Part shown: piece by piece, positions 1 through 64,000 of the stretch
How the letters are laid out: every line of letters starts with the position of its first letter
Position numbering within the stretch: position 1 is the stretch's first letter
Source: a virus
Lineage: Duplodnaviria; Caudoviricetes
IMG/VR virus record: IMGVR_UViG_3300014204_000116
Location: 64,001-128,000 of that record
Reading direction: 5' to 3' (one strand)
Length of the DNA: 64,000 nt
Made by a program: the position numbers and the translations under genes
The notes under the pieces: model-generated
Database searches by the model: none
What the model saw: only the letters and a program-made list of their open reading frames with translations
What the model was told of the DNA's origin: nothing

Positions 1-683
1 TGACTATTCGCACCTGCTGCTGCATCAGTGCCTGTCACGGCTAAGCTAAAAGCATCCCGCCCCCACATGTCTGCTGAATCTGCGGCTTGTGTGCCACTCC
101 AGGCCGTGGTTAAAGCCTGATCCGCTAGGGCATAAGCTTGATCGGCTGCGTTCGTACCGGCGACCGCTAAGCTAAAAGCATCCCGCCCCCACATGTCTGC
201 TGAATTTGCCGCAGTCGTGCCTGCTACGCCTAGATTGTAAGCTTGCTGCAACAGGGGCATGAATGCACCGACGGAGTTAGTGCCGGAAAGAGCCAAAGCT
301 TGGTTGGCGATAGCGAGCGCGGCAGCGGCAGCGTTTGTGCCAGTCTCAGCCAGGCTGTAAGCTTGATCAAATAGGCCGACCGAGTAGTTTGTACCATTCC
401 AGACGTCGAGCAACCAATCTCCAGCGTAGGCAGGATTGGCCACTGTCACATCAGCCTCAATTTGAACCAGGTGTGCCCAGGTCGTATATTCTGTTACATC
501 GAAAACGGTGGGAAGAGCAACATTTGTATTAGCTACCAGGGCGATCCAATTATGCCCCTGACTGTCGGTAGCGGCATCTCGGCTGACGTAAGCCGTGGAC
601 CCACTCCATGCGCCAGTAAAAGTGATAATGTCGCCACTAATTACTTTCCTGCCCGCCGAGGATATGTACGCATAGAGAGCCAT
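1..683 (-). CDS. Putative virion structural/fibre protein, runs off the left edge (MALYAYISSAGRKVISGDIITFTGAWSGSTAY...)
   Basis: Hand translation of the - strand is open from the ATG at 683 to base 1 (absent from the ORF track because it is incomplete). It is Ala/Thr-rich and contains SADMWGRDAFSLAV twice. GTATTTA lies 6 nt upstream. Confidence 0.75.
   Translation of the reverse strand, partial: MALYAYISSAGRKVISGDIITFTGAWSGSTAYVSRDAATDSQGHNWIALVANTNVALPTVFDVTEYTTWAHLVQIEADVTVANPAYAGDWLLDVWNGTNYSVGLFDQAYSLAETGTNAAAAALAIANQALALSGTNSVGAFMPLLQQAYNLGVAGTTAANSADMWGRDAFSLAVAGTNAADQAYALADQALTTAWSGTQAADSADMWGRDAFSLAVTGTDAAAGANS
40..205. repeat. 40-bp exact direct repeat (40-79 and 166-205), period 126 nt (42 aa)
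   Basis: gctaagctaaaagcatcccgcccccacatgtctgctgaat occurs twice, inside the - strand ORF. Confidence 0.9.
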
Positions 684-740
684 ATGGTTTAAATACGATG
701 GGAGCTGGATTAATCTGGGGTTTCATGCGCGGAGGCGCGG

Positions 741-747
741 GTAGTTA
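741..747 (+). promoter_or_regulatory. GTAGTTA element (candidate phage late promoter)
   Basis: 4 nt upstream of GTG 752; the same element precedes other structural/cargo-like genes. Confidence 0.55.
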
Positions 748-751
748 GTAC

Positions 752-1096
752 GTGATCGCGCGATACGTTGTTGAAGTTCTGCTTGAAGAACAGCCCAATT
801 TTAAACGGGCTGATCAGGTGTTTAACGGCGAAATACCGTTTGGGTTCATAGGGGTTGTAGACAATGGCCATGTCCGAGCATCTGTGGGTGGGCTTGAATA
901 CGTGGATCACTCTGAGCTGGGGTATACGCAGGAGACGGGCCGATGGCGCTTCGCGACCAATAGGCGTATCCCGGTTGTACTCTGGACAACTCCACCGACG
1001 ATGGCGCAGATATTCGAGGTCGAGGAGTGGCTAAAGAAGAAGGGCTACGAGGTAGCCAGTCATACACAAGATTTCAACAAATGGCGCGGCTTTTGA
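752..1096 (+). CDS. Small putative head-associated protein
   Basis: N-terminus MIARYVVEVLLEE carries the shared VVxxLLxE motif; GTAGTTA upstream. Confidence 0.7.
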   Translation: MIARYVVEVLLEEQPNFKRADQVFNGEIPFGFIGVVDNGHVRASVGGLEYVDHSELGYTQETGRWRFATNRRIPVVLWTTPPTMAQIFEVEEWLKKKGYEVASHTQDFNKWRGF

Positions 1097-1108
1097 GTTC
1101 TATACACT

Positions 1109-4100
1109 ATGCTCGATCCGAAGAAGAAGGTGGATAATTTGATAGGGCTGGTGAGTGGAACAAGTGCGTCCGCACAGCCTACCTCTTCGCTTTATCAGGC
1201 AATCCATGTGGAGCCGAGTAAAGAGCCCGGCTATGTGGTAACAGCTTCTCCTCTCCCTCCGAATGATCCATTGGCCTTCATAGGCTGTGTCGATACGGAT
1301 ACCCTGGGAACTAATCCCATCGTTGACAATGCAGATGGCAAGGCCTGGTATGTGGATTACTACCGCATGCTGGAAGCTTACATAAATTCTTCAGATTGGG
1401 CACTGGCTGATGGAAAGAACTGGCGCGCTCTGGCTGCTACTCCAAGGGCTTTACAGTCCATGTTTTCTTCACCCCGGCAGGCAGCTATGGCTTCTCTGGG
1501 TGAGCCCATGGTTCAACGGCGCATCATCCGTTATGGCCTGGCTAATGAATCAGACTTGGCTGAGCGCATTGAAGATGCCGTATCGTGGGAACGGAGGCTG
1601 CATGTCATCTCGCAAGCACTGGCACGATCTGGATGGAAGCCAGGCAGGATAGGACTGCATGCCGGAACAGATACCGTATTCGCCATCGGAGAATGTGGCG
1701 GAGAAATCCCTAGCAAGGTTATGGCTATTGTCCATACAGCCTTAGGCGAAGCAGGCCTTGTGACTGAGGATCTCCGCGTAGCCCGGCGAGGGACATCTTC
1801 TGGCGGTCCATGGCAGGCCAGCTTTAGTCTGTTACATGAGGAGGATGATGACTTTGAAGATATCCGCCCCGAGGATATCGCTACTCCGGCCATCGAGCAG
1901 CATCCAGGCATGAAGTCTGCCAACTTAGCGCATTCAATTGCACGTTCATTAAAGACTCGCGTACCGGCATTCTCATCTCTCACCCTGGATACAACGTCGT
2001 TTATTCGGGATAAAAGAGGATGGCCGATGCTAAGGTTCTTTGTGTCAGTATGGGAAAAGTGGCCGATGTGGGGATCTGATGTCAAACCAGGAGAGTCTCC
2101 GGTTGTGACTTACTATAGCACAGAGGACATTATCAAAGCCATAAAAGATACATGCGCTGAACTTGGGCTAGTGATGTATCCATATCCTCATCAGGATGTC
2201 CAGGTAATAGATGGCATCTCTATAGAGAAGCATGTGCATCATTACTCAATTGTGTTCCTAACCCATGGAGTTGAGTATCTATCCAAGTCCCCTCTTTACC
2301 AAATTGGAGAGTCTAAGTCTCCGGTTAAAGATACCGAGGGATCACTGGATCATCAGTATCTCAGTAAAGTTAGGGATGTCCTCGAAAAAGATGCAAGCTG
2401 GAAGATGTTGATCGCATCGGTTCGCCCTACAGAGTATCCCCTCAAAGAGAGTATCCTGATTCGTGCAACTCTTAAACCTCGCTATCCCATGTGCGAAAGA
2501 GAGGCATCAGAATGCGTAGAGTCTATCCTTAAAGATGCGAATCTTTGCCCAAAAGTTATCTTTTGCCGTATGCAGGAGGATGGCAACTACGGTGTGTCCT
2601 GGAGGATGAAGTCACATGATCACGATAAAGATCGCCGGGAGATTATCATCTGTGAGTCTGGGATAAATCCCGCCGATGCTCCTCTGCTGCAAGATGACCA
2701 GGATGCGCTGGGAGACCTATCCAAGTTTAAGCGCCTTGTTGGGATGGTTATGTCCAATGCTCCACGGGATATGGAACTTTCGCAGGCTACGAGCAGGCCT
2801 ACATGTGATCTGAGCCGAGCATCTGAGTTTACGGCCCGGATTGAAACTCAGCATGTGGACGTGACATCCATCAGCCGTTTCATCCTGGACTCCATGGACA
2901 TGCTGAACATGCACCCGGTGCATGCACCCAATCCATTCTCAAGTATCTCCTACAACGGGTATCAAGTATCTGTGCGCATCCCTTACACCCGAGATGCGAT
3001 GGCTCGAAAAACTTTAAGATACGATGCGGATAACGGGGCATCTATCGATGATAAGTTTCAAGTCTCCGAGGCAGATGAGTCTGGCTTAGATCCTTCAGAT
3101 GTAGAATGGGCTCGGCATACGCTATCGAAGGTTGATCCGTGGTGGAATGATCGGCGAAGGGTATTAGACATTTCGACTGAGTTGCATAATGCGGGATTTG
3201 ATGGAGATGTTACACTCTTTGTCCAGCCCAGGGAATACAGCGCCAGATCCTATACCCCATTGTTTGGAACTTTTATCGTTCATCTAAGGGCGCTTAATCC
3301 CGAGGAGGTAAAGGATCGGAAGGATGTATGTGCCAGGGTGAATTCCATATTTCAAAAGTTCTTCGACATCGACATCCAGCCCTACAGCATACGGGAGCAG
3401 TACGAGGGCAAGTGGAAGCACTCCTCACGGGAGGATAGGCGTTCCCACATAGGATGGTATACTATCTTGATCGGCAGTGTAACTCTTCGTAACACTCCCA
3501 AGAAGGGAAGTTTTTCTCCTGAAACCATCACCATCGCCATTGGTGAGTCCGAAGATATACAACCCTCCGAGTTATGGAGATCTTTCACTTGGGGATGGAA
3601 AGTAAAGCATGTAGAATCAGGCCCCATGTGGTATAATCGGGGATTCTATGTCTATAGAGGCGCTTACTGGACTCCTTACGTTGATAGTGTCTACTACGGC
3701 CCGTCTGCAATTGGCATCCAGCGCTTTATCAATTACATGGAATGGCTGGAAGCTACTTGGCAGCCGGTGGGTAAGGAAGCCCCTTATGACTGGCTTGTGC
3801 GGGCATCCAAATTGAAGAAAAGGGAGGAGTTCGAGCGGCTGAATCCTCCGAAGGCTGAAGATATCCTGGGAGAGAGTGCTGAAATAGATCCGGCTGATCT
3901 GTGGAAATCTCATATCGCCGGATGGAGAATAAAGCAGGCATCCTCCGAGGAGAGTAGTGTAGCGCTAACGGGATACTACATCTACAAGGGAGATTCCTTT
4001 AAAGACTCTGTCGGAAGTAGGCTGCGCTGGGGAAATGATCCAAAGGGCATAGAGCGCGCGGCCCATTACATGAACTGGCTGGAACGGGAATGGGAGCCCT

Positions 4101-5227
4101 ATGTCTATGGTGAATATATCCGTGTAAGCGACTGGCTGGATATAGCAAGAGTCAAAGGCAAGGAAAAGGAGTACGTTAAACTCTTTCCCGAGGCTGCCAC
4201 GCCCGATCCGATGCAAGAGGATACCCCCGAAGAAAAGATAGATCCCTGGGAGTTGCTCTACTACACAGATCCCAGTGTGCAAGAGCGCGCGATGCTGTCG
4301 AGCCTGGCTGCCAAGATAAAGTCGATGGGCTACACGGGCGGGCTAAGCTCGGACATGATCGGGAGTGGTGGAGTAGTAGAACTCTACCTGCACACAGGCG
4401 TCTACTGGGATAAGGTCAATTATCCCGACATTGCAAAGCAAGAGGATGCCCTCCTTAAAGAACGTGCAGAAGGATTGAATAAAGCCGTAGTGGATCTTCT
4501 GAGAAAGTATCGCTACGAAGTGGATACTCTTACTGCCACTCAAGGCCACGACTTCAACTGGGCCACCGACAATCTTGTCAAAACCGGATGGGGCACCGAT
4601 CTATACGCCCCTAAAGAGGATAACGACTCATACATCGAGATTATACTAACGGGATACGTCCTATTCAGACGTCCCGATTACCGAGGGCCGTACAGCGCCA
4701 AAAGCTTCCGGTCTAAGGATAAGAAGATGACCATCACGATCCCCGAGGCCCTGGAAAACCATCCCCTCGACCTGACAATAGAAAGTATGATCCAGGACAA
4801 CTCCAACGAAGAGATGGGCGTAGACATGAGAGATATCTACAACCAAGCCTTCAGCCAAAGCCTGGCCGCAACCAAAGCCCCTCTCAAGAAGATGGCCGAC
4901 CATCTCAAAGGACTAGGATATACCGGCACCATCCGAATAGTTCCCTCCCTATTCGATAGGCCCAACAATCTGCATACGTTCATCCTCATCCCCAAAAACG
5001 TAGCCCCCAGTATGACGCCAATCATACAGAGCGAGGAAGATGTTGATGCCGCAATAGAAGCAGCAGGTTACCAGGACTACGCCAAGAAAGAAGCCCCAGG
5101 CAATAAGTATTACACCATCTTCGATAGTTACTCCTATGCCCGCAAAGGTGTAGAGGCCCTCTACCTCAAAGCACAATTACCTATCCTGGGGCCTAGACCT
5201 CTCTATACCGTGGAATACTCCTTCTGA
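1109..5227 (+). CDS. Large modular protein (1372 aa), putative protease-processed head polyprotein
   Basis: Recurrent acidic module heads (IGESEDIQPSELW, LGESAEIDPADLW, DESGLDPSDVEW, EEKIDPWELL, CESGINPAD); tandem duplicated module at ~3540-4190. Confidence 0.75.
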   Translation: MLDPKKKVDNLIGLVSGTSASAQPTSSLYQAIHVEPSKEPGYVVTASPLPPNDPLAFIGCVDTDTLGTNPIVDNADGKAWYVDYYRMLEAYINSSDWALADGKNWRALAATPRALQSMFSSPRQAAMASLGEPMVQRRIIRYGLANESDLAERIEDAVSWERRLHVISQALARSGWKPGRIGLHAGTDTVFAIGECGGEIPSKVMAIVHTALGEAGLVTEDLRVARRGTSSGGPWQASFSLLHEEDDDFEDIRPEDIATPAIEQHPGMKSANLAHSIARSLKTRVPAFSSLTLDTTSFIRDKRGWPMLRFFVSVWEKWPMWGSDVKPGESPVVTYYSTEDIIKAIKDTCAELGLVMYPYPHQDVQVIDGISIEKHVHHYSIVFLTHGVEYLSKSPLYQIGESKSPVKDTEGSLDHQYLSKVRDVLEKDASWKMLIASVRPTEYPLKESILIRATLKPRYPMCEREASECVESILKDANLCPKVIFCRMQEDGNYGVSWRMKSHDHDKDRREIIICESGINPADAPLLQDDQDALGDLSKFKRLVGMVMSNAPRDMELSQATSRPTCDLSRASEFTARIETQHVDVTSISRFILDSMDMLNMHPVHAPNPFSSISYNGYQVSVRIPYTRDAMARKTLRYDADNGASIDDKFQVSEADESGLDPSDVEWARHTLSKVDPWWNDRRRVLDISTELHNAGFDGDVTLFVQPREYSARSYTPLFGTFIVHLRALNPEEVKDRKDVCARVNSIFQKFFDIDIQPYSIREQYEGKWKHSSREDRRSHIGWYTILIGSVTLRNTPKKGSFSPETITIAIGESEDIQPSELWRSFTWGWKVKHVESGPMWYNRGFYVYRGAYWTPYVDSVYYGPSAIGIQRFINYMEWLEATWQPVGKEAPYDWLVRASKLKKREEFERLNPPKAEDILGESAEIDPADLWKSHIAGWRIKQASSEESSVALTGYYIYKGDSFKDSVGSRLRWGNDPKGIERAAHYMNWLEREWEPYVYGEYIRVSDWLDIARVKGKEKEYVKLFPEAATPDPMQEDTPEEKIDPWELLYYTDPSVQERAMLSSLAAKIKSMGYTGGLSSDMIGSGGVVELYLHTGVYWDKVNYPDIAKQEDALLKERAEGLNKAVVDLLRKYRYEVDTLTATQGHDFNWATDNLVKTGWGTDLYAPKEDNDSYIEIILTGYVLFRRPDYRGPYSAKSFRSKDKKMTITIPEALENHPLDLTIESMIQDNSNEEMGVDMRDIYNQAFSQSLAATKAPLKKMADHLKGLGYTGTIRIVPSLFDRPNNLHTFILIPKNVAPSMTPIIQSEEDVDAAIEAAGYQDYAKKEAPGNKYYTIFDSYSYARKGVEALYLKAQLPILGPRPLYTVEYSF

Positions 5228-5544
5228 AGAAGAACAGGGGATAGCACATTCCCGAACGGTATCATCCAGGATCTATTCCTGCACATATTCCCCTATAAGC
5301 CCCGAGCGGGAATACCTACACCGCTATTAGCCTAATGCAGACGTAATCACCCAGTGTTTATGTGGGTGACCTCGATCCTTTTCTATCAAATACGCTGGCA
5401 AACTAATTTGCGAATCTATAATTTACGTGAGCAAAAAGTGACGTTGAGCCCCTTGACAGAAGGGTATTTTAGCAGTTTACTCTTCTCTAAAGAGAAGAGT
5501 ATGTGGAGAGGAGCGGGTGATTATCAGCCCCTATCTTACCGCCA

Positions 5545-5583
5545 ATTGACCGCCAATTGACTGCTTATTGACCATGTATTGAC
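5545..5583. repeat. Four ATTGAC copies at 11-bp spacing in a ~530-bp intergenic region
   Basis: ATTGAC at 5545, 5556, 5567 and 5578; the first two lie in an exact accgccaattg tandem. Confidence 0.8.
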
Positions 5584-5729
5584 CGTGGTATCATCCCGCG
5601 TATCCTCCATTTGTGCCATTTTGCTGGGCATTTCGCATCTTTTGAACATCCCAAGAAGAGGTCTAGGGGAGAGATGCCAGGATGCGTAAACCCTTGTAAA
5701 TAGGGGGAGCGTCATGAAATTCTGTGGTG

Positions 5730-5758
5730 TTGACATTGGGGCCAAAAGCTGCTAATGT
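5730..5758 (+). promoter_or_regulatory. Sigma70-type promoter TTGACA-N17-TAATGT with extended -10 TG
   Basis: Consensus -35, 17-nt spacer, ATG 5767 8 nt downstream. Confidence 0.65.
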
Positions 5759-5766
5759 GGCTGCCT

Positions 5767-6369
5767 ATGAGAATGGCCATCGTATCCGCCAATCGCCGAA
5801 GCATTCAATTCTCGAATAAGCCCTTCAAAGGTGCGCGCAAGATCCAGCTTATCCACAGAACGCCGGACTCCATTGACTCCATAATGCAAAGTCCTGGTTG
5901 GCCTGGCCTCCGGGCCTACATGTCCGTCTGTAATGCGTGCTGGTCGGATCTTCTATACATCATGGGTCGGAGCGGGCTCGTCCTGTTCTGGAAATACGGT
6001 GTGGCCGGGAAGACGGGGTATGGAGCGCGCGAGCGGAGGCCCAAGTTCCCACGCAAGATGTTTAATGGCGGATTCCTGGCCATGCACACAGATCTCACAG
6101 GGGATTTCTGCATACCCATCTACCAGCATTTCCATTGCAAGGAGAGAACGGATAGCGAACGACCTCAGAAGACTGGCTCATATTACTACTTGTCATACGA
6201 CATCAAGCTAAACCCCAAAGTGTGCAAGACACCCAGGGAGAAACACGCTGCTCGGGAAAGAGGACATGCTGTTATTGATCTCCTGTGCGCGGATCATCCT
6301 AGAGTCGGGCCGTGGCTCAAGAAACATCCTGGAAAGCATGCTCATCAGTGGTTGCAGGAGAACTTTTAA
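5767..6369 (+). CDS. Hypothetical protein
   Basis: Basic ORF directly after the promoter; start placed at the second in-frame ATG. Confidence 0.6.
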   Translation: MRMAIVSANRRSIQFSNKPFKGARKIQLIHRTPDSIDSIMQSPGWPGLRAYMSVCNACWSDLLYIMGRSGLVLFWKYGVAGKTGYGARERRPKFPRKMFNGGFLAMHTDLTGDFCIPIYQHFHCKERTDSERPQKTGSYYYLSYDIKLNPKVCKTPREKHAARERGHAVIDLLCADHPRVGPWLKKHPGKHAHQWLQENF

Positions 6370-6378
6370 ATCACGGGC

Positions 6379-6407
6379 TTGACAACACACAACAAATAGT
6401 CCATCAT
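6379..6407 (+). promoter_or_regulatory. Sigma70-type promoter TTGACA-N17-CATCAT
   Basis: Perfect -35, 17-nt spacer, ATG 6417 9 nt downstream. Confidence 0.5.
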
Positions 6408-6416
6408 CCGAATGCT

Positions 6417-7370
6417 ATGGCAATGCTTCCCTCTATCCGCGCGTCTCTTCACTACGAAGACATCAACCTGATTCCCCAGCTAAAGCCGGGTGTCGTCCTC
6501 GATGCGAAGGTGCAGAACGAGATGTCTCGCGTCATCGTGCCTCCTATGGAGTCCATCGTTGGGGAGACATTTGCGGTGAGGGCGTTGCAACTGGGGCTGT
6601 CTGTTTGCCTGCCTCGCTTCAGATCTGTGGATGAGCAGAAGCAGATCTTTTGTGCCGTCAAGAAGCAAGTTTCGGAGGACGTGTTCTCGCGCAACCTGTA
6701 TGTGGCAGTCAAGGTCAACGACATGAAGCGTGTCCAGGCACTAGGGCATCACAAGATAATTGTAGACGATTTGAATGGTTATGCCGCCGAGGCCATTCAG
6801 TTTGCGCGCACCCTGGTGGAAGAGGGCAAGTCTGTGATCACGGCCAACGTATGCACCCAGGAAGGGATATTAGCCTATCCGGTTGGAGCAGATGTCAGGG
6901 TCGGGATAGGCTTGGGGTCCACCAGCAATTCTGCCGTGTTTAACGGGGTCACCAGGGGCGCAGTTACATCCATACTCGATTGCGCTGATAGAGGCGAAGG
7001 TCGGCGCATTATTGCAGACGGAGGCATCAAAAACCCCGCCTGCGCGGCCAAGGCTTTTGGATTGGGGGCCAACTATGTGATGATGGGCTACTATTTCAAG
7101 AGAGCCTTTTCGGCCCAGAACGTCCTCGACCAGAATTATGATTACCACGGCATCGAAAGTGCTTCGCAGCATTTTAAGACAATGGGCAGCATAGAGCTGC
7201 CGACCGAGGGATACACCATCCATTACGACAAGGGCGATGTCTGCAATATACGTACCCTGGTGGAAGATCTCTGCTACGGACTTTCCAGCGCGGTCAACTA
7301 CAGTGGGTTTAACACCCTTCACGGTTTCATCGGCAACGGCGCGTTCGAGATCAATCACCCAAGAGAATGA
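6417..7370 (+). CDS. GMP reductase/IMP dehydrogenase-like protein, catalytic Cys apparently lost
   Basis: Family motifs LHYEDINLIP, RVGIGLGS, IIADGGIK, AKAFGLGANYVMMG and GLSSAVNYSG; the active-site loop reads GSTSNS rather than GSxCxT. Confidence 0.8.
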   Translation: MAMLPSIRASLHYEDINLIPQLKPGVVLDAKVQNEMSRVIVPPMESIVGETFAVRALQLGLSVCLPRFRSVDEQKQIFCAVKKQVSEDVFSRNLYVAVKVNDMKRVQALGHHKIIVDDLNGYAAEAIQFARTLVEEGKSVITANVCTQEGILAYPVGADVRVGIGLGSTSNSAVFNGVTRGAVTSILDCADRGEGRRIIADGGIKNPACAAKAFGLGANYVMMGYYFKRAFSAQNVLDQNYDYHGIESASQHFKTMGSIELPTEGYTIHYDKGDVCNIRTLVEDLCYGLSSAVNYSGFNTLHGFIGNGAFEINHPRE

Positions 7371-7497
7371 GACCACCTTCCATCCATGGCCCGCAATACC
7401 TGGCTATCACAATCCTGCTTTATTGCATCGCATTTCGAGTAGCGGTAGCCGGGGTATACATTCTGATGCGGATTATCAAGGAGTGGAGGAACAAAAT

Positions 7498-7962
7498 ATG
7501 AATGATTCAAAAGATGCAAAGACTCAAGAACCGACGCGCTACGTGCTCGGGCTGATGTGGCGGAGCGACAATATTTCCCTCGTTGTGATACGAAAGAAAA
7601 AGCCCGCATGGCAGGCAGGCCTGCTAAACGGCGTGGGCGGAAAGATTGAGCCCGGCGAAACCGAGCTGGAAGCCATGATCCGCGAGTTCAAGGAGGAGAC
7701 CGGTGTAGACACGGCGCACGTAGGATGGCGGAAGTTTTGCGAGATGCACGGCGAGGGATACATGGTATCCTGCTTTACAGCGAAAAACGCCGAGGCCTGG
7801 CATAAGGCAAGGTTCACTGAATACGAGGCTGTCGAGAAGCGCAATCGGATGTGGCTGGTCTGGGAGGAGTGCGTTCCCCATCTGCTGACGCTTATCGATC
7901 TCTCCCTGGACAAAACAATACCGGAAGGTTCCTTTGCCACCCTTCATTTCCCACGGCACTAA
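7498..7962 (+). CDS. Nudix hydrolase
   Basis: Nudix box GGKIEPGETELEAMIREFKEETG. Confidence 0.9.
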   Translation: MNDSKDAKTQEPTRYVLGLMWRSDNISLVVIRKKKPAWQAGLLNGVGGKIEPGETELEAMIREFKEETGVDTAHVGWRKFCEMHGEGYMVSCFTAKNAEAWHKARFTEYEAVEKRNRMWLVWEECVPHLLTLIDLSLDKTIPEGSFATLHFPRH

Positions 7963-7977
7963 AACCCACCTACACCT

Positions 7978-8226
7978 ATGTTCAAGTATATCCTCTTCGA
8001 AGACGAGCAATCCCTCCCCCACCTGCGCATCTTCGATTTCCTCTCCGAGAGCCACGCCGATGTAAAGAATTCGGCCCCTCCGGGGTGGCATGTCGTCGGG
8101 GCCGGGGAGTTTCATTGCGAATCCATGTCCCTTATCCGTGGATCTGTAACACTCAATATGGCGCACACTAAAGAGGGGTGTATCGACGACACCAAGCTGG
8201 CCAATCAACTCTATAACGCGGCATGA
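7978..8226 (+). CDS. Hypothetical protein
   Basis: Compact ORF in the same direction as its neighbours. Confidence 0.55.
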   Translation: MFKYILFEDEQSLPHLRIFDFLSESHADVKNSAPPGWHVVGAGEFHCESMSLIRGSVTLNMAHTKEGCIDDTKLANQLYNAA

Positions 8227-8411
8227 AGAATCGAATGAGACATCGAATGCACCGCTACCTCGAAAGTCTCTGCGCTGAGCACTGCCGCCTGGAGCCAAAT
8301 GCCAGACGGCTCCCGAACTGGCTGTTTAAAGTCGTTAGCTTTCTGGAGCACAGGCTCCGCCCCAAGCCCTACAAGTCTTACGCTGCGCACAAATAAACTC
8401 CCCTACAACAC

Positions 8412-9746
8412 ATGAAAAAGATCTCCTTCCCTCGCCCGATCCCGGTTCCCCTGTACTACCTGAAGCATCCTGCTCTCCGCCAAGTAGGCTGTCCAGTCTG
8501 CCACTCGCATAATGTCGCCATCGATCTGGGCAACACGGCTGTGGTGAAAGGGCCGGTAAAGCATCCGACTCTGGGGCCTATATTGGGCGAAGTATTCTCG
8601 GTGGTATGCCATTGTGCCATGGAGCATTCTTTCGTATTGCGCCTGGCCAACCACCGGAATACCTCTTTGGTGTGGACCGATGTCGCTATCGTTGCCACTT
8701 TACCGGATTCCATGGATGCTATTAAGAATGTCACGATAGATCCTCCCGTTGCCGCTCAGCAGGCATTCGATTTGTCCGCAGGAGGCAATGTGGTCACGGA
8801 TCACATGGACAAGCTGGAAAAGACTGGCATCCTTGGCGACGAAGACAAGGCTCTCTACGACGCGATGCAAAAGCATCAGCCTCCCGCAAAACCTATCGAC
8901 GAGATCCCAGGCAACAGTCTTGACGACGACCTCTACCACGAGGCCAAAGAGCCAGACGAGATGGATCATGAGCCGGAAGAGGGCAAGTGCGCAGAGTGCG
9001 AAGACACGGAGTGTAATAACAACCCGAATAATCCGACCAATCTGACCAATACTTTTCCAGGTGAATCTCCCAACACCGACTATTGCCATGCTGGTCTGTC
9101 TGTCACAGATTCTCTCTACGATATCAAGGAGTTTGGTGGCGTGCAGGATACTTGCATCTGCTGCCCCAACGTCGTATGCCCGGTAAACATGAAGGTCCAG
9201 AAGATGCTTCGCACTCGCAAATACAATCTGGACAGTTGTAACGGCGAGATTGTAACGAAGCCAATTGAGCCGCACGATAGATTTTTCGAGGAACTCCAGG
9301 AGATCCACGAAGAGAGGCTAGACCATTATGAGAAGGCCCTCAAGAGCCAAAGTCTCAATATCCTGCCCAATGTCGCAAAGAGGCTTTTGGCTAACCTGGC
9401 CGAAGTGAATAAGCTGAGCATACCCTCCTTCATAAAGGTCTACAAATTGAGGGAACAACTGGTGAGGGAAGAAGTTGGCTTGCGAACGGTGTTATGCAAG
9501 ATCCTGAGCATGCAGCCCGAAGATCCCATGGATGCACCGGCCTCGGAGGCCAGCCCGCAGCCGAATAAAAAGCTTGCTAATACGAAAAATGTAGACAATA
9601 ATGCTCCCAAGAAAGCACTCGTGCCTGGGTGCCCGGAGAAACTCACGGTGAGCCAGGCCAAGAGCGATCAGTGCCAGAAGTCTTTCTGCAAGGGCTGCGA
9701 GAAGACCAGTTGTCCGGCACATCCCGATCATAAGCCAAAAGTATGA
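8412..9746 (+). CDS. Cys-rich multi-zinc-finger-like protein
   Basis: CPVC...CHC, CAECEDTEC, CICCPNVVCPVN and CKGCEKTSCPAHP; its stop overlaps the first array gene (ATGA). Confidence 0.7.
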   Translation: MKKISFPRPIPVPLYYLKHPALRQVGCPVCHSHNVAIDLGNTAVVKGPVKHPTLGPILGEVFSVVCHCAMEHSFVLRLANHRNTSLVWTDVAIVATLPDSMDAIKNVTIDPPVAAQQAFDLSAGGNVVTDHMDKLEKTGILGDEDKALYDAMQKHQPPAKPIDEIPGNSLDDDLYHEAKEPDEMDHEPEEGKCAECEDTECNNNPNNPTNLTNTFPGESPNTDYCHAGLSVTDSLYDIKEFGGVQDTCICCPNVVCPVNMKVQKMLRTRKYNLDSCNGEIVTKPIEPHDRFFEELQEIHEERLDHYEKALKSQSLNILPNVAKRLLANLAEVNKLSIPSFIKVYKLREQLVREEVGLRTVLCKILSMQPEDPMDAPASEASPQPNKKLANTKNVDNNAPKKALVPGCPEKLTVSQAKSDQCQKSFCKGCEKTSCPAHPDHKPKV

Positions 9747-10312
9747 ATAAGACCACGAACAAGCCAAAAACTAAATGGGCACGCGCCAAGCGTCGGGAGG
9801 GGATAAAAGCCTGGAACGAAGTTCCTGCTCCATCCGTCCTTATCGACGTCCTTAGCCAAATCAGCGCTCCCAGGGCAGTCTTTGTGGAGGTCAGCATAGT
9901 TATTGCCGAGGCGGTTCTCCCCAAATTCGAGGCAAAGCTGCCCAAGGACACCCGACCTCGGCGGGCGATAGATACGGCCAAAGCCTGGCTCAAGGACGGG
10001 ACCGTATTGAATGGCGATGATCTTGTTGGGGCTGTCTGGGCTTCTCATTCTGGTCGAGTACTGGCTCGGGATGTTTCTTACGCTGCCTGGACCGCTTACT
10101 ATGCTGCTTGCACCGCCCACGCTGCTGCCGATACCAAGTCTAATGACGCCTATGCCTATGATGCTACGGTCCACTATGCTTCCACTACGGTTTCTCATGC
10201 CATCGACGCAGGCCTTGATTGCCAGCGCGCGATGGGCATCATTAAGAAGATAGGACACAAGCACTTTAAATTCCTGCGCGAGGCTAGCACAAATGAACAA
10301 GCCAAAGGCTAA
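9743..10312 (+). CDS. Imm5-like domain protein, array copy 1
   Basis: PKDTRPRRAIDTAKAWL, Ala-rich core, C-terminal IIKKIGHKHFKFL; basic N-terminus. Confidence 0.85.
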   Translation: MNKTTNKPKTKWARAKRREGIKAWNEVPAPSVLIDVLSQISAPRAVFVEVSIVIAEAVLPKFEAKLPKDTRPRRAIDTAKAWLKDGTVLNGDDLVGAVWASHSGRVLARDVSYAAWTAYYAACTAHAAADTKSNDAYAYDATVHYASTTVSHAIDAGLDCQRAMGIIKKIGHKHFKFLREASTNEQAKG

Positions 10313-10808
10313 AACCACGGGCCTGACTAAACTCGCTCGGGATCGCATCAAATACCAGGCGGAGATCAAGGCCTGGAACAAAGCTGATACCCTGAGGGAG
10401 GCCATCCACGTCCTTGCGGATATCAAAGCTCCCCAAGCGGCCTTTGTAGAGATCGGCATAGCAGCCGCTGTCGCAGTTCTTCCCGTGTTCGAAAAGAGTC
10501 GCCCCGATGATCCTCGATCTCGCAAGGCAATAGAGGCGCTCAAAGCTTTGCTTAGGCGCGGGACAAAGATCGACGATGCCATTGTTCATGATACTAGTGC
10601 TGCTGCCTGGATTGCTGACCGGAACGCTTCTTATGCGGCCTGGTCTGCTTACTACGCCCTCCAAAGCGCTCAGAGCAAGGATACTTCGGCGTATTATGCT
10701 TACTATGCAGTTTCCCATGCCGTTGGAGCGGGTCTTCGCCACCAGCGAGCAATAAGGATCATCAAGCGAATCGGGCACAAATACTTCGCATTCCTGAGCA
10801 AGCGCTAA
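10293..10808 (+). CDS. Imm5-like domain protein, array copy 2
   Basis: PDDPRSRKAIEALKAL, IIKRIGHKYFAFL; basic N-terminus. Confidence 0.85.
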   Translation: MNKPKAKTTGLTKLARDRIKYQAEIKAWNKADTLREAIHVLADIKAPQAAFVEIGIAAAVAVLPVFEKSRPDDPRSRKAIEALKALLRRGTKIDDAIVHDTSAAAWIADRNASYAAWSAYYALQSAQSKDTSAYYAYYAVSHAVGAGLRHQRAIRIIKRIGHKYFAFLSKR

Positions 10809-10812
10809 GCGA

Positions 10813-11454
10813 ATGAGTGCAAAACTCCAAGCTCTAGACCCTGCCGAATTTGTCCAGTCCTATACCGCAGACAAGTACAAGATGGAGATTGGCGCTTGGG
10901 ACAATGCTACCACTCCGGGGGATCTTCTCTACGCCCTTAAATCTCTCAAAGCTCCCTGCGCAGCCTACGTAGAAATGGGAATAATCATTTCCGAAGAAGC
11001 TCTTTCACAATTTGAGGGTGTGTATCCCAATGATCCTCGGCCTCGACAGGCAGTAGACGCTGCTAAAGCCTGGCTTAAGAATAGAACAGCGGCCAATGAG
11101 GGTGCTCTTAATAAGGCTACCGATAATGCCTACGCTGCTTATAACGCTAAGCTCCAGGCTGCCAGTATCACTTCTGAAACTAGCCGTGCTTGCAAGGGCA
11201 AGGAGGTTCAATTTCGTGCGGCTCAGGCTGCTGCACAGGCCGCTTCTGCTGCACAGGCCGCTTGTAGTGCTTCTTGCCACATATGTGATGCTGATGCCGA
11301 GATTGACTGTGCTTCTTGTGCAGCTTCGGCGACTGCTGGGGTAGCTAACGATGTTGCCCACTATGCCGTCAGGGCAGGTCGCCCCGTTAAAGATGTGATG
11401 GACATCATCAAGGAAGTAGGGCATAGATACTACACGTTTTTGAAGCAGAGCTAA
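10813..11454 (+). CDS. Imm5-like domain protein, array copy 3
   Basis: LDPAEFVQSY head; PNDPRPRQAVDAAKAWL. Confidence 0.88.
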   Translation: MSAKLQALDPAEFVQSYTADKYKMEIGAWDNATTPGDLLYALKSLKAPCAAYVEMGIIISEEALSQFEGVYPNDPRPRQAVDAAKAWLKNRTAANEGALNKATDNAYAAYNAKLQAASITSETSRACKGKEVQFRAAQAAAQAASAAQAACSASCHICDADAEIDCASCAASATAGVANDVAHYAVRAGRPVKDVMDIIKEVGHRYYTFLKQS

Positions 11455-12006
11455 ATGAACACAACAACCGAGATCACAGTCCCAGCCGAATTTGTTCGAG
11501 CTTTCACGGCGGACAAATACAGGAAAGAGATTGTGACTTGGCATACATCTTCTGCCCCGAGTGATCTTGTCATGGTTCTTAGAAACCTCAAAGCTCCCAG
11601 GGCAGCCTTCGTAGAGATTGGCGTAGCCCTGGCCGAGGGAGTTCTTCCAAAATACGAGAGCAGATATCCAGCAGATCTCCGCCCTCGGAAGACAATAGAC
11701 GCTGCAAAAGCTTGGCTTAGAGATGGATCAACAGCCAATGCTCAGGTTGCTGACAGGGAGACCCAGACTTTCTATATCATCACAAAAGTGGCCGACGCTA
11801 TTAGCTCAAATAATGCTACCATTAGCGCAAATAATGCTGCTTATGCGGCTGCTTGCGCTGCCTGGGTTGTCACTGCTGCCCTCTCTAATGTTTCCGTCGT
11901 TATGGCTGTCACTTACGCCATGAATGCAGGTCTCTCTCACCAATGCGTAATTGATATCATCAAAGAAGTGGGTCAGCGATACTTCGCATTCCTAAAGCAA
12001 GCCTGA
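11455..12006 (+). CDS. Imm5-like domain protein, array copy 4
   Basis: PADLRPRKTIDAAKAWL; abuts the previous gene (TAAATG). Confidence 0.88.
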   Translation: MNTTTEITVPAEFVRAFTADKYRKEIVTWHTSSAPSDLVMVLRNLKAPRAAFVEIGVALAEGVLPKYESRYPADLRPRKTIDAAKAWLRDGSTANAQVADRETQTFYIITKVADAISSNNATISANNAAYAAACAAWVVTAALSNVSVVMAVTYAMNAGLSHQCVIDIIKEVGQRYFAFLKQA

Positions 12007-12555
12007 ATGAATGCAATAGCCGAATCTCTAGATCCAGCCGAGTTTGTCCGATCCTACACCACGGACAAATATGGGGAGGAGATTGCAGCCTGGAGCGGGG
12101 CTACTCTTCCCGAGGATCTCATCGACGTCCTTAAGGATCTTAAGGTTCCCCAGATAGCTTATGCAGAGATCAGTGCAGCGCTGTCAGAAGCAGTTCTCCC
12201 CATATTTGAAAAGGAGCATCCCGATGATCCCGAACCTCGGCAAGCCATAGGGATTATCAAATCCTGGCTTAAGGATCAAACAGAAGCCAATGTTCGAGCT
12301 GCTAAGCAACTTTGGGTTTTTCACGCTGCCAATACCTCTTCCGATGCTGCTGTCGATGATCCTGCTGGGGCTGCTGCTTATGCGGCCCATACTGTTCTTT
12401 GTCATGCTATTCTTTCCATCGCTTCTCCTTTTCCTGCTCTATCTGCCCAACGGGCTGCTTTTACAGCCAGCCGGGCGGGCCTCCCTAACCGGCGCGCGAT
12501 GAGCCTGGTAAAAGAAGTGGGCCACAAGTATTTTGCATTTTTGAGCAAGGGCTGA
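12007..12555 (+). CDS. Imm5-like domain protein, array copy 5
   Basis: LDPAEFVRSY; PDDPEPRQAIGIIKSWL. Confidence 0.88.
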   Translation: MNAIAESLDPAEFVRSYTTDKYGEEIAAWSGATLPEDLIDVLKDLKVPQIAYAEISAALSEAVLPIFEKEHPDDPEPRQAIGIIKSWLKDQTEANVRAAKQLWVFHAANTSSDAAVDDPAGAAAYAAHTVLCHAILSIASPFPALSAQRAAFTASRAGLPNRRAMSLVKEVGHKYFAFLSKG

Positions 12556-13071
12556 ATGAGCACGACACTCCAAATTGTAGACCCCGCCGAGTTCGTGAAA
12601 GACTTCACGACGGCCAAGTATGCGCGGGAAATCAAGACCTGGAATGATCCCTCTTCTACCCCTAAGAATCTTGCCCATATCCTTCTCGATCTTAAAGCCC
12701 CCACGGCAGCCCTCGCAGAAATTGGTCTAACGTTGGCAGAAGAAGTTCTTCCGGTGTTTGAGAAGAAGTGCCCTAGCGACCCCCGGCCCAGGAAAGCTGT
12801 AAAGGCGGGAAAAGCCTGGCTTAAAGACAGAACGGAAGCTAATTACAATGCTGCTCAAATCAGCTCTTGGGCTGCTGCCGATGCTGCTCGGGCTGCCAGT
12901 GATGCTAATTCAGAAGATGCTTCCAATGCCGCCTGGACTGCCACTCACGCCCTTCACAACATCGAAGTTGCAGTTTTTTACGCGCGCTACGCCGGGCTTC
13001 CCAATCAACGTGCATTCGGCATCATCAAGAAGGTGGGCCACGATTACTTCGCATTCCTGAGTGAGAACTGA
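12556..13071 (+). CDS. Imm5-like domain protein, array copy 6
   Basis: VDPAEFVKDF; PSDPRPRKAVKAGKAWL. Confidence 0.88.
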   Translation: MSTTLQIVDPAEFVKDFTTAKYAREIKTWNDPSSTPKNLAHILLDLKAPTAALAEIGLTLAEEVLPVFEKKCPSDPRPRKAVKAGKAWLKDRTEANYNAAQISSWAAADAARAASDANSEDASNAAWTATHALHNIEVAVFYARYAGLPNQRAFGIIKKVGHDYFAFLSEN

Positions 13072-13749
13072 ATGAGTGCAACAACCCGAACTGTAGACCC
13101 TGCTGAATTCGTGAAGTCCTTCATGGAGGACAAGTATAGCAGGGAGATCAAGAACTGGAACGAAGTTTACGCGCCAGAGAGTCTCATCTTTATTCTCAAA
13201 GATCTCAAAGCTCCCCATGTAATCTACGCAGAAATTAGCGTAGCCTTGGCGGAAGAAGTCCTTCCGAGATATGAAGAGAAATACCCCAAAGATCTCCGTC
13301 CCCGACAGGCGATAAAATTCGCCAGAGATTGGCTCAACGATAGGACAATGAACAACGCTGCTTGTGCTGCTTGTGCTGCTGCCGCTGCTGCCGCGCGCGA
13401 GGCTGTTGATGCTGCCAATAGCGATATGTGGGCTGTTAATTCTGATGATTCGAATGATTCTGATGATTTTACGGTCGTTACCCCACAGGCCGTTAATGCT
13501 GCTCGGGCCGCGTATGATGCGGTTTCTTCTGCTGCCTGGGCGGGTGCCCACGTTACTCGGGCAGCTTCCAACATCAATTATGCTTCTCACTACGCGGGCC
13601 ATGCCGCCGATAATGCCGCCAGAGCAGGTCTTTCTGATCAGCGCATAATGGACATCATTAGAGTAATAGGGCATAGGTATTATACGTTTTTGAAGCAAAA
13701 CTATCGACATTACACTTTTGAAGTAAAGACGAATGAGCACAATGACTGA
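13072..13749 (+). CDS. Imm5-like domain protein, array copy 7
   Basis: PKDLRPRQAIKFARDWL; longest variable core, with an NSDDSNDSDD insert. Confidence 0.88.
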   Translation: MSATTRTVDPAEFVKSFMEDKYSREIKNWNEVYAPESLIFILKDLKAPHVIYAEISVALAEEVLPRYEEKYPKDLRPRQAIKFARDWLNDRTMNNAACAACAAAAAAAREAVDAANSDMWAVNSDDSNDSDDFTVVTPQAVNAARAAYDAVSSAAWAGAHVTRAASNINYASHYAGHAADNAARAGLSDQRIMDIIRVIGHRYYTFLKQNYRHYTFEVKTNEHND

Positions 13750-14305
13750 GGCTTTAGACCCGGCTACGTTTGTCCAGTCTTACCTGGTGGACAAATATAA
13801 GGCTGAGATTGTAGCCTGGAACGAGGCTCCCTCTCCAAACGCTTTTATCGATATTCTTCGGGATCTCAATGCTTCCAAAGCTGCTTTTGTAGAGATCTGC
13901 GTGGCGTTGGCTGAGGAAGTTCTTCCGGTGTTCGAAAAGGAATTTCCCAAAGATCTCCGCCCTCGGAAAGCAATAGAAGCAGCCAAAGCCTGGCTTAAAG
14001 ATCGAACAGCCGCTAATACCCGAGCTGCTGCTGTTGCTTCTGATGCCGCTTCCAATGCTGCTGTTAATTCTACCGCTATTAAACTTGTTTCTGTTCTTGA
14101 AACTTGGTCTGCTTCTGTCGTTGTCGGTGCTGCTGCTTGGGCTGCCAGCAGAGCTGCTAGTGCTGCTGCTGATACTTCTTATGCTTCTGACTTCACATTT
14201 TGCACCGCTGACGATGCCACTAGAGCAGGTCTTCCTGGGCATCGTATAATGGACATCTTCAGGGAAGTGGGCTACAAGTATTATGCGTTTTTGAAGCCAA
14301 GATGA
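13733..14305 (+). CDS. Imm5-like domain protein, array copy 8
   Basis: EALDPATFVQSY; PKDLRPRKAIEAAKAWL. Confidence 0.88.
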   Translation: MSTMTEALDPATFVQSYLVDKYKAEIVAWNEAPSPNAFIDILRDLNASKAAFVEICVALAEEVLPVFEKEFPKDLRPRKAIEAAKAWLKDRTAANTRAAAVASDAASNAAVNSTAIKLVSVLETWSASVVVGAAAWAASRAASAAADTSYASDFTFCTADDATRAGLPGHRIMDIFREVGYKYYAFLKPR

Positions 14306-14851
14306 ATGAGCACAACAACCATAGATCCCTCCGAGTTCGTTAAGTCTTACACTGCGGAAAGGTATAAGGCTGAGATTAAGGCCTGGAACAAAGCCATTAC
14401 TCCAAGTGCTCTCATCAACTTCCTTAGAGCCTTCAAAGCCCCTAAGGCAGTCTTTGTAGAGATCGGCATAGCGCTTGCAGAAGAAGTTCTGCAAGAATTT
14501 GAGAAGAGATGCCCCAAAGATCGCTGTCCTCATCGAGCAATAAAAGCTGCCAAAGCTTGGCTTAACAATAGAACGGAAGCTAATGCCCAAGCGGCCCGCG
14601 TTAGGGCTACGGAGGTTTACGAAATTTCTTGGGCTTGTGCTACTTCTAATGACGCTGTTAGCAGTACTTATGCCGCTCGTACTGCGGCTTGGGCTGCCCA
14701 CGCTGCTGAAGCGGAGACTCCTGTTGATGCCGCGTACAATACTGACAACGCGCTCGCTTATGCCCTGGCGGCAGATCTTCCTCCCGTACGCGCGCTTGAC
14801 ATCATCAAGGAAGTAGGATATAGATATTATACATTTTTGAAACAGAATTGA
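14306..14851 (+). CDS. Imm5-like domain protein, array copy 9
   Basis: IDPSEFVKSY; PKDRCPHRAIKAAKAWL. Confidence 0.88.
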   Translation: MSTTTIDPSEFVKSYTAERYKAEIKAWNKAITPSALINFLRAFKAPKAVFVEIGIALAEEVLQEFEKRCPKDRCPHRAIKAAKAWLNNRTEANAQAARVRATEVYEISWACATSNDAVSSTYAARTAAWAAHAAEAETPVDAAYNTDNALAYALAADLPPVRALDIIKEVGYRYYTFLKQN

Positions 14852-14865
14852 TCGAATATGGCCGG

Positions 14866-15405
14866 ATGAGCACGACAACCGAAATTGTAGACCCCGCTGA
14901 ATTTGTCCAGTCCTTTACTGCGGCCAAATATCAGAGAGTGGTAGACGCCTGGAGCAATACTCTTTCTCCAGGATGTTTTATCAACGCTTTGGCATCCGCC
15001 AAAGCCCCCAAGGCAGTCTATGTAGAGATCTGCCTGGCGTTCGCAGACGAAATTCTGTCGGTGTTTGAAGAGAAGCACCCTGAAGACTTCCGCCCTCGAA
15101 GGGCAGTAGAAGCAGCCAGGGCCTGGCTTGAGAATAGAACCACTGCTAACGAAGAAGCTGCGCGCAAAGCTGCTGGGGAGGCTTCTCTCGTGGCTTTTAT
15201 CTATTGCGACGACAACACCACTCGTGCTGCTACCTGGGCTACCTGGGCTACCGCTAATACCGCTGGGGCCACGTTTTCTTACGCTGCCTATAATGCTGTC
15301 CAAGCCGTTATCTACGCTATTGGAGCCGGTATTCCTCAACAGCATCTCATGGATATCATTCGGGATGTGGTCCATAGATACTACGCATTTTTGAGCCTGT
15401 GTTAA
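14866..15405 (+). CDS. Imm5-like domain protein, array copy 10
   Basis: Start MSTTTEIVDPAEFV chosen by analogy with its paralogues; PEDFRPRRAVEAARAWL. Confidence 0.88.
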   Translation: MSTTTEIVDPAEFVQSFTAAKYQRVVDAWSNTLSPGCFINALASAKAPKAVYVEICLAFADEILSVFEEKHPEDFRPRRAVEAARAWLENRTTANEEAARKAAGEASLVAFIYCDDNTTRAATWATWATANTAGATFSYAAYNAVQAVIYAIGAGIPQQHLMDIIRDVVHRYYAFLSLC

Positions 15406-15996
15406 ATGAGTGCGACCGCTGAAACTTTAGATCCTGCTACATTCGTTCAGTCTTATATTGTGACCAAGTATAAGAAGGAGATCGAAGCCTGGGGCAAATC
15501 TGCCATTCCAGAAGAACTCATTAGCATTCTTAAAGACCTCAGGGCTCCCAAGGCAGCTTTTGCAGAGATCAGCATAATTCTTGCAGAAGGCATTCTTCCT
15601 GCAATTGAATTAAGGCATCCTGGAGATCTCCGCCCACGTAGGGCGTTAGAAGCTGCAAAAGTCTACTTTAATAAAGATACCGAAGATAATGCTAAAGCCG
15701 TTACCGAAGCTATCGACCACGCATTTAAAGCCGAAGCCGAAGCTACCGGCCATGCTGAATCTGCTGCTGCTGCCTACGCTATTTGTTATGCTGCTCGTGC
15801 CTCTTGTGCCCGCAATATTGAGGAAGCGTCTAATAATGCTGCTTGGACTGCTTATTATGCCACGGCAACATTCCGCATAAAAGCATCCTATGACGCTGTT
15901 GAGGCGACTTCTGCGGTCCTTAACCAGCAGCATATACTGGATGTCATAAGGAAAGTGGGCCGCAAACATTTTGCATTCTTAAACAAGGCCAAATGA
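15406..15996 (+). CDS. Imm5-like domain protein, array copy 11
   Basis: ETLDPATFVQSY; PGDLRPRRALEAAK. Confidence 0.88.
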   Translation: MSATAETLDPATFVQSYIVTKYKKEIEAWGKSAIPEELISILKDLRAPKAAFAEISIILAEGILPAIELRHPGDLRPRRALEAAKVYFNKDTEDNAKAVTEAIDHAFKAEAEATGHAESAAAAYAICYAARASCARNIEEASNNAAWTAYYATATFRIKASYDAVEATSAVLNQQHILDVIRKVGRKHFAFLNKAK

Positions 15997-16631
15997 GCAC
16001 GCTAACCGAAACTTTAAATCCTGCCGAGTTCGTTCAGTCCTATACCCTGCAAAAATATCGGAGGGAGATCGAGGCCTGGGGAAAAGCCGCTACTCCAGGT
16101 GATCTCATCAATGTTCTCAGAATCATCGGCGCTCCGAAAGCCACCTATGTGGAGATCAGCATAGCTCTTGCCGAAGAAGTTCTCCCTGTGTTTGAAAAGG
16201 AATGTCCTCAAGATCCCCGTCCTCGGCAAGCCGTAGAAGCGGCCAAAGCTTGGCTTGTGGGCGGGACACAGGCTAATGTTGAGGCTTCTGCAAAAAGTGC
16301 TGAGGGGGCTTTTAATGCTGTTTGGAATATTAACGCGCTTATGGCAGGGGAGGCCAGGTATGCCGGTCGTGTTGCCTACTGCGCTGCTTATGCTGCTGCT
16401 TATCCTGTGAGTAATGCTGATCAAGCTGCTGTCACTTTCGCTATTGCCTACGCTGTTACCACTTCCGTAGGATATGCCTCTTACACCGCTGCCTGCGCTG
16501 ATCAATCTGCCCAGGCGGCTTATAGTGCTGCTTATTATGCCGTTGAAGCAGGCTTTTCTAATCGTCTTGCGGTGGATATCGTTAGAAGGGTGGGCTGTAG
16601 GTATTTTGCATTCTTGAGGAAAACCAAATGA
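15993..16631 (+). CDS. Imm5-like domain protein, array copy 12
   Basis: ETLNPAEFVQSY; PQDPRPRQAVEAAKAWL. Confidence 0.88.
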   Translation: MSTLTETLNPAEFVQSYTLQKYRREIEAWGKAATPGDLINVLRIIGAPKATYVEISIALAEEVLPVFEKECPQDPRPRQAVEAAKAWLVGGTQANVEASAKSAEGAFNAVWNINALMAGEARYAGRVAYCAAYAAAYPVSNADQAAVTFAIAYAVTTSVGYASYTAACADQSAQAAYSAAYYAVEAGFSNRLAVDIVRRVGCRYFAFLRKTK

Positions 16632-17215
16632 GCCCGACAGCCAAAATTGTAGACCCTGCCGAGTTCGTTCAATCCTTTACTGCGACCAAGTATAAGGAGG
16701 GGATCGAGGTTTGGCGTGATGCTGAGACGCCAGCGGATCTTATTTTTGCTCTTCGAACCCTTAAGGCCCCCAAGGCAGCCTATGCCGAAATTAGTGCAGC
16801 CCTTGCCGAAGAAGTTCTACCGGCATTCGAAAAGAAGTACCCTTGTGATCTTCGGCCTCGGAAAGCCGTAGAGGCTGCCAAAGCTTGGATTAAGAATAGA
16901 ACAGCGGCTAATGCCAGGGCGGCAGAAGAAGCTTCCAACGATGCGTGGCATGCTGCCGATTATGCTACCGACGCTACCTTAATGATGGTTGCCAATGATG
17001 GTGCTGCTGATGCAGCTTCTGCTGCCTACAACGCCGCTGCTGTTGCTTCTGCCGCCTACCCTATTTTCAATGCTTGCCATGTCGAGGGTGATTACACCAT
17101 CTATGCCATTTACGGCACCGTTGACGCCGCCAAGACGGGCATACCCAATCAGCGCATACTGGACACGATCAAAGAAGTGGGCTATAGATATTTTTCGTTC
17201 TTGAAGCCGAGCTGA
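16628..17215 (+). CDS. Imm5-like domain protein, array copy 13
   Basis: VDPAEFVQSF; PCDLRPRKAVEAAKAWI. Confidence 0.88.
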   Translation: MSPTAKIVDPAEFVQSFTATKYKEGIEVWRDAETPADLIFALRTLKAPKAAYAEISAALAEEVLPAFEKKYPCDLRPRKAVEAAKAWIKNRTAANARAAEEASNDAWHAADYATDATLMMVANDGAADAASAAYNAAAVASAAYPIFNACHVEGDYTIYAIYGTVDAAKTGIPNQRILDTIKEVGYRYFSFLKPS

Positions 17216-17228
17216 ATGAGTACAGCGA

Positions 17229-17816
17229 ATGAGTACAATGAGTACGACGACTGCCATCATAGATCCTGCTGAATTTGTCCGGTCTTACACCGAAGCCAAA
17301 TACTGGAAGGAGATCAGGAGCTGGAATGAGGCTGAGGCCCCGGAGGATCTTATCGATGTCCTCAGAGTTCTCAAAGCTCCTAAGATAGCCTTTGTAGAGG
17401 TTGTTGTAGCACTCGCCGAAGAGGTTTTTCCGACGTTCAAGAAGAAGCACCCCAAAGATCTCCGACCTCGGCAAGCAATAGATGCGGCCAAAGCTTGGTT
17501 TAAGGACCAAACGGAAACCAATACTAATGCCGTGAGGGTTGCTGCCATTGCTGCTAATAGAGCTGCCCATGATTGTGCTGCCCGCGCCGATTGTGCCGCT
17601 CAGGCTGCTACCGACAGCGCTTACGTCGCTGGCAATGCTGCTTCTATCACTGCCTATATCGATGATGTCGAGTATCCTGTCGCCTATTCCACTGTTGTTT
17701 CTTATGCCTGCATCGCTACCAGTAATGCTATTCGGGCAGGTCTTTCCGTCGAATGCGCAATGGATATCATTAGGAAAGCGGGTCATAAGCGTTTTGCATT
17801 CTTAAGATTAGATTAA
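17229..17816 (+). CDS. Imm5-like domain protein, array copy 14
   Basis: IDPAEFVRSY; PKDLRPRQAIDAAKAWF. Confidence 0.88.
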   Translation: MSTMSTTTAIIDPAEFVRSYTEAKYWKEIRSWNEAEAPEDLIDVLRVLKAPKIAFVEVVVALAEEVFPTFKKKHPKDLRPRQAIDAAKAWFKDQTETNTNAVRVAAIAANRAAHDCAARADCAAQAATDSAYVAGNAASITAYIDDVEYPVAYSTVVSYACIATSNAIRAGLSVECAMDIIRKAGHKRFAFLRLD

Positions 17817-17869
17817 ATATATCTTGAAATGGAGGCAAGAATTGTCTATCCTGCATACGAACCGATAAT

Positions 17870-20800
17870 ATGAACACGGACACTACCAGGACGGAGAAAC
17901 TCTTGCTTAGCATTGCTGCCGATTTCAAGCGGGGTGCCCAGCCAATGAATCCGGCATGGCTGAGTGAGAATAATGTGGAGTTGAGGGAACTCGAAGCCCT
18001 CGGGAGCAAGCTCGACATTATCATCCGAGGGTGGGCTCTGGCACCAGGTAGAGTCCGGGCTGCGATCCTGGCTTGTGCACTTTCTGATGACAAACAGTCA
18101 GCCGAGTACAAGGCGACCGTGGTGCTGAAGGCAATAGAAGGGATTTGAAATGAGCATAGAAGTGTGGGTGGATACGGAGGATCTGGCCGATGTAATCAAC
18201 GGCAAGAAGACGAAATTTATAGGGCACTGCTACGAGGCGAAGGACCGGTGGTGTGCTCGGTACAAGGTAATATTCGGGATGGACTGGCATGTCCGCGAAG
18301 TCGATGGGGACTGCATCACAATGGAGAAAAACGCATGATCACGCTCGTAAAAGGAATGCTGCGCCAGGAGGCTGCAAAGCTGAAGTTTCCGTGGTGGCTG
18401 GGCCGGGTAGCCCACTGCCCAAATTGCGGCGGGCAATTCAAGTTGGAGAAAAACGACAGCGTCAATGACATGAATCAGCGCGAGGACTTACCGCCCCACG
18501 CCGAGGTTGTGTGCCCAACGGTAGGATGTAGCCACATTATCTGGCTAAGGCGATGACTACCCTCTGCAAAAAATACCTGGAGATCGTCCGTAACTACAAA
18601 ATAGTTGAGCGTGATGCCACTCGGCAGCGATGAAAAAGCCAAAGAAAAGAGTTATGACACCGATGAAAAAGCCAAAGAAAACACTGGAGATCGAGACTAC
18701 GGTGGCAGTTGTAGAAGAGATTGCCGAGGCCACAATGAGTGTACTGACGATTGGCAGCTTTTCGAGCGATCTTTTTAGCTCGAAGACGCGCCGGGTATGG
18801 AGACGTGCAACCACCATGGCTGATCGCTATAAGGACTGCGACGTGGATGTCAATTTTATATTACCTACTTTGGCAAATACGAAAAAGAAGAATTGCACAT
18901 TTACCGTGTCAGCTCCGGTGCGCGAGAAGATTACCCGAGGTTAAACCATGAATCGCGGCCAGGCCAGAAAGTTCGCTTTGGAGTGCAGTACTCCAACCAC
19001 AGAGATCATATACATGGAGACCCCTCATTCTGAATCCCGAGAGATGGGAAAGATCAACTGGCACGTTAAGTGTGGTGACACCTTTACCATCAACGGCATT
19101 ACAGTGCGCGTGAAAGGCCACGGTCCCATTGACTCTCTGCATCAGCGCGCGCTGGTAGGGCCTGCTCCTGCCGATCACGATCCGAACGGGGTGGCACCAC
19201 ATTAATTTAAGTTTTTGATTGCAATTTCACAGGGATCACTTAGGGTAGCAGTTGTAACGGTGGTTAAACCAATAAACCAATGAGTAAAGAGCAGATGTCC
19301 AAGGCCCAAGTCGAATTGCTGCTGGCCATCAGCCACGGCAGGAAATACGTGGCGAGCTGGTATCCGAGTGCAAACAAACTCGTGGCATATGGCTACGCGC
19401 AGTGGGTGGGAAACAAGCTCGAAATAACCGAGGCCGGACTTCAGGCTCTCGCGACAAGACCGGAGGCAAAATGAAAGTAGTAGTCAACGAACATGATCAC
19501 AGTTTTAACATCGTATTGACCGCCGAGTCCATGGCAGACATGTCTTCTATCGTGAGACTCGGAATGAACTCTGTCAAGGCGGTGACGTATAAGCAAGCCA
19601 ATGTCTACCAGGGAGGGGCAGCAACCATGGACATCTCGTTTGACAAGCGTAGAAACGCGGGCTCAATCGTTCCAGTCAAGGGAGTAGTATAGCCCATGCA
19701 AAAGACCATCCATATCACGCACCAGGTAGTCCTCACCTATGACAAGGCCAAGTTCACCAAGGAGTTCATGGCCAACTTCCAGGCGCATTTCTACCCTTTT
19801 ACGACTGTGGATCAGCACCTGAACCACATCGCATATTCCATAGTCAGGGGCACCGTTGCGCATTCGTCGGATTTTCTTGAAGGCTACGGCAAGCTTAGCA
19901 GTTGGGGTATTACGTGGGATCTGGTAACCTTAGAACCGGGAGAATAAAATGGCACGAGTAAAAGCAAAATTTTTCGTCGAGCTGCCCTCCAAGAAGGGCC
20001 AAAAGCAAAAGCAAAAGCGGCGTAAGCCTACTTCCAAGGAAATGGTAGAGGCTGACGACCTGCGGCTAGAGATCGAGTCCAGGCGGCACAGCTTAGAGTG
20101 TGCAAAGCAGGAGCTAGCCCGCGCGGAAGCCCGGTGCGAGCATAATGTCAATTTCGAAAAGGATATGGAAGGATACGTCGTCCGTAGCTGCTATATCTGC
20201 GGGCATCCCAAGGGCATCCTGTAGACATCCTGAATTAAGTTCTAGTAAGTGAATCTGATTATGCTAACGATTGTAGACAAAACTGTCGAACTGTTTCAAG
20301 AGGCCGTGGAGAACAGTGGCAACCATTACCTCTACTTTGAACTCGCCTACACCAAGCAGACCAAATGGATGTGCTGGCTTCAGAACCGGGAGGGCGGCGA
20401 GGATCACAAGTACAATTTCATCCCACCGGGCCAGGCCGATGAACCCGGTGTAGCCTGCGTGCCTATCAAGAACTTTCTCCAGGCATGGAAGAACAACGGA
20501 TGGAAGCCGTATAACCCACCGGCTGTCCACCCCAATACGCCCCATCCGTTCGACGGCAAGTGGGGAGTGGCCGACGCTTCCTCGGAGGAAAAATGAGAGT
20601 ATCATCCGGTGCATGCGAAACTGTAACAATCTAACGGTTTGGAAGCGATGAGAGTTACCCGACTAGTCTTAATCGAACGCGACATCAAGTGCTGCTACAA
20701 AGAGTGTCCTTACATGAAAGTCGAAGGGGCAGAGAGCTTGATGGTGTGCGAACATCCTGAAGCCCCGGAAGTGAATGGTCGCAAAGGACTTATTATCAGT

Positions 20801-21246
20801 CATCCCGACTGTATAATCGGATTTCCCAAGGAGTGTCCACTTGCCAAAATTACACCCACTCGATGGGACAAAAAACCATGAACACACGCACATTCATTAA
20901 GACCGGCCTGACCGCCCTGGCGGCAGCAATCGCGGCCCCGTTTATCGCCAGCAGGATCAAGCCGGTTACCACCGACGAGGTCAAGCGCGCCTTCTCCAAT
21001 CCAATGGGCACGAGGAGTAACCCGGACAAGCGCTGCTTCTACCGATTGGACAGAAACGGGTGCAATCCCCACCGTCAGCCGATTTACTTTCTCGGCAAAG
21101 GCGACCTGTTTGTATTCGCTGATCCTGTCACCAAAGAGTGTTCACGAATCCATATCGTGACGGAGAAGCCACGGCTTGTTGAGGCACCAAAGGGATTTCC
21201 AGAGCCCCTGACCTGGTGCATCTCCTGCAAGCCATACAACGCGTGA
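17870..21246 (+). other. Cluster of ~12 small hypothetical phage genes (17870-18148, 18150-18338, 18335-18556, 18630-18944, 18948-19205, 19280-19474, 19471-19692, 19696-19947, 19949-20224, 20249-20596, 20648-20881, 20878-21246)
   Basis: Tightly packed + strand ORFs with ATGA overlaps, several with CxxC motifs; no recognisable family. Confidence 0.6.
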
Positions 21247-21396
21247 TCCCCAAAGGATGAAGACTATAGGTGAAGCATTCGTCCTGGGCCTGATGATCGG
21301 CATCCTGATCGGCGCACTGTTCACGACCATCTATCTTGTCTGCTATTACAGCCATGGCTATCGCCACGGTATAACACTCACAGAACTACCTAACTT

Positions 21397-22434
21397 ATGA
21401 ACGAATCGGAACTGAACGAATCGGAACTGCACGAATCGGAACTGAACGAATCGGAACTGAACGAATTGGAACTGCGTGGATGGAAACCGGTTGTGTCTGG
21501 CGTCGAGGACAACTGGATGCTTACCGCCACTTTCGCTGAGGACTTTAGACGTGACGGCTTCGAGATCGTTGATTCGCCGTCGTTCGAGAACGATGGCAAT
21601 ATCGTGCACGTGAAGACGTATCCTGTAACGTGTGAGATCGCTGCGATCCCGCCCATGGAGGCCGTGAAGAGCCCCAAAATATACGTGGAAGTTCGAAACT
21701 ACTGCCGGTTCAAAGGCATCACCCACGTCTACCAGGTTGTCATCAGGCGCGAGGTAATCCGTGGATTGGTATCCCCAAGTCTGTATGTCTACGTCCGGGG
21801 GCGCAGGGTTGTTCCCGACGATCAACCGGCATCCACTACAAGCAGGAATCGTGAGAAGGTCGGGGATGCCCGCCTGGGGTTTTATCCCTACTTCATGGAT
21901 GGCCAGCTTAAGTGGCATCCAGAACCCCGCATTGCCGCCGATCTACTGTACACCGAGATGGAGGGCAAGCTAGATGCTAAATCTAGCAAATTCGTTATTT
22001 ACGCGGTTTACGAGGGTGAAAAAATGACACACCGCGTAGGGAAGACCCACGTAATCGACATTAGGGATCGAACCGTGAGGTTCTTTTCCTGGCTGGCAAA
22101 CAGGGCTATGCCTTCTTACAGCGATTATCTCTATGTGACGGGCTTGTCCATCGCTATGCGTGCGACAAGCGACCGCGAAGCAGCAGTTAGTGCACTAATT
22201 CGTAGCTGCCAGACCCAGCTCGAAGAAGCCTTTACACGACTGTCCAGGATGCGGGAAACCAATCCCAGGTGGGAAATGGTGTTCCAGGAGGAGGGCACCA
22301 CGCCTGATAACCCTGACTATACCCCAGTTGTAGCGGGTACGATGACCGTGTTGCCAGACAATACCCTGGCCTACCTGTTCGATGCGGGTGAGCCCCATCC
22401 CGGCGATCCCCGTCTTTCCACCAAAAAGCACTAA
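21397..22434 (+). CDS. Hypothetical protein with N-terminal (NESEL)5 repeat
   Basis: 345-aa ORF beginning MNESELNESELHESELNESELNELEL. Confidence 0.75.
   Translation: MNESELNESELHESELNESELNELELRGWKPVVSGVEDNWMLTATFAEDFRRDGFEIVDSPSFENDGNIVHVKTYPVTCEIAAIPPMEAVKSPKIYVEVRNYCRFKGITHVYQVVIRREVIRGLVSPSLYVYVRGRRVVPDDQPASTTSRNREKVGDARLGFYPYFMDGQLKWHPEPRIAADLLYTEMEGKLDAKSSKFVIYAVYEGEKMTHRVGKTHVIDIRDRTVRFFSWLANRAMPSYSDYLYVTGLSIAMRATSDREAAVSALIRSCQTQLEEAFTRLSRMRETNPRWEMVFQEEGTTPDNPDYTPVVAGTMTVLPDNTLAYLFDAGEPHPGDPRLSTKKH
21400..21474 (+). repeat. 15-bp tandem repeat x5 (aacgaatcggaactg)
   Basis: Five units, two of them with one substitution. Confidence 0.95.
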
Positions 22435-22450
22435 GCATAAATATTCAAGT

Positions 22451-22660
22451 ATGACACAAGACGACCGGCTTACACTATTTTTAGGCCAGCTCGCGGATAG
22501 TAAAGAGCCGTTAGGCTTGACAGCAGGCGAGCGCGGATTTGCAGACGATTGCAGGTTTGCTTTCAATCTCTCCCCAAAGATGAAGAAGTTCGCCCTCAAG
22601 CTGTTCGATAAGTATGGCCGACTTATAGGCTGGAAGAGCCTGGAAGAGCCTCCTCACTAG
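22451..22660 (+). CDS. Small hypothetical protein
   Basis: MTQDDRLTLFLGQL..., fills the gap between neighbouring genes. Confidence 0.5.
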   Translation: MTQDDRLTLFLGQLADSKEPLGLTAGERGFADDCRFAFNLSPKMKKFALKLFDKYGRLIGWKSLEEPPH

Positions 22661-22669
22661 CCTTGTGCT

Positions 22670-22676
22670 GTAGTTA
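22670..22676 (+). promoter_or_regulatory. GTAGTTA element (candidate late promoter)
   Basis: 8 nt before ATG 22685. Confidence 0.6.
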
Positions 22677-22684
22677 CCTACAGC

Positions 22685-25600
22685 ATGAAGTGTCGGATCA
22701 AAGACTGCCACGGTTACGTGGCTCCCCACGCAACTGAGGAGTCGCGCGTACACGATCTTTGCCCGGCTCATTCCGAGGGCCTTTTAATGACGGCGGAGGA
22801 AGTTGTAGACGAAGCTTTAGACCCTGCCGAGTTCGTTAAATCCTTCACAGCAGCCAAGTACAGGGATCAGATCAGGCGTTGGGACAAAGCTTCCACCGTG
22901 GGGGAGGTCATCGAGATATTGCAACATCTCCGCGCGCCAAAACGAACTTATGCAGAAATCAGCATAGCCCTTGCCGAAAAAGTTCTTCCGGTGTTCGAAA
23001 AGGAATTTCCCAAAGATCTTCGCCCCCGGCAGGCAGTAGAGGCTACCAAAGCCTGTCTTAAGGACCAGACGCCAGCAGTTGTTCAAGCGGCGGTTAATGC
23101 CGCTAATGGTGCTAACGATGCTTCTATCGCTTCCACTATGCACGCTGCTGCTTCCAACGCTGCTTCGGCTGCTTCCAACGCTGCTTGGACTGGTGCTGAC
23201 GGTGCTGACGGTGCTGGCGTTGGTGGAGCTATGTGGGCTGCCGTTGATACTGCCAACACTGCTGCTTATGCTATTAACGCGGGCCTTACCAAGCAGCATG
23301 CGTTGAACATCATCCAGGAAATTGGTGAGAAATACTTTTCGTTTTTGGCCCAATGGGTCAGGAATCCCAAGGCTGAAAAGGTAGCGGAAGCCGACGAAAC
23401 TTTAGATCCTGCCAAATTCGTTAAGTCTTACACCACGACTAAATATAAAAATGAGATTGAGCGCTGGAACAAAGTTTCCACCACAGGGGATGCCCTCGCA
23501 ATACTGCAATTTCTCCGCGCTCCGAAGGTAGCTTACACAGAAATTAGCATAACACTAGCGGAAGAAGTTCTTCCGAAGTTCGAAAAGAAGTATCCTAAAG
23601 ATCTCCGCCCTCGGAAAGCTATAGAGGCTGCCAAAGCTTGGACTAAGAGTCAAACGTCAGCAAATGTTCAAGCGGCTACTTTTGCTGCCGATGCTGCTTA
23701 CAACGCTTCCGTCGCTACCTTCGCCAATGCTGCAATGGCCGCTTCTAATGCAGCATTGGCTGCTTCCAATGCTGCTGCTCAGGCTGGCGCTGATACTACT
23801 GAACGGGCTGCTATCAATGCTGCCAATGCCGCTTATAACGCTATTAGTGCAGGTCTTACCAAGCAGCACGCGTTGGGTGTCATTAAGGGAATTGGTGAGA
23901 AATACTTTTCGTTTTTGATTCGAGGCTGGGGTAAGCACACGTCTGAAAAGGTGGCGGAAGCCGACGAAACTTTAGATCCTGCTGAGTTTGTTCAGTCCTT
24001 TACTGTGGCCAAATACAAGGATGAGATTGAGCGTTGGACCAAATCTCCTACTGTGGGGACTCTTATCGGCGTCCTTAAAGCCATCAAAACCTCCAAGGCA
24101 GTCTTTGTCGAGATCGGGATAGCTATTGCCGAAGAGGCTCTCTCGGTGTTCGAAAATAAGCACCCCGGAGATCTCCAAGATCTTCGCCCTCGGAAAGCTT
24201 TGGAAATAGCTAAAGCCTGGCTTAAGGATCAAACGGAAGCTAATGCTCAGGCTGCTCAGCATGTAGCTTATGAGATTTACGACGCTTATGTTGATTATGG
24301 CACTAACGCTGTTGCTTATGCCGCCCAAGCTGCTGCTTATCCTAAAGCTGCGGGCAGCTATGTCACTTATGCTGCTAGTTCCGCTATTAAGGCAGGCATT
24401 CCTTCTCAGCGATTAGTGGATATTATTCGAGAAATAGGGCATAAGCATTTTGGATTCCTACCCCAAGGATCGGGTGAAACAGCAGCAGAGCCAGTTGTAG
24501 ACGAAGCTCTCGATCCTTCCGAGTTTGTTCAGTCCTATACCACAGACAAGTATAAGAAGGAGATCAAGACTTGGAATAAAAATAGTACTCCAGGGAGCCT
24601 CATTGACGTCCTCAAAGCTCTCAAAGCCCCCAAGACAGCCTACGTAGAAATAGGGGTAATTCTTGCAGAAGAAGTTCTTCCGGTGTTCGAAAAGGAGTTC
24701 CCTAAAGATCTCCGCCCTCGGAAAGCTATAGAGGCCACAAGAGCCTGGCTTAAAGACAGTTCATTAGTTGCTGGCGATGTTGCCGCTGGAGCTATTAAGG
24801 CTGCCGATGAAATTGAAGCTTTTAATAAGGGCGACAGTAACTTTAAGGTCTGGAATACTCACGCCAAGGCCACTCATGCTGCTAAAGTGGCTGCCTTTGC
24901 TGCTTGGTCCGCCTTTGCCTCTTCTAACGTAGGCTTGGCAATTTCTAGCGCGCATTACGCCACTATTGATGCCATAGGCGCGGGCCTCACCAGCCAGCAC
25001 GCGATGGATGTCGTTAGGGAAGTTGGCGGGAGATACTTTTCGTTCTTAACTCAAGGATCGAGTAAAAAGGTAACAAAGGCAGTTGTAGACGAAGCTCTAG
25101 ATCCTGCTGAGTTCGTTCAGTCTTATAATCTGGCCAGGCACAGGAAAGAGATCGAGACCTGGGGAAAAGTTTACAGTCCGATGGCTCTTATTAACGTACT
25201 GCACACTCTCAAAGCTCCCCAGGCAGCCTTTGTACAAATTAGTATAGCCCTGGCCGAAGAAGCTCTTCCGAAATTTGAAAAGAAATATCCTAAAGATCTA
25301 CGACCTCGGAAAGCCATAGAAGCGGCTAAAGCCTGGCTTAAGGACGGAACAACGGCCAATGCTGACGCTGCTGAAGCCGCTGGTAAAGAAGCCATGGCGG
25401 CTGTTGCTATGACTAATCGTAGTAGTAGTCCTTACATGGCTTCTCGGGCCGCTGCTCGGGCCGCTGCTCAAGCCGCTTACATCACTTGCGTTTCTCCCAC
25501 TAGCGACCATGTTTACGCTTACGCGGATGCCACTGCCCTACACTCGGGTAAAGCGGGTGTACCCAAGCAACGTGCGATGGATATCATCCGGGAAGTGGGG

Positions 25601-28600
25601 CACGCATATTTTGGGTTCTTAGCCCAGGGATCAAGTAAAAAGGTAGCGGAAGCCGATGAGACTTTGGACTCTGCCGAGTTCGTTAAGTCCTACACTACGA
25701 CTAAGTATCAAAAGGAGATCGAAGCCTGGAATAAGGCTACTACTCCTGATGCTCTTACCAGCGTCCTTAAGTCTCTTAAAGCTCCGAAGGCAGCCCGTGT
25801 AGAAATCAGTGCAGCTCTCGCGGGAGAAGTTCTTTCGGTGTTCGAAAATACATACCCAGGAGATCTCCGCCCTCGGAAAGCAATAAAAGCTGCCAAAGCC
25901 TGGCTCCAGGATAAGACAACAGCCAATGCCCTGCTGGCTGACGCTGCCGCTGACGCTGCCGATGAAGCTGCCTGGACTGCTTACTATGCTGCTTGCGCTG
26001 CCCAAGCTGATGTCGATGATGGCAGGCCTTCTTGTGCCGCTCATGCCGCTTGGGCTGCCTGGAGTGCCGCTCAGACGGCTACATACAACGTTGTTAACGA
26101 TGCCCACGATGCAGCTAATTATGCCTTAAAGGCGGGTCTTTCTAACCAGCGCATAATGGACATCGTCAAGGATATAGGTGAAGGATACTTTTCGTTCTTA
26201 ATCCCAGGCCAGCCCGGTAAAGTAGTCGAAGCTGGTGAAGCTTTAGATCCGTCCGAGTTCGTTAAGTCTTACCATACGAGCAAGTACAAAAATGAGATAA
26301 AGGCCTGGGGCACCGCCACCGCTCCAAACACTCTGATCGACATTCTCGAACGTCTCAAAGCTTCCAAGAATGCCTACACGGCGGTAAGCGCAGCACTCGC
26401 CGAAGAAGTTCTTCCTGCATTCGAGAAGAGATATCCTGCCGATCCTCGGCCTCGACAGGCAGTAGAAGCTGCCAAAGATTGGCTTGAAGGCAAGATAGTA
26501 AATAACGCTAATGCTGCCGCTCGTGCTGCCAGTGCTGCCTCCGATGCTCGGGCCACCGCCTATGATCGTCTCCCTGGCGTCGATAGAGATGCCGATGCCG
26601 CTGCTTACGCTGCTGCTTACGCCGCTGGTTCTACCACTGGTTCTGCCTACGGTGCTTACAACGCTGTTTATTACGCTGTTATGGCAGGCCTCCCCCAGTC
26701 GCGTGCCGTGGTTATTATCAAGGAAGTGGGCGAGAAATACTTTTCGTTCTTAGGTAGGGGTCCAAGTGAAGGCGTGGCTGAAGTGATTGTGACAAATTTG
26801 CTGGATGAAGTCTTAGATCCAGCCGAATTTGTCCGGTCCTATACCACGGCCAAATATCAGAAGGAGATCGCGGAATGGAACAAATCTACCACTCCAGAGG
26901 CTCTTCTCTACGCCCTTAAATCTCTCAAAGCTCCGAGAGAAATTTTTGTAGAAATTTGTCTGGCATTTGCAGAAGAAGCTCTTCCGATATTCGAAAGTAA
27001 GTTCCCTGAGGATCTCCGCCCACGTAAGGCTATAAAAGCCACCAAGGCTTGGCTTAGGAATAGGACAGTGGAAAATGCTCGTAAGGCTGACCGGGCTGCT
27101 TATGCCTCCGACGAGGCTGCCTCGGCTGCTATTAAGGCCTCGGCCTACGCTGCTGTTGCTTCTGCTGCTGCTCATGCTGCTTCTCGCGCGGCTTGGAGTG
27201 TTAATTCTGCACACGATGTTTTTATTGGCTTTGTCGGGAATACTACTTCGGCTGCCACCTGTGCTACTGAAGCAGGCATCTCTAACCAGCGCGCCATGGA
27301 CATCGTTAGGGAAGTAGGCCACAGATACTTTTCGTTTTTAGACCAGGGCTCCACAGAGGGCGTGGCTGAGGCAATCGTAACAAATTTGCTGGATGAGACT
27401 TTAGACCCTGCCGAGTTCGTTAAGTCTTACACCACGACCAAATATCAGGACGAGATCGAGGACTGGAATAGGGCTATTACTCCGAAGGGTCTTATTGACA
27501 CCCTTACAACTATCAGAGTTCCAGGGGCAGTTTTCGTAGAGATTAGCATAGCTCTCGCAGAAAAGACTCTTCCGGCATTCGAAAGGACGCACCCAAAAGA
27601 GCTTAAGCCACGGAAAACTTTGGAAGCAGCTAAAGCTTGGCTTAAAAACAGGACAAGTGCCAATGCCCGTGTTGCTCGTGCTGCTGCTGATGAAGTCGCC
27701 ATTGGCATATCCGCTGCTAACGGTGCTCGGGCTGCCGCGTGGGCGGCTTACGGCGCTGCTTTTCCTGAGTCTGCCTCTCTTTTTACTGCATATGCCGTTG
27801 GTGACGCCGTTCACGGGGGCCTTACCAACGGTCAGGTGATGGACATCGTCAGGGAAATCGGCCATAGATACTTTTCGTTCTTAGCTCGGGGCTCGGGTGA
27901 AACTAATGAAGCCCTGGACCCCTCCGAGTTTGTCCGGTCCTACAACGCGACCAAATACCGCGAAGAAATAATAGACTGGACTAGTACTTCTACCCCAAAG
28001 GGTCTCATCTTTATTCTCAAGACTCTCAATGCTCCCAAAGCAGCCTTTGTCGAGATTGGCATAGCCCTTGCAGAGGAAGCTCTTCCGATATTTGAAAAGG
28101 AGTTCCCCGAGGATCTTCGCCCTCGGAAAGCTTTGGAAATAGCTAAAGCCTGGCTTAAGGATCAAACGGAAGCTAATGCTCAGGCTGCTGCTGATGCGGC
28201 GGCTGCCGCCTCTACGACCTGGTGGTCTTCCGATGCTACTGCCTATGCCCGTAATAATGCTGCTAGTGCTGTCTACGAGGTTCTTTGGATAGTTGGGACT
28301 GATACCACGAGCAGAGTTGTGGCCACTGCTAATGTGGCTTATTATGCCACTAAAGCAGGCCTTCTCCCTCAGCGCGTGTTTGACGTCGTTAGAAAAATCG
28401 GTGAGAAATACTTCTCGTTCTTAGGCCCGGACACGGATGTAAATGTAGTGGAAGCCAGCGAAGCTTTAGATCCTGCTGAGTTTGTCCAGTCCTATACCCT
28501 GGACAAATATAGGGATAAGATTGAAATTTGGAACAAGTCTACTAACGAAAAGGATCTCCTCTATGTCCTTAGGGATATTGGGGCTCCCAAGACAGCCTAC

Positions 28601-31600
28601 GTAGAAATTGGCCTAGCTTGCGCAGAAGGAGTTCTTCCGGCATTCGAAAAGAAATACCCCGGAGAACTTCGTCCCCGACAAGCGCTAGAAGCTTTAAGAA
28701 CTTGGCTTAAAGACCCATCGCCAGCTAATGCCCACGCTGTTAAGGCTGCTGCTCAGGCCGCTGACGCTGCTGCTCAATTGGCTGCTGTTGACGCTGCTAA
28801 AGCTGAGGACGCCGCTGAAGCTGCTGAAGCTGCGGGTGGTTACTACACCACAGATCACGATATTGACAGAGCTTCTTGGGCTGCCAATGCAGCAGCCAAT
28901 GCTGCCTGGATTATCGGTGTTGTTTATACAGCGCTTGATGCCATTGGCACTGTCTATTACGCCACTAAAGCAGGCCTTCCCCTCCAGCGTGCATTGGATA
29001 TTGTCAGAGGAGTGGGTGCGAAATACTTCTCGTTCTTAGGCCAGGGGCCGAGTGAAAAGGTGGCGGAAGCCCACGAAATGTTAGATCCTTCTGAGTTTGT
29101 TAAGTATTACCACCGGGGCAAATACAGGGAAGAGATTGGGGCTTGGAACGAAACTGACAATCCAGAGATTCTTGTTGCTGTTCTCCGGGCTCTCAATGTT
29201 CCGAAAGTGGCTTATGCAGAGATCAGCGTAGCACTCGCTGAAAAAGTTCTTCCTGTATTCGAGAAGAGGTATCCTAATGATCCTCGGCCTCGACAGGCGG
29301 TAGAAGCTGCCAAAACTTGGCTTGGAGCTAGAACAGTGGCCAATGCCGAGGCTGCGGAAAAAGCTATTGTCGCTGTCTATGCAATTGCTCACATAACCAG
29401 TGCTTCTGCTTCTGTTATTTTTTACGCTGCCCGAGTCGTTCGTAATGCCAAAACTGATCTGGGTGTTGGTAGCACTTCTGCTTATGTTGCCGCCTCTGAA
29501 GCTGCTGGCTACGCCGCTCACTATGCCGTTAAAGCAGGCATTTTCACACAGGAGGTCATAGGCATAATTAAGGAAGTGGGGCACAAGTATTTTTCATTTT
29601 TAGGCCAGGGAACAACCGAGGGCATGTCCGAAGCGATTGTAACAGGTTTGCTAGGTGAAACTTTAGATCCTTCTGAGTTTGTTAAGTCTTACACCCTGAG
29701 CAAATACCAGGTAGAGATTGAAGTTTGGAACAAAGCGTCTATTCCAAAAGATCTTACCGGCGTATTGCAACGTCTTAAAGCTCCCAAAGCTGCCTACGTA
29801 GAGTTTGGCATAGCCGTTGCCGAAGAAGTTCTATCGGTATTCGAGAAGAGGTATCCTAATGATCCTCGGCCTCGTCAGGCAATAGAGGCTGCCAAAACTT
29901 GGCTTAACGACCAAACGGAGGCTAATGCTCTTGCGGCTCGTGCTATTGCTCTTGCCGCTTCTGACGAAGATGTTTCTGATCGGCCTGCCTGCTCTGCTCA
30001 TGCTGCCGCTAATGTCGCTTGGTCTGCTGCCTCTTATTCTGCTTACATTATCTATTCCCTGTATGCTATGGCTGATGCAGCCAGGGTAGGCCTTCCCAGG
30101 CAGCGCATAATGGACATTGGCAGGGAAATAGGCCATAAATACTTTTCATTCTTAGGCCAGGGCACGGATGCAAATGTAACGGAAGCCCTCGATGCTTTAG
30201 ATCCTTCTGCATTCTTTCAATCCTACACGCTGGCCAAATACAAGAAGGACATTAAAGATTGGGGTAAAGCTACGACTTCAGAGGATTTTATCCGTGTCCT
30301 CCATAATATCAATGCTCCCAAGGCAGCTTTTGTAGAGATAGGAATAGCGTGCTCAGAAGAATTACTTCCGATGTTTGAGAAGAACCACCCAGGAAAGGAT
30401 CAACCTCGGAACGCGGTAGAAGCGGCCAAAGCTTGGCTCAAGAACCAGACAACAGCTAATGCCAAAGCTGCCCGTTTTGCAGCAGTTGAGGCTCGGGAAT
30501 TTGCTTCCGATAGCTGGGCGACTGATGCTATGGCTGCTTGTGTCGCTTCGGCTGCTTCTGAAGCCGCTGCTGCCGCTGCTCATGCTCCTACTCCTTCTGC
30601 TTCTGGCCCTAGCTACTCTGCTGTTGCTGCCGGGGGTTCTATCTACTATGCCATGAGGGTCGGTCTTTCTTCCCAGAGCGCAGCCAATATCGTTAAGGAA
30701 GTGGGAAAGAGATATATCTGGTTCTTGAACCAAGATGGGATAAGCAGCGTGGCTGAAACAGCCGTGGCCAACTTGCTGGACGAAGCCTTAGATCCTGCCG
30801 AGTTTGTTAAGTCCTACACCCTTGACAAATACAGCGATGAGATTGAAACGTGGAACAAAGCTACCACTACAACGGCTCTTATCAACGTATTGAAATCTCT
30901 TAAATCTCCTGGTGCAGCCTTCGTAGAGATTAGTGCAGCTCTCGCAGAAGAAGTCCTCCCGGTATTTGAAAAAGCGGCACCTAATGATCTCCGGCCTCGG
31001 AAAGCTGTAGAGGTCGCAAAAGACTGGCTTAAGGGCAGGGCAACAGGTGATGCCGATGCTCTCAGTGGCGCTGCTCTGGCCGCTTACGAGGTTCTTACCA
31101 GAGCTGCGACTGCGGCTTTTGATATTGAGTCTACCTGGGCCGCTGTTCAAGCCGCCGATCAGGCCGCTGCCGCTGCTCGGGCTGCTGCTTGGACCGCTAA
31201 CGTTGTAAGCAACAACAACATTAATGCCGATGCCAGGGACGTGGCTAACGTGGTTTTTTATTCTGTCAGGGCAGGCCTCCATAACCGGCACGTGATGAGC
31301 ATCGTCAAGAAGGTGGGCGAGAAATACTTTTCGTTCTTAAGCCGGGGCTCGAAAAAAAGGCAGCCAAAAGCCACTCCAGGCAAGTTGCCCGAAGATAACG
31401 CCGATCAGTCCATACTCTATCATTTGGCAGACGTGGCTAAGTATTCTGACAGGTGGCATGCTTACGTATTAAATTCTGCCGGGGAAAAGATCTATTTGAC
31501 GCCAGACAGCACGCTTACTAAAGATCCAATCCTGTGGACGACGCAACAGCGCGCGCGGGTGATAGGTAGCCATTACTGGCAAAGTGTACAGTGGGAGCGC

Positions 31601-31648
31601 GTTCCCTATGATATCGCAAAGTCCAGCGAAGAAAGTGGTGGGGTGTAA
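22685..31648 (+). CDS. Polyprotein (2987 aa) of 15 tandem Imm5-like units
   Basis: Unit heads E-x-L-D-P-x-E-F-V (with minor variants) at ~22811, 23396, 23966, 24503, 25091, 25658, 26237, 26807, 27395, 27908, 28460, 29075, 29657, 30191 and 30782. Each unit has the (D/E)-x-(R/K/Q)-P-R-x-A motif and a G..(Y/H)F.FL-like end. Short Cys/His N-terminus and a unique ~100-aa C-terminus. Confidence 0.92.
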   Translation: MKCRIKDCHGYVAPHATEESRVHDLCPAHSEGLLMTAEEVVDEALDPAEFVKSFTAAKYRDQIRRWDKASTVGEVIEILQHLRAPKRTYAEISIALAEKVLPVFEKEFPKDLRPRQAVEATKACLKDQTPAVVQAAVNAANGANDASIASTMHAAASNAASAASNAAWTGADGADGAGVGGAMWAAVDTANTAAYAINAGLTKQHALNIIQEIGEKYFSFLAQWVRNPKAEKVAEADETLDPAKFVKSYTTTKYKNEIERWNKVSTTGDALAILQFLRAPKVAYTEISITLAEEVLPKFEKKYPKDLRPRKAIEAAKAWTKSQTSANVQAATFAADAAYNASVATFANAAMAASNAALAASNAAAQAGADTTERAAINAANAAYNAISAGLTKQHALGVIKGIGEKYFSFLIRGWGKHTSEKVAEADETLDPAEFVQSFTVAKYKDEIERWTKSPTVGTLIGVLKAIKTSKAVFVEIGIAIAEEALSVFENKHPGDLQDLRPRKALEIAKAWLKDQTEANAQAAQHVAYEIYDAYVDYGTNAVAYAAQAAAYPKAAGSYVTYAASSAIKAGIPSQRLVDIIREIGHKHFGFLPQGSGETAAEPVVDEALDPSEFVQSYTTDKYKKEIKTWNKNSTPGSLIDVLKALKAPKTAYVEIGVILAEEVLPVFEKEFPKDLRPRKAIEATRAWLKDSSLVAGDVAAGAIKAADEIEAFNKGDSNFKVWNTHAKATHAAKVAAFAAWSAFASSNVGLAISSAHYATIDAIGAGLTSQHAMDVVREVGGRYFSFLTQGSSKKVTKAVVDEALDPAEFVQSYNLARHRKEIETWGKVYSPMALINVLHTLKAPQAAFVQISIALAEEALPKFEKKYPKDLRPRKAIEAAKAWLKDGTTANADAAEAAGKEAMAAVAMTNRSSSPYMASRAAARAAAQAAYITCVSPTSDHVYAYADATALHSGKAGVPKQRAMDIIREVGHAYFGFLAQGSSKKVAEADETLDSAEFVKSYTTTKYQKEIEAWNKATTPDALTSVLKSLKAPKAARVEISAALAGEVLSVFENTYPGDLRPRKAIKAAKAWLQDKTTANALLADAAADAADEAAWTAYYAACAAQADVDDGRPSCAAHAAWAAWSAAQTATYNVVNDAHDAANYALKAGLSNQRIMDIVKDIGEGYFSFLIPGQPGKVVEAGEALDPSEFVKSYHTSKYKNEIKAWGTATAPNTLIDILERLKASKNAYTAVSAALAEEVLPAFEKRYPADPRPRQAVEAAKDWLEGKIVNNANAAARAASAASDARATAYDRLPGVDRDADAAAYAAAYAAGSTTGSAYGAYNAVYYAVMAGLPQSRAVVIIKEVGEKYFSFLGRGPSEGVAEVIVTNLLDEVLDPAEFVRSYTTAKYQKEIAEWNKSTTPEALLYALKSLKAPREIFVEICLAFAEEALPIFESKFPEDLRPRKAIKATKAWLRNRTVENARKADRAAYASDEAASAAIKASAYAAVASAAAHAASRAAWSVNSAHDVFIGFVGNTTSAATCATEAGISNQRAMDIVREVGHRYFSFLDQGSTEGVAEAIVTNLLDETLDPAEFVKSYTTTKYQDEIEDWNRAITPKGLIDTLTTIRVPGAVFVEISIALAEKTLPAFERTHPKELKPRKTLEAAKAWLKNRTSANARVARAAADEVAIGISAANGARAAAWAAYGAAFPESASLFTAYAVGDAVHGGLTNGQVMDIVREIGHRYFSFLARGSGETNEALDPSEFVRSYNATKYREEIIDWTSTSTPKGLIFILKTLNAPKAAFVEIGIALAEEALPIFEKEFPEDLRPRKALEIAKAWLKDQTEANAQAAADAAAAASTTWWSSDATAYARNNAASAVYEVLWIVGTDTTSRVVATANVAYYATKAGLLPQRVFDVVRKIGEKYFSFLGPDTDVNVVEASEALDPAEFVQSYTLDKYRDKIEIWNKSTNEKDLLYVLRDIGAPKTAYVEIGLACAEGVLPAFEKKYPGELRPRQALEALRTWLKDPSPANAHAVKAAAQAADAAAQLAAVDAAKAEDAAEAAEAAGGYYTTDHDIDRASWAANAAANAAWIIGVVYTALDAIGTVYYATKAGLPLQRALDIVRGVGAKYFSFLGQGPSEKVAEAHEMLDPSEFVKYYHRGKYREEIGAWNETDNPEILVAVLRALNVPKVAYAEISVALAEKVLPVFEKRYPNDPRPRQAVEAAKTWLGARTVANAEAAEKAIVAVYAIAHITSASASVIFYAARVVRNAKTDLGVGSTSAYVAASEAAGYAAHYAVKAGIFTQEVIGIIKEVGHKYFSFLGQGTTEGMSEAIVTGLLGETLDPSEFVKSYTLSKYQVEIEVWNKASIPKDLTGVLQRLKAPKAAYVEFGIAVAEEVLSVFEKRYPNDPRPRQAIEAAKTWLNDQTEANALAARAIALAASDEDVSDRPACSAHAAANVAWSAASYSAYIIYSLYAMADAARVGLPRQRIMDIGREIGHKYFSFLGQGTDANVTEALDALDPSAFFQSYTLAKYKKDIKDWGKATTSEDFIRVLHNINAPKAAFVEIGIACSEELLPMFEKNHPGKDQPRNAVEAAKAWLKNQTTANAKAARFAAVEAREFASDSWATDAMAACVASAASEAAAAAAHAPTPSASGPSYSAVAAGGSIYYAMRVGLSSQSAANIVKEVGKRYIWFLNQDGISSVAETAVANLLDEALDPAEFVKSYTLDKYSDEIETWNKATTTTALINVLKSLKSPGAAFVEISAALAEEVLPVFEKAAPNDLRPRKAVEVAKDWLKGRATGDADALSGAALAAYEVLTRAATAAFDIESTWAAVQAADQAAAAARAAAWTANVVSNNNINADARDVANVVFYSVRAGLHNRHVMSIVKKVGEKYFSFLSRGSKKRQPKATPGKLPEDNADQSILYHLADVAKYSDRWHAYVLNSAGEKIYLTPDSTLTKDPILWTTQQRARVIGSHYWQSVQWERVPYDIAKSSEESGGV

Positions 31649-31651
31649 TTA
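31645..31651 (+). promoter_or_regulatory. GTAATTA element (candidate late promoter variant)
   Basis: 8 nt before ATG 31660. Confidence 0.45.
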
Positions 31652-31659
31652 GTATGCAG

Positions 31660-33219
31660 ATGAACGCGGAGCACATAGTAGGCACTTTGATCGGTGAAGG
31701 CGAGAGCGATGATTCCCGTCTTCTGCGCGATATTGCCAAGGTGGGGATGGATACACCCTGGCTGGCCGCGAGGAGAGCCTGGGATAATGCCGATCCACCG
31801 GATAAGGCCTGGACTGCCGTGTTTAACGCCATTGGATTTATCGGTGGCCGTGCTGATTACATGGCCGTCATGTTGAATCGCCTTGAGCGCGAGGCTCGCA
31901 CACGGGGTATAGATTTTGGGGAAATGTGGCCACAGGTTGATCTACACCTATCGGCTGCCTCTATTCCAACGGACATTCGAGACATAGTACATCGTATCTG
32001 GTTTGGAATGAAGCCAGGTGGCATCCGTGAGAGCGATGACATTTTTACAGACGTCGCCCGAGTTGGCGCGAGTTCTCCCTACGCCGTTGCAAGGCGGGCG
32101 TGGGATCGAGAGATAAGCTATGGCAGTGGTGAGAATCCCTGGCGGGCCGTGTTCTTTGTCCTCGGATACCGAAACGATCTGGCCCACGACATAGCTGACG
32201 AGTTTGTTACTGCTGCGGAGGATGTGGAGCAGCGTTCACAGGAAGAGGGCGTAGAGCCAGGCGCAGCACAAAGATACCGTGACGAGACGTGGGGGCAGGT
32301 GCTGGAAGGAGAGCTTGCGCTGTTGCAGATGAAGCCCGCCGAAATGGACGCGATACACAGGCTTTGGAATAACCTGAATTTAGGCACGCGCCGGGAGATA
32401 CCCGAATCTGACGACATCCAGGCGGATGTGGTTAAGGCTGCCCTAAATTCGCCTGACGCTATTGTGCGTCGTGCATGGAGAAAGGGAATGAGCGCGAAGG
32501 AGGCCACTACCAGTGACTATGACTTGCCAAAGAACTATTTTGGGTGGTTCGAAGTGATCAAAGCGCTCGGCCATACTAATTCCACGGTGGCCCTACAGCT
32601 CGCCCGATTGCAAAAATTGGATGTAAAAGGGCGCGCCTCATGGATGGACGCTTATCACTGGCTCCAAGGCATCGTTCCAACACCGGCTTATATGCAAGCT
32701 CTTCAGCGCCTGTACAATGGCACCCTGTCAGAGAGTGAAGAGATCCCCGAACCTGACGAGGATATCATGCGGGATATATCGAGGCTCGCCATGAATCCGG
32801 TCCATGCAATTATCGATGCCATAAAGCGGGGCATCTCTTACAGCCGGACATTTCCGCACACGGGTGACTATACCTGGGATCTGGAGGTTAAGGTTGAGAA
32901 ACCTGACATGATAGATCAAATGCCCGATATGCCTCGGATGATCATTATTAGGGCTAAGCAATATGTAGGGGATGGGCCGGTGAGCCAAGCTGCTGTGGGT
33001 GGCTATTTTTGGATGAAGGCTGATTGGGCTGATGCCCTAAAAACCCCTCTTACCAGTCTTATAAAGGCGGCAGGCAGGGGCCATCTTTTTGGTAACAGGG
33101 TCATGAAAGCCTACGAAGAGTGTACTAGCGTTCGGTATACCCGCCCGATCAAGTATGGAAAAGGTGGAAGGGCACAGAAAAATATCTACGGTCAGGGAAT
33201 CTACGCCTACTACCGCTAA
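31660..33219 (+). CDS. Modular putative head protein with three related internal repeats
   Basis: N-terminal HIVGTLIGE; modules ESDD...DIAKVG..TP..AARRAW, ESDD..DVARVG.SSP..VARRAW and ESDD..DVVKAA.NSP..IVRRAW, then a fourth acidic-headed module. Alternative start 31654. Confidence 0.75.
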   Translation: MNAEHIVGTLIGEGESDDSRLLRDIAKVGMDTPWLAARRAWDNADPPDKAWTAVFNAIGFIGGRADYMAVMLNRLEREARTRGIDFGEMWPQVDLHLSAASIPTDIRDIVHRIWFGMKPGGIRESDDIFTDVARVGASSPYAVARRAWDREISYGSGENPWRAVFFVLGYRNDLAHDIADEFVTAAEDVEQRSQEEGVEPGAAQRYRDETWGQVLEGELALLQMKPAEMDAIHRLWNNLNLGTRREIPESDDIQADVVKAALNSPDAIVRRAWRKGMSAKEATTSDYDLPKNYFGWFEVIKALGHTNSTVALQLARLQKLDVKGRASWMDAYHWLQGIVPTPAYMQALQRLYNGTLSESEEIPEPDEDIMRDISRLAMNPVHAIIDAIKRGISYSRTFPHTGDYTWDLEVKVEKPDMIDQMPDMPRMIIIRAKQYVGDGPVSQAAVGGYFWMKADWADALKTPLTSLIKAAGRGHLFGNRVMKAYEECTSVRYTRPIKYGKGGRAQKNIYGQGIYAYYR

Positions 33220-33231
33220 AGGGGCCGATCT

Positions 33232-33281
33232 ACAAATAATTTAAGATTCTTGTTGACGCCGAGTCTGCGCTCTGCTAAAGT
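33232..33281 (+). promoter_or_regulatory. Sigma70-type promoter TTGACG-N17-TAAAGT with AT-rich upstream element
   Basis: ATG 33288 is 6 nt after the -10; the upstream 24 nt nearly match those at 35112. Confidence 0.7.
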
Positions 33282-33287
33282 CGGCGC

Positions 33288-35124
33288 ATGAAAGAAACGT
33301 GCACAAGGACAGTAGAGCTTAAGCTCGTTCAGGAACGTCCGAGTCGTTATACCTGGGGCAAAGTTACGGCCATCCACACCATTGGGCCATACTCGATAAT
33401 CGAATTTCAACAGTGGACGGTCAGGGGCTGCACTGTTAATGTAGGCGAGACTGACTTCCGACCTTCGGCTGCTCGATTCGATCCTTACTACAACGGCAAG
33501 CGCATGGGCGCGTGCTGGCGCACGCTGGAACACGCCCTTCTGCACCTGATATCCTACCGTGCCACGAGCAGCACGGGCGAGCAGGCTGTCGAATTCGCGG
33601 CTCGCGTTCTTAATCTCCGCTTGCCTTAAATTCTATGGACACGTCTAAAAGTGCAATCCCCATGGATATCAGTGAACCAAGCGGTATGGCAGCGGCTGTC
33701 GAGTGGCAGCGCAGGCATCTTAGCACGCTCAAAGAAGGTGCCACCTGGGTTATTCCACGCAGTGGCACTATCCTGAGGGTCAGCCACGAAGCGAAAACGA
33801 TCACGTGCCTGATCAGTTTGCTGCCTGATCCGAGCCTGGAACTCGTCACAAAAGCCATGGGATGGAAGTTCATCAACAGTTAACCTCAACACCATAATAT
33901 CGAAAAACATGAATAAGCCCTTTACATCTTGTCAGCGCCGTAGTATTCTTCGCCTTGTCAACAGCCTGGAGCGCGAGCTTCAGTCGTCGCACAACTTCGA
34001 CATCCGGGGTAGTGTCAAGCCAGTCTTGCGGGGTGTCTTGCAGGACAGGCGGATGAGCCCGGCACGGAGCAGAACTCGCCGTTAAAACATGAAAATAGAC
34101 AGCGTGGTTAGCCTTATCCGATTATGAATGAATGGATTGTATACCAACCGTTGCGGACGCGCGAAAAAGCGTTTCACGACATTAAACTGCGAGATGGCGC
34201 AGTAATCGAATGCTGCTGGCCCAACGCCGACGCCTGGACGCCGATGGACGGCAAACACTCGGGCAAGTCCATCAAGGACTATCGGGTCACCCACATCCGG
34301 CGCTGTGAGCACCCGATGGACAGGGATGCCTTGCTCCTCAATAAAGGTGATCGCGTCAGGGTTTGTAACAACCCTCTGTGCGGCCATAACGGTGGGATCA
34401 CCGGCACCGTGGACATCATTGGCTACTTCGTGGATTCGTCAGAGCCCAACACTCGGATGGCGACTGTGATGAAAGATGGTGGTGGAATGGTCGGCCCGTT
34501 CCGGCTTAACGAATTGACCCGCATAACTGAAATCGCTCCGGCTACTGGGGTGTAATCTACAGGCATTATGGAAAAGAAAGCTAAAATTTGGGTAACGAAG
34601 TATGCACTGACCAAGGGCATACTGGAGATCGAGGAGGCTATCCTGGATGAAAGTAATCCTCGCGTAGCAAAGTACACCGACGCGCGTGGATACCTGATCT
34701 TTTACTACGGCGATGACTGGCACTTGAGCCTGGAAGCGGCCATTTGCCACGCGCGTGCAATGCTCGAAAAGTCCATCGCAAATCTTAAGCGCAGGGTACT
34801 CAGGTTGTCCAAACTGTCTCAGTTGTCTGAGGGGCAGTTCAAAGTGATGAAGCACCCGTAAGCATGCACCACAGCTTAGTGTGCCCGGCCTGCGGAAAGG
34901 CTCAATTCTTTGAGTTTGGGGATGCTGAGAAGGTCTGCCAATACGAGGGCTGCGTGGGCAACGTCATCAAGATCGTCTACAACGAGGCGCTGCTCCGGCA
35001 GGTGATATCGGATCTCCAGGCTGAGGTAAAACGTCTTCAGCCTGCGCCCAGGCGAACGGGGCGGAAGCCACCCGAGATCCAAAGGGTTAACGGAGGGTGG
35101 GTCGTGGTTCCACAAATAACTTAA
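33288..35124 (+). other. Cluster of small hypothetical genes (33288-33629, 33635-33883, 34124-34555, 34568-34861, 34864-35124)
   Basis: Closely spaced + strand ORFs after a promoter. Confidence 0.6.
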
Positions 35125-35161
35125 GATTTTTGTTGCAATCAACTGCCAGCTATGCCATACT
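35112..35161 (+). promoter_or_regulatory. Sigma70-type promoter TTGCAA-N17-CATACT
   Basis: Extended -10 TG; ATG 35169 7 nt downstream. Confidence 0.65.
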
Positions 35162-35168
35162 GCCACTC

Positions 35169-36377
35169 ATGAATATGAAGACATTGCGAGTTTCAACCGA
35201 AGTCAGGGCTGCCATCCGTAACTCTTTGATCAGGGTCGGGCAGGTTTTTCCGCCCAAGCACCCGATCAGCAAAGAGGCCTATGCCGAGTATAAGAGGGTC
35301 ATGGAAATCCTCGAAGGCACCTGGGTAACAGGCAAGAATTATTTCGATTTTCCTTTCCACGTTCAATTGCACAGGGTGCTTAAAAGGGTGGTGACAACCG
35401 GTGAGGTTCCTCTTCGGGTTCAGACCTACCAGGAGTTTTTAACTCCCACCGATTTGGCAGATAAAATGGCGGCATTGGCTATCGGACAACTCGCTTCCAT
35501 TGATCTCATTCACCCTAACAAGGCTATGGTCCTGGAACCGAGCGCGGGTCGCGGTGCTATTATCGATGCCTTGCTGAGGCGTTCTGAGATCCCCTGGAAC
35601 TGGGAAATAAACGCTGTCGAAATTCAAGGGAGAAACGCCCGCGCTATCACGGATGACCCCCGAGTCTATGTCGTCAATGGTGATTTTTTGGATCAAAGAC
35701 CTGCATGCGGTCGATATGATGCCGTGCTGATGAATCCTCCCTTCGCCCGCAATGCGTGGTTGCTCCACCTGGAGCATGCCATCAAGTTCCTGGGAAAGAA
35801 CGGCTTCCTTATCGCCGTCGTGCCGAGCACCGCGAATTTGCCTGCGCTTACTTTCATCGAGGACAAGTCTAACGTTTGCATCATACCCGTCCCACAGTTC
35901 TCGTTCGAGGGGACCAATGCCAAGGTTAGCATTCTGACCGTAGGCATCAAGCCGGATATCGCCGCGTGCTATTTCAGCGTGCCGAAGGAGGTTACTGAAT
36001 TCAACGCGCCAGATCCCAAAACTCCAAGCCGCTACATCAAGTCCATCCGTAATCACCTTGTCAAAGCACTCTCGGAATTGGCTGCTCTGGAGGATGAGCT
36101 GAGGTCCAAGGAGGAAGAGCTGCCGAATGGCCGGATAGACTTCAAAAAGGCGATATCGAATATTTTCTCGCTTTACGGAGAGGCAGTTAAGAAAGGGGGC
36201 AAGCTGCCCAAAGATCAGGTGCAGGCGCTGATGAGCGATTTGTTCGCGATCTATCGGAGGGAAACGGGTGAGCCCAGTGCGAATGTGGTTAAATTGCGCA
36301 CGCTCTGCAAATGGGCCGTTACGCGAGGGCTCACTACCGACGACGAGGCTGTGCAGTTGATGGCAGCCTATGACTAG
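35169..36377 (+). CDS. SAM-dependent amino (N6A/N4C-type) methyltransferase, probably acting on DNA
   Basis: Motif I VLEPSAGRGAI, GDFL, motif IV MNPPF, and EFLTP upstream. Confidence 0.85.
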   Translation: MNMKTLRVSTEVRAAIRNSLIRVGQVFPPKHPISKEAYAEYKRVMEILEGTWVTGKNYFDFPFHVQLHRVLKRVVTTGEVPLRVQTYQEFLTPTDLADKMAALAIGQLASIDLIHPNKAMVLEPSAGRGAIIDALLRRSEIPWNWEINAVEIQGRNARAITDDPRVYVVNGDFLDQRPACGRYDAVLMNPPFARNAWLLHLEHAIKFLGKNGFLIAVVPSTANLPALTFIEDKSNVCIIPVPQFSFEGTNAKVSILTVGIKPDIAACYFSVPKEVTEFNAPDPKTPSRYIKSIRNHLVKALSELAALEDELRSKEEELPNGRIDFKKAISNIFSLYGEAVKKGGKLPKDQVQALMSDLFAIYRRETGEPSANVVKLRTLCKWAVTRGLTTDDEAVQLMAAYD

Positions 36378-36645
36378 GGATTATTTTGTCTACATTTTGG
36401 AGTGTCGCGATGGCACCCTTTACACGGGCATCACGACAGACGTGAATCGGCGGGTGCAGGAGCACAACACGTCCAGGCGCGGGGCAAGATACACCCGTTA
36501 CCGCCGACCGGTTAAGCTGCTATGGAACAGCCAGGCCGTGGATCTGTCTTCTGCCTTGCGTGCAGAGGCGGGTATCAAGAAGAAAACAAGAGCACAAAAA
36601 TTAGAGCATATCACGAATTATGAAAAAAGCGTTTACACTGATTGA
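36370..36645 (+). CDS. GIY-YIG nuclease family protein (short UPF0213 type)
   Basis: YFVYILECRDGTLYTGITTDVNRRVQEHN...GARYTR.RRPVKL...ALRAEAGIKK. Confidence 0.9.
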   Translation: MTRDYFVYILECRDGTLYTGITTDVNRRVQEHNTSRRGARYTRYRRPVKLLWNSQAVDLSSALRAEAGIKKKTRAQKLEHITNYEKSVYTD

Positions 36646-37045
36646 GCTGTTGATAGCCATCGTAATTGTCGTAATCTTCTGCGCCCTTATGGTGCCCATC
36701 TTCGGAGGGGGTAATGTATCGGACGGTGCCCGCGTGGGATGCGTCGGCAAGTTCGCCAACAAAGGTGTCATGGTAAAGTCCTGGGAGGGCGAGCTGATCA
36801 TGGGAGGCACCAAGGGATCTTCAGACGGGGATGGTGGCCTGTCCCTGGTCGCCAATGTGTGGGAATTCACCGTTATGGACAACGGGATCGCGGAGCAGAT
36901 CAATATGCTTCTGGACACCGGCCACCGGGCCAAGTTTTTCTACCACCAGTCGTTTTTCTACAACCCCTTTGTTCGTGATACCGCCTATACCGTGTGGAAG
37001 GTTGAAGACCTGCAACCGACTAATTCCCTCCGGCACGGATTTTAG
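36620..37045 (+). CDS. Membrane protein with a prepilin-type N-terminal cleavage/methylation motif
   Basis: MKKAFTLIELLIAIVIV followed by KGVMVKSWEGEL...WEFTV. Confidence 0.75.
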   Translation: MKKAFTLIELLIAIVIVVIFCALMVPIFGGGNVSDGARVGCVGKFANKGVMVKSWEGELIMGGTKGSSDGDGGLSLVANVWEFTVMDNGIAEQINMLLDTGHRAKFFYHQSFFYNPFVRDTAYTVWKVEDLQPTNSLRHGF

Positions 37046-37058
37046 ATGAAAGGCTGCC

Positions 37059-37328
37059 ATGACAATACTACAAGCATTTTACCAGGTCATGTGGTGCATA
37101 CTGGTTGCACTCCCGTTTCTTTTGCCAGCCGCAGGCATCGTGTGGGGATTTTGCATAATTATTGAGGGCATAACCCGCCCAGGCCTGGTCAGGATTATGC
37201 TAGGGTGCGCCCTTGTGGCCATCATGCTCATCGCTATGACTACGCTAATCCACTGGTCTACCTCGTGCGGCATTGATTTTACCAGTTACTCGACTTGGAA
37301 AGAAACAACAACTTTGGGCGTTCGTTAG
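37059..37328 (+). CDS. Small membrane protein
   Basis: Two hydrophobic segments. Confidence 0.6.
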   Translation: MTILQAFYQVMWCILVALPFLLPAAGIVWGFCIIIEGITRPGLVRIMLGCALVAIMLIAMTTLIHWSTSCGIDFTSYSTWKETTTLGVR

Positions 37329-37339
37329 GAGATTAGACT

Positions 37340-38275
37340 ATGATGAAGAATGTTTTACAGCCCTGGGTGTGGGAATTGACACTCATGCAACAATCGGTTC
37401 TTATCGCTGCTGTCCGTGGGCCGGATGGCTTGCGTAAAGACCATTCCTCAAAGCTTCTGTGCCGATGGCTTCGGAGGAGTTTCATGCTCTCGGCTTTTGA
37501 TGGCAAGGCGCTGAATGCCCCGGATCTCGCGGGCGGTGGAAGTTTTACGGGGCCAAGCCTGGCGATTCAGGACTATGGCTTGCCGTGTATCGCCAAAGCC
37601 AAACAAACAGGCGTGCCCGTATGGCATGTCGCGATGATGATCCAGGTGCAGAAATATCTGAAGCTTGTGGATGAGATGCCCCACCACTTTCAACTGCATT
37701 TTATGCACGCCGCAGAAATCCTGGGGTACAAGCACCCTGACTGGGATATCCGCAAATTCTGGAAGGAAACCTACCTGATGATTGTGAACGACGCCCATTT
37801 GCGCCCCGAGCCCGAGGCCGACATGGACCAGCGCTTGGGCGACAGCGAAAGCCAGTGGCGTAGCGCTGAAATAGTTACGGCTGATCCTCCTGCGAAAGTG
37901 GGAATATGCCAGGACGAAAAGGAACAGGCTGAAATGGTTGGAAGAGCGCTACTTGAGAAAACGCGAGCCGCGACGGAGTCGCTCAAGAGGGAACGGATCG
38001 TGGCGGAGCTGCGTGAGAAAAAGGAAACGGTGCAACCCACCCAGCCCTGGTGGATGGCGAAAGTGGCAGAGGGTGAGGATTTCATCATTGTTGAGGCTGT
38101 TTGTGACCGGTTCATCGTCGTTGGCTTTCGCAAGGACAGCCCGAGGTTTAATTACCTGGGTGATTATTCCTCAATGGGGACCGCTTGTGGGGCGGTGGAT
38201 CGCCTATACAATAAAGTGCGTGAGATAAGCGTTACGGAATCTTACGCGGAACTGGGAGCATCCCGCCACGTATGA
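37340..38275 (+). CDS. Conserved-type phage hypothetical protein
   Basis: VLQPWV...QQSVLIAAVRGPDG...PHHFQLHFMHAAEILGYKHP; resembles a phage family, from memory only. Confidence 0.7.
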   Translation: MMKNVLQPWVWELTLMQQSVLIAAVRGPDGLRKDHSSKLLCRWLRRSFMLSAFDGKALNAPDLAGGGSFTGPSLAIQDYGLPCIAKAKQTGVPVWHVAMMIQVQKYLKLVDEMPHHFQLHFMHAAEILGYKHPDWDIRKFWKETYLMIVNDAHLRPEPEADMDQRLGDSESQWRSAEIVTADPPAKVGICQDEKEQAEMVGRALLEKTRAATESLKRERIVAELREKKETVQPTQPWWMAKVAEGEDFIIVEAVCDRFIVVGFRKDSPRFNYLGDYSSMGTACGAVDRLYNKVREISVTESYAELGASRHV

Positions 38276-38577
38276 AATGGATCATTGCCCTCCTCGCTGT
38301 GGCCCTGCTCGCTGGCTGTGCGTCGGACGGCAACTGGGGTGTAATGAACAACACTCGTTACACCCTTCAGGTTGTCCAGGATGGCGCGCCGGTCGCCCGC
38401 GTCGAGCCCGGCGAAACGGTTGTCCTGAAAAAGCGGGTATGGGTGCGTTATTCCAGCGTGTGCGTGTCGGCATACCAGCAGAATTTGTACATGGGAGGCA
38501 ACTCTTACACGTTCTATTGGGAGAGAGCCTACATGTGGCAGGTTGACAACGTTAACAGACCAGGAGATGTGAGATGA
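38272..38577 (+). CDS. Lipoprotein
   Basis: Signal peptide with lipobox LAGC. Confidence 0.7.
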   Translation: MKWIIALLAVALLAGCASDGNWGVMNNTRYTLQVVQDGAPVARVEPGETVVLKKRVWVRYSSVCVSAYQQNLYMGGNSYTFYWERAYMWQVDNVNRPGDVR

Positions 38578-39281
38578 ACATTATAGAAGAAATATCCAAG
38601 TTAGACAGTGAAGATTTAATTGAGGTTAGACGCGAAAAACCGGGAGGGAAATTCATCGTATCCATCATAACTGGGTATTACAAGGGATCGATTACCAGTG
38701 ACGTGATCGGGACCGCCGATACCACCATAGCGGGAATATCCCTGGCCAGTAAGCGCTATCACGGGAATAGGCCCAGGTGTATTCATGCTACGACAGACTA
38801 CGCTATGGTTGCTTTCAAAACTGCGCCTATTAATAAGTACCTGTGCCACGTCTATTACGAGGGCGGCAATGGCCATAATGGCCGACATATTTATGCAGAG
38901 AACCCCAACGAGGCATTCAGGCTTCTGCTTCATGAGATCACTGATGACGTGGAGCCGGGGAAAAAGGACAATCCCCGCTACCCACGTAAGCAGATAGACT
39001 CCATCCTCATCGAGGCATATCGCCCACTTTTACCCGGTCAACACCCTGATACGCCCCGATTAGTTTATGCGGTGCTGTCCGGTAAAGCCAAGCGCAGCGA
39101 TGGTGCTGTCGTGTGGGAATCTCAGACTATTTCCGAAGACGGTGCACCGGATGGCGCGTGGGCCGAGGCATTCGCTAAATCCCAATGTGGCGACTCTGCC
39201 GGAATGAAGGCGGTTACAACTGGTGTAACCACATTCGGATTCACGGGCACGATGGTTCCCAGTAATGATCCTCGATCATAA
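38574..39281 (+). CDS. Hypothetical protein
   Basis: 235-aa ORF, ATGA overlap with the previous gene. Confidence 0.65.
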   Translation: MNIIEEISKLDSEDLIEVRREKPGGKFIVSIITGYYKGSITSDVIGTADTTIAGISLASKRYHGNRPRCIHATTDYAMVAFKTAPINKYLCHVYYEGGNGHNGRHIYAENPNEAFRLLLHEITDDVEPGKKDNPRYPRKQIDSILIEAYRPLLPGQHPDTPRLVYAVLSGKAKRSDGAVVWESQTISEDGAPDGAWAEAFAKSQCGDSAGMKAVTTGVTTFGFTGTMVPSNDPRS

Positions 39282-39311
39282 TGATCCCCGAGCATAACAA
39301 CTGATTTTTGT

Positions 39312-39890
39312 ATGAGGTCCAAGGACAAGTCATCACGAGGCGCAGAAGGCCTGCGGATCTTGCACAAGACTTCTGACGGTGAAGGCAGCGCGCGGAGGCG
39401 CAAGAAATCTCTTGCGCGCGTCCCGTCGATATCGTTTAACGAACTGGTCGAGGCCACCTACCAGGCTGCTAGCCAGGAAAAGGCGGGGTGGAAAACGCTG
39501 GCGGTCGAGAAGACTGTCAGTGCGTCAGGACACGTCAGGCGCAAGGCGGTCAATTACACCCGAGACACCAAGTCAAGGCTGCTGCCTAAGCTGACCGGCA
39601 GGGATGGACCCCTATTCATCCTTAACCGGGCTCTGGGTCTGTCAGAGATTAACCAGGGCCTGCTGAAGATCAACTCTGGGGATCTCGGGTTTGAAGGAAT
39701 ACCCTGTACTGTGCACTTGCCCCAGGTCAACCAAACGATAGAGACGCTTATTAAGCCAGAGTATCGCTTTACCAAGGGATTCAGAAATTCACCGCATCTT
39801 GCTGCCGCAGTTTCCGGCAAAAAGCGCATGATGATGACAGAGCTTGGCTCAGACGACGACAAACCCCAGCTTCAGATCACATTCTACTGA
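39312..39890 (+). CDS. Basic hypothetical protein
   Basis: 192-aa K/R-rich ORF. Confidence 0.6.
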   Translation: MRSKDKSSRGAEGLRILHKTSDGEGSARRRKKSLARVPSISFNELVEATYQAASQEKAGWKTLAVEKTVSASGHVRRKAVNYTRDTKSRLLPKLTGRDGPLFILNRALGLSEINQGLLKINSGDLGFEGIPCTVHLPQVNQTIETLIKPEYRFTKGFRNSPHLAAAVSGKKRMMMTELGSDDDKPQLQITFY

Positions 39891-40072
39891 CAAAAATATG
39901 GAGCGGCACAAGACCGAATATATGACGTGGTATGAAATTCTGTGGTGCAGGCTAACACACCGTAAATACCACCAGGACTACTCGGCGGAAGGCCACACTC
40001 ATTATTGGCGCTGCCACCAGTGCAATCGGCACTTCACTACTTGTCCTCGCATAAAAAATATAAAATAAGTTG

Positions 40073-40101
40073 TTGCATTCTCCCGGCTGTTGTGCAATAA
40101 T
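40073..40101 (+). promoter_or_regulatory. Sigma70-type promoter TTGCAT-N17-AATAAT
   Basis: Extended -10 TG, A-rich upstream; ATG 40113 11 nt downstream. Confidence 0.55.
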
Positions 40102-40112
40102 CGGGCACGATT

Positions 40113-41966
40113 ATGGAATACTCATATGTCATAGGCCCGAATCCTTACGATAACGCGATGGCCTGGCGGCAGAAAGGAAACGGCATTTGGAACACCAAAG
40201 CCGACTGTTTGCAGTCCGCTCTCGAAGCCATTTTCGACTCCATGTCAGTTCCTGCGGAACTCACAGGTCGCCACTACGGCCAACCATTCGTGGAGGGTGT
40301 CAGCCTTCCACTCCCAGACGAAGAGGTAATCCAAGTGTGGAGCACAGATCCTGTGGCTACCGCTAATCGTGCCAAGATGGAAGCATCAGGATGGGATCAT
40401 ATCCCGCACTGGGATGACAAATCCATGACAATAGGTGGGTTGCATTGCGAAATTCCTGTCACGGATATTGAAAAGTATCTGCGCCCCAAGCACCATCTGC
40501 TGACCGGTGCAAGTAGCGAGGATTCTGCGAAAGCGGTCAGCTCTATCGGAGCAAATGTTCAGGAATTTGCAGTGCATAAGCACGAACTGATGGCTCAGGT
40601 CACAGATCAGCAGTGGGCTGTAACTGTGCAGCAGTGGGAGCTTGAAAGAGTTCAAGAAAAGCTCGCGAATCAAATAGCTGAAGTGCGCGAGAAAATGCAC
40701 ATGGCAGATACCTATCTCCATGGCATCAAGAGCAAGGTGCAGCTCTTCCGGGGTGAGCGGGGCACAGGTCCGTATCATGTCTACCAGCAGCGCCAGTTTC
40801 TCAACCGGGAGGTCGGCCTCCTGGCCAACTTGACCAAGTTTGATTTCCAGAACATGGAGCAGCTCGATGAGTGGCTCGTGAAAGAGGGCAGGTTGTTTAA
40901 GATGCTCCCGTTTGAACGCACGATCCTGGTGACGCGCATTCGTGACACTGAAAAGAACTACGGTAACGCGTTTTCCAATTACTATTTCAACATCGAGAAC
41001 AGGGTTAGTGTCATCTGGATTCGCGACGGCAAAAACGTCTACAGGGTCAACGTGGATATCGACTTCGACAACTGCGTGTTTCCCAGTGGGGATGAGTCCG
41101 ATAAGATGATCCGTTACGTTGTGAATTACGTCTTTGATGAGATCTACAAACGTCGCACGACGGATAGCTTGGATCGGCCAATCTCTAAGGAGCCCGAGGG
41201 CCAGATCAAAAAGAATGCACTCGAAGAGGAATTCCCCTACAATACCCACACCAAGTTTCCGGCGCGCTTCAGATGTGTCGAGGAGTGGATGGATTCAGAA
41301 GATTACACGACGAAGCTGTCTGTGGAAATTGCCAAGTCGTGCAACGCCTATCTTACACAGGCCAACCGCCGCAGGATGAAGTTCGTGCTCCTGCTCCAGG
41401 GAATTGTGGATACGACTGATTTTCTGGATATTCCAAAGGGCGCAAATCTCTTCGATTCGCAGGTGGCTGCCACATACTTCACGCTGCTGAACGATTACAC
41501 TCATGCGCTGCCGGATGGCTACGCACGGGATCTAATCGCAGCAGTTACTGAAGCTGGCCAGCTTCGCATCGGGGATACCATTATCGCGTATGATGCCGAC
41601 TTCGAAGAAGATCCCGATCAACATCACAGGTTAATGAGCCGTAGGTCTACGCAATGGCGATTTTACAAAATCGTCAGCCTGAAGGACGGCATAAAGGTCA
41701 TGCACCACTTTCGTGCCAAACGCTGGCCCAATCTTCCCGTCAAGGTGCAAAAGATGGTGACCGTTGGGAAGCAGCCATTCATTCGTGCCAACATTACCCA
41801 GGACATGGTCAACATGCTCCTGGATGACCGTGAATGGAAGCTGAACAATTCCGAAATTGTTCCCCTGCTGGCACAGTGGCCATACGTGCAGGAACAGTAC
41901 AAAGACGCTGTTAATTTTACCCCTTTAAAACTCAAAACCCCGGAAGGAGACGACTATGCCAGCTAA
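40113..41966 (+). CDS. Large hypothetical protein with a coiled-coil segment
   Basis: 617-aa ORF; heptad-like region QQWELERVQEKLANQIAEVREKM. Confidence 0.8.
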   Translation: MEYSYVIGPNPYDNAMAWRQKGNGIWNTKADCLQSALEAIFDSMSVPAELTGRHYGQPFVEGVSLPLPDEEVIQVWSTDPVATANRAKMEASGWDHIPHWDDKSMTIGGLHCEIPVTDIEKYLRPKHHLLTGASSEDSAKAVSSIGANVQEFAVHKHELMAQVTDQQWAVTVQQWELERVQEKLANQIAEVREKMHMADTYLHGIKSKVQLFRGERGTGPYHVYQQRQFLNREVGLLANLTKFDFQNMEQLDEWLVKEGRLFKMLPFERTILVTRIRDTEKNYGNAFSNYYFNIENRVSVIWIRDGKNVYRVNVDIDFDNCVFPSGDESDKMIRYVVNYVFDEIYKRRTTDSLDRPISKEPEGQIKKNALEEEFPYNTHTKFPARFRCVEEWMDSEDYTTKLSVEIAKSCNAYLTQANRRRMKFVLLLQGIVDTTDFLDIPKGANLFDSQVAATYFTLLNDYTHALPDGYARDLIAAVTEAGQLRIGDTIIAYDADFEEDPDQHHRLMSRRSTQWRFYKIVSLKDGIKVMHHFRAKRWPNLPVKVQKMVTVGKQPFIRANITQDMVNMLLDDREWKLNNSEIVPLLAQWPYVQEQYKDAVNFTPLKLKTPEGDDYAS

Positions 41967-42705
41967 TCAAGCCCTTGTTAAGTCTGAGAGTGAGAGCGTG
42001 GACGCGTTCTTCAACTGCACGCCAGTTATCACTGATTGGGAGTGGGTATATGCCAACCTGGACAAGGTCAGGATCGCTGACCTGATCGACACCATCAAGT
42101 CCATGGAACCGCTCAAGGTCGGTGATCAGAACGAGCATGTTATCTGGATACAGCAGCAGACGCTGCGCCTGGCTCTGCGCCACAACGCTGACTTGCCGCT
42201 CAAGGGTCATACGTGCCCGACGTGTGGCAAGAACCTGGCAGATCCAGTTTTAGAGCAGTGCCTGCCTTGTGCCGAGTGGGAACGCCAGATGCCCTACGTG
42301 GGAGGCCGAGGAAGTTGCTCCTATTTCGCCCCCAAGTACGATGTGGATTCGCACACCTGGGGAATTATCTACTACATGGGACACCACGACACCAGCCTTT
42401 TGACGTGGGTTGCCAAGGGTTTTAACAGCCGGACTACAGCCTGGTTAGCCCTGTATCCTCTTAAGCTGTATGGCAAATGGCTGGAGCGCCGGTACCTGGG
42501 TGTGGGCAATTTCTACAGCGTGTACTGCGAAATGGTGGATGTGTCCTACCTCGTGAAGAATAAAGATAAGATTCCATTTGACCCGGCTGCCTTCGAAGTA
42601 TACCTTCGTAACTCCATCGCGGAGCACATGCAGCAAAACCACGATATCCTGAGTTGGACAACCCGAAACGCAGTCAGAGACTATGCACGCCAAAACAATT
42701 CTTAG
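41956..42705 (+). CDS. Hypothetical protein with a zinc ribbon
   Basis: CPTCGK...CLPC. Confidence 0.7.
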   Translation: MPANQALVKSESESVDAFFNCTPVITDWEWVYANLDKVRIADLIDTIKSMEPLKVGDQNEHVIWIQQQTLRLALRHNADLPLKGHTCPTCGKNLADPVLEQCLPCAEWERQMPYVGGRGSCSYFAPKYDVDSHTWGIIYYMGHHDTSLLTWVAKGFNSRTTAWLALYPLKLYGKWLERRYLGVGNFYSVYCEMVDVSYLVKNKDKIPFDPAAFEVYLRNSIAEHMQQNHDILSWTTRNAVRDYARQNNS

Positions 42706-43360
42706 TCTGCTCATCGCCGCCGCGCTGATCGGCTGCACGTTACCCAAGAATGCAGCCGTGACCCGGCCTAAAGCGACGACAGCGGTGAGAGCCCACATAA
42801 TAGTATCTCCGCCGTCTGCCCCCGGATCAGGCGAATTAATGTCTACGAAAACATTGGCAGCCACACCGGCCTATACCCTGCCTACGCCTGCCGATGTCGT
42901 GATGGAACTGAGGGGTACTAATCTCGTGCTATCCTGGCCCATTAGCATGTCGAATTACTCCGTAATATACAGCCCGCACGCCTATGCTGATCTGCGGATG
43001 TGGTCTATATTACCTCGTGAAGGAAGCACCGTGACTCCGAACGATACGCGTCTCTCGGTAGTGATTACGAATAGTTTTCCACGGTGCCTTTTCGCCCTCG
43101 TTAAGCCGATACCTGGCTATATTACGCTGTATTGGAGCTACGATTTTGAGGCGTGCCCGGAGGTCACTTCTTTTGTTCTCTATCAGGGAAGCAAAAGTCG
43201 CTGCTATACGAATACGATGCTTTTAGACTATAAGTGCCAGTGGTGTCAGATCCCCGTGCTCAGCGATACAAACTATTACGCGCTTACAGCCCGGAGCGGG
43301 TCAGGCCTTGAGAGTAACTATTCGGAAGAAGCCTGCTATGTCGCGTCAACAAACAAGTAG
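42683..43360 (+). CDS. Lipoprotein with a C-terminal fibronectin type III-like domain
   Basis: Lipobox LIGC; ITLYWS...FVLYQGSKSRCYTN...YYALTARSGSGLESNYSEE. Confidence 0.7.
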   Translation: MHAKTILSLLIAAALIGCTLPKNAAVTRPKATTAVRAHIIVSPPSAPGSGELMSTKTLAATPAYTLPTPADVVMELRGTNLVLSWPISMSNYSVIYSPHAYADLRMWSILPREGSTVTPNDTRLSVVITNSFPRCLFALVKPIPGYITLYWSYDFEACPEVTSFVLYQGSKSRCYTNTMLLDYKCQWCQIPVLSDTNYYALTARSGSGLESNYSEEACYVASTNK

Positions 43361-43537
43361 AATTAAACCTGGGGAGGTCGCCTGTGCAATGTGCAAGAAA
43401 GTGCACCTACGGCGCACCGGGGTTGCTAACGTAAAAGCCCCAATCTGCCAGGAGTGTGCAGATCGTTATGCAGGGATCACAGACGATAATACCCCTAAGG
43501 ATAAGGTAAGAGTAAAAATCGGTAACTGGAAATAACT

Positions 43538-44332
43538 ATGAATACGACTAATGCCAAAAATCCTGATGTGTCGCAGCCGAATGAATCAAGCGCCGAATTT
43601 CATCCGTCCTACGGCATGGTTCAGGTGTCTCGCTTTCAGGGCAACAACGTGCAGTCTTTTTTCGGGTCATCTACCCGCCAATTTTCGGGTATCACCCTCA
43701 CCATTCGGCGGGCCTCCAGACGTTACCACGATGGCAGCGAATGGTATACGGGTGAACACGAACTGATTGAAGTCCTTCTTACCGAAAGTCAGTTTATCCA
43801 GATGATAGCGTCAATGGGCCAAGGGAGCGGGGCTCCCTGCACAATTTCGGATGTTAACCTGGAGGAGCTGAAAAAGATCGTAGTAAGTGGCAGCTCACAT
43901 CCGCGCGTGCCTGCGTGCCCTGCGTGCGCAAAGAACAGCCTTCGGGGGCGTATCGAAAATGAATTTAGCCACGCCATGGCGGAGGTTAGTAAGGCTGTTT
44001 CCAAGCTTATGGGGCAGGCTGAAGCACTCCAGGGTAAGCCGACAATAAACAGGGCTGATCGTGCTGTTTTCCTAAACACAGCTCAGGATATACGGCGAAA
44101 AATTGACGATTACATCCCGTATATCCAAAGCCAATTCAGTGCAGCGTTGGACAGCACGCTCTCCAACGTTAAGGCAGATCTCCAGGGATACGTGGAAGCG
44201 CTGGTGCACGACGCTGGGATTGAGGCACTCCGACCTTCAATAGATCAGGCCGTCCCTAACCTGGATGAGATGGGTGCATCAAATCCCGAACTGGGGCCTA
44301 GCGCTGGCCAGGTGATTACAACCAAGGGGTAA
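43538..44332 (+). CDS. Hypothetical phage protein
   Basis: HPSYGMVQVSR...FFGS...IEVLLTESQF...GQGSGAPCTI and a helical C-terminus. Confidence 0.75.
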   Translation: MNTTNAKNPDVSQPNESSAEFHPSYGMVQVSRFQGNNVQSFFGSSTRQFSGITLTIRRASRRYHDGSEWYTGEHELIEVLLTESQFIQMIASMGQGSGAPCTISDVNLEELKKIVVSGSSHPRVPACPACAKNSLRGRIENEFSHAMAEVSKAVSKLMGQAEALQGKPTINRADRAVFLNTAQDIRRKIDDYIPYIQSQFSAALDSTLSNVKADLQGYVEALVHDAGIEALRPSIDQAVPNLDEMGASNPELGPSAGQVITTKG

Positions 44333-44508
44333 GCTTATGGAGCTGAAGTGTGAAAAATGTGGCAAGGTGGCTACGTTTAATTCCGAAAAAGAGGCGTTCA
44401 ATGCGGGGTGGGACTTCAAGCCCATGTGCCCGGTTACGACGTGTAGCGAGTGCCCGTCTGCACCGCTGCTATTTCCAGCCGAAGACAATGACAAACGAAA
44501 GGATGAGC

Positions 44509-44868
44509 ATGAGTGAGGAAATGAAGGATCAAGAAGTGGTGCGTGGACCAACAAATACCGCGTCCTCCATCGAGGATATGAGCGAGATTGCGGAGGCATT
44601 CAAATTCAACTACGTGCCAGACAAAGAGCAGGTCGAAGCGTGTTCTTACCTGGGGCACCTGGCAAAGCTTCTGGCAAAGGAAATCGGGCGGGTTGTGCCC
44701 GATGGCAAGCACCGGGTTGTGGCCATTAACAATGTTCTCGGGGCAGTTCTGTGGGCACACCAGGGTATTTTGTCCCAGCGCAAGGTAGAGTTTGTGGCGG
44801 TAGGCCCCACGCCTTGCTGCGAGCGCGACCGGGATAAGGATGGCAATTGCGACCGGCATCCGGCGTGA
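44509..44868 (+). CDS. Acb2/Tad1-like helical hairpin protein (possible nucleotide-signal sponge), divergent
   Basis: FNYVPDKEQ...AKLLAKEI...VPDGKHRVVAINNVLGAVLWAHQGI follows the F-x-Y..P..AK.LA..I...P..R...A...L..A..WA...I pattern; start uncertain (44488-44509). Confidence 0.5.
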   Translation: MSEEMKDQEVVRGPTNTASSIEDMSEIAEAFKFNYVPDKEQVEACSYLGHLAKLLAKEIGRVVPDGKHRVVAINNVLGAVLWAHQGILSQRKVEFVAVGPTPCCERDRDKDGNCDRHPA

Positions 44869-44992
44869 AATCTATCCCAAGAATTTTGGAAAGCGTGTGG
44901 GTGCCGATAGCCGTGGGGGTAGTGCTCCTCATCGTTTGGTTAGTGGAGTGCTATTGGCTTCAGCGCCCACCTTCCTACAAACGAGAGGAAAA

Positions 44993-45520
44993 ATGAAGAC
45001 GGGTCTGCTAACAATTTTACTTATGGGGCTGATTATTATTCCATCCGGGTGCACGACTACGAATCGTGGATTTAACAACCCAATCGACAATTTTGACAAG
45101 GTAGACGACAAAGTGTTGCGGGGTGCCCAGCCAAACGTGATCGGCTTGGGAAATCTCAAGGCCGAAGGCGTAACCGATATCGTGTGCTTGCGCGAGGAGG
45201 ACTACTGGCAGAAAGAACCTGCCCTTTGTGCAGACCTGGGTATCGAGTTTCATCACATTCCGCTGAACCCCATGCGGGCACCGGCCCAGGAAACCGTAAA
45301 GGAAGTTCTCAAAGTCATTAAGAATGCCAAGGGAAAGGTATTCATCCATTGCCAGTTTGGGTGTGATCGAACGGGTGTGGTCGTCGCAATTTATCGCATC
45401 GTGAATGGAGAGAAAAATAAAGTGGCTCTCGACGATGCCATGAAGCATGGTATGTCCTCCTGGGAGATCGGCATGCAGGAGCTTATTAAACATGCAAAAC
45501 CAGAGAACTTTACTGAATGA
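44993..45520 (+). CDS. Cys-based (Cx5R) tyrosine/dual-specificity phosphatase with a lipoprotein-like signal
   Basis: VFIHCQFGCDRTG, VLRGAQP; N-terminal MKTGLLTILLMGLIIIPSGC. Confidence 0.88.
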   Translation: MKTGLLTILLMGLIIIPSGCTTTNRGFNNPIDNFDKVDDKVLRGAQPNVIGLGNLKAEGVTDIVCLREEDYWQKEPALCADLGIEFHHIPLNPMRAPAQETVKEVLKVIKNAKGKVFIHCQFGCDRTGVVVAIYRIVNGEKNKVALDDAMKHGMSSWEIGMQELIKHAKPENFTE

Positions 45521-45834
45521 ACCCCCTAATTGCACATCCGCTTATGAACGTAACTAAAACTGTAGGTAACACGTCGGCGCAGGACACTAAGGCCAATGTC
45601 GCCGACGTAAAGATTGTCGGCGACGGCGATATGTTTCAACTGCTCTGCAAGGCCAGCAGCAAATGCGAAGGGTGGATGAAATCCACAAAGGCCATGGAAA
45701 TCCCTGGCGTGGGATGCGTCGTGCAGGTCACTACGCAGCAGGGGAGGCATGTGGCCGAAGCCGTTACATTTGTCCCCGGTGTCGTCATTACTGTGGATGC
45801 AAACGGTGTCCGAAGGCTGGTTAAGGCGGAGTAG
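45517..45834 (+). CDS. Conserved-type phage hypothetical protein
   Basis: KASSKCEGWMKSTKAMEIPGVGCVVQVTTQQ...AEAVTFVPGV. Confidence 0.75.
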   Translation: MNPLIAHPLMNVTKTVGNTSAQDTKANVADVKIVGDGDMFQLLCKASSKCEGWMKSTKAMEIPGVGCVVQVTTQQGRHVAEAVTFVPGVVITVDANGVRRLVKAE

Positions 45835-45856
45835 CACTACGTGGCATTACGCCGTG

Positions 45857-45885
45857 TTGACAACCTGTAGCATGTTTGATAAATT
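45857..45885 (+). promoter_or_regulatory. Sigma70-type promoter TTGACA-N17-TAAATT
   Basis: Extended -10 TG; ATG 45893 7 nt downstream. Confidence 0.7.
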
Positions 45886-45892
45886 ACCCAGT

Positions 45893-46594
45893 ATGAATCC
45901 GTCGCGAATAACAACTCCGTTAGACAAGCAGATCGATGAGTGGTGGTTCAAGTACATGGACCGGCCACTCAAATGGCGCGTTTTTCTTCATCGAACGCGT
46001 GACATTGAGAGGGAAAATCACGGCAAATTTGAGTCGCACTTCTACGCTGTGCCAGATCCAAAAAGCCTGAAAAAGCTTGAGCTGGATACCTTTCCTACAG
46101 AGCGCATCGAGGCCCCAACTTTCGAGGAATTGCGCGCTAAGGTCACAGCACTTATCAACTCTTGGCTCAACGCAACGTGGGAGAAGGTCATTGTCGTATT
46201 CCTGGAAGAGTCCAGGGCGTGGCCGAATCTGGACAATACACGTATGATCAATGATCACAACGTCGTGAAGTTTGACTTTGTCGTGTGCCACAGGTCCAGA
46301 GACGGGCAGTTTTGGAAGAAGCCTGAAAACACCTATGTTTCTCGGAGAATTGGCGATATGATCTGCACGACAGGGGAAACGGGGTCATTCCAGGCGCTCG
46401 TCTATTCCGAGGAGTTGCTAGCGTCTCTCAACGGCCTCAGCGAAAAGCTTAAAGTTTTGGCGTGCGGATTGCGCGAGCTGGTATTTAAACGGCCTGAAGA
46501 TTTCATACGGTGGTTCAGTGGCCCTATTCAGCTTCTGCCTACGGCCACAGTCGCATTCACTGCTCCACCCGTATCTACACCCGCATCCACATGA
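45893..46594 (+). CDS. Hypothetical protein
   Basis: Start placed from promoter spacing (MNPSRITT). Confidence 0.7.
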   Translation: MNPSRITTPLDKQIDEWWFKYMDRPLKWRVFLHRTRDIERENHGKFESHFYAVPDPKSLKKLELDTFPTERIEAPTFEELRAKVTALINSWLNATWEKVIVVFLEESRAWPNLDNTRMINDHNVVKFDFVVCHRSRDGQFWKKPENTYVSRRIGDMICTTGETGSFQALVYSEELLASLNGLSEKLKVLACGLRELVFKRPEDFIRWFSGPIQLLPTATVAFTAPPVSTPAST

Positions 46595-47310
46595 GCTTTC
46601 AGCTTATCCAAACCCCAGAAGAGGCGCAGCAGGTCGTGAAGGATATCGCTGGCTGGAGGCCTACCTCGGGTGGCAACAAAGATCCTGAGCGCCATTATTA
46701 CCGTAATGCGCTGGCGATGGCGCTCAAGGGATTCGTTCCTACCCGGAGTCGTAGTGTAGTAGTTGCGCGGTATGACGAAGACCGGTCCTGGCTGAGCGAG
46801 CTTAAAGTTCAACAGGTCCACGTCTATAACAAGGGGAACGACGGCTTTGGAACGAAGCTTCCCAACAAAGGGAGGGAAGCCCACACATATTTCAAGCACA
46901 TTGCAGACAACTACGACAACTTGACAGATGTCGTATTCTTCCTCCAGGGGTGGCCCCTTGACAGGAGTGCAGGCGTAATAGATGGTGTTAATAACCTTAG
47001 CAGCTTCGATTTTGTCGAGTTCGGCATCGATATCCTGGAGACCGGAGAGGTTCAAGAGCCCATGATCTCGTTTTGGGAAGTGATTTTCAACGGGCCATGC
47101 CCAAGGAAACCGTGGGTATTCCGAGCCAATAGCCAGTTTGGTGTTAGCCGCGAGCGCATTCAGCAACGACCGCGCCGGTTCTACCACGATTGTTTGGCTG
47201 CCTGCGAAGCAGGATTACCAAGTGTAAAGGCCGAGAGTATGCCTTACCTGTTTGAGCAAGTGTGGAATTATGTATTTGCCCCGAGGTCGCTATGCAATAA
47301 CGCCGACTGA
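46591..47310 (+). CDS. DUF3431-like protein (putatively glycan-related)
   Basis: VVARYDEDRSWL...VYNKG...LPNKGREAHTYFKHIADNYDNL..VVFFLQG...QFGVSRERI..RP..FY. Confidence 0.8.
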   Translation: MSFQLIQTPEEAQQVVKDIAGWRPTSGGNKDPERHYYRNALAMALKGFVPTRSRSVVVARYDEDRSWLSELKVQQVHVYNKGNDGFGTKLPNKGREAHTYFKHIADNYDNLTDVVFFLQGWPLDRSAGVIDGVNNLSSFDFVEFGIDILETGEVQEPMISFWEVIFNGPCPRKPWVFRANSQFGVSRERIQQRPRRFYHDCLAACEAGLPSVKAESMPYLFEQVWNYVFAPRSLCNNAD

Positions 47311-47741
47311 GATCGCTTTGCCAAGCGTGCGCTCGCATCTGGAAAGGATTTTGGCTAAGCGGGTTCACGAGGCCATAAACAAAGTAAGCCATGAATACGC
47401 TTACGAAGTTATCTGCACATCGGTATTGCATGGCATGATGCTTAAAATAACGCAGGAGATCGCCGGTATTGCACATGATTTAGATCTTTACGAGCCTATT
47501 AACGCGGCGTACGAGGAATGTGGCCCAGGGGGTAAGGCCCTGGTGATTACGTACAAAGGGAAGACCATCGGATATGCGCTTTTAACACTGTAAGCGCGGA
47601 ATTAACACTTATGATAGCTTGTATTTGCGGAGGATTTGAACTCTTGCTGCTTGTTCCACTGGTCGGATGGGTTACACACTTGTTCCGCAGGAAGTGCTGC
47701 AAGAAGTCCTGCCAGTGTAAATGCCACGAGAAAGGAATTAA

Positions 47742-48245
47742 ATGAATAAGGAAAATGATGAGCTGCTGTGCGAGCGATATCCGAAGATTTTCGCTGATCG
47801 GCGAGCGGACATGCGCACTACGTGCATGTGCTGGGGATTCGAATGCGGAAACGGGTGGATGTGGCTGATCGACCAGTTGTGCAAAGCTCTCCAGGACAGA
47901 ATCGATAATACCTCTCCTCATCCTCCCCAGGTTATCGCCGCGCAGGTGAAGGAGAAGTTTGGTAGCCTGCGCTTTTACATTTCCGGTGGTGATGAGGGGG
48001 CGCAAGGAATGATAGATCTGGCCGAGCACATGTCCATCAATATTTGCGAAGCGTGCGGATCTATCAAAAACGTGGGCCGCACTTCGGGATGGATTTCTGT
48101 CAGGTGTGAAGATTGTGCCAAGGCGGAGGGCATAATGGACCGGTGGAAATCCAACGAGGAGTGGGCCAAATACGCGGCAGCACGCGAGCTTCAAGAGAAA
48201 GCTGCGGCTAAAAAGGCAGCATCCGCTATTGACACAACGAAATAA
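47742..48245 (+). CDS. Conserved-type phage hypothetical protein
   Basis: WGFECGNGW..LIDQLC...QVKEKFGSLRFY...CEACG...C. Confidence 0.8.
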   Translation: MNKENDELLCERYPKIFADRRADMRTTCMCWGFECGNGWMWLIDQLCKALQDRIDNTSPHPPQVIAAQVKEKFGSLRFYISGGDEGAQGMIDLAEHMSINICEACGSIKNVGRTSGWISVRCEDCAKAEGIMDRWKSNEEWAKYAAARELQEKAAAKKAASAIDTTK

Positions 48246-48257
48246 TTCGGGTAGGAT
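48229..48257 (+). promoter_or_regulatory. Sigma70-type promoter TTGACA-N17-TAGGAT
   Basis: Perfect -35, 17-nt spacer; predicted transcription start ~48264. Confidence 0.7.
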
Positions 48258-48263
48258 CTGCCC

Positions 48264-48545
48264 ATGAATACGAGTCTGGCAACTTTTCAATTCGGACTTA
48301 ACAGTGACTCGGTATTCATGCGGGTGCGCCAAGCGCCCAGGGTCTCGCGACTAAATCGGAAGTGGCTCCGGGTCAAAGGTGTGTTGTGCACCTTAATTGT
48401 TGGCTACTCCTTTGCCTTGGCAGACCGGCAGAGACAGCAATCTGCCGGTCAATTTTCCCACTCTAACCTGAGTGGGCGTTAGCAGAAAACAAGGGAGAGA
48501 CCGTCGTTAGCTGGCCATTTGGTCGGTGCGGTCTCTCCCTTTTTA
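48264..48545 (+). ncRNA. Candidate structured RNA or leader
   Basis: Bounded by a promoter and a terminator; hairpins at 48376-48394, 48423-48450, 48457-48476 and 48491-48541. Confidence 0.4.
48491..48545 (+). terminator. Intrinsic terminator-like hairpin
   Basis: GGGAGAGACCG...CGGTCTCTCCC followed by TTTTT. Confidence 0.7.
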
Positions 48546-48562
48546 CCACGAAAAAATTGCAC

Positions 48563-49716
48563 ATGAATAGGCCGATCCCAACGAAGAGGCAAGCACTCTA
48601 CGACTACGACACTTCCAGGGCAGCGCACAATCAGCAGAAATCGCGCGACCCAAGAGCGGCACTGACGCCGGTCATGGTCACTTCCGTAGGTAGGAAATAC
48701 TTTTCGTGCACCGTGCAAGGATTTCCCATCGGGAAAACCCACACAACCCTGTATAATTTGTCGGACTGGAGCCAGTGCACAGACACGGTGCCAACCCATC
48801 AACTTTTTGTCTCGCCAGACGATTATGCCAACTTAATAGAGGAAAGGACTATCTGGCGCACCCTGCGAGAGGTATTTTCGTGCGGTGGCATTAACACGCG
48901 GCGTATTCCGTTGGCGAATCTCCGTGAGATCCTGCGCCTCGTGCAAAAATGAAAATAGGACATCGAAAGCACGCCCAGGTTAAAAACTGCTCCGGCAGCA
49001 AGCATTCGCACAACTCTCCGAAGGCCACGCTTAAGCGGATCAACAGGCGTGTCCATAAGCGTAGCCGGGCTGAAGGCCGGGCTGAGAGCAAAGCAATGTG
49101 GGGTCCGCCGCCGTCACCTGATTGGACAATGAGCATGCCGGTATTGGGCATTTGAAAGACAATCTTATGAAAGACAAACAAACCAAACGCGTAGAGGCGC
49201 TCAAGCGCCTTAGCCAACACATTGACGGGATGCGCCGGAGAGAAGCCGAAATTCGGCTCCAGATCAAAGAGGCGCAGAGTTCAAAAAGGAACGTCAGGCC
49301 CAAGTCGTTGCTGGAGTCAATGATTGGGTCTCTTATCGATCCTGAATCTCTGCGCATTGACCTCGAAAGGATTGAGCGCCATATTGAGAGAGCTGTGCGA
49401 GAAGCTGCGCACCTTCAGCTAATAATAACAACGGGTAACAGAAAGGTATAGTGCTATGGGCCAAAAATTTGTAACGGGTGACTCCCGTTTAGAATTCGAC
49501 CGTCGTGTTAACTTACTACTCGACGAAGGGTATCGGGTGACATACGTCAACTGCCTATTTAATACCTATGAGCGCTGGTGGGCCGTCCTTGATGGCCCAG
49601 GGGAACCAGTGGAGTCTATGGCCTCAGATGCAGTTGTCGCCATGACCAAGATGGATGCGACGGTTCCTCAGCAAGACCGTTATCCGAATAAACTCATTTT
49701 AAGCTTAGCACCATAA
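48563..49716 (+). other. Small hypothetical genes (48563-48952, 48949-49155, ~49167-49451, 49456-49716)
   Basis: Packed + strand ORFs. Confidence 0.55.
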
Positions 49717-49730
49717 CCATAATCACATTC

Positions 49731-50381
49731 ATGAAGATCGTAGAACCACACGCCATAATTGAAACACCAATACATGGCCAATTTGCCACCGATATCCTGG
49801 TGCACCTGGAGCGCTGTGCCCGCACATGCTATAAGAGCGAGGGCTACATCACCCCCGGCAGCGCGCCGGGGTTTATCAGCAACTTGATCCGCATGAAGAA
49901 GCACGAGTCTATCATCGAGCATGCGAGTGCCACTGTCCGGTTTATCTGTGATCGTGGCGTCACTCACGAAATTGTTCGGCATCGGCTCGCGGCTTACTCT
50001 CAGGAGTCTACCCGGTACTGCAATTACACCAATGATAAGTTCGACAACGAGATCACCGTGATTCGTCCTCTATTCTTCGAGGAAGGAAGCGAGGACTGGA
50101 ATGACTGGTATGCGGCATGTAAGGAGGCCGAGGCGCGTTACATGAAGCTCATCAGCCGGGGTCGGACTCCCCAAGAGGCCAGATCTGTGCTGCCTAACAG
50201 CCTCAAGACCGAACTCGTCATGACGTGCAACATGCGGGAGTGGAGGCACGTTTTCTCACTACGCACGTCATCCAGAGCCCATCCTCAGATGACCCAGGTC
50301 ATGCGCCCACTCCTGGCCGAGTTTAAAACGCACCTGGAGCCGCTGTTCGGCGATCTGGGATGGGGCGTTACCGTATCCTAA
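49731..50381 (+). CDS. thyX: FAD-dependent thymidylate synthase
   Basis: HESIIEH, RGVTHEIVRHRLAAYSQESTRY, ARSVLPN, NMREWRH..LR....AHPQM. Confidence 0.95.
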   Translation: MKIVEPHAIIETPIHGQFATDILVHLERCARTCYKSEGYITPGSAPGFISNLIRMKKHESIIEHASATVRFICDRGVTHEIVRHRLAAYSQESTRYCNYTNDKFDNEITVIRPLFFEEGSEDWNDWYAACKEAEARYMKLISRGRTPQEARSVLPNSLKTELVMTCNMREWRHVFSLRTSSRAHPQMTQVMRPLLAEFKTHLEPLFGDLGWGVTVS

Positions 50382-50393
50382 TGCTGACAATTT

Positions 50394-50633
50394 ATGGACC
50401 CAAGACAAATGATGGTTCCGGTAAGACAGAAGCCGGTTGATTTCAAGATTCTGTCCAACGTAAGCACTGATCTCCTGGCAGCGGACATCATCGACTACCT
50501 TAAAAAGGGGTGGGTGTTCCACGGAGAGATATCTCAATTCTCCGGCAAGCTTTGCCAGGCGATGGTGAAGATTGAAACGGAGCGCATGGATATTCCAGGC
50601 AGTAACATCCTGGTGCCCCAGATGAGGGGTTAA
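50394..50633 (+). CDS. Small hypothetical protein (DUF1737-like)
   Basis: YLKKGWVFHG...LCQAMVK pattern. Confidence 0.55.
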   Translation: MDPRQMMVPVRQKPVDFKILSNVSTDLLAADIIDYLKKGWVFHGEISQFSGKLCQAMVKIETERMDIPGSNILVPQMRG

Positions 50634-50648
50634 CCGCCAAGGAAACAA

Positions 50649-51311
50649 ATGAACAGGATCACTGTTGGAATACTCTGCGGTCGTGGAGAGACTGACGAGG
50701 CGCTGAAAGTGATACAGCGTATCAACAGTGATCCGCTCGTTGAAAATGTCCTGCCACTTTTTCCGGTAGCCCCGAGAAAGTGCGCAGGACATTACATTTA
50801 CTATCCTCCGGCTGCGCAGAACAGACGCGGGGCGGCACGGACGGCGATGCTCGGGGTTTTATCCAAGCTATCGGATACGGACTACACCGTTATGCTGGAC
50901 GACGATACCTTGCCTCTGCCGGGATATTTTGAGGCCATTGCCACGTTGAGCAAGACGGACGTGCCGACGCTTATGACTGGCAAGCTTTTGAACGCGGACG
51001 GCCAGCGTTGTTGGGATGTCTGTGCATTCGACGGGGATGTCCCGGTGATCATTCCGTACGAGTTTTGGGGCAGCGGGGCCTACGCAGATACGTGCTATTT
51101 TTCCGGCCCACAGCACATCTTAAACGCAGCCGGAATGAAGCTGGCGGTGGCCACGGGCTACCCTGACATTAGCTATGGGGAAGACACCGCGTTTTGTAGA
51201 CAATTCATCTCGAAAGGCGGAGTTCTTAGCCCGATACTGGGCATAACGGCTCAACTCCTTCATCAGCATAATGCGCCAAACTTATCGAACTGTGGAGTTC
51301 ACTGGAGTTGA
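50649..51311 (+). CDS. GT-A fold glycosyltransferase-like protein
   Basis: DYTVMLDDD (DxD motif), YGEDTAFC. Confidence 0.7.
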   Translation: MNRITVGILCGRGETDEALKVIQRINSDPLVENVLPLFPVAPRKCAGHYIYYPPAAQNRRGAARTAMLGVLSKLSDTDYTVMLDDDTLPLPGYFEAIATLSKTDVPTLMTGKLLNADGQRCWDVCAFDGDVPVIIPYEFWGSGAYADTCYFSGPQHILNAAGMKLAVATGYPDISYGEDTAFCRQFISKGGVLSPILGITAQLLHQHNAPNLSNCGVHWS

Positions 51312-51485
51312 TGACACTTTATGACGTATGCCTGATGAATACCTGCGAGGTCTGGACGCCGTATTCTCTGCGCTTCGGGGGTCGCAGGACTGTTCTGTAA
51401 TTAAGCTGGTTGTGTTACTGGGCATATCGGTCATCTTAACAAAGGCTGTAATGAAAAAGATCAACGACATTTTTGGAAGGTAGCG

Positions 51486-52024
51486 ATGAACTGCTCAAAG
51501 CTTAAGCCATTAGAAAAAAACGAAGTGTACATCGCCGTTGCCGACAGCGACGAGGTATTGTTATCGGGATATCTTCCATCCTGCGGGACAGGCAATCGCT
51601 ATATCGTCGAGGCCATATTTGAGCCTATCAACAGGAATGTCGATAAGGTGTTGGTGCTGTATGCCCAGGGAAACGTGCAGCGTTTAGTGCCCAGGGCGTG
51701 GGTTAAAAAATTCAACGTCGAGACCCGAGGGATTACTCCGGCATGGAGCCGGGTATTGTCGGGCACGAAGGACGCATGACTCGCGACGACTATCGTAAAA
51801 GTCCTCAATTTAAGGATGCAGTGAGACGCATTTATATCCGCCTTTTGGCGATTTCAATCTTGGTGTCCGCATTCATCGGGTGGTTCTTCCACGATATCAT
51901 TGCCACCATCCGATCACCGATAGTCAGCATTACAGTCGGAGAGTTCACGGGCGTATTCATCCTGGTATACGTCACGGCTAATCTGATTCTTCACTGGCTG
52001 ACAAGTGGCAGCCGCCGCAGGTAA
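51486..52024 (+). other. Two small genes (51486-51779 hypothetical; 51776-52024 membrane protein)
   Basis: ATGA overlap; the second has two hydrophobic segments. Confidence 0.55.
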
Positions 52025-52037
52025 GTTATTATTTCTG

Positions 52038-52066
52038 TTGACACCGCTTCTGTAAGCTGCTATACT
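52038..52066 (+). promoter_or_regulatory. Strong sigma70-type promoter TTGACA-N17-TATACT
   Basis: Near consensus with extended -10 TG; ATG 52075 8 nt downstream. Confidence 0.85.
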
Positions 52067-52074
52067 CCTGGTCA

Positions 52075-52920
52075 ATGAAGCGACAATTTGTCATACACAA
52101 TCGTTCGGCATTTCGCGACGAGGAGATCATTCCCCTCCTAAACTTCTCCTGGGACTGCGCTTGGGAGGCAGCTCCAACGGGCCATACCCAGATCAATCAA
52201 CACCCGAGGTATAGCCGGTCACAGCCCCGCTACGGGGTATTTCTTACCGCAGAGGAACTGGACTTTCAACAGAGGCAGAATTGCATTTGGCATGTCCATC
52301 TCATAAAGAGCATACACATGCGTGCCGGGATGGCTTACGTCGGTTCGGGGCGTGTGCGCATTCGTCTTGGCGATCCTAAGAAGATCTCGGTTACATGGCC
52401 ACGAAATGAAACCTATGGCAAGTTCAAAGATATGCCGGAGTTTCAGATTCGTTCCTGGCGCGAGATGATTATCAGGATTGCCGCACACGAATTTGCGCAT
52501 CTTACTGGCCACGACGGAGTAAAAGCTGGCGAAGAAAAGGCTGAGCTTACGGCGTGGGACGCGGTCGAAAAGTATCGCCAGATGCAGGCGGAAATAGACG
52601 GTGAAATAGATCGTCGGTGTGCCTGCGTAGACAAAAAGCGCGAATGTGCCGATGCCCGCGAAAGGGCTAAATTCGAGGAGAAGAACTCCACTCAATTCAA
52701 GTTGGATAAGCTGGCCAAGGCCGAGGCCATATGGACCAGGAAGCTGCGGCTAGCGTCTACGAAGCTGAGTAAAATTCGGCGTTCTCGCTCCTGCATACTC
52801 GCGGCGCAGAGGCGCAGGCAGGCCGTTGCAAGTGATCCTTGCCCGCCACCACCGGCAGTCGATGCCGCGCCTGTTGAACAAAATATGCCCGCAGAAGTGT
52901 GCCCGGAATCTGTTCTTTGA
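52075..52920 (+). CDS. HExxH zincin-like protein with a C-terminal coiled coil
   Basis: IAAHEFAHLTGH...EEKAE. Confidence 0.7.
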   Translation: MKRQFVIHNRSAFRDEEIIPLLNFSWDCAWEAAPTGHTQINQHPRYSRSQPRYGVFLTAEELDFQQRQNCIWHVHLIKSIHMRAGMAYVGSGRVRIRLGDPKKISVTWPRNETYGKFKDMPEFQIRSWREMIIRIAAHEFAHLTGHDGVKAGEEKAELTAWDAVEKYRQMQAEIDGEIDRRCACVDKKRECADARERAKFEEKNSTQFKLDKLAKAEAIWTRKLRLASTKLSKIRRSRSCILAAQRRRQAVASDPCPPPPAVDAAPVEQNMPAEVCPESVL

Positions 52921-53145
52921 TTTAGAAACTATGATAATTATTATCCACGGTGTAACAGGCAGCGACAACCACAGCGCAGTGGTTGGGGCCGTCGAGGCGC
53001 AGAGCCCGATGGCTGTTCGCGATGCCATGAAAAAGTATTTTCAGTCGTATGGCAGGGGCCAGCTTAATCGGCAGCGATTTGCTGAGCTGGTGACTTTCTC
53101 CGGCCTGAAGATTGTGCCCATCGCATCCATCGATTACGACCAGGT

Positions 53146-53565
53146 ATGAAGGCTTACTTAGCGGGCGCTATACTGGGACAGTCAGACGCCGAGTGCCGGG
53201 AATGGCGCAAGGATGCGGCCAAAGCCCTGGCTGAGATCGGTGTCGAGGCACTCGATCCTTTGCGGCGTGATTTTCGAGGCGTAGAGGTCGAAAACATGAG
53301 CGTCATCATTGATGCCAACATCGCTGACATCGAAGCGAGCGACATTGTCCTGGTTAAGGGAAACATTCCTTCCTGGGGGACGGCGATGGAAATTGTCTAC
53401 GCCTACGGCATGGATAAGTTCATTGTGGTATGGGGCGTTGGTGACGTGATCTCTCCCTGGCTGAAGTTTCATACGGACGCCCAGGAGAAAACCATGGAGT
53501 TGGCCCTGGCCAGGATCGTCGAGTTTATCGAGAGTACAAAACACATAGGTAGCAAAAGCAAATAG
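53146..53565 (+). CDS. Nucleoside 2-deoxyribosyltransferase-like protein
   Basis: AYLAGAI...WRK...LDPLRR...DIEASDIVLV...SWGTAMEIVYA. Confidence 0.85.
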   Translation: MKAYLAGAILGQSDAECREWRKDAAKALAEIGVEALDPLRRDFRGVEVENMSVIIDANIADIEASDIVLVKGNIPSWGTAMEIVYAYGMDKFIVVWGVGDVISPWLKFHTDAQEKTMELALARIVEFIESTKHIGSKSK

Positions 53566-53568
53566 TTT

Positions 53569-54417
53569 ATGAGTGAATTACCAAAAACACCGCCCGTTGC
53601 GACAGAGTTCCCCGTGAGCACAATTGAGGCTGCGGCTTATGCAGCTTCAGAATTTAGAAACAGCGTTGCCGCCGTGAGGGCAATCGCCGCCGTCGCGGGC
53701 AAGGTCATGACAATTCCTAACGTGAAAATGGCAGAGGTCATCGCGGCATGGGCCTACAAGCGCATGGACGCCTGCAAAACGCTGGAGGATCAGAAGAAGG
53801 TGCTCGACGACGATCTCTTGAAATTTGGCCCCGAGGTCGCCGCCATCATCAATTCGCTTCACGTCCCACCGGGCACGAGTAACGAATTGATGCAGGAGCT
53901 GTTCGTCAAATCCTCGGACAGTGCAAAGCTCATCCGCGTCTGCGAAACCATCGTGGGCCTGGCTGACACTTACCGGGAGCTGTCATCGGGCAGCCCGAGC
54001 CGATTGAGAGAGGCGCAGCTCCTCCTCAACTACGCACAGTTTGTCTACAATAATTCAGTTAGTAGGGTCGCTCCGACCGTGCTGGGTGAGCTGAGGCAGC
54101 TTATCATCGCGACGTCCAGCATTTGGAGCGCGGTATCGGCAACGGTGGAAGCATTTGAGACGAGGGTCAACCCGCCCGATATGATTCCGGTAAAGATCGT
54201 CGCCGTCTGCAACGAGCTGGGGACCGTGGCCGTGGTCATGATGAAGCCATCTTCGACTACCGAAGATGCGCGCAAAGCCGCCGACGATGCAAAGGGCAAG
54301 ATCGGTGGGGCTCTGCACTCAGAGTCCGTGCTTTACGCGACCATTCCTGCACCCAAGCAGATCGAAGTGAAGGGCGTGGCATTGCCCGAGATCGGAGCCG
54401 CTAACCCCGCTAGTTAG
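53569..54417 (+). CDS. Hypothetical protein
   Basis: 282-aa ORF packed with its neighbours. Confidence 0.7.
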   Translation: MSELPKTPPVATEFPVSTIEAAAYAASEFRNSVAAVRAIAAVAGKVMTIPNVKMAEVIAAWAYKRMDACKTLEDQKKVLDDDLLKFGPEVAAIINSLHVPPGTSNELMQELFVKSSDSAKLIRVCETIVGLADTYRELSSGSPSRLREAQLLLNYAQFVYNNSVSRVAPTVLGELRQLIIATSSIWSAVSATVEAFETRVNPPDMIPVKIVAVCNELGTVAVVMMKPSSTTEDARKAADDAKGKIGGALHSESVLYATIPAPKQIEVKGVALPEIGAANPAS

Positions 54418-54422
54418 AAAGC

Positions 54423-54728
54423 GTGATTAGCCAGGAGATTACACTTACACCGGAACAGATTAACTGGGGCGTCTATGTGCAAAATCACATAGACGCTTTT
54501 GGTTCTTGCCTCTACCCGTCGTGGTGCATACGGGCGATTTTCAAGACTAACTTCGAGGCCTTAAAGAGGATATACGCCGACAACCTGTGGGCTCTGCACT
54601 ACGACGACGTACTCGATCTTTCGCTGATTACTGATGCCAGTCCTGGTGCAAGTAAACCGAACTCAATTCGTGAGGTCCAGCGCCGACTGCGCAAAGTTCA
54701 CAGGGACAAGTGCCAGGGGAGTAGTTAG
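54423..54728 (+). CDS. Hypothetical protein
   Basis: 101-aa ORF. Confidence 0.55.
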   Translation: MISQEITLTPEQINWGVYVQNHIDAFGSCLYPSWCIRAIFKTNFEALKRIYADNLWALHYDDVLDLSLITDASPGASKPNSIREVQRRLRKVHRDKCQGSS

Positions 54729-54733
54729 ACTTG

Positions 54734-54994
54734 ATGTCACTGACAGAATACATTGTAGACAGTTTGCTACAAGAATCTCCTAATCTTGAGACGCTGAAGA
54801 AGCACAAGGTAGCCCTAACGCCGGACGAGAAGCGGAGTTTTAAGGAGTGCAGCCAGGATCAGTCAGCCACGGCCATGAAATCGGTCGTCAACGGCAAGAC
54901 CTGGTACGCATGCTATACGCACCGAGCTTGCCAGGTTAGCCCTACCCTCAAGGGCGCTCTAAAGGCTTATCCAGAAATTGCTGCTACCGGCTAG
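54734..54994 (+). CDS. Small putative head protein
   Basis: MSLTEYIVDSLLQES motif; GTAGTTA at 54721-54727. Confidence 0.65.
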   Translation: MSLTEYIVDSLLQESPNLETLKKHKVALTPDEKRSFKECSQDQSATAMKSVVNGKTWYACYTHRACQVSPTLKGALKAYPEIAATG

Positions 54995-55008
54995 CGCGTA
55001 GTTAAGCT

Positions 55009-58000
55009 GTGACGACGTTACGCACTCAACATGTGCCACCTGACACGGGCCAAGCTTCTGACACTCCAGGGACCGCCCAGGGAGTTGCGCGTGCACTTTT
55101 AGACAGTAGTCCTGAGCTTACTAGCGCCGAAATTGGCGACATGGCCGCATCCGCTGGAATTGGCAAGGTTGTCGCCCAAATCGCCGATGCCGATCCCCCG
55201 GAGGCAGCCGACATCCGCTCACCCCGTAACTGGTTCATTACAAAATGGGACGTGATGTACGGGGGTCAGAAGATTGGATACATCACCCGCAGCAGGGATA
55301 ACCCGCTACAGTTTAGACCATTTACCACGATTAATCCGGCGTCCAAGTCCTGTAACTTTAGCCGCTTACGGGACGCCCTCGCCTGGGTCATGGTTCATCG
55401 TGTGAAAAACTGGGCGGCGAGCGAGAGGCTTGCCCAACACGCCACAGTAGAGGAATCTCACACATCGAACGAGTCCTTAATATTGGTGCATGAGGCCGAG
55501 GAGATCCAAATGTCGGACATCTGGAAGTCAGCGAATAAGCCCCAGCTCCGCAAGGACGATAAGGGTAAGGATGTACTCCACATCCCTCACCTGGCTGCAA
55601 TTACACCGGATCAGTGGGAGAAGATTTCAGGCATTATGCGGGGCAAAGGCTACGACTCACGTGGCGCTGCTGACGCCAGCCGGGCTGTCCAATCAATGCT
55701 GCGCAGGGCAGGTGAAAGTGGAGAGGCGAGAGTTTTAAAACACGAGGATTGGGTTGATACCATTGCCAAAGTCATTGGGTTGAAAGCGTCGTCACAAGAG
55801 CTTAAGGCTGGTGACAGGGCTGCAACGGCCCGCAAGGTATTCGCACGAGCGGTCAAGAGCTGGGGATTAACTAATAACCCAGACGTGGCTGGCTATATCC
55901 TTCCGAATGGCTCGATGCTGGACTTGTCCGGTGGATCGGGGCGGCGTGCTTACGACCACCGGCAGGTTGGGTCATTCCTTGAGCCTTCTGAACAGGGGCG
56001 TGGAGCCACAGATTGCATGCACGAGTTCATGGATCTGGGGGCTATACGCTGGATGCCAGAAGGCCCAGGTATGGATATTCGCGTGCCACCCACCAAGGCG
56101 CAGTATGCCCAAATTGCCCGTATTAAGGACGAGGCGCATGGTCAGCTCTATCTCGACGTGTATTCGCCGAACTATGGCAAGGCCTACCGTGGATACGGTC
56201 CTAGCCATACCAGCCAGCGCGTCGTCAATGACATCGTCTCGTTTTACAAGACGGGCAAACTGGGGCATATGCCCGAGGTTCAGCAATTTCACGGGATGGG
56301 AGAGTCTGAAGAGTCTGAGTTTTTTAAGTCTTTTACGTCGTCTAAGTACGCGAAAGAGATTGAATTTTGGAACATAGCCACTACTCCGATGCTTCTTATC
56401 AGCACTCTCCGGGATCTTAAAGTTCCAGCGGCAGCCTTCGTAGAAATCAGTGTAGCACTGACAGAAGAAGTTCTTCCGAAGTTTGAAGAGGCGTACTCCG
56501 AAAATCTCCAACCGCGTAAGGCGATAGAGGCTGCAAAAGCTTGGCTCAAGGATAGAACAGCGGCTAACGCTGAAGCGGCTGAAACGGCTGACTATGCTGC
56601 TGCGGTTGCTGCTGACCATGTCGCTTCTTATTCTTCTAGTGCTTCTTATGTTGCTTCTGCTGCTTCTTACACTGCCAGGGCTGCTCACACTGCCCATAAC
56701 TCTCAGCGGGCTTCTTACGATGCTTATGCCATTAACGCGATATTCTATTACACCGCTAAGGCAGGCCTTTCTGCCACGCGCATGGTGGATATCATCAAGA
56801 GAGTGGGCCACCAATATTTTGCATTCTTACCCCTGAGTAAGTCGAGTAAGGTAGCGGAAGCTGGCGAAACTTTAGATCCTGCCGAGTTCGTTAAGTCTTA
56901 CCATGCGGATAAGTACGGGTCTAAGATCAGAGATTGGAGCTTGGTCTCTGAGCCTGTGGCTCTTCTTCGCATACTGGAGTCTCTCAATGCTCCGAAGTCA
57001 ACCTACGTAGAAATCAACATAGCCTTGGCAGAAGAAGTTCTTCCGGTGTTTGAGAAGAAGCGTCCCAAAGATCTCCGCCCCCGAAAAGCGATAGAAGCGG
57101 CCAAAGCTTGGTTTAAGGACAGGACATCGGCCAATGCTCAGATCGTCCTCGATGTCTCTCAGGGTGCCTGGAAGGCTACCAACGCCTGTACTAGTTCCCC
57201 AGAACACGCCGCTTTTGCCATATATTATGCTACTGTCAGTGTTACTGCTGAGACTGTTAGCCCTAGCGGCGCTTGGACTGCTATTGATGCTGCCCATTAC
57301 ACTGTTGCTGACGTTATTAATGCAGGCATTCCTAAGCAACGCGTGGCAGACATCATCAGGGAAGTGGGGCGAAGTTATTTTGGATTCTTACCCCAGGAAG
57401 GGCATGAAAAGGCAGAAGAGCCAGCCGTAGGCGAAGCTTTAGATCCTTCTGAGTTTGTTAAATCCTACACCACGGCCAAATACCAAAAGGCTATCCATGA
57501 TTGGGGTACAGCTACTACTCCTGGGGATCTTAATCTCGTTCTTAAATCTCTCAAAGCTCCCAAGGCAGCTTTTGTAGAGGTTGCCATAGCATTTGCCGAA
57601 GAAGTTCTTCCAATGGTTGAAAAGGTGTTGCCCAATGATCTTCGACCTCGGCAAGCGATAGAAGCTGCCAAAGTTTGGCTTAAAGACAGAACAGAAGCTA
57701 ATGCTCAAGCCGCTAACGAAGCTTCTGACGAAGCTCTGGCTGCTTCTGCCGATGCCGCTACTGAATCTTATACTGCCTGGAATGCTGTTCAAACTGCTGC
57801 TCGGGCTGCTAATATGGCTTGGGTTGCTTCTACCGATGATGACGCCGGGATGGTTTATAAATACGCTTCTTATATCAATTATTACACCACCAGGGCCGGT
57901 CTCTCTAACCAGCGTGCCATGGACATCTTTAGGGAAATTGGTGGGAGATACTTTTCGTTCTTAGCCCAGAGTCCAAGCGAGGGCATGGCCGAAGTGATTG

Positions 58001-59313
58001 TAACAAATTTGCTGGATGAAGTCTTAGACCCAGCCGAGTTTGTTCAGTCCTACGCTGTGGCCAAGTACCAGAAGGAGATCGAGACTTGGAACAAAGCTGC
58101 CACCCCGTTGGATTTTATCCACACCCTTAAAGCCCTTAAGGCTCCTAAGGCAGCTTTTGTAGAAATTAGCCTAGCGTGTGCAGAAAAAGTTCTTCCAGAA
58201 TTCGAAGAAAGCTTTCCTAAGGATCTCCGGCCCCGCAAGGCTGTAGAGGCTGTAAAAGCTTGGCTTAAGAACAGAACGGGGGCTAATACCCAAGTAGCTG
58301 CTAATGCTGCTCGGGCTGCCTATGCGGCTGCCCATGCTACTTGGGCTGTTAATAGCACTAAGGCTGCTCGGATTGCTCGGGCTGCTAATGCTGCTGCTCG
58401 GGCTGCTAGTGCTGCTGCCGCTGCTGGTGCTATTAGTTATGACATTTCTGGGGATACTGCTGCGGTTGCTACCTACGCTGTTGAAGCGGGCCTCCCTAGC
58501 CAGCGCGTAATGGATATCATTAAGGAAGTGGGCCATAAATACTTTTCGTTCTTAGGCCAGGGCACCGCGAGAGGGATGGCCGAAGCAATCGTAGCAAATA
58601 TGTTGGGCGAATCGGAGGGAACCGATATTCCATCCCCGGAGGAAGAGCCGCTCATTGCCGACATTTCGCCGGAGGACATTGCGCTAAGGTCTGGTATTTT
58701 GGACCGGTATGTCCAGGTAGGTGGTGACTTTGGAGATCCGTGGGTTTATGGGGGCACTTGGTACAGCGCTTACGTGGCTAAGTCTAAAAGTCGGTGGGAT
58801 TGTATCTACCACATAGACGGCATGGAAGGCGAAGGCTTGTCAGATTATGATGCCGGGAGTAAGGCCGTTAAAAAGGCGTTAGAAGAGCCCCAATATGCTG
58901 CTTTGATAGCAAAACGGGCAGAAGAGCTTTTGCCGGATAGACTCCGTTCTCAGGGCTACGGCAAATATCCCGATGCTGATCCTGCTGAAGAGGCGGACAC
59001 GCTGAAATGGTGCCAGCGAGAAGTATTAGACGATGCGAAGAACGAGATTGCAGATAAACTAGCGGATGAGATGAACAAGAACCGCACACTTGCTGTTTAT
59101 CGTGTATCTGACGATGATTTATTTGACAATAACCCGAAGCGAATTTCTGAAGTTGTGCAGTTCCTGGGCATAACGCTGGAGGAGTGGGAGGAGATGCCTA
59201 CTGTAGATAAGATAGTTGCATACGCTGACAACTACGGTTGGTACAATCTGGATCATGACCCGGTAAGGATGACAAAAGACGATCTGATCGCTAGGATAAA
59301 GGTGGAGTTGTGA
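55009..59313 (+). CDS. Modular polyprotein (1434 aa) with 4 Imm5-like units between unrelated modules
   Basis: Units start at ~56302, 56866, 57433 and 58018; the N-terminal part has GYILPNGSMLDLSGG...DHRQV; GTAGTTA at 54998-55004. Confidence 0.88.
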   Translation: MTTLRTQHVPPDTGQASDTPGTAQGVARALLDSSPELTSAEIGDMAASAGIGKVVAQIADADPPEAADIRSPRNWFITKWDVMYGGQKIGYITRSRDNPLQFRPFTTINPASKSCNFSRLRDALAWVMVHRVKNWAASERLAQHATVEESHTSNESLILVHEAEEIQMSDIWKSANKPQLRKDDKGKDVLHIPHLAAITPDQWEKISGIMRGKGYDSRGAADASRAVQSMLRRAGESGEARVLKHEDWVDTIAKVIGLKASSQELKAGDRAATARKVFARAVKSWGLTNNPDVAGYILPNGSMLDLSGGSGRRAYDHRQVGSFLEPSEQGRGATDCMHEFMDLGAIRWMPEGPGMDIRVPPTKAQYAQIARIKDEAHGQLYLDVYSPNYGKAYRGYGPSHTSQRVVNDIVSFYKTGKLGHMPEVQQFHGMGESEESEFFKSFTSSKYAKEIEFWNIATTPMLLISTLRDLKVPAAAFVEISVALTEEVLPKFEEAYSENLQPRKAIEAAKAWLKDRTAANAEAAETADYAAAVAADHVASYSSSASYVASAASYTARAAHTAHNSQRASYDAYAINAIFYYTAKAGLSATRMVDIIKRVGHQYFAFLPLSKSSKVAEAGETLDPAEFVKSYHADKYGSKIRDWSLVSEPVALLRILESLNAPKSTYVEINIALAEEVLPVFEKKRPKDLRPRKAIEAAKAWFKDRTSANAQIVLDVSQGAWKATNACTSSPEHAAFAIYYATVSVTAETVSPSGAWTAIDAAHYTVADVINAGIPKQRVADIIREVGRSYFGFLPQEGHEKAEEPAVGEALDPSEFVKSYTTAKYQKAIHDWGTATTPGDLNLVLKSLKAPKAAFVEVAIAFAEEVLPMVEKVLPNDLRPRQAIEAAKVWLKDRTEANAQAANEASDEALAASADAATESYTAWNAVQTAARAANMAWVASTDDDAGMVYKYASYINYYTTRAGLSNQRAMDIFREIGGRYFSFLAQSPSEGMAEVIVTNLLDEVLDPAEFVQSYAVAKYQKEIETWNKAATPLDFIHTLKALKAPKAAFVEISLACAEKVLPEFEESFPKDLRPRKAVEAVKAWLKNRTGANTQVAANAARAAYAAAHATWAVNSTKAARIARAANAAARAASAAAAAGAISYDISGDTAAVATYAVEAGLPSQRVMDIIKEVGHKYFSFLGQGTARGMAEAIVANMLGESEGTDIPSPEEEPLIADISPEDIALRSGILDRYVQVGGDFGDPWVYGGTWYSAYVAKSKSRWDCIYHIDGMEGEGLSDYDAGSKAVKKALEEPQYAALIAKRAEELLPDRLRSQGYGKYPDADPAEEADTLKWCQREVLDDAKNEIADKLADEMNKNRTLAVYRVSDDDLFDNNPKRISEVVQFLGITLEEWEEMPTVDKIVAYADNYGWYNLDHDPVRMTKDDLIARIKVEL

Positions 59314-59336
59314 ACAATTTGATGACTGAAAAAATT

Positions 59337-59600
59337 ATGATACACGCGGGACAAGTGGTGAATACACTCCTGGAGCAGGGTGGTGATGCAGAGGTTGAGT
59401 ATGATACTGTCGATGTGGACTCCATGCCACATACGGCCTGGATGGTTCGGGCCATAGGCTCATCGCCTACGCAATACGTAGCCAGGGACGTGGCTCATAC
59501 GCCCGAACTGGCACGCCAGAGGGCGCACGAGAAGGCCCGGTCGTTAGGCATGACAATTACGCGCGAGATAGATCGCTCTAAAAGTTCACCACGCAGTTGA
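59337..59600 (+). CDS. Small putative head protein
   Basis: MIHAGQVVNTLLEQ motif (alternative start 59310). Confidence 0.6.
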   Translation: MIHAGQVVNTLLEQGGDAEVEYDTVDVDSMPHTAWMVRAIGSSPTQYVARDVAHTPELARQRAHEKARSLGMTITREIDRSKSSPRS

Positions 59601-59624
59601 CATCACAATCGGAGGGATTATGCT
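59597..59624 (+). promoter_or_regulatory. Sigma70-type promoter TTGACA-N16-TATGCT
   Basis: ATG 59634 9 nt downstream. Confidence 0.5.
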
Positions 59625-59633
59625 TTTAGGCAT

Positions 59634-60155
59634 ATGAGTTTAGAGAAGTTTATGGACGGTATGCGAGCAGCCGCAACGGTTGCTCTGTGGAGGAAGGAAG
59701 GCTATCGGGTTGCTGCAACAAACGGGTGTTTTGACATACTGCACGCCGGGCACGTAGGATCTCTGGAGTGTGCCAAGAGGCAGGGAGATAGGCTTATTGT
59801 TGGCATCAATACCGATGAATCTGTTCAAAAGCTTAAAGGGCCAACACGCCCAATTAACGCGCTATACGAACGCGTTGTTGTGCTATGCAGCCTGGAGTGT
59901 GTCGATCTAGTAGTGCCAGTGCCGGAGACTGACATGTGCCAATTTCTTGAGATTACACGGCCCGATACCTGGATTAAGTTTGGGTATACCCTCCAAACTT
60001 TAAACCAGGCGGAAGTGGCCATGGCCAATAAGCTTCATATCAAGATTGAAACCGTCCCGATTACGGACGATGTCTCTACAACCAGGATAATTGATAACAT
60101 CCTGGCAGCGCGTAGCGGGGCAAAGCCTCTCCCGCCTCCGAAGTTCTACTCATAG
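59634..60155 (+). CDS. rfaE: RfaE domain II-like (ADP-heptose synthase type) nucleotidyltransferase
   Basis: TNGCFDILHAGHV, GDRLIVGINTDESVQKLKGPTRPIN...ER..VL.SLECVD, STTRII. Confidence 0.88.
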   Translation: MSLEKFMDGMRAAATVALWRKEGYRVAATNGCFDILHAGHVGSLECAKRQGDRLIVGINTDESVQKLKGPTRPINALYERVVVLCSLECVDLVVPVPETDMCQFLEITRPDTWIKFGYTLQTLNQAEVAMANKLHIKIETVPITDDVSTTRIIDNILAARSGAKPLPPPKFYS

Positions 60156-62152
60156 ATGACCGTTAGATCAATGGTCGCGCTGGTGTTAAGAGTTAGCCCA
60201 TTGAAAAACGGTGTGTTGAAATCCAGGCATGTTGGTAATGCCGCCGCCGCACCTGTGTAGGATAGTGCTGCAATTACTGGCCCATTCGCGGTGGTATTAT
60301 CGTAGACTGTTACAGTTGAATTTGTGGGTGATCCACAGATTATTTTGTGCAGTTTACCTGGGCCGATCTTACAGAGAGTGTTTGTTCCTGTGTTGATGTG
60401 CTTGTAAATGGACTCCGATGCCTCTGGCCCAAATCGATTAATTCCCGCTACTCTGACATCCAATTTATTGTTTTGAGAATTGCCACCGATGTTGCACACT
60501 TCCATGCTAACTGGAAGATCGAGGGTGCTCGTTAGTGGAAAATATACAGCGTCAAATTGGTGTATTATCCGATCATCTATGATGAACCAGGTGCGGTAAT
60601 GCGTCCAAAAGATTTCAAAAACGTGAATAGCGCTATCGAGGATATATGTGAGGCCTTGGACGCCGTTAAAATTTCCGCTATTCACCCTGGCAGCGTCTGA
60701 GCCATTTTTACGGCAGACTAGGGTTAAAAGATTTCCATTGAATTCGAAGAAAAATCCGTTATAAGCGTTATAGGCTCCCCGTCGTTTTGTGCAGGTTCCG
60801 TTTGTAGTGGGTACGCACAGCGCAGCTTGATAGGCGTTGGTTGATCCGCTGATGTAGCGAGCATTACGGATACTTGTAACAGCTATCGTTCCATTGGACG
60901 TGTAGTCTGTGGACATCTCTAATTGGCCGTCAAAGCACGAGGCTGTTCCGTTGCCAAGCACGGAAGCAGTCCAGAAATTTGTGTCTAGGGAGGTTTTTGC
61001 GAGGTCTTCGCCTACTAGGCGAGTTGTAAGGGCAGTAAGCGCATTTCCGAGGGGAGAAGTTCTGGCTGAAACGCCGAACGTGGCATTTCCTTCCGTAACG
61101 TAAACTTTAAGCGCGTGTGTCCTATTTTCTAGAGCACGTGGCACGGCTTCCACGACGGGGCATAGCAGGCTGCTTAGCCTAAAATAGGACGTAGATCCGC
61201 TACTGAGTATGGCATCATTTATAACGCGTACTCGAAAGTAAGAGGAGGTCGCTTGTGTGGTTGTGCTATCACCGCCTCCAGCGCTGTAGTAGTTGAATGA
61301 ATCCTGGATGTCCCAATTTACTCCGTCAGGACTCTGATCAATATAGATGGTGCAGTTTTGATCGGTGTTAAGGTTAGTCTGTATTCCAGCAAATCCCGTA
61401 GTTTCTTCGGCTGATCCGACGAATGACCCGTGATAAGCCAGGTTAGCCGTGCTGCTGTTGTTGAAACTTTCGAGCACTAACTGGCTGGAAGAAACGGCCA
61501 ATCTGTACTTGGAATCTATCCCGAGCCGAGTATGCACGGGTTGTCCTTGTGGTGTGCAGATTACCATGTTTGCCAAAGACCCGCCAGACGGGATGTTGGG
61601 CGCGCCAACGATCTGAGTGGCCAAAGGCTGTCCACCAATACCCGAGACGGCTACAGTTCCGTGGACGTCAGTTCCTTGGGCATTAAGGATAGCCGAAAGG
61701 ATGGAGTTGGTTTCTCCAGCCGTAACAATCTGATTGCCTATGGAAGTGAGCTGTCGAGTTCCAGATTCCTGGATAGCCTGGGCATGATCTGCCATGTCCA
61801 GTAGCAGGTAGTTTGCAGCGACCGTGTTGGCATCTACGGAAGCGAGCGTGGTTTGAGACAGCACGTTTCCACTGGCGTCGATGCACTGTGCCATGACTGC
61901 GGTAGTGCTCGCATTTTTAGTAGCGCTGGCGGCTAGAACTCTAGCTTTATCTCCCGTTACTCCGTCAGACAAGTTTACGCTACCAATGGTTATATCCCCA
62001 GGATTCAAGTTGACCGCCACGGAACCGCCGTACATTACCACTGGAATCGGGCGGTCAGCAACGGAATAGACCGCTATAGTGCCACCACTCAGGATAGAAG
62101 CTTCAGAGACTACCCCTGGATCTCTGATAAAAGAAATTGGTACGTTCCCCAT
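60146..62152 (-). CDS. Putative virion structural/receptor-binding protein
   Basis: 668 aa, rich in S/T/N/G, beta-type composition; GTAGTTA 6 nt upstream on the - strand (62159-62165). Confidence 0.7.
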   Translation of the reverse strand: MGNVPISFIRDPGVVSEASILSGGTIAVYSVADRPIPVVMYGGSVAVNLNPGDITIGSVNLSDGVTGDKARVLAASATKNASTTAVMAQCIDASGNVLSQTTLASVDANTVAANYLLLDMADHAQAIQESGTRQLTSIGNQIVTAGETNSILSAILNAQGTDVHGTVAVSGIGGQPLATQIVGAPNIPSGGSLANMVICTPQGQPVHTRLGIDSKYRLAVSSSQLVLESFNNSSTANLAYHGSFVGSAEETTGFAGIQTNLNTDQNCTIYIDQSPDGVNWDIQDSFNYYSAGGGDSTTTQATSSYFRVRVINDAILSSGSTSYFRLSSLLCPVVEAVPRALENRTHALKVYVTEGNATFGVSARTSPLGNALTALTTRLVGEDLAKTSLDTNFWTASVLGNGTASCFDGQLEMSTDYTSNGTIAVTSIRNARYISGSTNAYQAALCVPTTNGTCTKRRGAYNAYNGFFFEFNGNLLTLVCRKNGSDAARVNSGNFNGVQGLTYILDSAIHVFEIFWTHYRTWFIIDDRIIHQFDAVYFPLTSTLDLPVSMEVCNIGGNSQNNKLDVRVAGINRFGPEASESIYKHINTGTNTLCKIGPGKLHKIICGSPTNSTVTVYDNTTANGPVIAALSYTGAAAALPTCLDFNTPFFNGLTLNTSATIDLTVIYE

Positions 62153-62170
62153 ACGGCCTAACTACAGTAC

Positions 62171-62202
62171 AAAAAAGCGGCACCCCATCGGAAGGATGCC
62201 GC
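62171..62202 (-). terminator. Intrinsic terminator
   Basis: On the - strand, GCGGCATCC-loop-GGGTGCCGC followed by TTTTTT, downstream of gene 62226-62516. Confidence 0.8.
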
Positions 62203-62225
62203 TGTCCTCTGGTAGCGAGTAGGAC

Positions 62226-62516
62226 TTACTTCTTGCCGTATTTGACGGGACTAGAAGCTGAGGGCGCTGAGGCTACCTGGCCTTTGGTGGTTTTACCACC
62301 GGCCAGCTTACCACGTTGTTCCTTGCCTTTTTTCATGGCCGACTTAGGCGTGGCACCCGGAGAGGGTTTTCCGACGCATTCCAAGGCAGAGCCAAATTCT
62401 TGTTCTGCAAGTGAATCAATCAGATCCATTGCATGAATTGGGCGAGATTCCAGGGCAGAAGTTTTCGACTCGGCCCGCTGGACCGGTTCGCCGATGAGCT
62501 GTTTTGCGAGTGACAT
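62226..62516 (-). CDS. Small basic putative head protein
   Basis: MSLAKQLIGE..., K-rich C-terminus; GTAATTA on the - strand at 62527-62533. Confidence 0.6.
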   Translation of the reverse strand: MSLAKQLIGEPVQRAESKTSALESRPIHAMDLIDSLAEQEFGSALECVGKPSPGATPKSAMKKGKEQRGKLAGGKTTKGQVASAPSASSPVKYGKK

Positions 62517-62529
62517 ATATGTGTTATAA

Positions 62530-63000
62530 TTACACCTGTGCAAGGCAGGATTTAGTTTCTACCGATGTGGCGGTCCTGCCGTGCTCGCGCAATCGGAGAT
62601 TTAGCTGATTAAACACACGTCGGACGTGTGTCTGATTAAAAGAACCATTTTTGACAAGAAATGTGTAAACGCCAGATTTCATGAGATCCGTAACTTGTTT
62701 ACTCTGTGGGTTTCTTGTTAGAATAACAACGGAGGCGTTCGGGCAGCAGATAGAGATTTGTTTTGCGATGTCCAAGCTCGTGTTATTCCCTGTGATATTG
62801 TCCGCCAGGAATATGAGATCTGCCTTAGCCAAATTTTGTCTACACCTACAGCCTACGCTAGGCTCATAGGTTTGTTCAACGTCGCAGTTGTAGACACTGA
62901 GCGCTTCCCGTATCTGGCTAATCACGTGGGGCTCGATCTCTATGACCGCAACTTTTACAGGACATGCAAGAGCTTCACAAAACCGTGTTAACGAATCCAT
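62530..63000 (-). CDS. Atypical response-regulator receiver (REC) domain protein
   Basis: VAVIEIE / DLIFLAD / VVILT / FLVK follow the REC beta1, beta3, beta4, beta5 pattern. Confidence 0.65.
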   Translation of the reverse strand: MDSLTRFCEALACPVKVAVIEIEPHVISQIREALSVYNCDVEQTYEPSVGCRCRQNLAKADLIFLADNITGNNTSLDIAKQISICCPNASVVILTRNPQSKQVTDLMKSGVYTFLVKNGSFNQTHVRRVFNQLNLRLREHGRTATSVETKSCLAQV

Positions 63001-63002
63001 TA

Positions 63003-63347
63003 CTAAGGCCCTCCCTTAAAGAAATGCTCGACCAGGGTTTTTGCGCCTGCACTTAAGAGGGCGGTAACGACCATTACACCAACAGCGCCCAAGAGCGCCC
63101 ATTTGCCGGATAAAACAGCCTTCCAACTCTCGATTTTTTGGAGGCGGACGTCGATGTCAATTTGTTGTTCGTTAGACTCTATAACTTTGTCTACAACCCA
63201 GTCTGTTTTAAAGTCTAATTTGGACAAAGTCTCTACCAGCCAGCGCTCTTTGTCATCGAGCCTGGCGACGAGATGCGCCGGAATCTTTGAAATAAACTCC
63301 GGTTTTTCTAGCCGATGATATCGTGACTTTGTCTCATCGTTTTCCAT
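63003..63347 (-). CDS. Coiled-coil protein with a C-terminal transmembrane helix (holin-like or lysis-associated candidate)
   Basis: IDIDVRLQKIE followed by WALLGAVGVMVVTALL; GTAGTTA on the - strand at 63355-63361. Confidence 0.55.
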   Translation of the reverse strand: MENDETKSRYHRLEKPEFISKIPAHLVARLDDKERWLVETLSKLDFKTDWVVDKVIESNEQQIDIDVRLQKIESWKAVLSGKWALLGAVGVMVVTALLSAGAKTLVEHFFKGGP

Positions 63348-63381
63348 ACTCCATTAACTACGCAGTTTGGTTCTTAGTAAT

Positions 63382-63780
63382 ATGAAGTTGATACCGTGGC
63401 CAAATTTACGTGCGTGGCTTAGCCTGGATTACTGGGCGTATCGTCGGTTGCGCAGAAGCGCTAGAAAGGCGGGAAAGTCTTATGCAGTCACCGGGCTTAC
63501 CCAGGATGATGCGGCTAAGCTGTCGAGCGCCGTTTCTGACATTGCCCCCGTAGATGAGGACAAGATTTTGGATAGTGTCACTCCGGTGATCTTTCAGCGC
63601 CCATCTTTTCCACCTGGTGCTATTGAAGCTGCGCGTAAAGTCGTGGTCACGCATTTCGAGGGGCTGGAGAAAGACTTGCAGGCTAGAGTGCAGGCCCGGA
63701 TAGACGCCAGGCCGGAACCTGTGGAAGAATCGGCAAAGCGCATCATCGAACGCGCCAGGGCGATGAGGCCGACGAAATAA
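63382..63780 (+). CDS. Hypothetical protein
   Basis: ORF divergent from 63347. Confidence 0.6.
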   Translation: MKLIPWPNLRAWLSLDYWAYRRLRRSARKAGKSYAVTGLTQDDAAKLSSAVSDIAPVDEDKILDSVTPVIFQRPSFPPGAIEAARKVVVTHFEGLEKDLQARVQARIDARPEPVEESAKRIIERARAMRPTK

Positions 63781-63793
63781 TTTATCTTTTTGC

Positions 63794-63822
63794 TTGCATC
63801 CAATTACGAATTCTGACATAAT
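63794..63822 (+). promoter_or_regulatory. Sigma70-type promoter TTGCAT-N17-CATAAT
   Basis: Extended -10 TG; ATG 63829 6 nt downstream. Confidence 0.65.
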
Positions 63823-63828
63823 CCAATT

Positions 63829-64000
63829 ATGATTGAAGTAGGAATTCGTCGAATTGTGTCGCTCTGGACACGGAGAGGAAAGAAGCTTGTGCGAGTTCTG
63901 GGGTTGGATGGCCAGCCCGTCACAGTCGTGAAAAATGCGGTGGTAACCCGTATTACTCGAAATGAGCTCGATGGATCGTTTTGCCGCGACCGGGGCAGAA
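63829..64000 (+). CDS. Hypothetical protein, truncated by the window end
   Basis: MIEVGIRRIVSLW... stays open to the end of the window. Confidence 0.55.
   Translation, partial: MIEVGIRRIVSLWTRRGKKLVRVLGLDGQPVTVVKNAVVTRITRNELDGSFCRDRGR

What the first reader, a model, noticed from the sequence alone, without database searches (positions are those of the whole stretch)
1109..5227. Second polyprotein-like ORF: unrelated modules with the same acidic D-P-x-(D/E) head
Seen in sequence: module heads HEEDDDFEDIRPEDI, CESGINPAD, DESGLDPSDVEW, IGESEDIQPSELWRS, LGESAEIDPADLWKS and QEDTPEEKIDPWELL parallel the EALDPAEFV head of the Imm5-like units and HEAEEIQMSDIWKS / ADISPEDI in the 55009 protein. Two adjacent ~110-aa modules (~3540-4190) are clear paralogues (GW(K/R)..K, G(F/Y)Y.Y.G, GI.R...YM.WLE..W.P, DWL..A). 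Three other modules share (L/I)...G(F/Y).G. Inference: the DPxE head is a general module leader independent of the cargo, so the phage seems to use a common cassette format for many payloads.
Basis: partly seen in the sequence, partly recalled or inferred. Interest (0 to 1): 0.7.

Follow-up and report, generated by a model that had tools for sequence, protein, structure and literature searches.

The report
Modular phage protein with Glu-Ser joints
A 1372-residue orphan protein of an uncultured giant phage is a string of nine small domains whose joints all carry the same glutamate-serine motif and often an acidic leader helix, which fits (but does not prove) a protein that is loaded into the phage head and cut into pieces there.

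Summary
ORF 1109-5227 (1372 aa) carries the quoted acidic heads at the stated places. The strict head motif occurs 5 times here against once in 44,466 aa of the remaining genome. Residues 811-919 and 920-1035 are true paralogues (36% identity).

The reading needs correction:
- There are nine modules, not seven.
- Three of them (M3, M6, M7) are diverged paralogues, so the modules are not all unrelated. Five segments have the same predicted alpha-beta-beta-alpha-beta-beta topology.
- The constant feature of the joints is not D-P-x-E. It is Glu followed by Ser/Gly/Ala, usually with Ile/Leu/Val at P3. This holds at 28 of 29 joints in four homologues and matches the L/I-x-E rule of T4-type head proteases. 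D-P-x-E is the N-cap of the next helix.

Four homologues exist among 1.8 billion protein representatives. All share the 244-aa N-terminal domain, but they differ in module number and order. No module was found as a separate gene.

Best model (about 0.45): a capsid-loaded cargo polyprotein cut at the joints. No protease gene, packaging or cutting is shown. The scan has reported the same theme before, in this genome and in other phages.

The parts
741..747 (+). GTAGTTA motif 11 nt before the GTG start of gene 752. It is the only such motif upstream of the 752-1109 gene pair.
   Evidence: the motif occurs 33 times in the record, about 22 of them 8-17 nt before a start codon. The marked genes include structural genes and the giant ORFs 22685 and 55009.
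752..1096 (+). 114-aa gene with the phage-wide N-terminal tag IARYVVEVLLEE. It is probably co-transcribed with the ORF. Its stop lies 12 nt before the ATG of the ORF, in the same frame.
1109..1840 (+). NTD, aa 1-244: the conserved hallmark domain of the family. It has an N-terminal amphipathic helix (KKVDNLIG), and its C-terminal half is alpha-beta-beta-alpha-beta-beta. It ends at LLHE|E.
   Evidence: five homologues; z 26-53; pLDDT 70-80; tag core V..LIG.
1841..2311 (+). M1a, aa 245-401, with head EDDDFEDIRPEDI. It ends at QIGE|S.
   Evidence: Present in all four long homologues (z 8-24). H254-263, then a-b-b-a-b-b.
2312..2656 (+). M1b, aa 402-516. It has no D-P-x-E head and ends at IICE|S.
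   Evidence: Homologous to P0005 M1b (z 9.2). PilO/GspM-like fold: Z 8.6 and 8.3.
2657..3079 (+). M2, aa 517-657, with head SGINPAD. It ends at EADE|S.
   Evidence: Homologous to P0004 M2 (z 22.8); a-b-b-a-b-b.
3080..3547 (+). M3, aa 658-813, with head SGLDPSDVEW and the motif LHNAGFDG. It ends at AIGE|S.
   Evidence: Four homologues. Related to R modules (hhalign E 1.5e-4).
3548..3874 (+). GWa, aa 814-922, with head SEDIQPSELWRS. It ends at ILGE|S.
   Evidence: Paralogue of GWb. GW modules also occur in P0005 and P0006.
3875..4219 (+). GWb, aa 923-1037, with head SAEIDPADLWKS. It ends at PMQE|D.
4220..4783 (+). M6, aa 1038-1225, with head DTPEEKIDPWELL and the motif IKSMGYTG. It ends at LTIE|S.
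   Evidence: Best non-family hit of the M3 HMM, ahead of all decoys. A BLAST match runs from GWb into M6 and aligns with GW plus M3 of P0005.
4784..5227 (+). M7, aa 1226-1372 plus the stop codon. It has a degenerate head (NEEMGVDMRDIY) and the motif LKGLGYTG.
   Evidence: R-type module: z 4.7-5.9 against three R modules; best non-family hit of the R HMM.

Best explanation
ORF 1109-5227 encodes a 155-kDa cargo polyprotein of an uncultured myovirus of about 226 kb with a T4-type portal. In this model the conserved 244-aa N-terminal domain, with its amphipathic N-terminal helix, brings the chain into the assembling head. A Glu-specific head-maturation protease then cuts the eight inter-domain linkers after (I/L/V)-x-E, just before Ser/Gly/Ala. 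This releases eight small folded alpha/beta proteins of 12-21 kDa.

Shown here: the modular anatomy, the conserved joints, the variable module content among homologues, and the shared leader.

Inferred only: late expression, packaging, cutting, and any role of the pieces after ejection.
For: 1. Joints. All 8 joints of the ORF, and 28 of 29 joints in the four long homologues, have Glu at P1. P1' is Ser 15, Gly 6, Ala 3. P3 is Ile/Val/Leu in 17 of 29.
2. Motif placement. [ILV]xE[SGA] occurs 28 times in these four proteins (shuffle mean 14.3), and 15 of the 28 sit exactly at the 29 joints.
3. Conservation. The Glu is kept between orthologous joints at 25-30% identity while its flanks vary.
4. Structure. 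The joints lie in pLDDT<50 coil between the last strand of one domain and the first helix of the next: 243-268, 387-412, 502-530, 655-681 and 812 onward.
5. Module shuffling. Module number and order differ between homologues, but the joint is kept.
6. Known proteases. The rule matches T4 gp21 (L/I-X-E, PMC9026906) and SPN3US gp245 (A-X-E with Ser preferred at P1', PMC10052503). Giant phages also remove N-terminal propeptides of 111-254 residues (PMC10052503, PMC5694885), which is the size of the N-terminal domain (NTD).
7. Same format elsewhere in the genome. The E|small joint followed by a leader occurs in ORFs 22685 and 55009, where it directly follows the phage-wide tag ..IVxxLLxE. That tag core is enriched 3.9-fold in the first 20 residues of the phage's proteins, and this ORF is among the carriers.
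8. Expression context. The ORF starts 12 nt after a tag-bearing gene whose start carries GTAGTTA, a motif shared with structural genes.
9. Head type. The record holds a Portal_T4 gene (65 bits).
Against: - No head protease or major capsid gene was found in the 159.9-kb record, by Pfam S77, S78 and Gp23 or by the T4 gp21 and gp23 proteins. The record is only 72% complete, so this is inconclusive.
- There are no proteomic data.
- The ORF's own N-terminal tag lacks the Glu that homologues P0004-P0006 have at residue 9-10.
- Three joints have a non-canonical P3 (ADE, MQE, TIE).
- I placed the joints by eye on a Glu, so Glu at P1 is partly by construction. Only P3, P1' and the position within the linkers are independent of that choice.
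- All modules are acidic to neutral (pI 4.8-7.0), unlike the T4 internal proteins, which I recall as basic.
- No module exists as a separate gene.
- The model of the C-terminal third failed (pLDDT 33).
Confidence: 0.45

Rival explanations
1. The protein is an uncut beads-on-a-string protein: a tandem array of one old alpha-beta-beta-alpha-beta-beta interaction domain (PilO/GspM-like), plus two GW inserts, that works as one long chain. It could be a structural, scaffold-like or host-binding protein. On this view the Glu-Ser joint and the D-P-x-E helix cap are linker and N-cap features inherited through tandem duplication, not signals.
For: - The C-terminal half of the NTD, M1a, M1b, M2 and M3 all have the same predicted topology.
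- M1b matches PilO, XcpY, EpsM and PulL, with Z 6.7-8.6 (PulM).
- M3, M6, M7 and the R modules are one sequence superfamily.
- No module is found as a separate gene.
- D/Q/R-P starts the first helix of the module in the model: H254, H819, and H665 three residues after P662.
Against: - The same joint and leader also occur on modules with other folds: the GW modules and the all-helical Imm5-like units.
- Glu at P1, an aliphatic P3 and a small P1' are kept in linkers that are otherwise unconserved and predicted to be disordered.
- Module order is shuffled, yet the joint survives.
- The M1a/M1b joint keeps I-G-E-S without any helix-cap motif.
Confidence: 0.3
2. The protein is a repertoire of small binder or inhibitor proteins, like the Imm5-like arrays of the same phage, but it is not packaged. 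The chain would be cut in the cytoplasm by another protease or left whole, and the modules would neutralise host defence or toxin proteins during infection.
For: - It shares the joint and leader format with the Imm5-like polyproteins of the same genome.
- Module content varies between relatives, as expected for conflict genes.
- The modules are small non-enzymatic domains with no Pfam, PHROG or PDB sequence match.
Against: - No target, no defence-related domain and no toxin neighbour was found.
- The N-terminal domain and M1a are fixed in all long homologues, which is unlike a pure repertoire.
- No self-protease domain or conserved catalytic residues are present: the invariant columns of the NTD hold no Ser, His, Asp or Cys.
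Confidence: 0.15
3. The long frame is not a real gene, or the motif recurrence is chance.
For: There is no Pfam or PHROG hit, and no Shine-Dalgarno sequence before the ATG.
Against: - Four homologues exist, with E down to 3.7e-32, and their N-termini align from Met 1.
- The N-terminal domain folds with pLDDT 70-80.
- The motif enrichment has P of 2e-10.
Confidence: 0.01

Closest known systems
Phage T4 internal proteins IPI-III and Alt: a capsid-targeting sequence removed by the head protease gp21, MEROPS S77 (PMC9026906, PMC3012670, PMC5694885)
   Same: - Joints of the form (I/L/V)-x-E before a small residue.
- A short amphipathic N-terminal helix of the kind found on about a dozen proteins of this phage.
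- A T4-type portal in the genome.
- Cargo that differs between related phages.
   Different: - T4 cargo proteins are single proteins with a 10-20-residue propeptide. Here one chain carries eight candidate internal sites and a 244-aa conserved N-terminal domain.
- The ORF's own tag lacks the terminal Glu.
- There is no sequence homology to any T4 protein.
- The protease was not found in the incomplete record.
Processed head, inner-body and ejection proteins of the giant phages phiKZ, 201phi2-1 and SPN3US (PMC10052503, PMC5694885, PMC9026906)
   Same: - Cleavage after Glu with few other determinants, and Ser preferred at P1'.
- Long N-terminal propeptides (111-254 aa) and several sites per substrate.
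- Paralogous families of head-internal proteins.
   Different: - Their motif has Ser or Ala at P3. Here P3 is mostly Ile, Val or Leu.
- Multiple cuts there mainly shred propeptides; they do not release a series of folded modules.
- There is no sequence match to any cultured phage.
Polyvalent proteins of phages and conjugative elements (Iyer et al. 2017, PMC5512222)
   Same: They are giant mosaic proteins predicted to be packaged and delivered with the DNA. Their domain content is variable, and processing has been proposed.
   Different: Polyvalent proteins are defined by several recognisable effector or enzyme domains, often with their own metallopeptidase. This ORF has no Pfam domain at all, and it has a uniform short joint motif.
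Periplasmic domains of PilO, PilN, GspM (EpsM, PulM) and GspL (XcpY, PulL, EpsL)
   Same: The predicted alpha-beta-beta-alpha-beta-beta (permuted ferredoxin-like) fold of M1b: Z 8.6 with rmsd 3.3 over 87 residues, and Z 8.3 with rmsd 3.1 over 86 residues. PulM matches with TM 0.55.
   Different: - Sequence identity is 6-9%.
- The ORF has no membrane anchor or coiled coil.
- Z near 8 is in the range of a merely common arrangement.
- It occurs as a tandem array in a phage protein.
This is a shared fold only, not membership.
The Imm5-like polyproteins of the same genome (ORFs 22685 and 55009)
   Same: The same joint (E before a small residue), a related leader (LDPAEFVKSY against IQPSELWRSF and IDPADLWKSH), and the same GTAGTTA start context for the operon.
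   Different: The cargo fold and family differ, with no Imm5 Pfam match. The linkers of this ORF lack the full IVxxLLxE tag and keep only its last residues (Phi-x-E). The Imm5 units also exist as free genes, whereas these modules do not.

Membership tests
T4-type capsid-targeted, gp21-processed cargo (IPI-III, Alt) | N-terminal capsid-targeting propeptide of about 10-20 aa that ends in L/I-x-E | tested here: inconclusive
   The ORF starts MLDPKKKVDNLIGL, predicted as a helix (4-15). It shares the core V..LIG with the phage-wide tag but has Asn and Leu where Glu is expected. Homologues P0004-P0006 do have (I/V)-x-E at residues 7-10.
T4-type capsid-targeted, gp21-processed cargo (IPI-III, Alt) | L/I-x-E cleavage sites in accessible regions | tested here: met
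   Five of the 8 joints are I/L-x-E (LHE, IGE, ICE, IGE, LGE). All lie in low-pLDDT coil where a model exists. This shows that the motif is present, not that it is cut.
T4-type capsid-targeted, gp21-processed cargo (IPI-III, Alt) | The genome encodes an S77-type head protease | tested here: inconclusive
   PF03420 and the T4 gp21 protein find nothing in the record. However, the record is 72% complete and also lacks a detectable major capsid gene. The Portal_T4 family is present.
T4-type capsid-targeted, gp21-processed cargo (IPI-III, Alt) | The protein is present in the mature head in cleaved form | not testable with these tools
   The phage is uncultured and no proteome is available.
Polyvalent proteins (Iyer et al. 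2017) | Several distinct recognisable effector or enzyme domains in one giant protein | tested here: not met
   No Pfam family at E up to 1, no PHROG family at E up to 0.01, and no PDB sequence match at E up to 1.
phiKZ/SPN3US-type processed head proteins | S/A-x-E motif and homology to the conserved set of giant-phage head proteins | tested here: not met
   Only one joint of the ORF has Ala at P3 (ADE). tblastn against 50,697 phage records finds no match.
PilO / GspM / GspL periplasmic domain | Alpha-beta-beta-alpha-beta-beta permuted ferredoxin-like fold | tested here: met
   DSSP topology of five modules. M1b matches PilO with Z 8.6 and 8.3. This is a fold resemblance at a middling Z.
PilO / GspM / GspL periplasmic domain | Sequence family membership | tested here: not met
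   There is no Pfam hit, and identity in the structural alignments is 6-9%. A membrane anchor and coiled coil were not tested.
Imm5 / Imm5_like (PF14423, PF21805) | Match to the Pfam models | tested here: not met
   No Pfam family at E up to 1. Only the first ~29 positions of the GW profile (the head) resemble Imm5 unit N-termini.

The most novel reading that the evidence does not exclude
The acidic leader that follows the cut site (E | S-x-Phi-D-P-x-E-Phi-W/Y-K/R-S) is a portable signal in its own right, not just a helix cap. Phages of this lineage would place it on cargo of unrelated folds, so that each piece released by the head protease starts with the same N-terminal helix. That helix could dock the piece in the head, let it pass through the tail, or act first in the host. 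This would be a second addressing layer beyond the T4-type capsid-targeting sequence. The five-member family of this ORF would then be a new class of head-delivered proteins built from PilO-like domains.
Probability: 0.15. Interest if true: 0.75.

Novelty: new variant of a known kind. Interest (0 to 1): 0.45.

Why it matters
If the joints are cut, one gene supplies eight or more ready-made small proteins to the capsid. The set of modules can then be changed by adding or removing cassettes without touching the loading or processing signals. This would extend the T4 rule of one tag per cargo protein to one tag for many cargo proteins. It would also give a simple sequence rule, (I/L/V)-x-E before Ser followed by a leader helix, for finding head cargo in uncultured giant phages.

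The protein family itself is new. It has five members among 1.8 billion representatives and no annotated domain. Its 244-aa N-terminal domain is a candidate loading module that could be tested directly.

If the joints are not cut, the finding is an ordinary, if rare, tandem-domain phage protein.

Tried and rejected
**Searches that found nothing**
- Pfam and PHROGs on the whole protein.
- PDB sequence profile search.
- Protein atlas, twice: no usable hit and no stored model.
- megablast and tblastn against cultured phages.
- Word-based protein search with the single protein and with the family alignment: only the query itself was found.
- Search for shorter proteins carrying the modules.

**Genomic context of the homologues could not be obtained**
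- Scans of viral contigs with the ORF, the alignment and P0006 found no relatives.
- Relatives of the tail sheath are only 8-13-kb contigs.

**Structure**
- The model of aa 923-1372 failed (pLDDT 33), so GWb, M6 and M7 have no model.
- GWa is below pLDDT 50 in the other model.
- Whole-chain Foldseek hits (large glutamate dehydrogenase, IgE, Mediator and others) have TM below 0.1 and were discarded.

**Ideas rejected or left open**
- Self-protease in the N-terminal domain: rejected, because the invariant columns hold no Ser, His, Asp or Cys.
- DNA-level conservation of the heads as recombination sites: rejected for this ORF. Beyond GAGTCTGG in two heads, the codons differ.
- T4 late promoter TATAAATA: present only at chance level.
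- Internal GTAGTTA starts inside the ORF: none.
- Read-through from gene 752 (same frame, one TGA): considered unlikely. All five homologues align from their own Met 1, and a shared frame has a 1 in 3 chance.
- A head protease or capsid gene near the portal: not found with Pfam or PHROGs.

Full report
**What is there**

The window is bases 64001-128000 of a 159,890-base IMG/VR virus record that is estimated to be 72% complete. The identical protein also lies on a 225,968-base contig. The phage is a myovirus:
- It has tail sheath, baseplate and portal genes.
- Its portal matches Portal_T4 at 65 bits, above the curated cut-off.
- It is far from any cultured phage: the sheath is 24-29% identical to those of T4-like cyanophages and jumbo Erwinia phages.

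ORF 1109-5227 is open and encodes 1372 aa, 155.5 kDa, pI 5.5. It has no Pfam, PHROG or PDB sequence match.

**The observation**

All six quoted heads are at the stated positions, and the parallels in the 55009 and 22685 proteins are real. The enrichment is strong:
- The loose motif [ILMV][DQRNES]Px[DE] occurs 9 times, against 0.71 expected from the rest of the genome (P 7e-8).
- The strict motif occurs 5 times, against 1 in 44,466 aa (P 2e-10).
- Apart from that one case, the strict motif is confined to the three giant ORFs and the Imm5-like gene array.
- A PSSM made only from Imm5 heads ranks the head at aa 815 as the best non-Imm5 position of 45,085.
- The first ~29 positions of a GW-module profile pick out Imm5 unit starts in ORFs 22685 and 55009 and in the array genes.

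The two ~110-aa modules are paralogues (z 21.6; 36% identity, E 6e-13). No other pair of modules in the ORF is significantly similar by pairwise alignment.

**A protein family**

A full HMMER scan of 1.84 billion representatives with aa 173-1372 found four relatives:

| Protein | Length | E-value |
|---|---|---|
| P0004 | 833 aa | 3.7e-32 |
| P0005 | 1734 aa | 4.8e-11 |
| P0006 | 987 aa | 3.7e-09 |
| P0007 | 248 aa | 1.6e-06 |

- Each is a singleton cluster from a different data source.
- All share the N-terminal 244 aa, aligned from Met 1. That fixes the start codon of the ORF.
- All four long members continue with M1a.

After M1a the architectures diverge:

| Protein | Module order |
|---|---|
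| P0004 | NTD-M1a-M2-M3-R |
| P0006 | NTD-M1a-GW-M3-R-R |
| P0005 | NTD-M1a-M1b-Mx-GW-M3-R x 6 |
| This ORF | NTD-M1a-M1b-M2-M3-GW-GW-M6-M7 |

No module occurs as a separate gene. The full scan returned only these multi-module proteins, and a search for shorter proteins found nothing. The one exception is P0007, which is the N-terminal domain alone and stops exactly at the NTD/M1a joint. It sits on a 955-base contig and cannot be checked.

**Are the modules unrelated?**

Partly not.
- A profile of the R modules, built only from P0005 and P0006, finds this ORF as its only hit in the genome (E 6.8e-4), with pieces in M3, M6 and M7.
- Against about 900 shuffled decoys, the four best hits of that profile outside its own family are all real modules: M7, M3 of two proteins, and M1b.
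- The best outside hit of the M3 profile is M6.
- hhalign gives M3 against R an E of 1.5e-4.

So the three modules that share (L/I)...G(F/Y).G are diverged paralogues. GW, M1a and M2 remain separate by sequence.

In the AlphaFold model of aa 1-922 (mean pLDDT 54; the NTD reaches 70-80), five segments each come out as helix-strand-strand-helix-strand-strand: the C-terminal half of the NTD, M1a, M1b, M2 and M3. M1b superposes on PilO (Z 8.6 and 8.3), XcpY, EpsM and PulL. PulM appears in Foldseek with TM 0.55. These Z values are middling, so I claim a shared simple fold, not family membership.

**The joints**

The proposed boundaries do not cut through predicted domains. Each lies in a pLDDT<50 coil segment between the last strand of one module and the first helix of the next:

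| Joint (aa) | Low-confidence coil segment |
|---|---|
| 244/245 | 243-268 |
| 401/402 | 387-412 |
| 516/517 | 502-530 |
| 657/658 | 655-681 |
| 813/814 | 812 onward |

I anchored all 29 joints of the four long proteins on the residue before the module start:
- P1 is Glu in 28.
- P1' is Ser 15, Gly 6, Ala 3.
- P3 is Ile 11, Val 4, Leu 2.

I placed the joints on a Glu by eye, so P1 is partly by construction. P3, P1' and the position in the linkers are not.

The four-residue pattern [ILV]xE[SGA] occurs 28 times in these proteins (shuffle mean 14.3), and 15 of the 28 are exactly at joints. The remaining 13 match the chance level.

D/Q/R-P-x-(D/E) follows the Glu by 2-9 residues. In the model it starts the first helix of the module or lies just before it: P254 with H254-263, P819 with H819-828, and P662 with H665-674. 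It is therefore a helix N-cap. It is missing at M1b, degenerate at M7, and absent from the M3 head of P0004.

In the relatives, the R modules start E-(S/G/A)-M-D-P-x-x-L-Y-(K/R)-(K/Q)-S. This is close to the GW heads (IQPSELWRS, IDPADLWKS) and the Imm5 heads (LDPAEFVKSY). The leader is thus longer than D-P-x-E, and it is shared by modules of different folds in at least three phages. For the Imm5-like family it is simply the start of the domain, and it is present in the free array genes as well.

**Mechanism**

T4 gp21 cuts after L/I-X-E (PMC9026906). The giant-phage proteases cut after S/A-X-E, with Ser preferred at P1' in SPN3US, and they remove propeptides of 111-254 residues (PMC10052503, PMC5694885).

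Several features fit that rule:
- The joints here match it.
- The phage-wide N-terminal tag ..(I/V)Vxx L(L/I)x E ends in the same way. Its core is enriched 3.9-fold in the first 20 residues of the phage's proteins, and this ORF is among the carriers.
- In ORFs 22685 and 55009 the full tag sits in the linkers directly before the E|x-LDP joint.
- The ORF begins 12 nt after a 114-aa gene that carries a full tag and has GTAGTTA 11 nt before its start.
- That 7-mer lies 8-17 nt before about 22 start codons, among them structural genes and the other two giant ORFs. This suggests common, probably late, regulation.

I therefore rank a capsid-loaded, protease-cut cargo polyprotein first, at about 0.45.

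Weak points:
- No protease or capsid gene is in the incomplete record.
- The ORF's own tag lacks Glu.
- The modules are acidic to neutral.
- Nothing shows packaging or cutting.

The main rival is an uncut tandem array of one old interaction domain, at about 0.3.

**Relation to earlier notes of this scan**

Earlier agents reached the same capsid-cargo reading for ORFs 22685 and 55009 and for the N-terminal tag in this genome. They also reached it for polyproteins with protease-like linkers in several other uncultured T4-type phages. I used those notes as leads only. They do not add independent evidence.

What this report adds:
- the protein family and its shuffled architecture;
- the corrected module map;
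- the finding that Glu followed by a small residue, rather than D-P-x-E, is the invariant;
- the shared predicted fold.

**Verdict**

The protein is a new family, and a new variant of a known kind: head cargo processed at Glu sites, or a polyvalent-like phage protein. Interest is moderate because the central step, cutting, is untested and because the same theme has already been noted repeatedly in this scan.

Noticed in passing
window 741, 22670, 54721, 54998, 62159 (-), 66532, 77665, 85524, 90937, and further sites in the record: The 7-mer GTAGTTA occurs 33 times in the 159.9-kb record. About 22 copies lie 8-17 nt before a start codon, with no room for a Shine-Dalgarno sequence. It may be the phage's own late promoter (-10 box of near-leaderless mRNAs) or an unusual initiation signal. 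It marks structural genes and the giant cargo-like ORFs. The T4 late box TATAAATA is at chance level.
   Followed up: partly
window 752-1108: Gene 752-1096 (114 aa, tag IARYVVEVLLEE) is in the same reading frame as ORF 1109, separated by one TGA and four codons. Read-through would give the giant protein a full tag. The homologues' N-termini argue that the ATG at 1109 is the normal start.
   Followed up: partly
G000:C1:46222-47997 (+), 17,778 bases before the window start: A 591-aa protein with an RNA-ligase-like region (phrog_755) holds the only strict head motif outside the giant ORFs and the array. It is SAGE|STPGIDPAEIARPF, near aa 485, and looks like another joint plus leader.
   Followed up: no
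protein P0006 (homologue, 987 aa), residues 980-987: The protein ends with an orphan head, ...VVTD|SMDPKARR, after its last module. It looks as if a further module had been lost just behind its leader.
   Followed up: no
protein P0007 (248 aa, on a 955-base contig): This homologue consists of the N-terminal domain only and stops exactly at the NTD/M1a joint. It may be a natural stand-alone form of the domain or an assembly artefact.
   Followed up: no
window 10813-17215: The free-standing Imm5-like array genes start M-x-x-x-x-E-x-LDPAEFV. They therefore carry a five-residue extension ending in Glu before the same leader that follows the joints in the polyproteins.
   Followed up: partly
window 54731-54994 and 59310-59600: Small tag-bearing genes flank the 55009 polyprotein, much as gene 752 precedes ORF 1109. 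Gene 54731 shares only the tag with gene 752 (BLASTP 7 of 16 residues). Gene 59310 gives no BLASTP alignment with gene 752, but it carries the tag core QVVNTLLEQ.
   Followed up: partly

Follow-up and report, generated by a model that had tools for sequence, protein, structure and literature searches.

The window analyzed here, a stretch of 64,000 nucleotides, belongs to an uncultured phage, an environmental jumbo myovirus with a genome of about 226 kb; the record that we searched comprises 159,890 bp and is 72% complete. The window contains 33 Imm5-like units, 14 of which are encoded by tandem genes, 15 by the gene for a 2,987-aa protein, and four by the gene for a 1,434-aa protein. Both the number of copies and their arrangement in three blocks were as set out, with positions, in the original prediction, as was the share of the window that the blocks together occupy (about 19.3 kb, or 30%). 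Every copy is different, as had also been claimed, with pairwise identities between units of 28–61% (median 44%).

Repeated domains are prone to mis-assembly, and in one JGI assembly two indels cut the large open reading frame (ORF) into pieces of 455 and 2,410 aa. Copies that are only 28–61% identical at the protein level, however, leave nothing to collapse. Moreover, reads of a landfill run (43–58x) and of a groundwater run from a different study (4–10x) matched the 20 kb from position 8001 to position 28000 throughout at 100% identity and with even depth, and the same DNA had been assembled independently as a 225,968-bp ENA contig, as JGI contigs, and as Logan contigs. Wastewater holds a strain that is about 95–97% identical and in which the reading frames are kept. 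Given identical DNA at flat depth in independent studies, independent contigs, and a diverged strain that remains in frame, an assembly or sequencing artefact is excluded for practical purposes, and the repeats are genuine in the reads.

An operon of 14 single-unit genes

The array consists of 14 ORFs of 171–225 aa, all on the plus strand (9743–17816). It is preceded by a cysteine-rich ORF of 444 aa (8412–9746, plus strand) that matches no known family and whose stop codon overlaps the start of array gene 1 (ATGA); this ORF therefore probably heads the array operon. The homolog of the 444-aa ORF in a related phage is just 253 aa long, and no array comes after it. Genes 1 (189 aa, 9743–10312; 27.3 bits against the Pfam profile PF21805) and 2 (171 aa, 10293–10808) encode divergent units that lack the DPxEFV N-terminus and form one clade in the unit tree. 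Gene 3 encodes 213 aa (10813–11454), gene 9 181 aa (14306–14851), and gene 11 196 aa (15406–15996). The ATG of gene 4 (183 aa, 11455–12006) follows immediately upon the stop codon of gene 3, and genes 5 (182 aa, 12007–12555) and 6 (171 aa, 12556–13071) likewise abut their predecessors. Gene 7 (225 aa, 13072–13749) carries a 9-nt GCT repeat in its variable region, and gene 8 (190 aa, 13733–14305; 34.7 bits) encodes the unit that we chose for modeling. The product of gene 10 (14848–15405) is 185 aa long if translation starts at a TTG codon and 179 aa long if it starts at the ATG at 14866. Genes 12 (212 aa, 15993–16631) and 13 (195 aa, 16628–17215) each overlap the preceding gene by ATGA, and gene 14 (195 aa, 17229–17816) is the last member. 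With spacings of –20 to +14 nt and junctions that abut or overlap at 10 of the 13 boundaries, the array is a translationally coupled operon. The genes upstream of it are IMPDH-like and NUDIX genes, it lies away from the structural genes, and its organization is that of a homogeneous polyimmunity locus (at least four tandem paralogs on the same strand, closely spaced and with no toxin gene between them).

Two fusion proteins and their linkers

The 15-unit ORF (22685–31648, plus strand) encodes a 42-aa N-terminus rich in cysteine and histidine, the 15 units, and a C-terminal domain of about 100 aa that belongs to no known family; public gene calls begin the ORF at an ATG 102 nt downstream, which yields a protein of 2,953 aa. 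The units and the 14 linkers of 10–20 aa that separate them span 22811–31348 on the plus strand, and the first 700 aa of the protein match PF21805 with 85.4 bits. Whereas this protein is essentially a homopolymer, the 1,434-aa protein (55009–59313, plus strand, GTG start) is a chimera of three domain types. Its N-domain (residues ~183–432; 55555–56304, plus strand), a domain of no assigned fold, has 1,468 relatives that stand alone or lie within proteins of 2.5–6 kaa. There follow, on the same strand, a block of four units (56302–58563), the first of which opens with SEFFKSF instead of LDP, and an acidic C-terminal domain (58564–59313, with the sequence GDFGDPWVYGG). The four-unit block is an in-frame insert at the inter-domain linker: it is absent from the orthologs P0125, P0126, and P0127, and the C-terminal domain is conserved in orthologs that have no units. 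In a syntenic relative with about 45–70% amino acid identity, neither the array nor the 15-unit protein nor the four-unit insert is present, and the expansion is thus lineage-specific. Units appear to move as in-frame cassettes.

Both fusion genes are preceded by the sequence GTAGTTA on the plus strand, which for the 15-unit gene lies 8 nt before the ATG (22670–22676) and for the 1,434-aa gene 4 nt before the GTG (54998–55004), and the latter copy is conserved before the relative's ortholog. The motif occurs 1–10 nt before 22 start codons, among them those of the portal gene and of three fibre-like genes, whereas none of the array genes has it; the contrast that had been drawn between the fusion genes and the array on this basis therefore holds.

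The linkers contain two further features. One is a helical tag with the consensus A-E-x-I-V-x-x-L-L-x-E, which occurs 12 times against 0.29 expected (about 40-fold enriched), at residues 3–8 of unrelated ORFs and in six fusion linkers. In the 15-unit protein it is found as AEVIVTNLLDE in linker 7 (26777–26809) and in the same type at 27365–27397, 29627–29659, and 30752–30784; in the 1,434-aa protein it appears as AEVIVTNLLDE in linker 3 (57988–58020) and as AEAIVANMLGE after the last unit (58579–58611), all on the plus strand. A 521-aa ORF directly 3' of the 15-unit gene (31654–33219, plus strand) carries it at residues 5–15 (MQMNAEHIVGTLIGE), and it is retained in a linker of the relative's ortholog. 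The other feature is a glutamate two residues before the LDP or LDS with which a unit starts, present in 13 of the 14 linkers of the 15-unit protein and in 16 of the 17 inter-unit linkers of both fusions, with A/L/V-x-E as the P3–P1 residues. Prohead proteases cut at L/I-x-E in T4 and at A-x-E, with V preferred at P4, in SPN3US (PMC10052503). The linker tag and the x-x-Glu sequences would fit processing by such a protease. The glutamate before LDP is, however, found in six stand-alone genes too, and it may be a feature of the domain and not a cleavage site. The profile for prohead protease (PF03420) gave no match in the 72%-complete record, in a search whose controls were silent as well; nor was a prohead protease seen in PHROG scans of about 40 ORFs, a peptidase domain in the fusion proteins, or a major capsid gene in the 160-kb record.

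Family, fold, and variable hairpin of the units

The profile PF21805 (Imm5_like) matched 31 places in the 159,890-bp record, every one of them inside the window; 25 of these matches exceeded the curated cut-off of 25 bits and six fell below it, and two further units were detected only by alignment. These matches, together with a top viral structural match annotated as "Imm-5-like domain-containing protein", uphold the identification of the units as Imm5-like, and by sequence all 33 are assigned to the Pfam domain. Aligned over 271 columns, the units have four invariant residues (W29, L42, F186, and L187) and 14 that are conserved in at least 90% of them (F13, K21, Y22, P48, E54, E61, E68, P72, P77, R78, A80, W87, G166, and G180). 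The motifs of the conserved frame that had been proposed are present across the alignment, except that array genes 1 and 2 lack DPxEFV and that SEFFKSF once takes the place of LDP. The sequence AE.VL..FE..P.D.RPRKAIEAAK followed by AAxxAAxAA is common to the consensus of the 33 units and to that of 70 members from elsewhere, and a loop-helix motif, E..L..FE...P.D.RPR.AIEAAK.W, is shared by the whole family in bacteria, archaea, and phages. At either end the units have extensions of their own, DPxEFVxSY..KY..EI..W at the N-terminus and AGL..DII.EVG..YF.FL at the C-terminus, which were not found outside this phage.

Family members are common in cellular genomes. In other phages they are mostly single small genes among small ORFs of the early or accessory type, with 1–4 copies per locus and 1–3 per large genome, in agreement with the expectation of one or a few. 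Among 48 phage and 19 cellular neighbors of Imm5-like genes no toxin recurred, and no toxin families were found in the ORFs flanking the unit blocks. A search of the record for DYW deaminases and toxins was empty, its controls being silent too. In the literature that we searched, no paper mentions the name Imm5_like.

The unit encoded by array gene 8 is predicted to form a nine-helix bundle (pLDDT 94, pTM 0.89). Its best match in the PDB is SsdAI (7jtu_B; Z 12.0 against a background of about 7, rmsd 3.1 over 147 of 193 residues), which Foldseek also retrieved with a probability of 0.98; between helical bundles, chance alone can produce a Z of 12. SsdAI, which is all-helical, inhibits the T6SS DNA-deaminase toxin SsdA by means of a protrusion that enters the toxin's active site (PMC7901873). 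The likeness, that of an all-helical single domain, is structural only: profile searches gave no sequence link between the units and SsdAI (identity 10%), and, unlike SsdAI, the units have no toxin partner here.

The variable part of the unit is a helical hairpin of 49–92 residues. The entropy along its two helices is periodic at 100–105 degrees (index 5.5 and 3.2), with alanine positions conserved and the positions between them reaching about 3 bits; the hypervariable faces are rich in Ala, Ser, Thr, Tyr, Asp, and Asn. The conserved alanine stripe is probably the packing face of the hairpin helices. The scaffold shows a non-synonymous difference of 0.28 and the variable part one of 0.53; synonymous sites are saturated, so that positive selection cannot be shown. 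The identities between units and the entropy support the view that a conserved scaffold bears a variable part. Among the SNPs listed between strains in array genes, 11 are synonymous and seven non-synonymous. Between-strain indels in these genes stay in frame, and those of 9 nt coincide with TRF repeats; the wastewater strain, for example, departs by one unit in the GCT repeat of gene 7 (9 nt absent at 13357). The variable core changes length by slippage of short, in-frame, GCT-rich repeats. A diversity-generating retroelement was rejected as the source of the variation: the record contains no match to RVT_1 in a search whose controls worked, and the variation includes indels and is not limited to adenine-templated sites.

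A possible inhibitor repertoire and related systems

We interpret the locus as a lineage-specific, 33-fold expansion of Imm5_like in which the units form a "polyimmunity" set of binder-inhibitors and the fusions are possibly packaged and cleaved, a reading to which we assign a probability of roughly one half. By analogy, the units are most likely an inhibitor library used in phage–host or bacterial conflicts. They would act as stoichiometric binder-inhibitors, much as SsdAI blocks a deaminase toxin, and with 33 versions a wide range of effector variants, from hosts or competitors, would be covered. New variants would arise by slippage of the GCT-rich repeats, with point changes accumulating afterwards, and an older protein of two domains would have received the four-unit cassette, in frame, in its linker. 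The most conserved feature of the family, a charged loop motif found across all of life, could instead mean one common ligand and not many targets. Less certain is a further series of steps, in which the fusions would be produced alongside the products of the virion genes, the A-E-x-I-V-x-x-L-L-x-E tag would direct them to the prohead, and a cut would follow the glutamate of each linker, such that pre-made units would enter the next cell with the DNA and the operon would supply units after infection. Only tentatively, then, do we suggest a capsid-loaded polyprotein that a head protease would cut into 15 (plus four) inhibitors, with slippage providing specificities and cassettes moving at the tag-bearing linkers. 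If this is true, an injected anti-toxin or anti-defense library would act before phage gene expression, and the 14-gene operon, under regulation of its own, would replenish it.

Alternatively, the units could be structural internal head proteins, serving as bulk cargo or an "inner body" of a large capsid in the manner of the phiKZ-type paralogs, with a hairpin that varies from weak constraint and not for the recognition of targets. SPN3US has 20 diverged paralogs of this kind, 17 in one tandem run and all of them head proteins, and related phages have anywhere between 2 and 20 copies (PMC5694885). The fusion genes share GTAGTTA with virion genes, their linkers have the tag and x-x-E, and non-synonymous difference in the variable part is near the synonymous value, as weak constraint would have it. 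But the array lacks GTAGTTA and follows IMPDH-like and NUDIX genes, Imm5-like genes in other phages are mostly single and sit among early or accessory-type ORFs, and members of the family are frequent in cellular genomes, which have no capsids. Furthermore, the units and SPN3US family B are not homologous (hhalign probability 0.06%), and the relative builds a virion without units at these loci. A role as head proteins is therefore unlikely in our estimation.

We also regard as rather improbable a true polyimmunity, in which the units would shield the infected cell from contact-dependent or secreted toxins of its neighbors during a long jumbo-phage cycle or a carrier state, the role that has been proposed for chromosomal polyimmunity loci. 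The organization of the array is consistent with it, the fusions resemble "polyimmunity proteins" (PMC3482391), and Imm5 owes its definition to immunity against DYW-type deaminase and CdiA-CT toxins, such an immunity protein being the one that the fold matches. Against this, lysogeny functions were not seen in the parts read, no neighboring toxin in the sampled loci speaks for an immunity role of Imm5_like, and GTAGTTA and the tag on the fusions point to the virion and not to protection of the cell.

The original prediction held that no system like this had been described, which overstates the case. The extreme copy number is new, but the concept is close to polyimmunity loci, polyvalent proteins, and the head paralogs of giant phages. 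Compared with the families Imm5_like (PF21805) and Imm5 (PF14423), the units have the same core motif and alanine-rich helices but 33 copies instead of 1–4 per phage locus. Polyimmunity loci were described in bacterial chromosomes (Zhang 2012, PMC3482391); the largest polyimmunity protein cited there has 10 domains, Imm5 is absent from the homogeneous loci, and the two formats tend not to co-occur in one genome. The likeness lies in tandem co-oriented paralogs and multi-domain polypeptides with no toxin between, whereas here the host of the locus is a phage, one protein is a 15-domain homopolymer, and both formats are found in one genome. Polyvalent proteins are large and multidomain, and their proposed route is packaging, in some cases processing, and injection (Iyer 2017, PMC5512222). 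The N-domain of the 1,434-aa protein recalls them in recurring within proteins of 2.5–6 kaa, and the basis for a possible packaging here is the GTAGTTA shared with virion genes; their domains, however, are different from one another and mostly enzymatic, and Iyer 2017 contains neither "immunity protein" nor "SUKH" (PMC5512222). With SPN3US, phiKZ, and T4, whose internal proteins bear a capsid targeting sequence in the last case, the locus has in common a diverged tandem family, short N-terminal targeting peptides, and x-x-Glu sites, which are here candidates, but delivery of 15 units as a polyprotein is not described there. Finally, in the counter-defense protein gp54 of mycobacteriophage Tweety, changes in the length of an alanine-rich Ala-Ala-x-x repeat region retune activity against a prophage defense (PMC9262239). 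In the units, too, alanine-rich helices vary by repeat slippage, but Tweety gp54 is the product of a single gene with 40–48 near-perfect repeats, and hhalign gave no sign of homology between it and the Imm5_like profile (probability 3.6%, three columns aligned).

Three blocks of Imm5-like units

The 33 copies of the ~180-aa Imm5-like domain (here called units) are carried in two formats, as had been proposed from the sequence alone. Fourteen are stand-alone genes on the + strand, which encode proteins of 171–225 aa and extend from 9743 to 17816 (the array), and the others are fused, 15 of them in a 2,987-aa ORF (22685–31648) and four in a 1,434-aa ORF (55009–59313). The motifs named in the original prediction are present in an alignment of all 33 units, and the assignment to the Imm5-like family was borne out by matches to the Pfam model PF21805 at 31 places, all of them in the window and 25 with scores that exceed the curated cut-off. 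Every copy is indeed different, with pairwise identities of 28–61% (median 44%). Together the units occupy ~19 kb, or roughly 12% of the 160-kb record. The original prediction thus stood in its observations and in part in its interpretation.

The source record is a 159,890-bp IMG/VR virus of 72% completeness (CheckV), and the phage, as judged by PHROG matches to tail sheath, portal, baseplate wedge, and tail-fibre proteins, is a myovirus. The same DNA (99.98–100% identity) was also found on JGI and Logan contigs and on a 225,968-bp ENA contig (ERZ27247350, k141_2050970) that probably represents the complete genome. Because ~66 kb of the 226-kb genome lies outside the record, 33 units is a minimum for the genome as a whole. 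The runs that contain the phage DNA are landfill, groundwater, and wastewater metagenomes from three studies; two wastewater runs are labelled "RNA-Seq cDNA" and resemble DNA, and these consist of contigs only. A 20-kb stretch (8001–28000) showed zero differences and flat depth in contigs from the landfill run (43–58x) and likewise in contigs from a groundwater run of another study (4–10x), and a wastewater strain that is ~3–5% diverged has kept the unit genes. An assembly artefact, which was one way in which the repeats might have been explained, is therefore ruled out. In a JGI 3300035208 contig the equivalent of the 2,987-aa ORF (22685–31648) is split by two indels into genes of 455 and 2,410 aa, a split that reflects either an error in sequencing or natural variation. 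DNA searches with the whole region gave no match among cultured phages and plasmids, and a tblastn search with one unit gave none among cultured phages.

Within the array, the ATG follows directly on the preceding stop codon at six of the 13 junctions, the genes overlap at four, and a gap of 4–14 nt is found at three. No Shine-Dalgarno-like spacer is present at these junctions, and the arrangement is thus one of translational coupling. The array genes end in C-terminal tails of the form FL-K-Q-x and begin with M-S-T-x-T-E-x-LDP, and the linkers of the fusions have matching ends (FL-x-Q-G ... x-E-x-LDP), so that one format looks to have been derived from the other. Counts of sigma-70 promoters and of terminators around the array were no different from those in shuffled sequences. 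Just upstream of the array operon are IMPDH/GMP-reductase-like and NUDIX genes (6312–7962), neighbours that suggest that the array is part of a metabolic or early gene block.

A helical scaffold with a variable hairpin

A unit was modelled with AlphaFold2 from the 33-row alignment as a nine-helix bundle (pLDDT 94, pTM 0.89). In an exhaustive structural comparison the top match was 7JTU chain B (Z 12.0, rmsd 3.1, 147 residues), followed by two DUF416 proteins (Z 10.5), with all others at Z ≤ 7. The top match was obtained independently with Foldseek (probability 0.98), and the best viral structural model bears the name Imm-5-like; an ESM Atlas shape search with the unit returned nothing relevant. 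Chain B of 7JTU is SsdAI, which confers immunity to the T6SS toxin SsdA, a single-strand DNA deaminase; SsdAI is all-helical, and a loop and two short helices of it reach into the toxin active site (PMC7901873). Since Imm5 was defined by Zhang et al. as immunity against DYW-type deaminases and CdiA-CT toxins (PMC3482391), the structural match agrees with the family name. Neither a unit profile nor a 70-member family profile gave a sequence link to any solved chain, and a Z of 12 can be reached by chance for helical bundles. Thus, SsdAI is to be taken as a protein that the units may work like, with homology unproven.

The combination of a conserved frame and a variable core, also anticipated from the sequence, was evident in the mean column entropy, which was ~1.2 bits for the scaffold (residues ~9–92 and 162–187) versus 2.2–2.9 bits for the variable part (residues ~93–161). 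The variable part ranges in length from 49 to 92 residues across the units, is 35% Ala, is rich in Ser, Val, Thr, Tyr, Asp, and Asn, and in the model forms a long helical hairpin (helices 93–119 and 125–146) and a further helix (151–164). In the two hairpin helices, entropy varies with a sharp helical periodicity (peak at 100–105 degrees, index 5.5 and 3.2), conserved alanines recur every three to four residues, and the intervening positions are nearly random. The simplest reading is that the alanine stripe would serve for packing and that the hypervariable faces would be exposed.

How might this variation have arisen? Non-synonymous difference rose from 0.28 in the scaffold to 0.53 in the variable part, and synonymous difference among the units is saturated (median pS 0.64), so that dN/dS among units cannot test selection. 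Likewise, the unit phylogeny is a star, with ~1 change per site on the end branches and the three formats intermixed, and hence the order of events among the units cannot be read from it. Among the differences from the wastewater strain that were listed within array genes, 11 are synonymous and seven are not, as is characteristic of genes that are expressed and subject to purifying selection. In many units the variable part contains short in-frame repeats of the GCT-GCT-NNN type (9, 12, 18, or 21 nt), as detected with Tandem Repeats Finder. The wastewater strain has lost 9 nt at 13357 and gained 9 nt at 23202, in both cases exactly on such repeats, and it has further in-frame indels. Given also that no reverse transcriptase was found in the record, we take diversification to proceed by repeat slippage followed by point change.

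The original prediction had seen in the units a library of binders. We assign a probability of about 0.5 to their being binder-inhibitors, a reading that draws on the family name, the SsdAI-like fold of the model, a design in which a scaffold carries a variable face, and the fact that the 15-unit gene sits in a swap-prone island with methyltransferases. The Imm5-like family is spread among bacteria, archaea, and phages and has a nearly invariant charged loop-helix motif. Its genes had heterogeneous neighbours and no recurrent toxin neighbour in either the phage or the cellular tallies, and no DYW deaminase was found in the record by searches whose controls were also silent. The units had no match to defence-system or NCBIfam models, and no paper in the literature searched mentions the family. 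Designs of this kind exist in phages: the counter-defence protein gp54 of Tweety is retuned via the number of its Ala-Ala-x-x repeats (PMC9262239), and SPN3US has 20 diverged head paralogs (PMC5694885). Both are precedents only and are not homologous to the units.

As had been expected of a family known mainly from one or a few copies per genome, other large phages have 1–3 copies and other viral loci 1–4. In the present set a phage accessory family takes an extreme, lineage-specific form that unites features known separately from polyimmunity loci and proteins, polyvalent proteins, and the paralog families of giant phages. Imm5-like genes were found in 161 viral stretches in one scan and are among the commonest unexplained phage accessory genes. 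If the units are inhibitors, they are a ready-made panel with which to find the bacterial effectors that they neutralise. They also offer a compact helical scaffold whose surface has been diversified in nature.

Signals that may mark the fusions for packaging

The heptamer GTAGTTA occurs at 33 sites in the record, 22 of which lie 1–10 nt upstream of a start codon; sites in the window include 741, 22670, 54721, 54998, 62165 (minus strand), and 63361 (minus strand). In agreement with the original prediction, it precedes both fusion genes and is found neither in nor before the array. Other genes preceded by it include the portal gene, three tail-fibre-like genes, several small ORFs, and ORFs bearing a short helical motif, here called the tag. 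GTAGTTA occupies the place of the Shine-Dalgarno sequence; its possible roles are as a late promoter, as a processing site, or as a signal for translation.

The tag ([AS]-[EQRKDN]-x-[IVLA]-[IV]-x-x-[LMI]-[LMI]-x-[ED]) was observed 12 times versus 0.29 times in shuffled proteins (maximum 2), an excess of ~40-fold. It is present in six fusion linkers and at residues 3–8 of unrelated ORFs, among them the immediate downstream neighbour of the 15-unit gene and the immediate upstream neighbour of the 4-unit gene. ORFs with the tag at the extreme N-terminus are found in the window at 752–1096, 31654–33219, and 54731–54994 and in the genome at 143316, 145429, 44603, 134456 (minus strand), and 154948. 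The tag has a short amphipathic pattern (A-E-x-I/V-V-x-x-L-L-x-E/D) and is a candidate capsid-targeting or processing signal. In addition, in 16 of the 17 inter-unit linkers a Glu precedes the unit start by two residues, and P3 is Ala, Leu, or Val. This x-x-Glu is similar to the rule for the T4 protease and to that measured in the giant phage SPN3US, which is A-x-E with a preference for Val at P4 (PMC10052503).

Taken together, GTAGTTA, the tag, and the linker Glu raise the possibility that the fusions would be expressed late, targeted to the capsid, and cleaved into unit-sized products, a scheme that we hold tentatively and consider somewhat less probable than inhibition by the units. Counting against this scheme, Glu is found at the same position in six stand-alone unit genes, and searches of the 72%-complete record yielded neither a prohead protease nor a T4-type capsid protein, although the controls of these searches were silent too. 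Were the fusions cut and injected, this would be a new phage route for delivering many counter-measures simultaneously. The tag and GTAGTTA could also help in studying how cargo is targeted to the capsid and how late genes are controlled in this uncultured lineage of jumbo phages.

A syntenic relative without units

The N-domain of the 1,434-aa protein (55555–56304, ~250 aa) has 1,468 relatives, either stand-alone or within proteins of 2.5–6 kaa. It was modelled with confidence (pLDDT 91), and its invariant residues are a Gly, an Arg, a His that is part of a D-H pair, and a Gln. It had no match in Pfam, PHROG, PADLOC, or NCBIfam, no fold match in Foldseek or VIA-align (best Z 3.8), and no usable match in an ESM Atlas feature search. 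Close orthologs of 744, 657, and 725 aa (65–52% identity) contain no Imm5-like unit; in these proteins a short linker that bears the tag connects the N-domain directly to the C-domain. Thus, the four-unit cassette evidently entered an existing linker in frame. The unit-less ortholog has retained GTAGTTA, 4 nt ahead of its GTG start codon.

The contig of the 657-aa ortholog (~27 kb, found in two runs) is syntenic with 8430–60100 of the window at ~45–70% amino-acid identity. Related phages occur in runs SRR10566890 and SRR10566891. In it a homolog of the 444-aa ORF (8412–9746), which in the window overlaps the start of the first array gene, is followed at once by homologs of 18389 onward, the array being absent. 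In place of 20.6–39.4 kb of the window, where the 15-unit gene is located, the contig has a MAD7-family gene, a gene for a 658-aa methyltransferase, and small ORFs. Profile searches and hhalign detected no units anywhere in the contig. With the relative lacking units at three loci, all three blocks are gains, or losses, in this lineage, and a relative without copies at three matching loci is a natural experiment that points towards strong, recent selection.

Finally, we note several features around these blocks. A 115-aa ORF (20249–20596) is an N-terminal remnant of the MAD7-family gene (69% identity over 101 aa), which is whole (376 aa) in the relative, and the breakpoint of the island that carries the 15-unit gene falls inside this remnant. 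No relatives were found in searches with the C-terminal domain of the 2,987-aa protein, with the N-terminal unit motif among JGI metagenome contigs, or with a neighbouring 521-aa ORF among viral contigs. The Cys-rich 444-aa ORF has a ~150-aa C-terminal extension that is absent from the 253-aa homolog of the relative and that terminates in a C..C..CPAH motif like that at the N-terminus of the 2,987-aa protein. A 15-nt tandem repeat (five copies, 95% match, 21398–21474) lies at the start of a 345-aa ORF upstream of the 15-unit gene, and a 141-aa ORF (36620–37045) has a prokaryotic N-terminal methylation (type IV pilin-like) motif (PF07963, 24.5 bits).

Follow-up and report, generated by a model that had tools for sequence, protein, structure and literature searches.

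The window considered here is a 64,000-nucleotide stretch of a contig from an uncultured, giant phage related to T4; the contig is 72% complete and carries the portal (T4-like), sheath, baseplate and terminase genes of a myovirus genome. On its plus strand, a reading frame at positions 22685-31648 stays open for 2987 codons and encodes P0001, a protein of 2987 aa and 320.9 kDa with a pI of 6.0. A Pfam profile search matches P0001 to Imm5_like (PF21805) with an E value of 1.2e-90 and 300.5 bits (cut-off 25). Pfam alone delineates 13 stretches, and anchoring on the motifs that start and end the unit gives a count of 15 units of 164-192 aa (17.5-20.5 kDa each), set between a 43-aa Cys/His leader and a tail of ~100 aa. 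The open frame, the family match and the motif anchoring bear out an earlier note on this DNA, which had described a 2987-aa chain of 15 units. Since an independent assembly contains the identical ORF (P0003, 100% identity), mis-assembly is ruled out. A search of proteins of 1642-5228 aa within 5.8 billion sequences matched only this same ORF from the other assembly.

The leader (22685-22813) shows C-x4-C ... C-x2-H spacing, is putatively zinc-ribbon-like and ends in V-D-E directly before unit 1. Units 1 to 7 follow on the plus strand at 22814-23347, 23399-23917, 23969-24460, 24506-25048, 25094-25621, 25661-26200 and 26240-26752. A 19-aa linker (26753-26809), in which a G/S/P-rich part is followed by A-E-x-I-V-x-x-L-L-D-E, leads to unit 8 (26810-27340), and a second 19-aa linker of this kind (27341-27397) leads to unit 9 (27398-27883). 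Unit 10 (27911-28423) is preceded by the shortest linker, of 9 aa, and is followed by units 11 (28463-29038) and 12 (29078-29602). Further 19-aa linkers with the full motif lie at 29603-29659, before unit 13 (29660-30154), and at 30728-30784, between unit 14 (30194-30727) and unit 15 (30785-31339). The C-terminal domain (31340-31645) has no family match. Among the neighbouring genes scanned, none adjoining the P0001 frame was seen to be a virion gene.

The same domain occurs elsewhere in this genome in two other arrangements. Fourteen free Imm5-like genes of 171-225 aa lie back to back at 9743-17816 (plus strand), forming an array in which stops and starts abut or overlap; these genes start 5-7 residues before the shared D-P and end 2-3 residues past the last F-L of the unit. 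A second polyprotein, P0002 (1434 aa; 55009-59313, plus strand), joins three kinds of module in one chain, namely an N-domain of ~440 aa, four Imm5-like units (56305-58554) and, behind a linker motif of the same type, a C-domain of ~230 aa. Counting all three arrangements, the phage encodes 33 members of one family, of which P0001 alone accounts for 15, and the Imm5_like profile exceeds its cut-off at 25 of 31 places in the genome. The units form a star-shaped tree (~0.9 changes per site) that does not separate fused from free copies.

P0001 holds 15 diverged domains of the toxin-immunity type (Imm5-like and SsdAI-like) that are predicted to bind partners. The profile score of P0001 lies above the Imm5_like cut-off, and the units combine a mostly helical fold with a conserved Arg (the P-R of the D-L-R-P-R motif is nearly invariant), as described for Imm5 (PMC3482391). 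The model of a single unit is all-alpha, with nine helices and a pLDDT of 95. Its best solved structural match is SsdAI (7jtu_B), an all-alpha protein of similar size, at Z 11.6 (rmsd 3.1 A over 143 aa), a value in the range where helical bundles may match by chance; the next match has a Z of 8.9. The two proteins differ in sequence (8% identity), and SsdAI has a known cognate deaminase toxin, whereas none is known for the phage units. Neither a sequence profile search against the PDB nor Foldseek against the PDB gave a significant match for the unit, and a shape search of the ESM Atlas gave weak matches. SsdAI inhibits a DYW-like deaminase toxin by blocking the toxin's active site (PDB 7JTU; PMC7901873), and Imm5 was originally defined beside DYW deaminase and CdiA-CT toxins (PMC3239186; PMC3482391). 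Each unit consists of a conserved helical frame and an Ala-rich variable middle of 40-83 aa, with an entropy of 2.4-2.6 bits in the middle region vs 1.4 in the frame. Single Imm5-like genes are found in many unrelated phages of ~40 kb. Across 80 other phage loci, Imm5-like genes have no recurrent neighbour. The neighbours scanned here matched no toxin family, and two genomic contexts of the closest outside homologues held nothing informative.

The junctions between units follow a common syntax. Internal linkers of P0001 are 9-19 aa long, and Glu stands directly before x-L-D-(P/S) in 14 of 15 units; the sole departure is the junction of unit 14, which has Asp at the last linker position and Glu three residues upstream, as written in the earlier note. 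All three internal junctions of P0002 also end in Glu. Over both chains, Glu occupies the last linker position in 17/18 fused units compared with 6/12 alignable free genes (Fisher p 0.009), and it is conserved like the best columns of the domain, the mean column identity being 39%. Given the star shape and depth of the tree, this conservation does not reflect recent copying. The presence of Glu in half of the alignable free genes means that the "site" is in part a feature of the domain's own N-terminal motif, and the x-L-D-P-x-E-F start could alternatively be a simple helix cap. Cleavage after Glu was expected to release products nearly co-terminal with the free genes; predicted products would come close to this at the N end and depart from it at the C end, where a linker tail of 9-19 aa would be retained. 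An AlphaFold model of a di-unit (units 8 and 9) predicts independent domains with pLDDT 80-95 and linkers below 50, the linker at 26753-26809 containing a short helix, at a pTM of 0.49; the first two di-unit alignments were offset by one repeat, and the model is still confident in both domains. The model favours the expectation of independent domains on disordered linkers, with the units predicted to be strung like beads on flexible connections.

Every linker in P0001 derives from one tag, composed of a G/S/P-rich stretch, V-A-E-A, an optional I-V-x-x-L-L and x-E. The full tag is present in 4 of the 14 internal linkers, and the remaining 10 carry a short A/V/T-x-E form. The 12-residue tag of these four linkers also occurs in two linkers of P0002 and at the start of at least 8 unrelated proteins of the phage. 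It ends in (L/I)-x-E and is enriched at protein N-termini: the strict motif occurs 16 times vs 3.5 expected, with 5 N-terminal occurrences vs 0.14 expected, and a position-specific scoring matrix gives 8 further matches vs 0.47 expected. A relaxed N-terminal form is found in 11 proteins here, in 10 of the relative G001 and in 13 of the relative G004, where 1.5-2.7 are expected, and related phages of 210-240 kb use similar tags. Tagged genes within the window, all on the plus strand, include the 521-aa gene directly downstream of P0001 (31654-33219; tag at residues 4-15), a 114-aa gene (752-1096; tag at its start), an 87-aa gene (54731-54994) and a 96-aa gene whose N-terminal stretch is tag-like (59310-59600). 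Comparison with G001 gives three cases in which modules were joined or separated precisely at a tag. The G001 homologue of the 87-aa gene forms the final module of a 517-aa protein with four tags, and the ~230-aa C-domain of P0002 exists in G001 as a separate tagged gene.

Such tags resemble those of the T4 internal proteins IPI, IPII, IPIII and Alt, which have a short amphipathic N-terminal targeting sequence of 10-20 aa ending in (L/I)-x-E (PMC3012670; PMC5694885) and which likewise place highly variable cargo behind a conserved tag. Proteases of the gp21 type cut after Glu in short motifs, such as A-x-E in SPN3US and I-T-E or L-T-E in T4 Alt (PMC5694885). The paralogous ejection and inner-body proteins of phiKZ and SPN3US are also head-internal and cut after Glu, at A/S/G-x-E sites (PMC5694885; PMC10052503); in P0001 the short linkers have the form A-x-E, V-x-E or T-x-E. 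These paralogues differ from P0001 in being encoded by separate genes with long propeptides, with no polyprotein and no homology to it. T4 differs in that its cargo consists of single modules, whereas here the tag is also internal and links 15 homologous domains, or four of them plus unrelated modules. The tag sequence is also unrelated to that of T4, and for this phage both cleavage and packaging are inferred. The tags known to act in T4-type targeting are N-terminal, and although at least 8-11 other proteins of this phage, as well as the internal linkers, carry a 10-20-aa (L/I)-x-E tag, the N-terminus of P0001 carries no canonical one, which counts against a cargo role.

The earlier note had called for a prohead protease elsewhere in the genome, and the search was divided in its outcome. 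On the 72%-complete contig itself there was no match to Peptidase_S77, Gp23, Peptidase_S78, Phage_capsid or CLP_protease, and tblastn queries with the protease and the capsid protein of G001 returned nothing. A protease, capsid or scaffold gene was therefore not found on this contig, and this too counts against packaging. A Peptidase_S77 of the T4 gp21 type, fused to a scaffold-like tail, is however present in 4/4 near-complete relatives and in 2 fragments. In G001 the S77 gene is followed by a gp23-like capsid gene and lies just beyond the point that corresponds to the start of this contig, so that the clade combines a T4-like portal with a gp21-type protease and a gp23-like capsid protein in the relatives. 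The records contained nothing with which to extend the contig through identical end proteins. Closely related phages yielded no comparable polyprotein, and the records of 10 relatives contained no Imm5-like units, a further point against the cargo reading. Cultured phages gave no DNA match and no match to the unit, and only remote matches to the portal. The T4 late promoter word occurs in just 2 copies in the genome, neither of them upstream of a gene, and the GVAE-linker DNA word does not occur.

Taken together, the earlier proposal of a cleaved head cargo is partly supported: loading of P0001 into the head, with cutting into individual anti-toxin proteins, is plausible. The best explanation, favoured tentatively and at somewhat less than an even chance, is a cargo polyprotein that enters the prohead by its tags, is cleaved after Glu by an S77 protease and delivers anti-toxin domains by injection. 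The tag would act like the capsid-targeting sequence of T4 and bring proteins into the prohead core, where the gp21-type protease of the clade would cut after the final Glu and perhaps also after the Glu of V-A-E. Cutting would free about 15 different domains of ~19-21 kDa, which would enter the next cell together with the DNA and there bind effectors of the toxin type, deaminase-like toxins being the best structural precedent. By analogy only, P0001 may be likened to the T4 cargo IPI*, which is injected and inhibits a defence enzyme of the host (PMC3012670; PMC5694885). The untagged 14-gene array may provide the same kind of domain in the cytoplasm, later in infection. A broader proposal, which we regard as possible but doubtful, is that the 33 paralogues form an immunity library in two formats, one a capsid-delivered, protease-cut and injected polyprotein and the other the untagged array for the cytoplasm; about 19 antitoxin modules would then be in the cell before any phage gene is expressed.

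A serious rival, with a real if minority chance of being correct, is that the whole 321-kDa chain stays uncut in the infected cytoplasm as a multivalent toxin sponge, its linkers being spacers left by tandem duplication. Polyimmunity loci and proteins are an established bacterial pattern of tandem paralogous immunity genes in the same orientation, with tiny gaps and no toxins between them, or of several immunity domains per chain, and the Imm5/Imm5_like family comes from that catalogue (Zhang et al. 2012; PMC3482391). Both the array at 9743-17816 and the chains of 15 and 4 domains match this pattern, and bacterial polyimmunity proteins are thought to act uncut (PMC3482391), which weighs against a cleaved cargo. 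The flexible linkers, the untagged N-terminus of P0001 and the Glu common to half of the free genes also suit an uncut protein. The bacterial loci belong to cellular genomes that face the toxins of neighbours, whereas the present one lies in a myovirus, a giant phage of lytic type, with 33 copies of a single family, 15 of them in one chain, and with linkers that bear a phage tag with a protease-type ending. Spacers leave unexplained why the linkers share a 12-residue tag that starts unrelated proteins and that also precedes the non-Imm5 C-domain of P0002, and why the final Glu is so much better conserved than the average column. The polyvalent proteins of phages and conjugative elements are likewise large conflict proteins, of 2-15 domains, and are predicted to be packaged and delivered with DNA, some after processing (Iyer et al. 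2017; PMC5512222). They differ from P0001 in combining varied enzymatic effector domains with in-chain peptidases, whereas P0001 repeats one non-enzymatic binding domain and has no peptidase; P0002 comes closer to them.

The junction syntax and the fusion and fission at tags imply separable modules and are silent on where separation takes place. It is conceivable, though improbable, that cutting at the linkers takes place in the cytoplasm, through the phage protease acting outside the prohead or through a different protease, and gives 15 equimolar proteins per message, with the tag serving, for example, in partner docking. That no virion gene adjoins P0001 agrees with this, but gp21-type proteases act inside proheads (PMC3012670; PMC5694885), and the free array already yields separate cytoplasmic proteins, which makes a second route redundant. 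Least likely of all is an internal structural or scaffold-like head protein whose helical units, rich in Ala, would form an inner body or take up space in the capsid and have no immunity role: giant phages, including phiKZ-like ones, do have paralogous, protease-processed inner-head proteins (PMC5694885; PMC10052503), but the family match and SsdAI-like fold point to binding modules, and the diversified middle region, the absence from all relatives and the single Imm5-like genes of unrelated ~40-kb phages are ill-suited to such a role.

The new element of the cargo polyprotein reading is a homogeneous immunity repertoire in a cargo-type polyprotein, and no description of a polyprotein cargo strategy in tailed phages was found in the literature. 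If correct, it would extend the T4 rule of "tag, load, cut, inject" to a string of 15 cargo modules, make polyprotein processing by prohead proteases a general mechanism of cargo multiplexing in phages, and apply the bacterial idea of polyimmunity to a virus. The phage would then deliver from its capsid a "poly-immunity" arsenal directed at toxin-based defences of the host or at the weapons of competitors, and toxin-type effectors, perhaps deaminases, would be a major barrier for this phage. For an uncultured clade of 210-240 kb phages, the tag could serve as a marker by which injected cargo is predicted. The units themselves form a natural library, in which one scaffold presents a hypervariable predicted binding region.

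The ORF at 22685-31648 (+) comprises 2987 open codons, encodes a product of 320.9 kDa and recurs with 100% identity in an independent assembly. Pfam alone reports the Imm5_like family (PF21805) in 13 stretches of this product (E 1.2e-90); with boundaries anchored on the conserved motifs at unit starts and ends, 15 units are resolved, each of 164-192 aa. A 43-aa Cys/His-containing leader precedes the units and a tail of ~100 aa without a family match follows them. Fourteen free Imm5-like genes lie back-to-back at 9743-17816 (+) and a second polyprotein at 55009-59313 (+) carries the domain four times, so that the total is 33 copies, and Imm5-like coding sequence makes up ~30% of the window. Immediately upstream of the big polyprotein, a 345-aa ORF without a family match (21397-22434, +) has about 5 copies of a tandem pentapeptide repeat, N-E-S-E-L, at its N-terminus.

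In T4, diverse internal proteins are loaded by means of a 10-20-aa N-terminal targeting sequence, which gp21 removes by cutting after Glu; IPI* is one such internal protein, an injected restriction-enzyme inhibitor, and giant-phage proteases related to gp21 cleave at A-x-E (PMC3012670, PMC5694885). The best reading of the present arrangement, a tentative one, joins what is shown, namely domain identity, independent folding, the shared tag, modular boundaries and the protease of relatives, to a putative course of targeting, cutting, injection and target binding. A short tag ending in Glu would direct proteins to the prohead, the S77 protease of the clade would cut the polyprotein into units of ~19-21 kDa, and the released units would travel with the DNA and bind toxin-type effectors; the untagged free array would serve the cytoplasm.

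The earlier note held that every unit follows a Glu-ended linker and that cleavage would give products nearly co-terminal with the stand-alone genes; the linker pattern that it described is confirmed. The last linker residue ahead of x-L-D-(P/S) is Glu in 14 of the 15 units of the big polyprotein and at 3/3 internal junctions of the second; unit 14 has Asp instead, with a Glu 3 residues upstream. Free genes start 5-7 residues ahead of the same D-P and end 2-3 residues past the final F-L, so a cut after Glu would yield near-matching N-termini but C-termini one linker longer. Glu also occupies the junction position in 6 of 12 alignable free genes, which makes the “site” partly a piece of the domain's own start motif. 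This and the untagged N-terminus of the big polyprotein favor the main rival, a bacterial-type polyvalent immunity protein (PMC3482391) that stays uncut, which is rated only somewhat less probable than the best reading. Glu is retained more often in fused than in free units (17/18 vs 6/12; Fisher p 0.009). The tree of the units is star-shaped, its terminal branches measuring about 0.9 changes per site, and does not separate fused from free units, so the conserved Glu is not due to recent copying. Internal linkers are 9-19 aa long and all match one template, in which a Gly/Ser/Pro-rich stretch is followed by (K/G)-V-A-E-A, optionally by I-V-x-x-L-L, and lastly by x-E, with the long form in four linkers of the big polyprotein and at two places in the second.

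The junctions are also conserved as DNA. Where a unit has its first Leu/Val codon (e.g. 22817-22819, 23402-23404), the wobble base is A in 24 of 27 units, a count taking in the free genes at 10813-17816; the rate for other Leu/Val codons of these genes is 17% (binomial P about 7e-16). TTA is used in 14/18 fused units. Unit starts thereby have the conserved word T-A-G-A-Y-C-C with an off-frame TAG, and two 15-nt words are identical across 9 junctions between units that share only ~45% identity. Possible explanations of this conservation are a recombination joint, a rare-codon pause and an off-frame stop.

The strict tag pattern occurs 16 times in the 193 predicted proteins (3.5 expected), and it falls within the first 12 residues 5 times (0.14 expected; maximum 2 in 500 shuffles). 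With a position matrix derived from 12 instances, 8 more sites emerge, most of them N-terminal, against 0.47 expected. The non-Imm5 C-terminal domain of the second polyprotein is likewise preceded by the tag, which is therefore no property of the Imm5-like fold; by its distribution, it marks the starts of modules of many kinds. That the linker is a reused genome-wide tag speaks against the uncut protein. Tags here end in L-x-E and short linkers in A/V/T-x-E. A 1372-aa protein without a family match (1109-5227, +) has at least 4 internal junction-like sites, each an acidic run followed by I/L-D/Q-P-x-E/D-hydrophobic, with two homologous modules of ~100 aa after two of them, and looks like another multi-module chain with the same junction syntax.

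The source contig (IMG/VR virus; 159,890 bp; CheckV completeness 72%), of which the window is bases 64001-128000, belongs to a myovirus: it encodes a T4-like portal (PF07230), tail sheath, baseplate proteins of gp25-like and gp6-like type, SbcCD-like nuclease, helicase, primase and large terminase. A portal search recovers a related IMG/VR clade (51-82% portal identity), in which several contigs reach 210-240 kb and 93-100% completeness. About 40-55 proteins, mostly structural or for replication, are shared by this phage with two of these relatives. The contig's first 64 kb is largely in synteny with two complete relatives, whereas homologues there exist for only about 6 proteins predicted in the window, by gene content an accessory region specific to this lineage. 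The large terminase ORF outside it (L005:9325-13665; genome 137325-141665) has 1446 aa vs 704 aa in relative genome G001; alignment is limited to residues 496-996, and the additional C-terminal part has HNH-endonuclease and HTH matches, which suggest inserted or fused mobile-element domains.

The prohead protease sought elsewhere in the genome is found in the relatives but not on this contig. Peptidase_S77 (T4 gp21-type) scores above the curated cut-off in 4/4 near-complete relatives and 2 closer fragments, fused to a scaffold-like tail of ~350 aa, and the next gene in G001 encodes a gp23-like capsid protein. Neither head gene was found on this 72%-complete contig; those of G001 lie just past the point matching the contig's start, so the head genes of this phage probably fall in the missing 28%. 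The gp23-like capsid proteins of G001 (L159:15901-17355) and a second relative, G004, have a conserved N-terminal extension of ~90 aa ahead of the Gp23 domain. A few residues before this domain, G001 has L-D-E, the triplet that also ends long linkers here, a possible internal calibrator of the protease site.

N-terminal tags of the same kind begin 10 and 13 proteins in relatives, where 2.2-2.7 would be expected. An 87-aa tagged gene here is the last module of a 517-aa, four-tag G001 protein, the second polyprotein's C-domain corresponds to a 221-aa gene that is free and tagged in G001, and a tagged 275-aa gene here matches a module inside a tagged 1190-aa protein of G001, directly after a tag-like junction. 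In these alignments, module fusion and splitting fall exactly at tags. Between the same two conserved flanking genes, L005:16898-18582 encodes a tagged 233-aa protein and G001 (111829-116302) an unrelated tagged 1190-aa multi-module protein. By this comparison the locus is a variable “cargo slot” with only its tag type conserved, and it recalls the hypervariable loci for internal proteins in T-even phages. Imm5-like units are absent from the ten relatives searched, so the repertoire is a private expansion of this lineage.

The AlphaFold model of a single unit is a nine-helix bundle (pLDDT 95, pTM 0.90). A two-unit model has independent domains (pLDDT 80-95) and low-confidence linkers (two stretches <50, short helix only; pTM 0.49), a predicted beads-on-a-string architecture and the outcome that the earlier note would count in its favor. 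Conserved columns (entropy 1.4-1.8 bits) occupy the N-terminal ~90 and C-terminal ~35 positions; the middle of 40-83 residues is variable in length, 36% Ala and, at 2.4-2.6 bits, much more diverse. In an exhaustive structural comparison the best match is 7jtu_B (Z 11.6, rmsd 3.1 A, 143/178 residues; runner-up Z 8.9). This is SsdAI, an all-helical immunity protein that covers the active site of SsdA, a DYW-like ssDNA deaminase toxin (PMC7901873). Family and fold are concordant, since Imm5 was first described as the immunity partner of toxins of the DYW-type deaminase and CdiA-CT kinds (PMC3239186, PMC3482391). Since Z 11.6 is within the range of chance helical-bundle matches, the likeness is support rather than proof that the unit is an SsdAI-like, toxin-immunity-type domain.

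Single Imm5-like genes are common in unrelated phage contigs, mostly of ~40 kb, with no recurrent neighbor across the 80 phage loci compared, and BFVD already contains a phage protein labelled “Imm-5-like”. The literature search found no paper on prohead-protease-processed polyproteins or on PF21805 in phages. Among similar proteins of 1642-5228 aa in a 5.8-billion-protein collection, only the same ORF from the other assembly was recovered. A unit profile search of 1.84 billion representatives gave about 6000 relatives, the best 150 of which are nearly all single-domain. What is new here is a homogeneous, diversified immunity repertoire in dual format. A few other multi-unit proteins of unrelated lineages (P0006, L087:10001-19210; P0021, L088:8866-13518; P0022; P0023, L089:9695-13228) each have their own conserved junction word. 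One such protein of 3069 aa, on a 619-kb NCBI contig, joins 12 units and ParB-like and NUDIX modules at A-E-L-L-T-T-G throughout, and another of 1550 aa joins its modules at (L/I)-x-E-I-K-V.
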